From Candidatus Nanohalobium sp. (GTDB taxonomy: Archaea > Nanohalarchaeota > Nanosalinia > Nanosalinales > Nanosalinaceae): DNA of 26,444 nt. This document shows positions 1 through 26,444 of this stretch, one piece after another (positions within the stretch are counted from its first letter, which is position 1; each line of letters opens with the position of its first letter). The DNA lies in contig JBDGSM010000056.1 in NCBI GenBank assembly GCA_042217545.1, positions 1 through 26,444 of the forward strand, written 5' to 3'. Made by a program: the position numbers and the translations under genes. Below the pieces are notes generated by a model. The model was given only the letters and a program-made list of their open reading frames with translations. It was not told the origin of the DNA and ran no database searches.

Positions 1-2
1 AA

Positions 3-686
3 CCAGATGAAGATATTCACGAGCTTGCGGATATAGCAGAGAACAAGGCCTTGTCAACGGCTCGTGAAACTTTTGACAGCCCTGATCTGGTTGACAGCGT
101 AACGCATGACCAGCATCTTAATTACTACAACTTCAAGAGTATGATGGGCCTTGTCTCTGGACATGAGCAGTTCCTGGAGGAAGCGTATAGAAGAGGTGAG
201 GGCTCTTCTGATAGAATTGATTTTCTGGATGGTAATGTCTCCGAATTTGAGGAAACTCCTGAGGAACTGCATTATGGAGCAGCTGCGGAAAGTATAGAGG
301 ATGTAGCGGACAAATACTGGGACGAGATTGTGGAGTCAGAAAAGGTTCAGAGGTTCAGGCCTCTGATTGAGAGACACGACATCGAGATCCCTGACGACGA
401 TGTTCTTGAGGCCCAGGCTCAGTTCTGGAGCATGTTCACCGTAGGGATGCTGGAAGATTTACCGGAAACAACCGGAGTTTACCCGGAGTTTGTCGAAGAA
501 AAGCTTGAAGGCCTGGACTCATACGAACATAATCCTTCTTACACAAAAGGAGAAAACGTCGAAGAAGCAACGAGAGAGCTACTTGAAAGTTTCAGGGATA
601 GAAAGCACGATAAATCTAAAACAGATCCTGAGGTCGCTGTAGATATGCTTAATGAAGGCCTTGAGCGCTGGGACCGCGATCTTTGA
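3..686 (+). CDS. Acidic hypothetical protein, 5'-truncated by the window edge
   Basis: The frame of ORF 51..686 is open from position 3 (PDEDIHELADIAENKALSTARE...), so the TTG at 51 is probably not the true start. D/E-rich, no recognised motif. Confidence 0.75.
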   Translation, partial: PDEDIHELADIAENKALSTARETFDSPDLVDSVTHDQHLNYYNFKSMMGLVSGHEQFLEEAYRRGEGSSDRIDFLDGNVSEFEETPEELHYGAAAESIEDVADKYWDEIVESEKVQRFRPLIERHDIEIPDDDVLEAQAQFWSMFTVGMLEDLPETTGVYPEFVEEKLEGLDSYEHNPSYTKGENVEEATRELLESFRDRKHDKSKTDPEVAVDMLNEGLERWDRDL

Positions 687-693
687 GTTTTGG

Positions 694-1110
694 TCAGCTG
701 AGGTTCTGTTTGGCGATCATTCCGAGGACTATGAATACGATCGCAAATACGACGCTGTATACGATATTCATTACCGTGTTTCCCTGGTTTGTTACCTTGA
801 TGACACTGTCTACAAGTGTGGACAGTGCCAGGGCGGTTACGAAGACAAGTAGTAGGCGCTGGGTTAGCATCTGTTCTTCGTGGGTCTTTTTCTCGCTGAT
901 GAATTCGAACCCTCTTTCGGTCAGGATTATCTCCTCCATCTCCCTCTTGATCAGGCCCTGTTTCTGGAGGTTATCCAGCAGGTCTTCTATCTCCTCCTCC
1001 GAGTAGGAGGTTTTCTTACGGAGCTCAGGTAACTGGTCCTGATCCATCTCCCAGAAATCGGATTCTTCGTAGATTACTTCCAGAAGACTGACCCACTCCT
1101 CGTTTGCCAT
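694..1110 (-). CDS. Winged-helix (MarR-like fold) protein with two C-terminal transmembrane helices
   Basis: wHTH-like segment 'IEDLLDNLQKQGLIKRE...ILTERG' followed by two hydrophobic segments (LLLVFVTALALSTLV; IVYSVVFAIVFIVLGMI). Confidence 0.65.
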   Translation of the reverse strand: MANEEWVSLLEVIYEESDFWEMDQDQLPELRKKTSYSEEEIEDLLDNLQKQGLIKREMEEIILTERGFEFISEKKTHEEQMLTQRLLLVFVTALALSTLVDSVIKVTNQGNTVMNIVYSVVFAIVFIVLGMIAKQNLS

Positions 1111-1142
1111 AACGGAAAGATTGAGAAGCTCGTATTTGAAAC

Positions 1143-2240
1143 TTATGACTTGAGTTCCCGAATTATCTCCCTGAGATCTTCGATAGGTGCCGAAGTCCTG
1201 ACACCTGTAGGGGAGAAATGAGTCCTTGAAACAGGATAGCCCTTCTCTCTCAAGGCCTCTAAAAAGCTTTCACGCTTCGGGGAAGATGTTCCCATGCTCG
1301 AGGCCAGTGCATGAATATCGTAGTAAGGCGTTACGATCTCTGCCTCGGAATCCAGCTGCTCCAGAAGCTCGTAGGCCTCCCAGTCCTCTGACATCTCTTC
1401 AAGCATCTCCGAGGTAAACCTCTGATCAACGAACTTGCCAGTCCATAGAGGGCCTGCGACTTCGACCTCTTCACCGCATTCGGGGCATTCATCACTGCGC
1501 TCAAATCTCCTCCAGAGACAGTTACTGCAGTAGCTCAGGAAACCGATACTTTCCAGGCCTTTGTTAGCCCTCTTCTTCGACTCCGTGACACGACCCATCA
1601 CACGGCTGTAATGCCGTTCATGGAAACATATCTTGGGGTCAAAGGCCTTGTCAAAACGGGCAAAGTTCCTGAAGACCTCCTTTATGTAAATACGGAGGCC
1701 TATCTCATGCATGAACTCTGTCTTCAACGGTTTCGAGCCGTAACGTCTCTCGCAGACGGTCGGATAACTTCCTGCGGGCGCAGCATTATCCGTTGCAGTC
1801 AGGCCTACAAAGGAGGTGTGGTTCGCTGCTCTGGCGGTCGAATCCAGGAATTTTGTGAATGATCCAAAAGGATCAACATCTATGAAATGGAAGTAGTTAC
1901 CGTACTCGGAGAGAAAAACGTTTGCATCTTCTCCGTGAACTTTAGCATCTATCCGGTTTTCTTCAAGGCCTTTCCTTATAGCCTCCGTTGCCTCCGGGTT
2001 CACATCGTTGAGATGCAGGTCTGTTGCTGTGTCGCCGTACCTGAATCCACGTATTCCTGAAGCCGCTAAAGCATCAGCTACCCTGAACTCTTCTTCAAGC
2101 CCGGCTTTCTCCCTGAAGACTTTCGCCGCCACCTCTGAGAGATCGCGGTTGTTCCTCATCTTGTCATTGAAGAATACGTCCGAGTCCTTGTCCGGCTCTT
2201 CCTCCTCTGGCGCGTAGACTTTCAGGCCTCTTTCCTCCAT
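1143..2240 (-). CDS. trm1: tRNA (guanine-26 N2,N2)-dimethyltransferase Trm1
   Basis: Motifs FFNxxMxxNRD, DALAASGIRGFRY, DVDPFGS, TATD, zinc ribbon CxxC...CxxC, GPLW and SRTHF; 365 aa. Confidence 0.95.
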   Translation of the reverse strand: MEERGLKVYAPEEEEPDKDSDVFFNDKMRNNRDLSEVAAKVFREKAGLEEEFRVADALAASGIRGFRYGDTATDLHLNDVNPEATEAIRKGLEENRIDAKVHGEDANVFLSEYGNYFHFIDVDPFGSFTKFLDSTARAANHTSFVGLTATDNAAPAGSYPTVCERRYGSKPLKTEFMHEIGLRIYIKEVFRNFARFDKAFDPKICFHERHYSRVMGRVTESKKRANKGLESIGFLSYCSNCLWRRFERSDECPECGEEVEVAGPLWTGKFVDQRFTSEMLEEMSEDWEAYELLEQLDSEAEIVTPYYDIHALASSMGTSSPKRESFLEALREKGYPVSRTHFSPTGVRTSAPIEDLREIIRELKS

Positions 2241-2246
2241 GTATTC

Positions 2247-2372
2247 TTCCGCGGCTGGAAATTTCTTATAACCGCGGAAAAACAGGAAACAAAAACTTTT
2301 TTAAAGAAATTCGGGAGAAGGCCTCTGGATTTGCTTTATAAACTTTTCAAGTCCGAAGTTTAACTACGGTGA
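2247..2372. promoter_or_regulatory. Divergent trm1/atp promoter region with TATA boxes and SD
   Basis: TTATAA at 2266-2271 lies about 26 nt upstream of the trm1 ATG. TTTATAAA at 2335-2342 and GGTGA at 2368-2372 lie upstream of the atpH TTG. Confidence 0.6.
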
Positions 2373-2378
2373 ATATAC

Positions 2379-2696
2379 TTGGCTGACGTAGTGCAGGAAG
2401 TTAAGAAGGCTGAAACGGATGCTGACGAAATAATCGAAGAAGCGAAGGAAAACAAGGAAGAAACAATCGAAGAAGCGAGAGATGAAGCTAATCAGATCGT
2501 CGAGGATGCCAAGGAGAACGCCGAGGAAAGAAAGGAAAGCGAACTCCAGGAGTTCAAGCACGAACTGGAGGATAGAAGTGAGAAGATCGTCGAAGAAGGC
2601 GAGAAAACAGCGGACGAGATCAGAGAATCCGCTTCAGAAAATATTTCAGAAGCTAAAAAATTCCTGAACGAGAAGTTCAACGAGAAGTTTCTCTAG
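2379..2696 (+). CDS. atpH: A-type ATP synthase subunit H (peripheral stalk)
   Basis: 105 aa charged helical protein (VKKAETDADEIIEEA...), first gene before subunit I; TTG start with GGTGA 6 nt upstream. Confidence 0.85.
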   Translation: MADVVQEVKKAETDADEIIEEAKENKEETIEEARDEANQIVEDAKENAEERKESELQEFKHELEDRSEKIVEEGEKTADEIRESASENISEAKKFLNEKFNEKFL

Positions 2697-2703
2697 TATC
2701 TAG

Positions 2704-4536
2704 GTGGTAAAAATAAAACCTGCAGAGATGACAAAAATATCAGTAACCGGGCCAAAATCCAAGTTAGAGACAACCATTGATTCTCTGCATGATATAGGCC
2801 TTCTGCACATCGAAGATTACGATGGAGAACTTGAGACAGGTGAGCCACAGGAAGGCGCAGAAGATCTTTCCGAACTACTCGTCGATATAAGATCAGTGGT
2901 CTCAAAGCTTCCGGAGCAGGAATACCGGGACGAAGAGGCCTCTGTAGAGGAGGTTCAGGAAAACTTTGAAGAAGTCAGGCAGGATGTTGACAGGCTGAGA
3001 TCCGAGATAGAGGCCTCAAAGCGGAAGATAAGCGATCTCAGAGAGGATAAAAAGTTTTACAGGGTTCTGAAAGGTTCAGGAGTAAATCTGGCCGATGTAA
3101 AAGATACTGAAAGCCTCGAAGTCGCGGTAGCGGACCTGGATCTTGACGGGTTCAGGGATAACGTTGATACTGGCAGATATGATATTTTTACCGGGAAGAG
3201 GGCTTCTGCAGTTGTATACGAGAAAGAAGTTTCTTCAGAGGTTAATTCGGCAGCTCAGGAACACAGCAGTAAAGTTTTCAGTCTTCCTGAGGAGTTGAGG
3301 GAAGGCCTGCCAGAGGAGGCACTTCGCGGTATAGACTCCGAGATCGATGAGATCAGGAGCGATCGTGAGAACCGTGAGGAGCGGCTTGAAGCCATTGCAG
3401 ATGACTGGCTTGGAAAGCTGAATCATGTTGAAGGTTTTCTGACCGAGAGGATTGAGAAGGCTGAGGCTCCTCTCCGTTTCGCCACCACTAACAGAGCCTT
3501 CATCGCTGAGGGATGGGTTCCTTCAGAGGAGTACAGTGTTCTTGAGGAACGTGTCGCGGACGCCGCCGATGGAAAAGTCCATATTCAGAGAGAGGAAGGT
3601 GGCGAGGCACCTGTAAAGCATGATAATCCGAGGCCTGTACAGCCGTTTGAATCGTTAACCGATCTCATGGCAGTTCCCAAGTACAACGAGATCGATCCAT
3701 CTACCGTGATATTCCTGACGTTCCCTCTCTTTTTCGGTTTCATGATCGGGGACTTCGGGTACGGTCTTACCACGCTGGCAGTTTTCTACGCAGGCTACAG
3801 AATATTTGAAGGCGCACAGGAGATTTTCAAGTCTCTCATGTATGCTTCGTTCGCCACGATGGCGTTCGGTCTGGCGTTCGGAGACGCATTCGGCTTCATC
3901 ATCTTCGGAGAACACTCTATCCTGGCACAGCAGTTCGGACTACATTTCTTCAGCCAGGTACCTATCCTGTTCCCAAGGGCAGAGGAACTGGGCCAGGTAT
4001 TCACAGTTTCAGCCCTGATAGGATTCCTACACGTCAACGCAGGCTACCTGATCGGGGCTTACAACGAATACTCCCGGCACGGCATGAAAGAGGCCTTACT
4101 CGAGAAAGGATCATGGCTTCTCCTGGAGATCGGAGTAGGCCTATGGTACTTCATAGGAATGACCGCAGGCCTGCCGATAATGCTTGTCTCGGTCGTAACA
4201 CTGTATATTGGAGAAGGAGTGGCCGGAGTAGTGGAGATACCTTCCCTGCTATCAAACGTACTGTCCTATCTCAGGCTATTCGGAGTCTCAGTAGCGGCGG
4301 TAGCGCTCGCAGGAGTGGTAAACGGTATCGCAGACACTGCCTTTGCAACAGGAGGCCTTCTGGGAATTGCAGGAGGCGTGCTTATCCTGATGCTGGGCCA
4401 CACGTTCAACACGTTCGTTAAGATCATCGAAGGCTTCCTTCAGGGAATTCGACTTCACTATGTGGAGATGTTCCAGAAGTTCTACGAAGGAGGCGGCAAA
4501 AAATACGCTCCATTCGGAGCAGAGGGTTCACAATGA
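2704..4536 (+). CDS. atpI: A-type ATP synthase subunit I (a)
   Basis: PxxMxK N-terminus; EGWVP, PKYNEIDP, FFGFMIGDFGYG, SYLRL (essential Arg) and RLHYVE...FYEGGG; hydrophobic C-terminal half. Confidence 0.97.
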   Translation: MVKIKPAEMTKISVTGPKSKLETTIDSLHDIGLLHIEDYDGELETGEPQEGAEDLSELLVDIRSVVSKLPEQEYRDEEASVEEVQENFEEVRQDVDRLRSEIEASKRKISDLREDKKFYRVLKGSGVNLADVKDTESLEVAVADLDLDGFRDNVDTGRYDIFTGKRASAVVYEKEVSSEVNSAAQEHSSKVFSLPEELREGLPEEALRGIDSEIDEIRSDRENREERLEAIADDWLGKLNHVEGFLTERIEKAEAPLRFATTNRAFIAEGWVPSEEYSVLEERVADAADGKVHIQREEGGEAPVKHDNPRPVQPFESLTDLMAVPKYNEIDPSTVIFLTFPLFFGFMIGDFGYGLTTLAVFYAGYRIFEGAQEIFKSLMYASFATMAFGLAFGDAFGFIIFGEHSILAQQFGLHFFSQVPILFPRAEELGQVFTVSALIGFLHVNAGYLIGAYNEYSRHGMKEALLEKGSWLLLEIGVGLWYFIGMTAGLPIMLVSVVTLYIGEGVAGVVEIPSLLSNVLSYLRLFGVSVAAVALAGVVNGIADTAFATGGLLGIAGGVLILMLGHTFNTFVKIIEGFLQGIRLHYVEMFQKFYEGGGKKYAPFGAEGSQ

Positions 4537-4600
4537 ACCTTCACAGGAAGAAGGCCTATCATAGCCTTCAGAAATCTATATTTGAGGTGAAAATCAGCTA

Positions 4601-4840
4601 ATGGCAGCAGAAGCAGCAGCGACAGGAGCAAGCCAGTTCGCACCTGTAGGAGCAGGCCTTGCCATAGGCCTCTCCGCGTTAGCGACCGGTTGGGCTCAGG
4701 CAAAGATCGGAAGCGCTGGAGTCGGAGCACTTGCAGAAGACGACAGCCTTTTCGGTAACGTCCTGATCCTACTGGTTATCCCGGAGACAGCAGTTATCTT
4801 CGGACTGGTAGTCGCCCTGGTCGCGACAGGATTCATATAG
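4601..4840 (+). CDS. atpK: A-type ATP synthase subunit K (c, proteolipid), single hairpin
   Basis: 79 aa with two TM helices, GAGLAIGL...Q...IG and the ion-binding Glu in IPET; SD GAGGTGA upstream. Confidence 0.97.
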   Translation: MAAEAAATGASQFAPVGAGLAIGLSALATGWAQAKIGSAGVGALAEDDSLFGNVLILLVIPETAVIFGLVVALVATGFI

Positions 4841-4853
4841 ACAAAATCCAATC

Positions 4854-4875
4854 GGAGGGCCGTCAAGGCCCTTCC
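4854..4875 (+). terminator. GC-rich stem-loop downstream of atpK (partial terminator or RNA-stabilising hairpin)
   Basis: GGAGGGCC-GTCAA-GGCCCTTCC followed by T-rich TTTGATTTATTT. Confidence 0.45.
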
Positions 4876-4926
4876 AACTTTGATTTATTTAATACAAAAA
4901 AGAGGAAAGACGAGGAAAAAAGTACT

Positions 4927-5475
4927 ATGGGACTTGAAGAAGTTAAATCCGACATCTTAGAAGAAGCAGAGCAGAAATCCAACGAAATCAAGGAAGAAGC
5001 AGAGCAGCAGAAGCAGGAAATCCTCGAGGATGCAAGAGAAGAGGCTGCAAAGATCAAGGAAGACGCTGAAGGGGAGATCGAGAAGGAGAAGGACGCCCTG
5101 GAGAGACAGCAGCTTTCAAACGCAAGAATGGCTGCAAAACAGGAGAAACTGAAGGCAAAGCAGAAGGAACTTAAAAGAGCGTTTAACGAGTTCAGGGAAG
5201 AGCTTGAAGATCTTGACAGTGAGGAGCGAAAGGCCTTTGTAGAGAACGTTGTGGAAGACACTGATTTCGAGGTTGCAACCGTTAGAGGTAGCGAAGAGTT
5301 TGAGGACGCTGTTGAAGAAGCTGACTTCGAGGTCATCGATAGGCCTGGCGTTGTCCTGGTTTCCGAGGACGGTTCTATGAGACGTGACTTTACTTTTGAC
5401 CGTATAGTTGAAAACTTCAGATCCGAGTACAGGAAGGACGTTGCTGATGTCCTGTTCCAGGGGGTCGAGCAGTGA
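4927..5475 (+). CDS. atpE: A-type ATP synthase subunit E
   Basis: MGLEEVKSDILEEA N-terminus, long charged helix, C-terminal GVVLVSEDG...DFTFD; operon position. Confidence 0.93.
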   Translation: MGLEEVKSDILEEAEQKSNEIKEEAEQQKQEILEDAREEAAKIKEDAEGEIEKEKDALERQQLSNARMAAKQEKLKAKQKELKRAFNEFREELEDLDSEERKAFVENVVEDTDFEVATVRGSEEFEDAVEEADFEVIDRPGVVLVSEDGSMRRDFTFDRIVENFRSEYRKDVADVLFQGVEQ

Positions 5476-6470
5476 GAGATTATCCGTACATGTCCGCAAG
5501 GGTCTCGGCGAAGAAAGACAAGCTCCTTAACCAGAGCGATTACGAGAACCTGTTGAAGATGCAGCCTAACGAGATAGCGAGAAGGCTTGAGGAAGGAGAG
5601 TACCAGGACGATATCGATGAACTCGGCTCGAAGTACGAAGGAGCGCGACTGGTAGAGCTTGCATTGACCAGGAATCTTTCACGGACACTTTCCGACCTGG
5701 TGGACATGTCACCGGAGACACTGCAGAGAATCATCAAAGTATACCTGAGGCGTTACGATATACTGAGCCTGAAAAGACTGCTACGCTGGAAGAGATCAGG
5801 ACAGAAAGGCTCGATCCAGGACCTGATGACTCCGGTAGGCAGCTACAGTTACGGAGAACTCAAGGAACTCGCCGACAAAGACCAGAAAGAGATAATCAAC
5901 AGCATAAGATTCAGAGACTCCGAAGTGGACTACTCCAAACACCTGGAGGGAAAACAGGAGATCTCGGAGATCGAGACAGCACTTGACCAGGCCTACTTCG
6001 ACGAACTAGGTCTTCTGGCTGATGAAATCAGTAACAAAGACCTGAAAGATTTCATCCAGGACGAGATGGAGTTCCAGAACATCAGCATAGTGTTGAGACT
6101 GAAAAAATACGGTATCAGCGACGAAGAGATCAGGAAGAGAATACTTGAAATCAAAAACGGAAAGATAGTGGAAAAAGTGATCACGGCACAGGACTTTGAA
6201 CAGGCCATCGAGGTAGTGAAGAACTCAGGCCTGCTCCCAGAAAAGGCCTCAGAGGACCTGGAGGATATAGAGCATGAGATGGAGATTGAACGCCTGCGTA
6301 AGGCCTTGATAACCTTCCACACTGAGCCTCTGGGTATCACACCGATCATCGGTTACATCGTGGCGAAGATTACCGAGGTCAGAAATCTGAGGATGCTTAT
6401 CCGTGCGAAGGAGACGGGTATCCAGAACAACGACACGATCAGGCGTAACCTGGTCATGGAGCACAGGTGA
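5472..6470 (+). CDS. atpC: A-type ATP synthase subunit C
   Basis: YPYMSARV..KxxLL N-terminus; PIIGYIVAKITEVRNLRML C-terminus; GTGA overlap with the atpE stop. Confidence 0.95.
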   Translation: MRDYPYMSARVSAKKDKLLNQSDYENLLKMQPNEIARRLEEGEYQDDIDELGSKYEGARLVELALTRNLSRTLSDLVDMSPETLQRIIKVYLRRYDILSLKRLLRWKRSGQKGSIQDLMTPVGSYSYGELKELADKDQKEIINSIRFRDSEVDYSKHLEGKQEISEIETALDQAYFDELGLLADEISNKDLKDFIQDEMEFQNISIVLRLKKYGISDEEIRKRILEIKNGKIVEKVITAQDFEQAIEVVKNSGLLPEKASEDLEDIEHEMEIERLRKALITFHTEPLGITPIIGYIVAKITEVRNLRMLIRAKETGIQNNDTIRRNLVMEHR

Positions 6471-6476
6471 AGAATT

Positions 6477-6788
6477 ATGGACGAAGAACGTAAGAAAGAG
6501 ATTGCGGCAGTCGGAAGCGAGGAGTTCACCCTTGGTTTCGAACTTGCCGGAGTGAAGAAAGTATTCAACCCTGAGGACTACCGGGAGGAGATCCAGGAAC
6601 TCACCGACAGGGAAGACCTCGGCATCGTAATCGTCGAGGACTCGGATCTCGAAGAGCTTCCAGCAAGGATCAGGAGAAGCGTAGAGGAATCAGTTGAACC
6701 TGTAGTAGTCGCACTTAACGAGGAAGCGGAAAGCGAGAGACTTCAGGAAAAAATCAAGAGAGCAATCGGAGCGGACATCACACAATGA
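6477..6788 (+). CDS. atpF: A-type ATP synthase subunit F
   Basis: IAAVGSEEFTLGFELAGV and IKRAIGADI motifs. Confidence 0.96.
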   Translation: MDEERKKEIAAVGSEEFTLGFELAGVKKVFNPEDYREEIQELTDREDLGIVIVEDSDLEELPARIRRSVEESVEPVVVALNEEAESERLQEKIKRAIGADITQ

Positions 6789-6823
6789 ATTTCGATAATC
6801 TATACTATAAGGTGAATCAATAA

Positions 6824-6874
6824 ATGAAAATTCGAAGAATTTTCTTGGAAAAAACCACCAAGGGTGGCTTTTGA
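6824..6874 (+). CDS. Upstream mini-ORF 1 (MKIRRIFLEKTTKGGF*), encoded by double-hairpin element copy 1
   Basis: SD GGTGA 6811-6815, ATG 6824, TGA 6872-6874 directly followed by an in-frame ATG at 6875. Translation is not proven. Confidence 0.5.
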   Translation: MKIRRIFLEKTTKGGF

Positions 6875-6877
6875 ATG
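6826..6877 (+). repeat. Double-hairpin stop/SD/restart element, copy 1
   Basis: GAAAATTC-GAA-GAATTTTC (8-bp perfect stem), then AAAAACCACC-AAG-GGTGGCTTTT (9/10 pairs), then GAATG. Confidence 0.8.
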
Positions 6878-6961
6878 GCACAGCAAGAACTTCAGCAGAC
6901 AGACGCTTCCGAAAATCAAAGATTTTCTCGGATTGCAGAAAATCGCGGAGGCGATTTTTGA
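6875..6961 (+). CDS. Upstream mini-ORF 2 (MAQQELQQTDASENQRFSRIAENRGGDF*), possibly the former AtpA N-terminus plus element copy 2
   Basis: In frame with both mini-ORF 1 and atpA; TGA 6959-6961 abuts the atpA ATG at 6962. Confidence 0.5.
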   Translation: MAQQELQQTDASENQRFSRIAENRGGDF

Positions 6962-6964
6962 ATG
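6911..6964 (+). repeat. Double-hairpin stop/SD/restart element, copy 2
   Basis: GAAAATC-AAA-GATTTTC, linker ending TTGCA, AAAATCGC-GGAG-GCGATTTT, then TGAATG. Confidence 0.8.
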
Positions 6965-8689
6965 GGACAAATCTACAAAGTTACAGGACCGGTCGTAATC
7001 GCGACCGGGATGAACCCACAGATGTACGACGTAGTATCTGTCGGGGAAGAAGGCCTGATGGGCGAGGTCATCCAGATCGAAGGAGACCACGCATACATCC
7101 AGGTCTACGAAGACACGACAGGAGTAAAACCAGGAGAACCAGTAGAAAACACGGAGAAACCATTATCTGTCGAACTTGGACCAGGCCTACTCGGCTCTAT
7201 CTACGACGGACTTCAGAGGCCTCTACCACAGCTTGAGGAACAGTCAGGAGACTTCATCGCAAGGGGAGAAGAAGCAGCAGGAATCGACCTTGACGAAGAA
7301 TACGAGTTCAAGCCAGCTGTTGAAGAAGGCGACGAAGTACATGAGGGAGACGTGATTGGAAGAGTAGAGGTCAAATTCGGAACCCACAAAGTACTCGTAC
7401 CTCCAGAAACAGAGGGAACAGTCGCAGAAGTCAACTCAGGAAACCACACCGTGACAGAAACAGTAGTAACCCTGGAGAACGGCGAAGAAATCCAGATGAG
7501 ACAGGAATGGCCTATCAGAAAGGCAAGGCCTGTCGAAGACAACAAGAGGCCTGAAGTACCGCTCATCACAGGACAGAGAGTGCTGGACGGCCTATTCCCT
7601 ATCGCCAAGGGAGGAACAGCCGCGATCCCGGGACCTTTCGGTTCAGGGAAGACAGTTACACAGCAGTCACTGGCAAAGTTCTCCGACGCAGACATCATCG
7701 TATACATCGGATGCGGAGAGCGTGGGAACGAGATGACAGAAGTTCTGGAAGAGTTCCCGGAGCTTGAAGATCCTCAGACTGGCGACAAAATCATTAATCG
7801 TACAGTACTGATCGCGAACACGTCAAACATGCCTGTTGCTGCGAGAGAAGCTTCGATCTATACCGGAGTTACAATCGCAGAGTACTTCAGGGACATGGGC
7901 CTTGACGTTGCACTGATGGCGGACTCTACTTCAAGATGGGCTGAGGCAATGCGTGAAGTATCCGCGAGACTTGAAGAGATGCCTGGTGAGAGAGGTTACC
8001 CAGCTTATCTTGCTTCAAGACTGGCAGAGTTCTACGAGAGGGCTGGAAGAGTCGATCCTCTTGCAGAAGTGGATCCAGGAAGCGTTTCGATCATCGGAGC
8101 TGTTTCACCTCCGGGTGGAGACTTCTCGGAGCCGGTCACGCAGAACACGCTCAGAGTTGTGAAGAACTTCTGGGCCCTCGATGCGGACCTGGCGGAGAAG
8201 AGACACTTCCCTTCGATCAACTGGGACGAGTCCTACTCAGGATACAGCGACATGCTGTCCGGTCACTTCCAGGAACAGGTCAGGGACGACTGGAACGACA
8301 AGATCCAGAGAGCCCGTGACATCCTGCAGAAGGACGGAGATCTCCAGGAGACAGTACAGCTCGTCGGAAAGGACGCACTTCCCGACAGGGAAAGATTGAC
8401 TCTTGAAATCGCAACGCTGGTCAAGGAGTTCTTCCTCCAGCAGAACGCGTTCCATCCAGTCGACGAGTACTCCTCACCAGAGAAAACATACCAGATACTT
8501 GACTTGATCCTGAAATGGGGTGACAGGGCCTACGAGACACTTGAGAAAGGCGCTCTCGTGGAGGACATCATCACACTGGACTCCAAGAACAGGATCTCCG
8601 AGCTAAAGTTCAGCGAGGACTACATGGAAGTCAAGGAAGAAGTTCAAAACCAGATGAGAGAAGAGTTCGACGAAGTCGTCGAACAATAG
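6962..8689 (+). CDS. atpA: A-type ATP synthase catalytic subunit A
   Basis: Walker [38 protein letters not shown] and FYERAG; 575 aa with no intein-sized insertion. Confidence 0.99.
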
Positions 8690-8698
8690 GTGATCAAA

Positions 8699-8755
8699 AT
8701 GTTGAAAATCCAGAGACTTTCAGCTTTGCAAAAAATCACCACAGGTGATTTTTGA
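8699..8755 (+). CDS. Upstream mini-ORF 3 (MLKIQRLSALQKITTGDF*), encoded by element copy 3
   Basis: SD GGTGA 8689-8693 overlaps the atpA stop; ATG 8699; TGA 8753-8755, then ACA-ATG of atpB in the same frame. Confidence 0.5.
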   Translation: MLKIQRLSALQKITTGDF

Positions 8756-8761
8756 ACAATG
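8704..8761 (+). repeat. Double-hairpin stop/SD/restart element, copy 3
   Basis: GAAAATC-CAGA-GACTTTC (6/7 pairs), linker ending TTGCA, AAAAATCACC-ACA-GGTGATTTTT (10-bp perfect stem), then GAACAATG. Confidence 0.8.
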
Positions 8762-10162
8762 ACACAGAAAGAGTACCAGACGATTCGAGAGGTCAAGGAC
8801 CCTCTTGTATTTGTGGAGAAAACCGAAGACATCTCCTACGGAGACATCGTAGAAGTGGAGACAGCGGACGGAGAAATCAAGACAGGAGAAGTCCTCGAGA
8901 CATCGAAAGACGTAGTAGTAGTCCAGCTCTACGAGGAGACTACAGGCGTAGGCAGAGACTCACACGTCCGGTTCATGGACGAGAACGTCAAGATGCCGGT
9001 CACAGAAGACCTCCTCGGAAGAGTCCTCGACGGTACCGGAGATCCTATCGACGAAGGACCGGAGATCATCCCGGAAGAGGAAAGAGACATCGTAGGAGAG
9101 GCCATCAACCCTTACTCCAGAGAGCTACCTGAGGACTTCATCCAGACAGGAGTCTCCACGATCGACGTCATGAACACATTAGTTCGTGGACAGAAACTTC
9201 CGATCTTCTCAGGATCAGGCCTTCCACACAACGAACTGGCAATGCAGATCGCCCGACAGGCAGAAGTCCAGGGCGAAGACGAAGAGTTCGCAGTAGTATT
9301 CGCAGGAATGGGAATTACTGAAGAAGAATCCCAGGAGTTCATCGAGGAGTTCGAGGAGACAGGGGCACTGGAAAGATCAGTTGTCTTCCTGAACAAGGCC
9401 TCGGACCCAGCACCTGAACGTCTGATCACGCCAAGACTCGCATTGACAACAGCGGAGTACCTGGCATTTGAGAAAGGCTACGAAGTCCTGGTTATCATGA
9501 CCGACATGACAAACTACTGTAACGCACTCAGAGAAGTCTCCGCAGCGAGAGAGGAAGTTCCTGGTAGAAGAGGATACCCAGGATACATGTACACCAACCT
9601 CGCCGAACTGTACGAAAGAGCGGGAATTATCCAGGGGCGTGAAGGTTCTGTTACACAGATCCCGATCCTGACCATGCCTAACGACGACAAGACACATCCA
9701 ATACCTGACCTCACAGGATACATCACAGAGGGACAGATCGTGGTCGACAGAGACCTCGACAACCAGGGAGTAAAGCCTCCGGTAGACGTCCTTCCATCGC
9801 TTTCCCGGCTGGAGGACAACGGTATCGGAGAGGGATACACACGTGAAGACCACGGAGAGGTATCCGACCAGCTTTACGCCCTCTACGCGGAGGGAGAGAA
9901 CCTGAGAGACCTCGTATCCATCGTCGGAGAAGACGCACTGAGCGACCGTGATGAGAAGATCCTGGAGTTCACCCGGCAGTACGAGCAGAGGTTCGTAGAC
10001 CAGGGCTGGAGAGAGAACAGAGATATCGACGAAGCCCTTGATCTTGCGTGGGACCTGCTTTCCATCGTACCGGAAGGAGAGCTCACGAGGATCGACAAGG
10101 AGACCAGGAAGAAGTACCTCGACATCAAAACCCAGGAAACAGAAGACGGGGAAGAGGAGTAA
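8759..10162 (+). CDS. atpB: A-type ATP synthase subunit B
   Basis: [49 protein letters not shown] and PSLSRL. Confidence 0.99.
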
Positions 10163-10170
10163 AATCCCTT

Positions 10171-10190
10171 TAAGGCCTTCAGAGGCCTTA
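10171..10190. repeat. Perfect inverted repeat built from two AGGCCT sites (atpB-atpD gap)
   Basis: TAAGGCCT-TCAG-AGGCCTTA. Confidence 0.75.
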
Positions 10191-10206
10191 GATTTCAACT
10201 GATACG

Positions 10207-10845
10207 ATGGCACAGGACGTCAAACCAACAAGATCCGAGGAACTCCGTCTTAAAGAGCGCATAGAACTCGCGGAGAACGGCCACGAAATCCTGGAGAAGA
10301 AACGGGACGGCTTGATCCACGAGTTCATGGAGATCATCGACGACGCGCAGGAGGTCAACCAGGAGATCGCAGACCTGTACTCACAGGCCAAGCTAAAGAT
10401 GATGCTTGCCAAGATCTACGACGGAGAAGACACTGTCATGGCGAACGCAATGGCCGTCGAACAGGAAACAGAGATTTCTCTAGAGGCTCAGAACATCATG
10501 GGGGTCAAAGTACCGGAGATTGAATCCGAGAACAAGATCCAGCGACGCATACTCGACAGAGAATACGGGATCACCTCCACGACCTCAAGGATCGACTCCA
10601 CAGCGGACAAGTACGAGGAACTGCTGGAAAAAATCATCGACGCGGCAGAGACTCAGACAAAGATCCTCAAACTCCTCGATGAAATAGAGAAGACGAAAAG
10701 GCGTGTAAACGCTCTCGAACACAAGACCATCCCGGAGATGAAGGAAGCCAAGTCAGAGGTCAGCCAGGTCCTCCAGGAAAGAAGCAGAGAAGAGACCTTC
10801 CGCATGAAAAAGATCAAGGAAATGCAGGAAGAAGCAGAAGAGTAA
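10207..10845 (+). CDS. atpD: A-type ATP synthase subunit D
   Basis: VKPTRSE, GHEILEKKRDGL, NIMGVKVP and TKRRVNALEH..IP. Confidence 0.98.
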   Translation: MAQDVKPTRSEELRLKERIELAENGHEILEKKRDGLIHEFMEIIDDAQEVNQEIADLYSQAKLKMMLAKIYDGEDTVMANAMAVEQETEISLEAQNIMGVKVPEIESENKIQRRILDREYGITSTTSRIDSTADKYEELLEKIIDAAETQTKILKLLDEIEKTKRRVNALEHKTIPEMKEAKSEVSQVLQERSREETFRMKKIKEMQEEAEE

Positions 10846-10892
10846 AAGGCCTCACATACCCCACCTATTATTCTCTTAATTTCTATAAGGAA

Positions 10893-11336
10893 TTATCTCA
10901 AGGCCTGTACTGGATTGTATCCTGTGTCGAGGCCTAGGAAGCTGTCGAAGTGTTTTGAAACGTATTCTTCTACTTCTCTTTCTAATTCGGGGTCGTTTAC
11001 TTCGAAGGAGGCCTTTATGCGGGCTGCGCCTTCGCCAGGTAGGTGTGTTTCGTATCGGATTTCTCCGTTGATTCCCTCTGCCTCCAGTTCCATATCTGCG
11101 ATCGCGACATCGATATCTCCAGCATAGGCAAGGCCCTGGAATTCATCGAATCCGATCCGGCCGTTTCTTTCTCCTACGACATAGAAATCCTCATTTACAG
11201 TGGCGTCATCCACTATCTCAAGGAAATCCTGTTCGTACCGATGGAAACTCTCGTAGATCTCATGAGATCTCCAGTCATTGGATAGAAAAAGGAATTCAGG
11301 TCTTCTGGGAGACCTGTAACCGCTGAATTCCGTCAT
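10893..11336 (-). CDS. Hypothetical acidic protein
   Basis: 147 aa ORF, ATG 7 nt downstream of the nucleotidyltransferase stop, acidic composition like neighbouring genes. Confidence 0.65.
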   Translation of the reverse strand: MTEFSGYRSPRRPEFLFLSNDWRSHEIYESFHRYEQDFLEIVDDATVNEDFYVVGERNGRIGFDEFQGLAYAGDIDVAIADMELEAEGINGEIRYETHLPGEGAARIKASFEVNDPELEREVEEYVSKHFDSFLGLDTGYNPVQALR

Positions 11337-11343
11337 AAGGCCT

Positions 11344-12600
11344 TTACTTCTGTTTTTCCTCTTCTTCCTCTTCTTCCTTTTCTATCTCTTTCTCTGCCTT
11401 TTCTTCGAGGTTGGGTACTGCCTCCTCAGGGTCTGAGGCCTTTGCTATGCTGTTTGGGTCCATGTCTGGTGTCATGTTTTCTGCTTCTTTCTGTTTCTGT
11501 CTCTGGATGTCTTTTCCGATGTCTGATACGAAGTCTCTTGTTTCGTTCTTGAGTTCGTAGATTTCTTTCTCGTTGACGTCGTCCATTTCTTTGTTTTTGA
11601 CTTTTTCGATGACGTGTTCCCAGCGGTCGAACATTTCTACGTGTTCTTCTCCTACGTCCAGGTTGTCCGCTACGACGCCTGGAAGATCTTCCTTATCTTC
11701 TGGAGGTTCTACGCCCTGGCTTTTGAGTGCTGCGACGTTTGCTTTGAGGAACTTCTTGTAGTCATCTACTATGCCTTTGACTTTCTTCCTTGATCCGAGC
11801 TGGCTTACCAGTTTATGCATTCTCCGAACGAATTCGTCCGTCATCTGCAGGTGTTCTTCGATGTCTTCTCCCGTTACTTTTTCAGGTTCTTTTTCGCCTA
11901 CGTCTCCGAAGTCGTATATCTTACGTGCTTTTTCGACGAACTCTTCTTCAAGCATGTCTTTTTCCACGAACATTTCCTCCAGGACATCTGGAACGTTTTC
12001 CTTTGCTGGAGGCTTCTTTCCTGCAAGCATGATCGGTGCCTGTCCTGCGTTTGCCATCGCCTGTTCTAACTTGTGTGGGATAGATGAGCGGAAGTTTTTC
12101 TCTGCTTTCTTGTATCCTGCTGCCCCCATCTTCAGGCGTTTCCTGACTGATTCCTGAGTTCCCGTTATCTTTCCACGTTCAAGTAATCTTTTTGCTGGCA
12201 TGAAGAGGCCCGTGTCATATACAGGCTGTCCGTTTCTTACCGCTTCGATAGCCAGTGGCTCTCCTTTCCTGAGTGAGTCCCAGAACTCTGTGAGGAAGGG
12301 GAAGTACTGGATAGTAATTCTTTCATCTGTCTCCTTCGCCAGGTTAGTTACTTTCTTCCTGATCTTGTTCTTAGCATCGTCCGGAACATCTTTCTGGAGC
12401 TTGGTGTCGTCCAGGATAACAAGGGTGTCTATATCAGAGTCGTGTCCGTGCTCTCCCTTTGCAACGCTGCCCCAGACAGCTACTACTTTAACTTTGTCGC
12501 CGAGTTTCTCATTCAGTTTGTCAGCGAATTCCTCTGCGGACTCCATCCTTCTTTCCCGAGATTTCTGCCGCATCTCCTTCATCTTATCTTTGGAACTCAT
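11344..12600 (-). CDS. Pol-beta-family (MNT-like) nucleotidyltransferase fused to HEPN-like helical domain(s)
   Basis: WGSVAKG...DSDIDTLVILDD (GS + DxD motif), followed by helical regions of the 'AxQAxxMxxGxxPP' type and an acidic tail. Confidence 0.8.
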   Translation of the reverse strand: MSSKDKMKEMRQKSRERRMESAEEFADKLNEKLGDKVKVVAVWGSVAKGEHGHDSDIDTLVILDDTKLQKDVPDDAKNKIRKKVTNLAKETDERITIQYFPFLTEFWDSLRKGEPLAIEAVRNGQPVYDTGLFMPAKRLLERGKITGTQESVRKRLKMGAAGYKKAEKNFRSSIPHKLEQAMANAGQAPIMLAGKKPPAKENVPDVLEEMFVEKDMLEEEFVEKARKIYDFGDVGEKEPEKVTGEDIEEHLQMTDEFVRRMHKLVSQLGSRKKVKGIVDDYKKFLKANVAALKSQGVEPPEDKEDLPGVVADNLDVGEEHVEMFDRWEHVIEKVKNKEMDDVNEKEIYELKNETRDFVSDIGKDIQRQKQKEAENMTPDMDPNSIAKASDPEEAVPNLEEKAEKEIEKEEEEEEEKQK

Positions 12601-12634
12601 GGAGAGATCACAGTTAGGAAAACGACTCTCAAAC

Positions 12635-12642
12635 TTATAAAA
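12635..12642. promoter_or_regulatory. Probable bidirectional TATA box
   Basis: TTATAAAA lies about 35 nt from the minus-strand ATG at 12600 and about 30 nt from the plus-strand ATG at 12672. Confidence 0.5.
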
Positions 12643-12671
12643 CTTTCAGACTCTTTCGTCACCGAAAAGTC

Positions 12672-13313
12672 ATGATAGAAGGCCTGATGGCAGCTCCCAG
12701 CGTTCGCAACCACGAGGCCTAAAATGATGGATTTAACTCCTCGAAAGTGGAGAGATGGATATCCGAAGAACTGGAGGGCTTCGACGACGCTGTCCTGATG
12801 GGAGTGCCCGGATCTGAGATTGAGAAGTACACCGATGCAACCTCCGAGATCCTTAGAGATCCAGCTCTTGAAAAAGCAGACATTTACAGCCACGAACAGG
12901 AGGGAAACTTCCTGGGCCTTGAATACGAGGAGATAGAGTACGAAAAAAGCCCTAGCAGGATCGCCGATGTCGAATGGATGAGAGAAAAGTTTTCCTCCGA
13001 CGAAGATATAGCAGTGGTTTCATTCGACTACAACTTAAGAACAGGCCTTGAGATAGATCGCAGGATGGAAGATCACAGAACTTTCGGCCAGTTCACCCCA
13101 GAATTCGAGGATTTCCAGGCCTTCACGCTTGGAAACTATGTTAAAAGCCTTCTGCCGTTTACAGAGTCATTCAGTGATGAGTTAGAGGATTATGGCGAGA
13201 AGTTGCGGAGTGAGGTCTTCCGCCACAGTCTTTCGAGGCTTCCTTATGGCCAGGAGTTGAAGAATTTAGGTAAGAAAGGCTTTGACAGAGTCCTGGGCGG
13301 TTTTGAGTACTGA
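12672..13313 (+). pseudogene. Acidic hypothetical gene with an apparent in-frame TAA at 12720-12722 (or an intact 188-aa gene from GTG 12747)
   Basis: ATG 12672 reads MIEGLMAAPSVRNHEA*NDGFNSSKVERWIS... in the same frame as ORF 12747..13313. That ATG has correct TATA spacing; GTG 12747 has no evident SD. Confidence 0.5.
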
Positions 13314-13314
13314 A

Positions 13315-15966
13315 TTATCTGAATTCTTCGTTTTTCCATTCGTTAGGCCTGTTCCCGCCCTGTTCTATGGCTGCGCTTCCGCTCCAAGTGTAGTCGAATC
13401 CTTCTGCCTGTAGTAGTCCGTCGAGTGGGTCGAAGGCGTGTTCTTCGATCTTTGCCCATTCTCTTGTGAAGTTAGGCCTGTCCATGCGGAAGAAGCGGGC
13501 CATGAGTGCTTCTTTTTCGTCTCTGTACTCCGAGTCCGGGTCGACTTTGCTCGGGTCGAGGTCGTCCGGGGCTACGTCGAGTTCTATGAGGTCTGTTGCG
13601 ATTTCTGCCTGGAAGACTGTTCCTGCCTGCTCTCCTCCGACTTCGTACATTACGTAGGCCTCTTCTCCAGGGTTCATGCCGAATCCGGCCTGGAACATGT
13701 CGTAGAGCCATTCGTATAGTTCGACGTCCCCTTTCCTGAACGGTCCGTGGGTGTGGCCAGCTCCCTGACTTGTCTCCCATCCTGGGCTTGTGAGGTGGTA
13801 CATTCTTACGATGTATGCTAGTGGTTTGTCCTTGTCGACCTGTACGTTGTAGCTCTGTCCTGCAAGCCATTTTTCCTGGTCGATCAGAAGTTCCATCTCT
13901 CCCCAGGGTTCGACGCCGAATGATGCAGTGTGCTCCATGTCGATCGTGAACTTGGCTATTCCTCCATCAAGGTCTTCATGTATCTCGTCGAGTTTTTCCC
14001 TGGCTGTCATGTTGACTGCCCTGCAGGCCGTGACTATGTCTTTAGGCCTCCATATCTTGAACATTTCGTTCGAGCTCCCTGCCATGGCCTCCATGTTGAC
14101 TCCGAGGCCGTACTTGTTCATCCATTCGATCCAGGTGTACTCTCCTTCATCTTCGGGGACGTACTGGTTGCCTTCGATCTTGAACTTGTTATCTACCTGT
14201 GTGAAATGGCTCCAGAAGTAGACGGCTGCTGAGGCTGCGGCGACGTCCATCCTGAACTCCCTGTTCTCTTCAAGGAGGTCGAGGAACTTTGGATCTCCGC
14301 CTTCTTCCGCCCTGGGGTCGGTCATGTCAAGATCGTACTTGTCGCCCCATTTCCTCTCTACGGTAGTATTCCAGATGTACTCTGGCGCTGTGAAACCGTC
14401 GTGGCCTTCGTATTCTTTACCGGCGACGGACATCCAGGCCGGTACGACACGGTAGAAAATGTTGGATTCCATCCAGATCTGCTGCTCGAAGTTTGCCGAT
14501 ATCAGGTTGCGTAGAAGCTCCTGATGCTTGTTCAACTGCATATCCTCCTCAGGGCCTTTCTTCTCGAAGTACTCGTCCTCACCCATCAAAACCTGTTCTG
14601 CATCCTCCTCTATATCGTCATCCAGCTCGTAGGCAAGTTCCTGGATCTTCATCTGCTGGACATCGAAGTGGCTGTTAAGCGCCCCGATCTTCGCATCAAT
14701 CGACATCTTCTCCTCACCGTTACCTTTCCAGAGCTCATCTAAGGCCTCTATAACCTGCTTCTGGATCGGCTCAACGTTCCTCTCGAAGATATCCCTGTCC
14801 TGTGCAATTTGTTGAGCCTGCGTCCGCATAGCCTGGCGCATCTGAGGCTGCATGTTTTGAGGAGGATCTATTCTGACAAAGCTTTCTTGAGGGCCCTCTG
14901 CTACCAGGACCTGTTCAGGACTCTTCTTTAACTGGTACATTATCCTTGGAAGCGCCTGAAGGCCTATCACAGATCCTGCGCTTCCCTCCAGGATTTCAGA
15001 CACGTTCAGTTCTGCCGTGGTCTCCGATATATTATCGGTCTGCAGGTTCCCGTTGTTATCCATGGAAAAGTCCACTTCGACTATGTCAGCTTTGAAATCT
15101 CCATGATCTTCAAGGAGTGAGAACCATTCTGTTTCAATCCCTCTGTCCTGGGTCTGTGCTGTCCTGATTACGGAGATCTTGGCTTCAAGGCTTTCGTATA
15201 GGCCTCCTACGTCCTCGTTTTCCGGGTCTGTCTTGAATGTGTAGTACTGGTTTGTTGCGTCTCTGCGGGCTTCTTCCCATCTGTCCTCGAACTTGTTGGA
15301 GTATCTGGCGAAAAGGTTGTAGTACTGGAAATCGTAGTCGACTTCTTCGAGTAAAAAGGTGTGATACAGTCTTCTGAGGAATTCCTTGTTGTCGAAGATG
15401 TTCTTTCCTCTCTCCGATTTTCTCCTCATGACTTCCTCAGAGAGTTCGCTGATCTTGTAGCCGAATGGATCAAGGCTTACGTCATCCGCCATTCTCTCGT
15501 GGAGTGGTGGAAGCTGGTCGGTCGAGACGTGGGGATTGATCCTCTGTATGTCGAAAGACAGGTCTTCTCTTTCCTCCGCTTCTTTCTTGAACGATGCAAA
15601 GTTCTGGAGGTATTTTGTGAAGTAGTCTTGTGTTATGTCGAAGCCTCTGCCTCTCCCGGTTTTGTAGGATGATGTGTATCCGATGTTTGGATCGCTGTGG
15701 AATGATACGTCGAGGCCAAGGCCTTCTATTGTATCGTAGAGGCTTTTACGGTCTATGTAGAACGTGGTAGGGTTTTCCAGCTTGATCTCCATGACGCTGC
15801 CACCTCTCTGCGCGAGCTGGCCTACTCTTTCCGCAATCTCTGACGGTATATCGGCTGTTACGTCCATTCCCGAAGTGTTTCCGACGACGTAGTTGAATCC
15901 CTCGAAGTCGTAGTCTTCATCGCTGAAATCGAACTTCTCTTTCAAACTGTCGATCAGGAATGCCAT
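13315..15966 (-). CDS. Large TIM-barrel protein of the xylose-isomerase/AP-endonuclease-2 superfamily with a ~470-aa insertion
   Basis: Ordered strand-end motifs MEIKL, VSFHSDP, INPH, NMEAM, FTIDMEH, MYHLT, HxHGPFxxG and VMYEVG; SD AGGTGA upstream. Confidence 0.65.
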   Translation of the reverse strand: MAFLIDSLKEKFDFSDEDYDFEGFNYVVGNTSGMDVTADIPSEIAERVGQLAQRGGSVMEIKLENPTTFYIDRKSLYDTIEGLGLDVSFHSDPNIGYTSSYKTGRGRGFDITQDYFTKYLQNFASFKKEAEEREDLSFDIQRINPHVSTDQLPPLHERMADDVSLDPFGYKISELSEEVMRRKSERGKNIFDNKEFLRRLYHTFLLEEVDYDFQYYNLFARYSNKFEDRWEEARRDATNQYYTFKTDPENEDVGGLYESLEAKISVIRTAQTQDRGIETEWFSLLEDHGDFKADIVEVDFSMDNNGNLQTDNISETTAELNVSEILEGSAGSVIGLQALPRIMYQLKKSPEQVLVAEGPQESFVRIDPPQNMQPQMRQAMRTQAQQIAQDRDIFERNVEPIQKQVIEALDELWKGNGEEKMSIDAKIGALNSHFDVQQMKIQELAYELDDDIEEDAEQVLMGEDEYFEKKGPEEDMQLNKHQELLRNLISANFEQQIWMESNIFYRVVPAWMSVAGKEYEGHDGFTAPEYIWNTTVERKWGDKYDLDMTDPRAEEGGDPKFLDLLEENREFRMDVAAASAAVYFWSHFTQVDNKFKIEGNQYVPEDEGEYTWIEWMNKYGLGVNMEAMAGSSNEMFKIWRPKDIVTACRAVNMTAREKLDEIHEDLDGGIAKFTIDMEHTASFGVEPWGEMELLIDQEKWLAGQSYNVQVDKDKPLAYIVRMYHLTSPGWETSQGAGHTHGPFRKGDVELYEWLYDMFQAGFGMNPGEEAYVMYEVGGEQAGTVFQAEIATDLIELDVAPDDLDPSKVDPDSEYRDEKEALMARFFRMDRPNFTREWAKIEEHAFDPLDGLLQAEGFDYTWSGSAAIEQGGNRPNEWKNEEFR

Positions 15967-15978
15967 TCTTTTTTCACC

Positions 15979-17610
15979 TCAGTTCATTGTGTAGAGGCCG
16001 AATCCGGCCTTGAGATTCCAGTAGTAGTTGAACCACATGTCGTGTGTGAGATCGCCGAGCGGATCAGCGCCAGGAGGAATCACATAAGGATCTGTCTGAC
16101 CTGTAAACTTCCTCAGTGTCTGCTCAAAGCTACCGTACATATCGCTTCCGCCTTCGTCCTCGGTCACTAGCGAGGTATCAAGTATCTCGTCGATCGCCTC
16201 CAGGTATTCGTCCTGAAGTATGTTTACGGGGTCGAGGCCGTCTTCTATCCTTCTTATCTTGGATGAGACCTCGAGAGGGATGTCCTCATCAATCTCTTTA
16301 CCGATCTCCTCTCTTAGCTGCCTGACCGTCATATCCTTGTCTTTCCTGGCCTCTTTAAGCTCGTCGCCGTCCTCTGTCTCGAAGTCGCCCGTGTAGTCCT
16401 TCATAAGTTGCTCGGTCTGGTTCTCGTATTTCTCGATCTTGGCCTTGAAAAAGTTCTCCCAGACATGTCTGCAGACCACCGCAGGATGCCACATTACGAC
16501 GCCGGAGGAAGGTCCTTCAGCCGGGCTCTGCGGGTTGCCTGGCGCGGCCATGTTGACGTGAACGCCATGGATGTAGATAATCCTGAAATGGGTTGCCTCA
16601 TCCTCGTCATCAACCACAACTATCTCGCCGTTCTCCTTTCTGAGCGGCTTGTAAGATATAAACTCCAGATTTCTCTCCATCGAGGAGTTGCCTTTCCACT
16701 CATAGTAACTGGTCATCTCGTCCTGGTTGGCCCCCATCTTGTTGATCATGACCATGTCCTTAACATAGGGCTCAAGCCATTCCTTGGTCTCCTCTATAGA
16801 CCTCTCAATGCTTTTAAGCTGGCCTTTCAGATCTTCAAGCTTCCTGTTAACCTCGGAACCATATAGATCCTTCCATTTCTCGTACATCGTGTACTTCTTC
16901 TTCAGAATCGCTTTCTGGTTGCGAGGCCTGTCAGCCAGCTTCCCATCCTTGTTATCATCCCTCTCATCAGCATGTCTGAGATCATCAAGCGACTCCATCT
17001 CGTTAAAATCCGCTACAATAGTAGGATAGATGTTCTGATCCCTGTAAAACTTCAGGGAGGCCTCATCGCCGCCCTGCTGGCCTCCTCCCGCGCCGTCCAC
17101 AAGTTCGATGAAGTCGCCCTTCAGAACGGTCTCATCTTTCTCACTCATGGCCTCTGCACGGGAACGAAGCTTTCTTATATCGTGTTCAAGCATGTGCTTC
17201 TGTTTCATCAGTTCTGATATGTTCCGCATATTCTCCTTTACCTTGGACTCGGCCTGCTGCTTTCTCTGCATGAATTCGTCGTGCAGCTGGCTCTGAGGTG
17301 CGACATAGATGCCTTCCTGCGTCCTTGAAACATCGTAGTCTTTGTTCTCATCGAGATCGTCGGCAGCGGTCAGTACGACTGCGAAAGGAGTTCCCTGGCT
17401 CTTCGCCGATATCTTCATCTTTTTCCAGTGATCTCCCATGATTGGCTTCAGGAAGTCATCATCCAGTTCATCTCTGAGGCCTTTCAGGCCTGTTATCTCT
17501 CCTTTTTCGATCTTTTTCTTTACTTCTGCTGCGTCTCCTTCCACGTCTCCATGGGTCTCGAAGACATGTCCAAACTTGCAGGTATCCGGGAGATCGCCGC
17601 CGTGACTCAT
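15979..17610 (-). CDS. Coiled-coil hypothetical protein with an embedded XRE/Cro-like HTH
   Basis: Heptad-rich segments (KVKENMRNISELMKQK...; LEDLKGQLKSIERSIEE) and GDELKEARKDKDMTVRQL...IRRIEDG; 12 nt upstream of the TIM-barrel gene. Confidence 0.7.
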   Translation of the reverse strand: MSHGGDLPDTCKFGHVFETHGDVEGDAAEVKKKIEKGEITGLKGLRDELDDDFLKPIMGDHWKKMKISAKSQGTPFAVVLTAADDLDENKDYDVSRTQEGIYVAPQSQLHDEFMQRKQQAESKVKENMRNISELMKQKHMLEHDIRKLRSRAEAMSEKDETVLKGDFIELVDGAGGGQQGGDEASLKFYRDQNIYPTIVADFNEMESLDDLRHADERDDNKDGKLADRPRNQKAILKKKYTMYEKWKDLYGSEVNRKLEDLKGQLKSIERSIEETKEWLEPYVKDMVMINKMGANQDEMTSYYEWKGNSSMERNLEFISYKPLRKENGEIVVVDDEDEATHFRIIYIHGVHVNMAAPGNPQSPAEGPSSGVVMWHPAVVCRHVWENFFKAKIEKYENQTEQLMKDYTGDFETEDGDELKEARKDKDMTVRQLREEIGKEIDEDIPLEVSSKIRRIEDGLDPVNILQDEYLEAIDEILDTSLVTEDEGGSDMYGSFEQTLRKFTGQTDPYVIPPGADPLGDLTHDMWFNYYWNLKAGFGLYTMN

Positions 17611-17707
17611 CTTATCTTACCATTAGGTATTGCTTCTACTTAAAATTCGAACTCTGGAAAAATCCGTTCCAAATAAATGGGTAAGGTCCGCCTTAAATCA
17701 TAGGAAG

Positions 17708-18205
17708 ATGGAGACACCGCTGCTGAAGAGAAGGCTTAACCCTTTCCTGCTTGTATCAACTGTGGTAGTTCTTTCGCTGCTTGCAGGTCTTTCAGTCCTG
17801 TACCAGTCAGAACTCAATGATCTTGTGACTGCCAGGAAAAATCTTTCATCAAATCTTCACGCCAGCAACCAGAGGATTGACACACTGGAGGCGAGGATAG
17901 GAAATCTTACAGAGACACGTTCCGACCTGAACAGCAGCGTCTCAAACCTGAAGAAACTGTTAAGCGAGAAAGAGGCCCTGCTGGAGCAGAGAAACAGTAC
18001 TGTACACCGCCTGAGGACAAGTCTCGATGAAAAGAACAAGACCGCTAACTCGCTGAGATCGCAGGTGGAAAGCCTCAACTCCACGCTTGAAGGCCTGAAA
18101 GCGAACTTCAGCCAGATGCAGAGCAACTTCACAGATGTCTGCAACAATAACTACAACAACTTGACGGAGAGCAGCCAGAAAACCTGCGACAAGAGCATTC
18201 CATGA
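17708..18205 (+). CDS. Membrane-anchored/secreted coiled-coil protein rich in N-glycosylation sequons
   Basis: ATG 17708 (METPLLKRRLN) is preferred over TTG 17630. Basic n-region plus hydrophobic helix, long heptad repeat, 9 N-x-S/T sequons and two C-terminal Cys. Confidence 0.75.
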   Translation: METPLLKRRLNPFLLVSTVVVLSLLAGLSVLYQSELNDLVTARKNLSSNLHASNQRIDTLEARIGNLTETRSDLNSSVSNLKKLLSEKEALLEQRNSTVHRLRTSLDEKNKTANSLRSQVESLNSTLEGLKANFSQMQSNFTDVCNNNYNNLTESSQKTCDKSIP

Positions 18206-18209
18206 TAAG

Positions 18210-18971
18210 ATGAGAGTAGAAAAACTGCTGAAACGCCTGAAGAGAGAGTTCATAAAGGTCAACGTTATACAGGCCTCTCTCGATGCTATAGGTTTTTTCC
18301 TGGCGTTAAACCTGTTGACATTCCTCTTCTCGATCGAGATAGTTTCAAGCATCGGAAATCCGTCGGTCCTGTTGGGCCTTTCTACTCTCTTTTTCATCGG
18401 AGATCTTATCTACCGGGTTAGAAACTACAGACTTGAGATCTACGAGGAGAAGAACCCTGAACTCCGTGAAGTACTGAGGACGGCACGTGACAACCTGGGA
18501 AAAAGCGATATAGCATCTCAGGCCCTGTTCGACGATCTCATGGATCGTGCCCGCTCCGTTACGTCGGACAGCATAATCCCGAGCAAGGTAATTATTCAGA
18601 AGATACTTCTCGTAGGTGCATTAAGCTTTCTGACCGCTCTATCCGGTATTGCCGACATCCAGGTGCAGAAGAACCCTACAGAAATCCTGCGCGGCTTTGA
18701 ACCTCTGGGCGGTCATGGCTCAGGCCCCCACGGCCCTGGCGTGGGACAGGTAGAGCTGAAGAACTCCTCCAGGATCCTAGGAACTCCAGAGAAGATAAAC
18801 GTGAACACGAACATCTCGATAAAAATCGAAGGAGAGGGTAAGAAGACGAGCCCGGGTTTCAAGACCTATTCAGGGGATGAGAAGATGGCTTTCGAGGCTG
18901 CTGATCCGCGGATGCCAGATAACCTGAAGCTGGCGAGGAAGTATAGCCTGGCTATCAAGGAGTTCAGCTAG
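18210..18971 (+). CDS. Membrane protein (3 TM) of the MoxR/DUF58 cluster
   Basis: Three hydrophobic segments with 'ExxNPELREVLRTARDN' between them; located directly upstream of MoxR. Confidence 0.7.
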   Translation: MRVEKLLKRLKREFIKVNVIQASLDAIGFFLALNLLTFLFSIEIVSSIGNPSVLLGLSTLFFIGDLIYRVRNYRLEIYEEKNPELREVLRTARDNLGKSDIASQALFDDLMDRARSVTSDSIIPSKVIIQKILLVGALSFLTALSGIADIQVQKNPTEILRGFEPLGGHGSGPHGPGVGQVELKNSSRILGTPEKINVNTNISIKIEGEGKKTSPGFKTYSGDEKMAFEAADPRMPDNLKLARKYSLAIKEFS

Positions 18972-19017
18972 AGTCCTGTCTCCGAATTTAAATATCTGAA
19001 GCCCGTATAATTACAGT

Positions 19018-19983
19018 ATGAAGATAAAAAGCATGAGCGAGTCGAAGAAGTACGAGAAGGCGAACGAAAAACTGGCGGAGATCAAGGAGGAGGTCGGAAA
19101 AGTGATAGTCGGCCAGGAGAAGATCATCGACCAGGTTCTCGTATCGATCCTCTGCGATGGGAACATTCTGCTCGAATCCAATCCTGGTATGGGTAAGACC
19201 AAGATAGTGCATACTATTTCAAAGGTTGTAGGCCTTGAGTTCTCCCGCATCCAGTCGACTCCGGACCTGATGCCTTCAGATATTACAGGAACCCATATTA
19301 TCGATGAAGATGCGGACGATGCGGAGTTTGTCTTCCAGAAAGGCCCTATCTTTGCGAACATGGTCCTGGCGGACGAGATAAACCGTGCCACGCCGAAGAC
19401 ACAGTCCGCACTGCTTGAGGCTATGCAGGAGAAACAGGTTACGGTGGGGAACCAGAGCTACAAGCTCGAGGAGCCTTTCTTCCTCATGGCGACACAGAAT
19501 CCTATCGAGCAGGAGGGAACTTATCCGCTTCCGGAGGCGCAGCGAGACAGGTTCATGATGAAAGTCGAGCTGGATTATCCAAGCGGTGACGAGGAAACAG
19601 AGATCGTTGAAAGGTTCACGGAGGAGCTGAACTTCGATCCAGACCTCGACCAGGTGATCTCACAGCCATCCCTGATCAAGCTACAGGAGTTCACACGCAA
19701 CGTTCCTATCGCCGACGACATCAGAGAACACGCAGTAAAGGTCGTAAGGGAGACAAGGAACAAAGAGGAGCTCAACTACGGTGCATCCCCCAGGGCTTCG
19801 ATGAACCTTGTACTGGCAGCAAAAGCAAAGGCCCTGATCGAAGGCCGGAACCATGTATCGGTTTCAGACATCAACGCAATGGCAGAACCTGTTCTCAGGC
19901 ACAGAGTAGGCCTGAGCTTCAAAGCGGAGAAAGAGGGGAAGGACGAGGACCAGGTAGTACAGGAGATAGTCCATAGCCTATGA
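19018..19983 (+). CDS. moxR: MoxR-family AAA+ ATPase
   Basis: Walker A PGMGKT, RIQxTPDLMPSDITG, Walker B LADEINRATPKTQSALLEAMQE, ATQNPIEQEGTYPLPEAQxDRF and GASPR. The start may be ATG 19033. Confidence 0.95.
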   Translation: MKIKSMSESKKYEKANEKLAEIKEEVGKVIVGQEKIIDQVLVSILCDGNILLESNPGMGKTKIVHTISKVVGLEFSRIQSTPDLMPSDITGTHIIDEDADDAEFVFQKGPIFANMVLADEINRATPKTQSALLEAMQEKQVTVGNQSYKLEEPFFLMATQNPIEQEGTYPLPEAQRDRFMMKVELDYPSGDEETEIVERFTEELNFDPDLDQVISQPSLIKLQEFTRNVPIADDIREHAVKVVRETRNKEELNYGASPRASMNLVLAAKAKALIEGRNHVSVSDINAMAEPVLRHRVGLSFKAEKEGKDEDQVVQEIVHSL

Positions 19984-20843
19984 TAGAGCTCGACTTCCTT
20001 GAGGAACTTGAGAAGTTTCAGATCGCTCTTAAGAAGAACTCAACCGAGATCAAGGAAGGAGAGCAGGCAAGCGCCAGAAGCGGCCAGGGAATGATCTTCA
20101 AAGACCACAAACAGTATGTGCCAGGAGATGACATAAGAAAGATCGACTGGAAGGCCTACGCCCGTACAAAAGACTTCTTCATTAAACGTTTCGAGGAAGA
20201 GAAGAACGTTACAGTCCACATAGTCCTTGACAGAAGCAGCTCCATGGACTACGGTGAAAACAACAAGTACGAGTACGCCGCGAAGATAGGCCTTGCTGCC
20301 GCATATATGGCATCGAAGACCAACGATCGTTTCCGGTTCTCAGTGTTTTCAGAGACTCTTACAGATCTTACAGCGGCAAGAAGAAACGGTAACCTTGCAG
20401 GCCTTGTTGACAGTTTGAATAATATCAGGAAGACTCCGGAAAGCAGGATAGAGCGCTGTATTACCGAGTACAGCAGCAGAATCGAGAATAAATCAGTTGT
20501 TATAATTCTATCAGACTTCCTTGAGGACTCTAATGAGATAGAGTCGGCACTGGAAAGCCTCCAGCATACTGATGCCATCCTAGTGAACGTGCTGGATGAG
20601 ACAGAGCTGAATCCTGATATAGAGGGCGATGCGATACTGAAGGATCCTGAGTCGAGTTCGAAGCTGAGGACTTACCTGTCTCCGAGGACGAAGAACAGGT
20701 ACAGGGAACGCCTGGATGAACACACGGAGGCTATAGAGGAGAACTCCCTGAAGAACGGAGCAGGATACATCAAGGTTTCGACAGGTGACGACTTCTTCGA
20801 GTCATTCATGAAGGTCTGGGACCTTGTCAACAGGGAGAATTAA
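19980..20843 (+). CDS. DUF58 (vWA-like) MoxR partner protein
   Basis: G.G..F.DH..Y.PGDDIR.IDWK..AR, DRSSSM and VIILSDF; ATGA overlap with moxR. Confidence 0.92.
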   Translation: MIELDFLEELEKFQIALKKNSTEIKEGEQASARSGQGMIFKDHKQYVPGDDIRKIDWKAYARTKDFFIKRFEEEKNVTVHIVLDRSSSMDYGENNKYEYAAKIGLAAAYMASKTNDRFRFSVFSETLTDLTAARRNGNLAGLVDSLNNIRKTPESRIERCITEYSSRIENKSVVIILSDFLEDSNEIESALESLQHTDAILVNVLDETELNPDIEGDAILKDPESSSKLRTYLSPRTKNRYRERLDEHTEAIEENSLKNGAGYIKVSTGDDFFESFMKVWDLVNREN

Positions 20844-20872
20844 AGAGATTTCAGGCCTCAAACATTCCTGTA

Positions 20873-21613
20873 ATGAATATCCTGGAGTTCGAAACAGTAG
20901 GCTCTCTACCCGCCGTTTACCATGAAGGCCTTGACCTCGCGGTTATATCGGACCTTCACCTGGGCCTGGAGGGGGGAATGACCTCGAAGGGAAGTTACGT
21001 GCCCAAGTTCCAGCTGGACGAGCTGCTGGAAGACCTTCGGGAGATCCGGAAGCGCACACGGGCCTCCCGGCTGCTTGTCAACGGCGACCTGAAGAACGAG
21101 TTCAAGACAAGTCTTTACTCGGAGAGATCGGAGATAGAGAAGTTCCTGGACGAGGCGGAAGACCTATTCGACGAACTGATACTGATAGAGGGTAACCATG
21201 ATACGTTTATCGAGTCGACTGTTGAGAAGAAAGGCTACGAACTTGAGAAGTTCCACCTGGAGGACGGAGTCCTGTTCACTCACGGCCACATCTCCCTGGA
21301 AAAGCTTGACGTCGAGGAAGATTTCGAGACAGTTGTTATAGGGCATGAGCATCCTGCTCTCGAACTCGAGGACGATATCGGGGTGAAGGAGAAAGTTAAC
21401 TGCTTTCTCTACGGCAGGAACTCCGAGGGAAAGGCCTTGATCGTGATGCCTGCGTTTTCCACCATCTCCAACGGTTCAGGCGTCAACAGGATGCCTTCCC
21501 GGGAACTGCTTTCACCTATCCTGAGAGAGTTCAGAGACAAGAGTTCCATGAAGGCGCTGGCTGTTTCACGTGAAGCAGGCCTGTTCGAGTTCCCTGAGAT
21601 AGGTAAGATCTAG
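20873..21613 (+). CDS. Calcineurin-like metallophosphoesterase (archaeal ICC-like)
   Basis: SDLHLG, NGD, GNHD, HGH, GHEHP and MPAF motifs. Confidence 0.92.
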   Translation: MNILEFETVGSLPAVYHEGLDLAVISDLHLGLEGGMTSKGSYVPKFQLDELLEDLREIRKRTRASRLLVNGDLKNEFKTSLYSERSEIEKFLDEAEDLFDELILIEGNHDTFIESTVEKKGYELEKFHLEDGVLFTHGHISLEKLDVEEDFETVVIGHEHPALELEDDIGVKEKVNCFLYGRNSEGKALIVMPAFSTISNGSGVNRMPSRELLSPILREFRDKSSMKALAVSREAGLFEFPEIGKI

Positions 21614-22782
21614 TTCCTACCCAGCAAGGCGAATCCAAGGATTGCTACCGCCACTCCAGAGGCGGCCAGGAACGAGACCTGCAGGCCCCAGATCGAGGCG
21701 ATCGTTCCCGCAAAGAAAGGTCCCAGTGTCTGTCCTGCGTGCTTGAACAGTTCCAGGAAACCTGTTAGTTCTCCTTCCAGCTCGTCAGGACATCTGTTGT
21801 CGAACTCTGCGTGGATCGCCGGCGACATCCCCGAGGAGAAGATTCTTGCTATGAAGAAGAGCACTCCTAGCAGAACCACGTTGGTGACGAAGTTCATCGC
21901 TACCAGCGTCGGCGCCAGAAGGAGTGCAAGTACTGAGAGAACTTTCATCCGGCCGAAGCGGTCGGCGAGCTCTCCGAAGAGGAACTGTAAGACCTTCGGC
22001 ATCGCAGCCACTCCGAAGATTATACCCATCATGATATATCCTGCGTCAACCTTATCCAGGAGGAGCGGCATAGCAAGCCAGTAGAACGAGAAAATTATGC
22101 TGTAGAGGAAGACCAGGCTGAAAGGGAACCAGAGATGACTCCAGTTCTCCTTCACATCCCCCCATTCATCCATGTACGTCTTCCTATGCATAAGCTCCTC
22201 GAAAGAGTCCGAAATACCTTCCTTCAGCTCAAGGCCTATGTAGCTGTAGAAAACAATTATAGAGAACAGTGAGGCAAAGATCCAGAGCAGGAACGGAAGC
22301 TTGAAACCGTAGGACTGGATCAGGAAACCTCCAAATATCGGACCGATAACAACACTCAGATTAATGCCCAGAAGGAAGACTGAGATGGATTCAGACTCCA
22401 CATCATCGTCCGCAGACCTCATCGAAAGCGACCAGCCGCCATTCCAGATAAAGACCTTGGCAACGCCTTCAAAGGCCTTACCCAGGACCAGCAGGATAGG
22501 TAAAGCAGAGAAATACAGGAGTCCAGGAAGTACAGCGGTGCTGAGGCCTAGAAATATTACAAATTTTTCTCCAACCCTCTGAACCAGGTTCCCTACCGGT
22601 ATGTCAAGTAGTATAGGTATTGCAGCCGGTAGAGAGGTCATTATACCTATCAGAAATACGCTGGGAACCTGCTGCCGGAAAAAAATCGGTAGGAACATCC
22701 ATACCGTGCTTCTGCCTATCCATGCAAGCAGGAACACTGCGGACAAATACTTTGCTATGTCAGGTACCCTGTCCAGATCCAC
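21610..22782 (-). CDS. Major facilitator superfamily transporter
   Basis: About 12 hydrophobic segments; MFS motif A twice (GNLVQRVGEK; GELADRFGRMK); GPxxGG motif. Confidence 0.92.
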   Translation of the reverse strand: MDLDRVPDIAKYLSAVFLLAWIGRSTVWMFLPIFFRQQVPSVFLIGIMTSLPAAIPILLDIPVGNLVQRVGEKFVIFLGLSTAVLPGLLYFSALPILLVLGKAFEGVAKVFIWNGGWSLSMRSADDDVESESISVFLLGINLSVVIGPIFGGFLIQSYGFKLPFLLWIFASLFSIIVFYSYIGLELKEGISDSFEELMHRKTYMDEWGDVKENWSHLWFPFSLVFLYSIIFSFYWLAMPLLLDKVDAGYIMMGIIFGVAAMPKVLQFLFGELADRFGRMKVLSVLALLLAPTLVAMNFVTNVVLLGVLFFIARIFSSGMSPAIHAEFDNRCPDELEGELTGFLELFKHAGQTLGPFFAGTIASIWGLQVSFLAASGVAVAILGFALLGRN

Positions 22783-22798
22783 AGGAAAACTTCAGAAT

Positions 22799-23059
22799 CT
22801 AGTAAGTTATAAATGATTCCTCGTCCGAGGACTCTTCCTCAAATACGTCCTCCTCATCGTACTCGTACTCATCTTCCTCCGCCTTTCCTTCATCTTCCTG
22901 TTTCATGAGCTCCTGCTTCGCCTTCTCCTTGATCTCCTGGTAGCGCTCACGGGCAGAATCCTTCTCAGCAGTACCTGCCTCCTCCTTCTTAACCTTCTCA
23001 TAACGCTCCTCACTGGACTCCTCACCAGAAGACTTCGCGGCCTCAAGGAACTTATTCAT
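22799..23059 (-). CDS. Small highly acidic low-complexity protein
   Basis: Likely start is ATG 23059 (MNKFLEAAK), overlapping the upstream stop, with SD-like GAGGTGG upstream; internal repeat (ERYEKVK / ERYQEIK). Confidence 0.65.
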   Translation of the reverse strand: MNKFLEAAKSSGEESSEERYEKVKKEEAGTAEKDSARERYQEIKEKAKQELMKQEDEGKAEEDEYEYDEEDVFEEESSDEESFITY

Positions 23060-23321
23060 CGTCCTCATCCACCTCCTCGGCCTCAACAGCCTTTCTCTTA
23101 GAACCAACGAACGGGAGGAAATCCGCTACTTTAACCAGGCGTTCAACAGTCTCAGCAGTCTGCTCGACCGACTCTGCAGACCTCTCCGCGGACTCGATCA
23201 CATCCTCAAACTTTCTCAACACCAGAAGCCCAAACACAAACAAGGCCAGGAAAACTACCTTCACCAGTATATCCAGCACCAGATTGATAACTGCAAGCGA
23301 GTTGACAACAGTCATAACCAT
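23052..23321 (-). CDS. Small membrane protein (N-terminal TM plus short coiled coil)
   Basis: Hydrophobic N-terminal half, then IESAERSAESVEQTAETV, then an acidic tail. Confidence 0.7.
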   Translation of the reverse strand: MVMTVVNSLAVINLVLDILVKVVFLALFVFGLLVLRKFEDVIESAERSAESVEQTAETVERLVKVADFLPFVGSKRKAVEAEEVDEDDE

Positions 23322-23433
23322 AAATTAAGTGAAAATACGGTTTATATCCTTCGGTCCTCAACAGCAGAAGTCCTCTAAACCCGATTTAGGAAACCATTAA
23401 AAGCCTATAACCCGAATTTTCACATGTGATAAC

Positions 23434-23775
23434 ATGGTAGAAGTCCCAGAAGACACCGAAGTAGAAGACCTTCCGTTCACACACGCAAGGATCAAAAGAA
23501 TGATCAGGGAGAAAGCCGGCGACGGACAGTACGTCCGCTCAAACGTGTACTACGGCCTAAACCTCCTCCTAGGGGAAATCGCAGAAGAAATCATCGACAA
23601 CATGATGGACACGGACGCAGCATACGTCGAAAAACACCACCTGGACCACGCAGCAAGAAAATACGAAAAAGTCGAAAACATCATTCAGGAAAAAGAACGC
23701 GTCTCAAGAAAGCTGGATGCACTCGCAGCAGACATCGAAAAACTCTCCCGCGAAGTACAGCAAAGCGACCACTAA
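23434..23775 (+). CDS. Histone-fold protein with C-terminal coiled-coil extension
   Basis: LPFxxARIKRMI...YV...L...EIAEEII...YVEKHHLDHA matches histone-fold helix/loop spacing, followed by a ~35-aa heptad helix. Confidence 0.65.
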   Translation: MVEVPEDTEVEDLPFTHARIKRMIREKAGDGQYVRSNVYYGLNLLLGEIAEEIIDNMMDTDAAYVEKHHLDHAARKYEKVENIIQEKERVSRKLDALAADIEKLSREVQQSDH

Positions 23776-23776
23776 A

Positions 23777-23795
23777 AGGCCTGAAACACAGGCCT
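23777..23795 (+). terminator. AGGCCT-based hairpin right after the histone-fold gene stop
   Basis: AGGCCTG-AAACA-CAGGCCT followed by pyrimidine-rich TATTTTCCCTCACTTCTCC. Confidence 0.45.
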
Positions 23796-23859
23796 AACAT
23801 ATTTTCCCTCACTTCTCCAAACCATTCTGATTTAATTCTTTGACCTCAAAACCCTCTTT

Positions 23860-24204
23860 ATGAGGTTCGAAAGCGAAGTAGTAAGCGAAGAACTACTGCC
23901 AGCGATCAGAAGCATAATGGCCTCACAGCTCAAACAGGAATACGGATTAAAACAGGAAGAAATAGCCAAAAAAATAGACATCACACAGCCAGCCGTAAGC
24001 CAGTATCTATCAGGAAACCGAGCCAACCAGTCCACAGTCAAAACACTGAAAGACGACCCACAGATCGAAATAATACTCAGAGACGCAACAGGCAAAGCAG
24101 CCAAAGACCAGGAATTCTCCCAGGAAATAAGCCAGGCCATACAAACCGTCAGAGACAAAGGCCTACTCAAAGACAAATTCTCAGATACCGAAAAAATCAT
24201 CTAA
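23860..24204 (+). CDS. XRE-type HTH transcriptional regulator (archaeal, COG2522-like)
   Basis: E.....LLPAIRSIMA..L...YGLKQEEIAKKIDITQPAVSQYLSGNR. Confidence 0.85.
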   Translation: MRFESEVVSEELLPAIRSIMASQLKQEYGLKQEEIAKKIDITQPAVSQYLSGNRANQSTVKTLKDDPQIEIILRDATGKAAKDQEFSQEISQAIQTVRDKGLLKDKFSDTEKII

Positions 24205-24329
24205 GACGAGTTTTTTCTCGTTATCAGAAAATTCTCTAGAGTTCTAATCGCAGAAAATAAGACCTGCACCTACGACAGGGAAACCTGTTCCTGAATAGTT
24301 AGTATGCCGGACTCGGGAAAAACAGTTTT

Positions 24330-26444
24330 TTACGTGAAGCCCTGGAAGGCCTGTTCCTCTGCTTCCTCGACTTCTTCCTCTTCCTCAACCAGCAACTCGC
24401 TCACCTTCGCCACAGCATTCTCAAGAGGCGCAAGCGAAAACTCGTACTGATCCAGCGTGGTCTGAACAGTTTCAACAGGGCCTTCAAGGAACCCATACTC
24501 CTCGGTCAACGCATCCAGATCCAGATAGTACTCGTCACTGAAGTACGTGACATATGCAAGGCCTGAACCGCCGAGAGCTACGAAAACCAGTAGGAAAAGG
24601 CCTACAGTCTGGTTCCACTGGGCCTTCTGATGCTCCTTCTTCACCTGCCTGAAACTTGCATAGGCCGAGCTGTAATCGCTGCTGATGTTTTCAAGACTAC
24701 TATCAACCTTGTAAAGAGCACCATCCTCCTTCGCACGCTTCGCCGCCTTCATATCAGAGAAGAAACCGGAAGTATTCGAGTCAAGCCTTTTCTCCCGAGA
24801 ACTTGAAAGGCCTGAATCCTTCAAACCAGTGACATTATCCTTCAAGGCCTTGTACAACCCGATATACTTGCTGTACTTTGAACTAATGTTTTTCCGCTGC
24901 TCCTTGTTAGCCTCAACCACTAAACGGACAGTCCGGGAAGTATCAGGGCTTTCAGTGGAGAGATCAACTTTATGCACGCCGAGATCGCCAGGAACAGTAT
25001 CAATGCTGAAGATCGACTTCGCTCTTTCACCAGGCTTCAAACCGTCCAGAGACCTGGAGCTGTTCGCAATATCCGACCTCAGATTCAACTGCATACCTCC
25101 GATGTAGAGCTGGCCAGTATTCGAAACATTGACCCTGACAGTCCTCGAATCGCCCGCCGTAACATCCAACTCCTTATCAACACCTATACTCACCTTCGGA
25201 GAAGCAGAAGGCATAAAATTGAAATCCAGACTCCTCTGACTACTCGTCCTACCGGCCTCATCAACAGCCCACGCATAAACAGTATGCTCACCTGCAGAAA
25301 GGCCTGAAGTATTCACACGGAACTCACCGTCCACCTCGGAAACATTCACACCCCGCTCAAGATCAAGCTCCGAATCATCGATCTGATAATGAATCTTCGA
25401 GACATTGAGGCCTTCTACATCCTTCGTATCGTAGGCATCGTACTTAACCTGGAAATCAGAGTTGAAAACCCCGACAACTGTGGAAAGGTTCCCCAGAGTC
25501 GGAGGAGCGATATCGAAGTAATAATTTCCTACCTGCTTGGGCACAGAGTTCCCGGCAGCGTCCACCAGCTTCAGCGAGACATCGAACTGCATCTCTCCTC
25601 TCGCATAAGGATCAAGCTCGCAGATAAAGTCCGTCTTCGTATCAGTAACGAACTTCGCATCACTGTCAAACTCTCTTTCCCCATTATTGAACAGACATTT
25701 CACAGAGATAGCCGAATCCTCTCCTGAAGGCTGGAGAGTTATCGGAATCTTAAAACTTTCATCACTCGGGCCAATCCTGTAAACACCAGGCTTATGACCC
25801 TCAGCAATCTCCGGAGAAGTATCGCCATCATAACTCGTATCAACAGTAAACTGTGTAGAACCATTGTTCCAGTTCCCAACACTATCGCTAACAGAATAAC
25901 TCACAGTATAGGTCTCCCTGTGAGTAAGGCCTGAAAGACTCACAGAAGAATCATCTGCCTGATCAACAACATCTCCATCAGAATCAGTAACCCTGATACT
26001 TTCGGTGGAAGTCTTCACGCTCGAAGTCTGGTCTGACGCATCAAAACTTATTTCAGGAGAACTATCGGAAATCAACGCACCATCCGAAGGACTAACACTC
26101 ACCGACGGAGCATCTGTATCAATAGTAAGAGAAATTTCATCCAAGGTATAATTACCGTTCTGCGAAATATTCGCCCGGAAAGTATATGGGCCTGACTGAA
26201 TTATAGTTCCACTAATCTCTTTATAGTAAGTGCCGCCGCTCTTCTTAACGTCCTGCAACTCCTCAAAATCACTTGAATCAGGGTACTGAATCCATAGCGT
26301 TACATCGTCAGCTGTAGAGTTCTGGAATGTTAGGTTGATAGGTTCTGAGTAAGTTTTGCCTCCGTTAATACCTGTCCACGCGGCTGAAGCAGTTGTGAGG
26401 GTTAGTGCGAGAATGAGTGTGAGGAGGCCTGTTTTGTGGATTAG
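24330..26444 (-). CDS. Cell-surface protein with Ig-like/CARDB-like domains and a C-terminal TM; start lies just beyond the window
   Basis: Frame is open to 26444 (LIHKTGLLTLILALTLTTASAAW..., a signal peptide). Repeats DTDAPSV / DIAPPTL, DxxGN motifs, VxVSNTG, many N-x-S/T sequons, TM VGLFLLVFVALGG and an acidic tail. Confidence 0.85.
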   Translation of the reverse strand, partial: LIHKTGLLTLILALTLTTASAAWTGINGGKTYSEPINLTFQNSTADDVTLWIQYPDSSDFEELQDVKKSGGTYYKEISGTIIQSGPYTFRANISQNGNYTLDEISLTIDTDAPSVSVSPSDGALISDSSPEISFDASDQTSSVKTSTESIRVTDSDGDVVDQADDSSVSLSGLTHRETYTVSYSVSDSVGNWNNGSTQFTVDTSYDGDTSPEIAEGHKPGVYRIGPSDESFKIPITLQPSGEDSAISVKCLFNNGEREFDSDAKFVTDTKTDFICELDPYARGEMQFDVSLKLVDAAGNSVPKQVGNYYFDIAPPTLGNLSTVVGVFNSDFQVKYDAYDTKDVEGLNVSKIHYQIDDSELDLERGVNVSEVDGEFRVNTSGLSAGEHTVYAWAVDEAGRTSSQRSLDFNFMPSASPKVSIGVDKELDVTAGDSRTVRVNVSNTGQLYIGGMQLNLRSDIANSSRSLDGLKPGERAKSIFSIDTVPGDLGVHKVDLSTESPDTSRTVRLVVEANKEQRKNISSKYSKYIGLYKALKDNVTGLKDSGLSSSREKRLDSNTSGFFSDMKAAKRAKEDGALYKVDSSLENISSDYSSAYASFRQVKKEHQKAQWNQTVGLFLLVFVALGGSGLAYVTYFSDEYYLDLDALTEEYGFLEGPVETVQTTLDQYEFSLAPLENAVAKVSELLVEEEEEVEEAEEQAFQGFT

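Follow-up and report, generated by a model that had tools for sequence, protein, structure and literature searches.

The palindromic hexamer AGGCCT occurs 3,699 times in a 1.03-Mb nanohaloarchaeal genome, which is 15 times the number predicted from base composition, and it fills about two thirds of the places that the proteins permit. Its abundance resembles that of cyanobacterial HIP1, with no matching DNA methylase found. The copies lie on all 82 contigs, at a density of 1.3-5.9/kb. The window (the whole stretch of 26,444 nucleotides that was analysed; Table 1) contains exactly 88 of them, the first at 46 and the last at 26425-26430, where base composition predicts 6.3; the original prediction had given about 88 and about 6. 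AGGCCT is the top hexamer of the window, and the runner-up palindromic hexamer has 16 copies. The three reading phases named in advance were all correct, all nine of the intergenic positions named lie outside called genes, and genes on both strands carry the motif, as claimed. The conserved housekeeping operon of the A-type ATP synthase likewise bears it. The copies at 12680 and 12715 are outside called genes, yet within a possible 98-aa ORF, and those at 25927 and 26425 lie within a long minus-strand ORF (24330-26444). Trm1 is a tRNA methyltransferase, not a DNA methyltransferase. Logan contigs from two runs cover most of the span 2701-22700, each listed piece showing 0-1 differences; this agreement is not independent, since these contigs may be the assembly's own source.

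Table 1. AGGCCT copies and reference genes in the window
Feature	Position	Strand	Remark
AGGCCT palindrome, dispersed	46..26430	none	88 copies, 3.3/kb; sample of the genome-wide signature (3,699)
Coding AGGCCT, phase 1 (K-A-L)	46..51	+	position checked against reading frame
Coding AGGCCT, phase 0 (R-P)	357..362	+	position checked against reading frame
Coding AGGCCT, phase 2 (E-G-L)	509..514	+	position checked against reading frame
Trm1 tRNA methyltransferase gene	1143..2240	-	carries 8 AGGCCT; example of a minus-strand gene with the motif
Intergenic AGGCCT	2319..2324	none	outside called genes
A-type ATP synthase operon, subunits I, E, C, F, A, B, D	2704..10845	+	Pfam
Intergenic AGGCCT	4552..4557	none	outside called genes
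Close intergenic AGGCCT pair, 10 bp apart	10173..10188	none	directly after stop codon
Intergenic AGGCCT	10847..10852	none	directly 3' of ATP synthase subunit D stop
Intergenic AGGCCT	11338..11343	none	outside called genes
Intergenic AGGCCT	20853..20858	none	outside called genes
Close intergenic AGGCCT pair, 13 bp apart	23777..23795	none	outside called genes

Could codon usage, amino-acid composition or errors of assembly account for this? The codons AGG, GGC, GCC and CCT are frequent, and nothing more speaks for it. A shuffle preserving amino acids and codons gave a mean of 582 AGGCCT (maximum 624 in 20 shuffles) versus 3,026 observed, and a junction-aware codon null gave 504 (maximum 556 in 10 replicates) versus 3,112. 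The excess is present in all three reading frames (518/1021/1487 versus 122/198/263 in the shuffle) and in 596 short spacers (161 versus 4.8 expected). Together with the Logan contigs and the sister genomes that do not have the trait, both nulls and the spacers refute this explanation, which has practically no probability left; codon usage had been called an unlikely cause from the start. The genome-wide O/E at Markov orders 0-4 is 15.1, 13.0, 5.1, 2.4, and 1.1, falling at orders 2-4 because high orders soak up the subwords of AGGCCT itself; at order 2, masking the sites raises it from 5.1 to 10.1. The unmasked 5.1 falls below the cut-off of 16 that Xu applies to octamers in the available portion of PMC5861425. 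No other palindromic hexamer is comparable, the next one having an order-1 O/E of 2.5. Template switching was discarded, as one palindrome alone is enriched. AGGCCT fills 3,026 of the 4,388 synonymous opportunities (69%), versus 398 expected. This use is 0.69 in G000, 0.59 in G019 and 0.75 in the first 340 kb of G003, and is flat across gene classes (0.66-0.74), the most conserved genes included. A rough estimate of the fixation bias toward AGGCCT is 3-4 log-odds units.

The force also alters amino-acid content, so that proteins are reshaped. In three rich genomes, [KEQ]A[SFYCW] peptides are 1.99/1.39/2.51-fold and the RP peptide 1.47/1.16/1.54-fold as frequent as expected, versus 0.94 and 0.83 in the poor G021, with control peptides near 1. 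On the coding strand, the half-site GGGCCT is enriched as much as AGGCCC (3.5/2.8, 5.2/6.6, and 5.5/5.7). Thus, the force acts on double-stranded DNA, not on mRNA. The shuffles, the peptides and this strand symmetry back the earlier description of a HIP1-like signature at the DNA level. Individual positions are only modestly common to genomes once the peptide is held fixed (odds ratios of 1.6, 1.9, and 3.3, at a residual fourfold-site identity of 0.38-0.40 versus 0.29-0.32, that is, with an unsaturated background). Among single-base near-misses, enrichment is confined to those that differ at either end of the word. Recognition is graded, with weak, lineage-specific flanks (AAGGCCTT in G000 and G019, AGAGGCCTC in G003) around a palindromic hexamer.

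Sites also exclude each other at short range. Pairs 6-20 bp apart occur at 0.43/0.39/0.36 of expectation in three genomes, or 0.54/0.43/0.46 under an opportunity-preserving permutation (z -7.0, -5.7, -5.9), and pair frequency regains 1 by 60-80 bp. The pooled exponential fit to the three genomes gave a decay length of 33 +/- 10 bp; a helical period was not evident. Opportunity use rises from 0.26 when the neighbour is closer than 12 bp to 0.52-0.55 at 12-30 bp and 0.71 beyond 60 bp. Hairpin avoidance was rejected as the cause, since other GC-rich inverted hexamer pairs lack distance dependence. Half-sites avoid full sites too, most clearly in G019 (0.34 at 6-20 bp and 0.56 at 20-40 bp), and inner near-misses do not. 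The smooth decay seems to resemble a tract-length distribution, and the scale of about 30 bp is a measurable length for an enzyme or complex. The close pair at 10173..10188 belongs to a spacing class rarer than chance genome-wide.

I tentatively favour, at a probability just short of even, a site-specific protein under whose action short-patch repair or conversion leans toward A-GGCC-T. AGGCCT would be the recognition site of a putative sequence-specific DNA-acting protein, probably two-fold symmetric, which some nanohaloarchaeal lineages may have or use and others not. Where alleles differ or strands are mismatched, the version reading A-GGCC-T would preferentially be kept; such a repair or gene-conversion bias would be a molecular drive needing no methyl mark. 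The GGCC core would be required and the outer A/T preferred, with half-sites, chiefly AGGCCC/GGGCCT, counting in part. An intact AGGCCT within about 30 bp would weaken the bias, and the sites would therefore space themselves out. The protein, its symmetry, and drive instead of selection are what I infer from these patterns.

The main rival, clearly less probable than this bias, is weak selection in favour of numerous sites bound by a protein with a chromatin, protective or self-marking role, two AGGCCT within one footprint being redundant. An archaeal histone dimer has a footprint of roughly 30 bp. Graded recognition, the lineage-specific flanks and the spacing of half-sites away from full sites agree with selection, as do the 2-7 histone matches found in every one of the 70 genomes of the class. 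Ancestral AGGCCT sites have undergone 61 changes versus 182 expected from control codons, an approximately threefold better retention (pseudo-replicated data from about 20 kb in four genomes, with n=2 for the gain test), which fits selection and drive equally well. In the available portion of PMC5861425, Xu et al. argue for binding-site selection for HIP1. Speaking against selection, close sister lineages live without AGGCCT abundance, the number of histones does not track the trait, helical periodicity and gene-class enrichment are absent, and exclusion is gradual and partial. In an equilibrium model, drive, selection and a mutational cold spot alike leave inner near-misses undrained; the model thus cannot separate drive from the other two.

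A single-mismatch valve, be it a Vsr-like repair acting on deaminated cytosines or some other, is very improbable. In G003, AGACCT/AGGTCT are partly depleted, and near-misses at positions 3/4 (0.74/0.85) are about half of those in G021 (1.42/1.37), which hints at a specific repair valve in G003. For G000 and G019, this explanation is largely refuted: a 4,096-state model predicts at most 3-7-fold enrichment together with drained source words, while these words are undrained there (1.1-1.8 versus 1.4-1.5 in G021), and the Vsr-like nuclease proposed for a search was found in 0/5 genomes. Very-short-patch repair (Dcm/Vsr) likewise changes word frequencies by repair that is directed to sites and acts over short distances; the effect on AGGCCT is far larger.

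How is the trait distributed among relatives? Twelve of the 70 genomes are AGGCCT-rich (2-4.8/kb). The RpoA1 tree (39 rows) forces four rich/poor changes; it is a single-gene tree, and a 30-row IQ-TREE version, with G021 placed differently, forced only two. One genus has two rich and four poor genomes, and G047 (about 0.95/kb) adjoins G048 (about 3.5/kb) on the tree. Island-like genes of G019 are motif-poor (an integrase has no AGGCCT in 1.5 kb; there is a 13.4-kb gap). In contrast to HIP1, samples of 2-20 kb from poor relatives and the whole of G021 showed no replacement word. A GGCC-type (NgoPII-type) restriction system is present in two very low genomes; it was set aside as a general cause of the poor state, accounting for only 2/70 genomes. 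The trait switches between sister species. Rich and poor genomes, of about 1,100 genes each, can therefore be contrasted several times independently, and such comparisons should make it possible to find the causal gene.

An Elhai-type methylation ratchet appears improbable. It would require a methyltransferase that escaped detection, was lost recently or comes from the host, together with methyl-directed repair that fixes site-creating mutations. Near-misses confined to the outer bases, as in HIP1, agree with it; local saturation and a sporadic distribution are predictions of the model (PMC4390886, in part), and a symbiont-to-host methyltransferase transfer was proposed for a nanohaloarchaeon (PMC11001535, in part). 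I performed the search for an orphan C5/N4 methyltransferase that had been suggested, using four Pfam families and motif regexes on genomes of which several are incomplete. A C5 enzyme and a full-length PF01555 N4/N6 enzyme were each found in 1/12 rich genomes, a Dam-type (D12) enzyme in 0/4 single-contig rich genomes, and a strong PF02384 match in 2/4. Within these families, no methyltransferase is common to the rich genomes, and the methylation-driven motif of the original prediction finds no support. In G000, regex scans gave no DNA methyltransferase; its PF01555 match is, by sequence and context, probably a Trm11-like tRNA enzyme (the name being a judgement). The methyltransferase genes of G019 are themselves motif-poor. 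The two genomes with an M.HaeIII-like (GGCC-type) C5 methyltransferase, G021 and G017, are among the poorest in AGGCCT, and GGCC is depleted in G021 (O/E 0.41). Elhai's GmeC ratchet needs MutS/MutL, whereas MutS was found in 0/5 genomes and the mismatch nuclease EndoMS/NucS in 62/70; its saturation scale in the model is about 1 kb versus the 30 bp observed. NucS was set aside as the cause, as 22 sequences have no residue diagnostic for rich genomes and their tree does not group them.

Other candidates also failed to track the trait. G019 shares with G000 or the partial G003 82 proteins (79 scanned) not found in G021, the one poor genome on which this comparison rests; three tested across relatives do not follow it. 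Class I methyltransferases of 227 aa (6/12 rich and 5 poor genomes) and 202 aa (7/12 rich and 10 other genomes) were dismissed. A PF01507 match exists in 5/5 rich genomes; as DndC/SspD it was discarded, since this PAPS-reductase-like protein lies within a glycan cluster in G019 and is 83% identical in the poor G021. PADLOC and relaxed Pfam scans of 25 and 15 differential proteins found no convincing nuclease.

A DNA-uptake or transfer signal, by which incoming site-bearing DNA of relatives is preferred and recombined, is less probable still than the ratchet. Uptake drive yields proteome reshaping and strand symmetry, both present here. A giant protein of G000 adjoins a HerA/VirB4-like ATPase; this ATPase was rejected as the cause, having a close ortholog in the poor G015 and the intermediate G047 and not being found in the single-contig rich G059. 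ComEC and DprA were each found in 0/5 genomes, and transferred fragments are far longer than the 30 bp over which sites saturate. A link of HIP1 to type IV secretion and to transformation, which it improves in a methylation-dependent manner, has been described (PMC13756078, in part). Among the binding sites first proposed, one for DNA uptake has become less likely, and one for a repair, recombination or chromatin protein fits best.

Known systems share some of these features. The DNA uptake sequences of Neisseria and Pasteurellaceae and the methylated RAATTY of Campylobacter are examples; DUS/USS are likewise genome-wide words that reshape peptides and that molecular drive can raise in number. 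Unlike AGGCCT, they are longer words of 9-12 bases and not palindromic, and none is known to do without competence machinery. Chi sites are non-palindromic and oriented with replication, whereas AGGCCT is a palindrome and the half-site skew in G019 has no consistent replichore pattern. Dnd phosphorothioation occurs at a GGCC motif; here, no dnd or ssp cluster with DndC/SspD was found that follows the trait. In Alcanivorax borkumensis SK2, AGGCCT is recognised and methylated by a StuI-type restriction-modification system (PMC12128166, in part), while no such methyltransferase was found in these archaea, where GGCC-type restriction goes with depletion and not with excess.

The origin and role of HIP1 have been a puzzle for three decades. 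In the available portions of PMC4390886, PMC5861425, and PMC13756078, HIP1 (GCGATCGC) and the alternate HIPs are likewise short hyper-abundant palindromes in all frames and spacers, and that of Synechococcus sp. PCC 6312, CAGGCCTG, contains AGGCCT. Both have deviations gathered at the word ends and patchy gain and loss. Further hallmarks ascribed to HIP1 are conservation of its sites above that of control motifs and a periodicity of tens of kilobases. AGGCCT differs in being archaeal, a hexamer, and denser than the roughly 1/kb that Elhai's text gives as typical of HIP1. A cognate orphan methyltransferase is general with HIP1 in these portions, and they contain no report of a 30-bp exclusion. 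The signature would be a clear archaeal case of a DNA-level force altering amino-acid content, in 1-Mb genomes apparently without the methyltransferases anchoring current HIP1 models. It is conceivable, at a probability slightly lower than that of the favoured bias itself, that the gene behind this methylation-free palindrome is passed among nanohaloarchaeal lineages or is lost from them time and again; if true, a highly iterated palindrome would have arisen in archaea without DNA methylation, rewriting protein sequences by repair or conversion bias. No published report of it in nanohaloarchaea was found in the literature.

A simple scan of four genomes found no CRISPR array, and the best 22 of at least 80 viral loci with flanks included no halophilic-looking one. 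A metagenome scan gave four loci, none closer than about 80%, and the ATPase A scan one nanohaloarchaeal locus among the 80 matches listed. As a source of population variation, the Logan runs proved near-clonal. Genome-wide, the surroundings of stop codons are about twofold enriched in AGGCCT.

It was found that the window, which is contig C52 of the genome G000 (1,032,751 bases, 82 contigs, 92% complete), contains exactly 88 copies of AGGCCT versus 6.3 expected. The original prediction had counted about 88 versus about 6, and its phase examples and nine intergenic positions were all correct on checking. On the window lie an operon for an A-type ATP synthase, the gene for Trm1, and a MoxR/DUF58 pair, besides genes without known role; one small ORF of the operon is probably subunit K/c, judging from its position. 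Simple in-house gene calls gave an acidic proteome for G000 (E 11.5%, D 7.1%). The closest named locus by ATPase A is that of Nanohaloarchaea archaeon SG9 (L008, 89% identity), which together with the acidic proteome identifies G000 as a nanohaloarchaeon. L008 has 66 AGGCCT in 21.7 kb, and the density in haloarchaeal loci is 0.05-0.32 per kb. The top hexamer of several haloarchaeal loci (L003, L004, L040, and L041) is CTCGAG (in L003, 156 versus 56 expected, on both strands), an excess which may come from Leu-Glu codon use. A Bacillota locus (L077) has 23 AGGCCT in 21.7 kb (about 1 per kb), far over the other bacterial loci in the set.

I found 3,699 copies in G000, spread over all 82 contigs. 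The observed/expected ratio is 15.1, 13.0, and 5.1 at Markov orders 0, 1, and 2, and 10.1 at order 2 when the sites are masked. Codon usage had been predicted not to be the cause, and this was confirmed by a synonymous shuffle, which gives 582 copies versus 3,026 real ones in the genes (20 shuffles, maximum 624), the excess being present in all three phases of the called genes. In a second gene set, 3,112 copies were found versus 504 under a codon null that depends on the two bases just before. Of the 4,388 opportunities, that is, places where the peptide allows AGGCCT by synonymous codon choice, 3,026 are used (398 expected), and use is 0.66-0.74 across all conservation classes of genes. Short spacers (n=596) have 161 copies versus 4.8 expected; the density is about doubled near stop codons and lowered directly upstream of start codons. 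The proteins of rich genomes are altered as well: AGGCCT-compatible peptides are 1.2-2.6x enriched in G000 and in two other rich genomes, G019 and G003, and not enriched (0.83-1.17) in the poor genome G021, with incompatible control peptides near 1. The rRNA genes are almost without AGGCCT (in G019, locus L279, none in 16S and two in 23S). G019 also has a motif-poor island, and a partial integrase on contig C33 of G000, 65% identical to that of the island, is likewise without sites.

Coordinates of features discussed in the text
Feature	Location	Setting	Basis
79-aa ORF	window 4601-4840	within ATP synthase operon	position
Motif-poor island	G019:C1:205000-233600	integrase to tRNA-Gly	
Giant protein, ~8,300 aa	G000:C9:32587-59378		

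Among 70 genomes of the class, 12 are rich (about 2.0-4.8 per kb), G047 is intermediate at about 0.95, and the other 57 have 0.04-0.69, all densities being based on rounded genome sizes. The rich genomes all belong to one family, with 3/3 in genus g1, 3/3 in g18, 4/5 in g21, and 2/6 in g2. In a single-gene RpoA1 FastTree of 39 rows (five other-family rows dropped), they lie inside one 25-row clade and four changes are forced; a 30-row quick IQ-TREE forces two and places G021 differently. Nothing in the peptides of G021 points to an earlier rich state, an observation somewhat in favor of separate gains. No substitute over-represented word was seen in small samples (2-20 kb) of poor relatives or in the whole of G021. 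An NgoPII-family endonuclease adjoins an M.HaeIII-like methyltransferase in two of the 70 genomes, G021 (L083) and G017 (L082), which belong to different genera; the pair is 75% and 87% identical between them. With 97 and 73 copies of AGGCCT, G021 and G017 rank lowest within their genera, and the observed/expected ratio of GGCC in G021 is 0.41. Thus, a GGCC methyltransferase here accompanies loss. Other depleted words are ACGT in G021 (0.32) and CTAG in G000 (0.24, order 1).

Which bases are recognized? Among near-miss words, enrichment is confined to outer-base variants, AGGCCC/GGGCCT being the top (2.8-6.6x over the synonymous null), and G019 tolerates every AGGCCN (3.0-6.6x). Inner-base variants are at the level of G021 in G000 and G019, and at about half of it in G003 (positions 3/4). 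On the coding strand, a half-site is as enriched in one orientation as in the other, which makes double-stranded DNA the target. The flank preference is lineage-specific (AAGGCCTT in G000 and G019, AGAGGCCTC in G003). Furthermore, neighboring sites exclude each other. The pair frequency relative to expectation at 6-20, 20-40, and 40-60 bp is 0.43, 0.66, and 0.79 in G000, 0.39, 0.76, and 0.78 in G019, and 0.36, 0.81, and 0.90 in G003, returning to 1 by 60-80 bp in all three; the pooled fit gives a decay of 33 +/- 10 bp, with no clear helical period in the pooled spacing. Eight control hexamers have no consistent pattern, with a few low bins (CAGGAA 0.59 and GAGGAA 0.54 at 6-20 bp in G003). The exclusion survives permutation of used and unused opportunities inside peptide classes (z -7.0, -5.7, and -5.9 at 6-20 bp), and use is 0.26 where the nearest neighbor is under 12 bp away, rises to 0.52-0.55 for distances of 12-30 bp, and is about 0.71 past 60 bp. 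Distance has no effect on other GC-rich inverted pairs, which excludes general hairpin avoidance as the source.

In an equilibrium model of hexamer frequencies with 4,096 states, single-mismatch valves such as Vsr gave 3-7x at most and drained the source words. A whole-site-state bias yielded a 12x site, with the outer variants enriched and the inner ones neutral; this shows consistency only, since the model was fitted to the data. As modeled, drive, selection, and a cold spot are all members of this class. A less likely explanation is that selection for a binding site maintains AGGCCT; the apparently better retention of ancestral sites (61 changes versus 182 expected, pseudo-replicated, from about 20 kb in four genomes) and the lineage-specific flanks also fit it. 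Short-patch drive is tentatively favored over such selection, because gene function makes no difference to use, individual positions are only modestly shared between genomes, sister genomes lack the richness, and the exclusion decays smoothly. With drive, a putative site-specific protein of presumed symmetry would bias a postulated short-patch repair step toward AGGCCT.

The original prediction linked the motif to a methyltransferase, and this was not supported: a C5 methyltransferase was found in one of the 12 rich genomes, and full-length PF01555 in one of 12. The weak PF01555 match of G000 was rejected as a DNA methyltransferase, the protein being Trm11-like, and the remaining weak matches in other genomes are assumed to be so too. 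Among four single-contig rich genomes, none has a Dam-type methyltransferase and two have a strong PF02384 match. HIP1 of cyanobacteria and alternate HIPs have been described (available parts of Elhai, PMC4390886; Xu et al., PMC5861425; Rodriguez-Cruz et al., PMC13756078), and one alternate, CAGGCCTG of Synechococcus PCC 6312, includes AGGCCT. The AGGCCT system behaves like a HIP, and its signature is real, strong, and patchy by lineage, a form of the highly iterated palindrome phenomenon. Unlike HIP1, it came without the methyltransferase feature when the rich nanohaloarchaea were tested, and it is therefore not classed as a HIP member; some HIP1-rich genomes also lack the enzyme, according to the available part of Elhai (PMC4390886). 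No published report of AGGCCT enrichment in archaea was found in a search with little coverage of subscription papers and supplements, and an entry in an oligonucleotide-survey table is possible. Among the matches listed, the literature on highly iterated palindromes is cyanobacterial or general by title, and the sole match for AGGCCT with nanohaloarchaea is an Alcanivorax paper, available in part. GGCC does not occur in the available part of PMC11001535 on nanohaloarchaeal methylation, nor AGGCCT or "palindrom" in the SG9 preprint (10.1101/029934). This analysis adds a test of strand symmetry, the exclusion over 30 bp, a map of the whole class that includes contrasts inside genera, and the negative results for the obvious enzymes.

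Neither Vsr nor MutS was found in five genomes tested, and the suggested role in DNA uptake found no support there either (ComEC 0/5, DprA 0/5). NucS is present in 62 of the 70 genomes, with no residue diagnostic of rich genomes among 22 aligned sequences; it had no match in the assembly of G000, in which the position it normally takes, upstream of rpoA1, is close to the end of a contig. Histone-fold matches occur in all 70 genomes (2-7 each). Archaeal DnaG had no tblastn match in G021 and is present in G000, G003, and G019. A gene-content comparison of G019 with G000, one third of G003, and G021 as the single poor genome gave 82 candidate proteins. A Pfam scan of 79 of them revealed no DNA methyltransferase and no clear nuclease, and none of three candidates checked across relatives followed the trait. 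It was also found that the giant protein of G000 has a C-terminal HerA/VirB4-like ATPase domain and is followed by a paralogous stand-alone ATPase; this locus has close orthologs in G001, G002, G015, G019, and G047.

Follow-up and report, generated by a model that had tools for sequence, protein, structure and literature searches.

A dispersed double-hairpin repeat behind start codons of core genes in nanohaloarchaea and the short frames that stop at the next start

Why do the start codons of atpA and atpB in a Candidatus Nanohalobium genome carry three related double-hairpin elements, each read as a short frame ending beside the next start? The initial annotation of this locus offered two alternatives: a palindromic element that inserts at gene starts and brings its own stop, SD and ATG, or a coupling device that tunes output of the A3B3 head subunits. 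Here we ask which of these, if either, fits the occurrence of the element in this genome and its relatives. The window (the whole stretch analysed, 26,444 nucleotides) holds an A-type ATP synthase operon, with genes assigned by Pfam, and belongs to a genome of 1.03 Mb, called G000; other G numbers denote the relatives compared with it. Its proteins are acidic, as fits a nanohaloarchaeon.

Three cassettes at the starts of atpA and atpB

On re-reading the sequence, we reproduced the positions and shared layout that had been reported for the three elements, hereafter cassettes, and recovered the same three short frames (uORFs) of 16, 28 and 18 codons, which end in G-G-F, G-D-F and G-D-F before the TGA (Table 1). 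Their stops begin 3, 3 and 6 bases before the next ATG for uORF1, uORF2 and uORF3. The two hairpins of each copy exceeded those of shuffled sequences, with z-scores for copies 1–3 of −2.3, −2.2 and −3.1 as RNA and −3.7, −3.2 and −2.4 as DNA, and the SD-like words of the cassettes match the 16S 3' end (contig C58). Opening energies at the new starts were 8.1, 11.2 and 7.4 kcal/mol for cassettes 1, 2 and 3. Searching Rfam gave three weak matches of 14.7–16.1 bits, far under gathering thresholds, and the double-hairpin family was absent from the 20 best repeats listed by a general repeat search of the window.

Table 1. Features at the atpA and atpB junctions of the window
Feature	Position	Strand	Basis
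atpF, A/V-type ATP synthase subunit F, upstream gene	6477..6788	+	Pfam PF01990
Original atpA initiation region: ATACTA word 6802–6807, SD AGGTGA 6810–6815	6802..6815	+	Same context directly 5' of atpA in relatives without a cassette
uORF1, 16 codons plus TGA, from the original atpA start through cassette 1; stop adjoins ATG 6875	6824..6874	+	Sequence
Cassette 1: hairpin 1 6826–6844, hairpin 2 6850–6872, SD GGTGG 6863–6867, TGA, new ATG	6826..6877	+	Model R1, 32.6 bits
uORF2, 28 codons plus TGA, from ATG 6875	6875..6961	+	First 11 codons are the ancestral AtpA N-terminus severed by cassette 2
Cassette 2: hairpin 1 core 6911–6927, hairpin 2 6939–6958, SD GGAGGCGAT 6947–6955, TGA 6959–6961, new ATG 6962	6909..6964	+	Model R1, 53.2 bits
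atpA, 575 aa, start predicted at the ATG of cassette 2	6962..8689	+	Pfam PF02874/PF00006
Original atpB initiation region: SD AGGTGAT overlapping the atpA stop, ATG 8699	8688..8701	+	Same context directly 5' of atpB in cassette-free relatives
uORF3, 18 codons plus TGA, ending 3 bases before atpB	8699..8755	+	Sequence
Cassette 3: hairpin 1 8701–8724 (one mismatch), hairpin 2 8731–8753, SD AGGTGAT 8743–8749, TGA, new ATG 8759	8701..8761	+	Model R1, 36.9 bits
atpB, 467 aa	8759..10162	+	Pfam PF02874/PF00006

The left SD and ATG at both atp junctions are the gene's original ones. Cassette 2 is inserted after codon 11 of an N-terminal extension of AtpA, and a matching extension is fused to AtpA in cassette-free G002, G012, G016, G060, G061, G063 and others. 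In 39 of 43 genomes an ATACTA-like word lies just 5' of the SD or start of atpA, and a similar word is found directly before many other starts.

A dispersed repeat and the position of its stops

A search for further copies, which the initial annotation had proposed as a check, found dozens in G000. A profile iterated from nine G000 seeds gave 80 hits of at least 8 bits, compared with 11 in a Markov-shuffled genome whose best hit reached 12.3 bits, and 44 of 53 non-overlapping loci scored above that shuffled maximum. The repeat measures 50–60 bases, with a core made up of a 17-base hairpin, a linker of 7–10 bases and a second, related hairpin; the loop of hairpin 1 has three bases and closes with A (26 of the 28 triloops). 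Copies occur in three settings: behind start codons; in intergenic DNA, also between convergent genes, or beside tRNAs; and in frame inside genes.

About 24 G000 copies follow a start codon; the genes concerned are for the most part ribosomal, translation and ATPase genes, 11 of the 24 encoding ribosomal proteins. Twenty-two were chosen by eye: eS27, radA, uL5, aIF1, uL23, uL4, uL1, uL10, serS, a prephenate-dehydrogenase-like gene, uS7, rrp42, sufU, uS9, uL13, top6A, uS15, spt4, a phosphodiesterase and the three window copies. Most names come from Pfam, with radA and the dehydrogenase named by eye from the sequence; uL24 and the start of mazG bring the number to 24. All 24 have a start left of hairpin 1 that opens a frame stopping at −6 to +5 of the gene start, the upstream start of radA, cassette 1, uS9 and spt4 having been read by eye from the sequence. 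Expanded cassettes with three or four hairpins, still with one open frame ending at the start, are seen in the L operon of G000 between uL14 and uL24 (C24:8353-8457), at uL22 of G001 and G002, and at uL10 of G005 and G015. The uL23–uL2 junction of G000 (C24:13377-13483) is a run of N of cassette-like length and is therefore unscorable.

Intergenic and tRNA-adjoining copies carry neither SD nor start. Hairpin 1 is joined to repeated tRNA 3' ends or lies directly before tRNA genes at several places in G000 (C14:100-230, C17:20150-20560, C42:1030-1200, C54:1-160 and C41:14900-15020), a genome in which only 18 tRNAs were called. Inside genes, the MazG insert is exactly 51 bases long and absent in all three aligned relatives (G001, G002, G003); a Hel308-type helicase and an AsnB/Dph6 fusion have two in-frame inserts each, partly shared with G001 and absent in G003, G017 and G021. 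The frame of an 8-oxoguanine glycosylase gene also contains a repeat match (L135:293-1201; G000 C23:30892-31803).

The rule for start-codon copies is that the stop abuts the start, not that the frames share a phase. The TGAs had been described as in frame with both the upstream ATG and the downstream gene, which is true of all three window copies; among 23 tabulated start-codon copies of G000, however, 9 share the gene's frame, 13 lie in the −1 frame (ending by overlap) and 1 lies in the third frame, in counts where kin and copies are not independent of each other. The type of joint follows phase, the base after the new start being A in 11 of 13 −1-frame cassettes and in 1 of 9 in-frame cassettes of G000.

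To take this rule out of sample, we used a profile derived solely from G000, a fixed rule for choosing the frame and a stop zone of −4 to +1. A survey of 688 junctions, covering 38 genes in 35 genomes, yielded 38 cassettes outside G000 besides G000's own 11. Thirty-five of the 38 stop within the zone, compared with 8 of 96 for the other two frames of 48 cassettes; stop positions at starts are thus non-random, rather than the scatter of positions and frames that the initial annotation had set against its own proposal. Among the 38, the stop falls at +1 (the −4 overlap) in 13, at −2 in 15 and at −3 in 5. The three misses are uS3 of G008, which lacks an SD-led start and where an ATG without SD ends at −2; uS9 of G014, where an inner GTG was taken and an outer GTG ends at +1; and uL13 of G030, with a stop at +23. 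The peptides encoded by the short frames are not conserved, and a conserved-peptide reading was rejected on that ground. For Haloferax, the available part of one report states that reinitiation needs gaps below about 20 bases, with a drop of 40–60% at 13–14 bases and loss at 22–23 (PMC10666635).

Filled, empty and decayed junctions

Empty orthologous sites, another proposed check, were found at the atpF–atpA and atpA–atpB gaps of most relatives. Between atpF and atpA, 18 of 43 family genomes have an SD-led short frame (17 of them coupled, G057 not) and 25 have none; between atpA and atpB, 10 of 40 have a short frame (10 of 10 coupled), 7 a longer gap and 23 a plain junction, so that 30 of 40 lack a short upstream frame. 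The coupled counts at both junctions include decayed copies. With the cassette missing from both atp junctions in most relatives and standing before many unrelated genes, the A3B3 tuning device finds no support in the form proposed, and ATPase-specific regulation in general was rejected on the same evidence. The longer atpA–atpB gaps, of 240–700 bases in the 7 family genomes and G030 (L015, L017, L018, L025; G046, G051, G067, G069), look, in those inspected, like unrelated ORFs that overlap the atpA stop and end at the atpB SD. The AtpA frame of G013 (L028) has 1109 codons and two split matches, and is likely to hold an intein.

Cassette content is patchy: most genomes lack a cassette at any given junction, and genomes of one genus disagree at the majority of sites, cassettes 1 and 2 both being absent from the congener G002. 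Cassette 3 has a 92% identical counterpart in G023 whose phase is shifted by one base, and each of the two terminates at the start. The atpB junction of G003, a congener of G023, keeps only the right end of cassette 3, as expected from deletion between the two SDs; right-end-only junctions were also seen at uL2 of G002 and uS5 of G017.

Some filled sites are more alike than the genomes that carry them. G054, from another genus, differs from cassette 2 and its flanks by one mismatch over about 95 bases, with AtpA proteins 84% identical, and at uL1 a stretch of about 104 bases is identical between G000 and G002, with G001, the sister of G000 on the tree, empty there. Same-site copies in G001, G018, G022 and G047 have diverged, so strict constraint alone is unlikely to have produced the near-identical patches. 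We infer from these alignments that short patches may have passed laterally between non-sister genomes. None of 101 within-genome copy pairs was at least 85% identical, and recent spread inside one genome is therefore unsupported. Identity was 0.73 for same-site copies versus 0.65 for same-genome copies, a difference that would also fit an old insertion with many losses.

Searches for a mobilising enzyme covered Y1, TnpB, tyrosine integrase and reverse transcriptase families. The HUH/RAYT or IS200/605 transposase suggested as a partner was not found in 25 family genomes (Y1 transposase PF01797 in 0 of 25, in 1 of 41 overall and in 1 of 3 outside the family), and G000 has no reverse transcriptase by this search. 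It does have one TnpB-type gene over the cut-off, one weak TnpB match and one integrase; no repeat copy lies beside the TnpB, integrase or Y1 genes found. Viral contigs gave 0 matches to two patterns. No consistent target duplication was seen: there is none at MazG, the cleanest site, and at starts it amounts mostly to the start codon plus one base. Imperfect inverted ends of 8–9 bases occur in the MazG and intergenic copies, and are eroded in start-codon copies.

Model R1 matched 51 of 70 genomes of the class and 39 of 49 of the family, with 0 to 30 matches per genome (34 of 41 at a looser cut). Copies are numerous in G000, G055 and G058, and G013, G016, G017 and G020 go without. An exact pattern of 36–48 bases occurred in 8 places in 185,579 genomes, 5 labelled Nanohaloarchaea, 3 other archaea with genomes of 0.9–1.1 Mb and none labelled bacterial. 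These three non-nanohaloarchaeal genomes hold 14, 7 and 13 matches, which fall between genes, in frame inside genes and at starts, and the repeat thus extends beyond nanohaloarchaea; in G070, from this second archaeal group, two frames span it. Coupling in the group is looser: stops lie at −12 and +11, and one start has no other start 5' of it. When 61 genomes were drawn from the order of one second-group genome, 20 matched, a count made without an AT-matched control. The fibrillarin of a second-group genome has a nearest cluster that is mostly Nanobdellota, and the group is likely, by this sequence comparison, to belong there. The first fibrillarin codons of G072 (L192:1556-1590), behind a cassette, themselves resemble hairpin 1.

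Competing readings and known counterparts

We consider it probable, with moderate confidence, that the dispersed repeat is a non-autonomous mobile insert that persists behind starts only where the frame of the old start stops at the new start, which would allow termination–reinitiation. The repeat would insert by an enzyme or by short-patch recombination. A ribosome loading at the original SD and ATG would translate a throw-away peptide, open both hairpins, terminate no more than a few bases from the new ATG, then reinitiate using the freed internal SD; for atpA this would happen twice in succession, giving an AtpA without 11 ancestral N-terminal residues. Because the old start opens a short frame ending at the new start, the insert would survive before essential genes. 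Hairpin 2 would block ribosome loading from solution and so, as proposed, make the gene dependent on this hand-over. Cassettes would be lost by deletion between the two SD repeats, or would decay from hairpin 1 onward with frame, stop and SD kept. The self-neutralising insert of the initial annotation thus fits the further copies, the empty sites and the non-random stops, whereas its in-frame rule fails in general and its A3B3 device lacks support. Tolerance alone does not explain the skew towards core genes or the persistence of the SD clamp, and the best reading adds that the clamp on the new ribosome-binding site was possibly selected.

On a second reading the cassette, whatever its origin, is kept by selection as a regulatory leader at the starts of ribosome, translation, RNA polymerase and ATPase genes. 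Hairpin 2 would then make coupling strict or set the level of output, and might do so through a shared RNA-binding factor or salt-dependent melting. The start region took 9.7 kcal/mol to open in 48 cassettes versus 5.2 in 469 empty junctions, and opening energy often stayed high where the hairpin-1 pattern was lost (median 9.2, n = 30, versus 5.0, n = 370), in a group that is mixed since the pattern missed some real hairpins. Hairpin 1 covaries, with two-sided changes in 6 of 7 pairs and 96.7% pairing; covariation was taken from hairpin 1 only, as hairpin 2 is poorly registered in alignments A3/A4 (67.5% paired) and A4 includes seeds and both-strand duplicates. Shared-site cassettes were as conserved as flanking coding DNA, or more so, in several pairs, and the ribosomal-protein skew would also suit a leader. 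Against this stand junctions that are empty in most genomes, congeners with different sets, the 10 of 49 family genomes without an R1 match, and the same repeat in frame inside genes and between convergent genes. Moreover, the four SD core bases of cassettes are predicted to be no less accessible than those of empty sites (modelled unpaired probability 0.25 versus 0.29); some decayed leaders also lack a clamp (1.9 to 5.2 kcal/mol). We think a selected regulatory leader rather unlikely.

Two further readings were weighed. Cassettes might arise on the spot, through template switching that duplicates and folds back A-rich sequence of the locality and the SD–start region, converging in shape. Within the helicase gene, resident sequence can be aligned to the 5' arm of hairpin 1, and that arm recurs after the insert; AsnB/Dph6 has a repeated arm, uS5 of G023 is flanked by a 15-base repeat of the SD–start region, and the multi-hairpin expansions (uL24, uL22, uL10) and the failure to find a mobilising enzyme point the same way. 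Yet the fixed 17-base hairpin-1 word, linker and loop turn up again in contexts that have nothing in common, the second archaeal group included, the 36–48-base pattern hits so few places, and the MazG insert has no local template, which together make a local origin improbable. Alternatively, the insert could be bypassed at the RNA or ribosome level, by splicing, TGA read-through or a prfB-type +1 shift, to give one N-terminally extended protein. The prfB shift site has a comparable arrangement of SD, Phe or Leu codon and TGA, in which the three window copies and several others end, and reading through the TGA of cassette 2 would give AtpA its ancestral N-terminus back. But a frame shared with the gene and closed by a stop at −3 is lacking in 14 of the 23 G000 copies and in 33 of the 38 from other genomes, which rules out read-through as the general mechanism. 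At cassettes 1 and 2, a +1 shift would take the ribosome out of the gene's frame. Splicing would remove any need for such close spacing of stop and start, and no Rfam family reached its threshold. Bypass is in our view very improbable.

Returning to the tolerated insert, a bolder extension would make it a DPANN-wide element that moves with no transposase of a known kind. It would pass between genomes that co-occur, in patches of about 100 bases targeted to SD-led core-gene starts, and would be lost when the DNA from one SD to the other is deleted. Partial domestication would have turned it into a clamp that forces ribosomal and ATPase genes onto ribosome hand-over and trims N-termini. We regard this as speculative and unlikely in its full form. 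The absence of a mobilising enzyme from our searches, together with the putative short lateral patches, would point to a novel way of moving. What the repeat offers meanwhile is an element that gets into operons of the most vital kind and leaves them working, in symbionts whose genomes are streamlined to 1 Mb, and dozens of natural empty, filled and decayed versions of a junction, which make DPANN termination–reinitiation and SD function directly testable. It also bears on annotation: gene starts change, with AtpA predicted to lose 11 residues, and in-frame loops are added.

The initial annotation knew of no description of this arrangement, but the same logic is in print for mycobacterial interspersed repetitive units (MIRUs). 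According to the available part of a 2025 review, these seem to be mobile and to land at start codons, where their frame becomes coupled to that of the gene, with likely little effect on expression (PMC12548453). As far as the accessible portions of two papers go, MIRUs share with the archaeal repeat a length of 40–100 bases, 40–50 copies, internal inverted repeats, empty and filled sites and a start-codon location (PMC12548453, PMC3184786). The archaeal repeat has tens of copies, empty and filled sites, and a start-codon frame ending at the next start; unlike MIRUs it is AT-rich, uses the gene's old start, makes joints at −3, −2 and +1 where MIRUs have one −4 overlap, and clamps the SD in its own stem, and the 4-base target repeat of MIRUs is not consistent here. 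It is MIRU-like by layout and mode of working, set beside MIRUs by description, with no sequence relation expected. Supply et al. reportedly studied MIRUs in 1997.

Rickettsia palindromic elements (RPEs), in the available part of their description, are likewise palindromic, and both intergenic and in frame inside unrelated genes; they measure about 150 bases and encode a conserved peptide, whereas the archaeal repeat has 50–60 bases, is read in any frame and includes a start-codon class (PMC10969869). In-frame insertion in unrelated genes with orthologues that lack it (MazG, helicase, AsnB/Dph6) is the RPE-like feature seen here. Neisseria REP2, by the available section of one paper, has 120–150 bases and carries a promoter (PMC3184786). 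Unlike REP2, the archaeal repeat is placed 3' of the old start, where it gives rise to a short frame coupled to the gene. Elements of the REP/REPIN type, which RAYT (Y1) transposases mobilise, are short-hairpin doublets with dozens of copies and strand polarity. The archaeal repeat has the same doublet, copy number and polarity, but no Y1 gene in the family genomes searched and many copies inside translated sequence. Coupling in Haloferax volcanii, in the accessible parts of two reports, shares a stop a few bases from the next start and an SD inside the upstream frame, and is enriched in subunits of heteromeric complexes (PMC6728339, PMC10666635). There both frames are real genes, whereas the upstream frame of the archaeal repeat is a non-conserved by-product of the insert. 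The element works like a MIRU or RPE but does not have the 4-base target repeat and single −4 overlap of MIRUs, the target-site duplication of MITEs (judged at MazG) or, in the genomes searched, the repeat-flanked Y1 transposase of REPINs, and a search of the literature (main texts, chiefly open-access) found no published description of the family. A layout already known from MIRUs thus recurs in an archaeal family undescribed in the literature found, apparently as an independent case.
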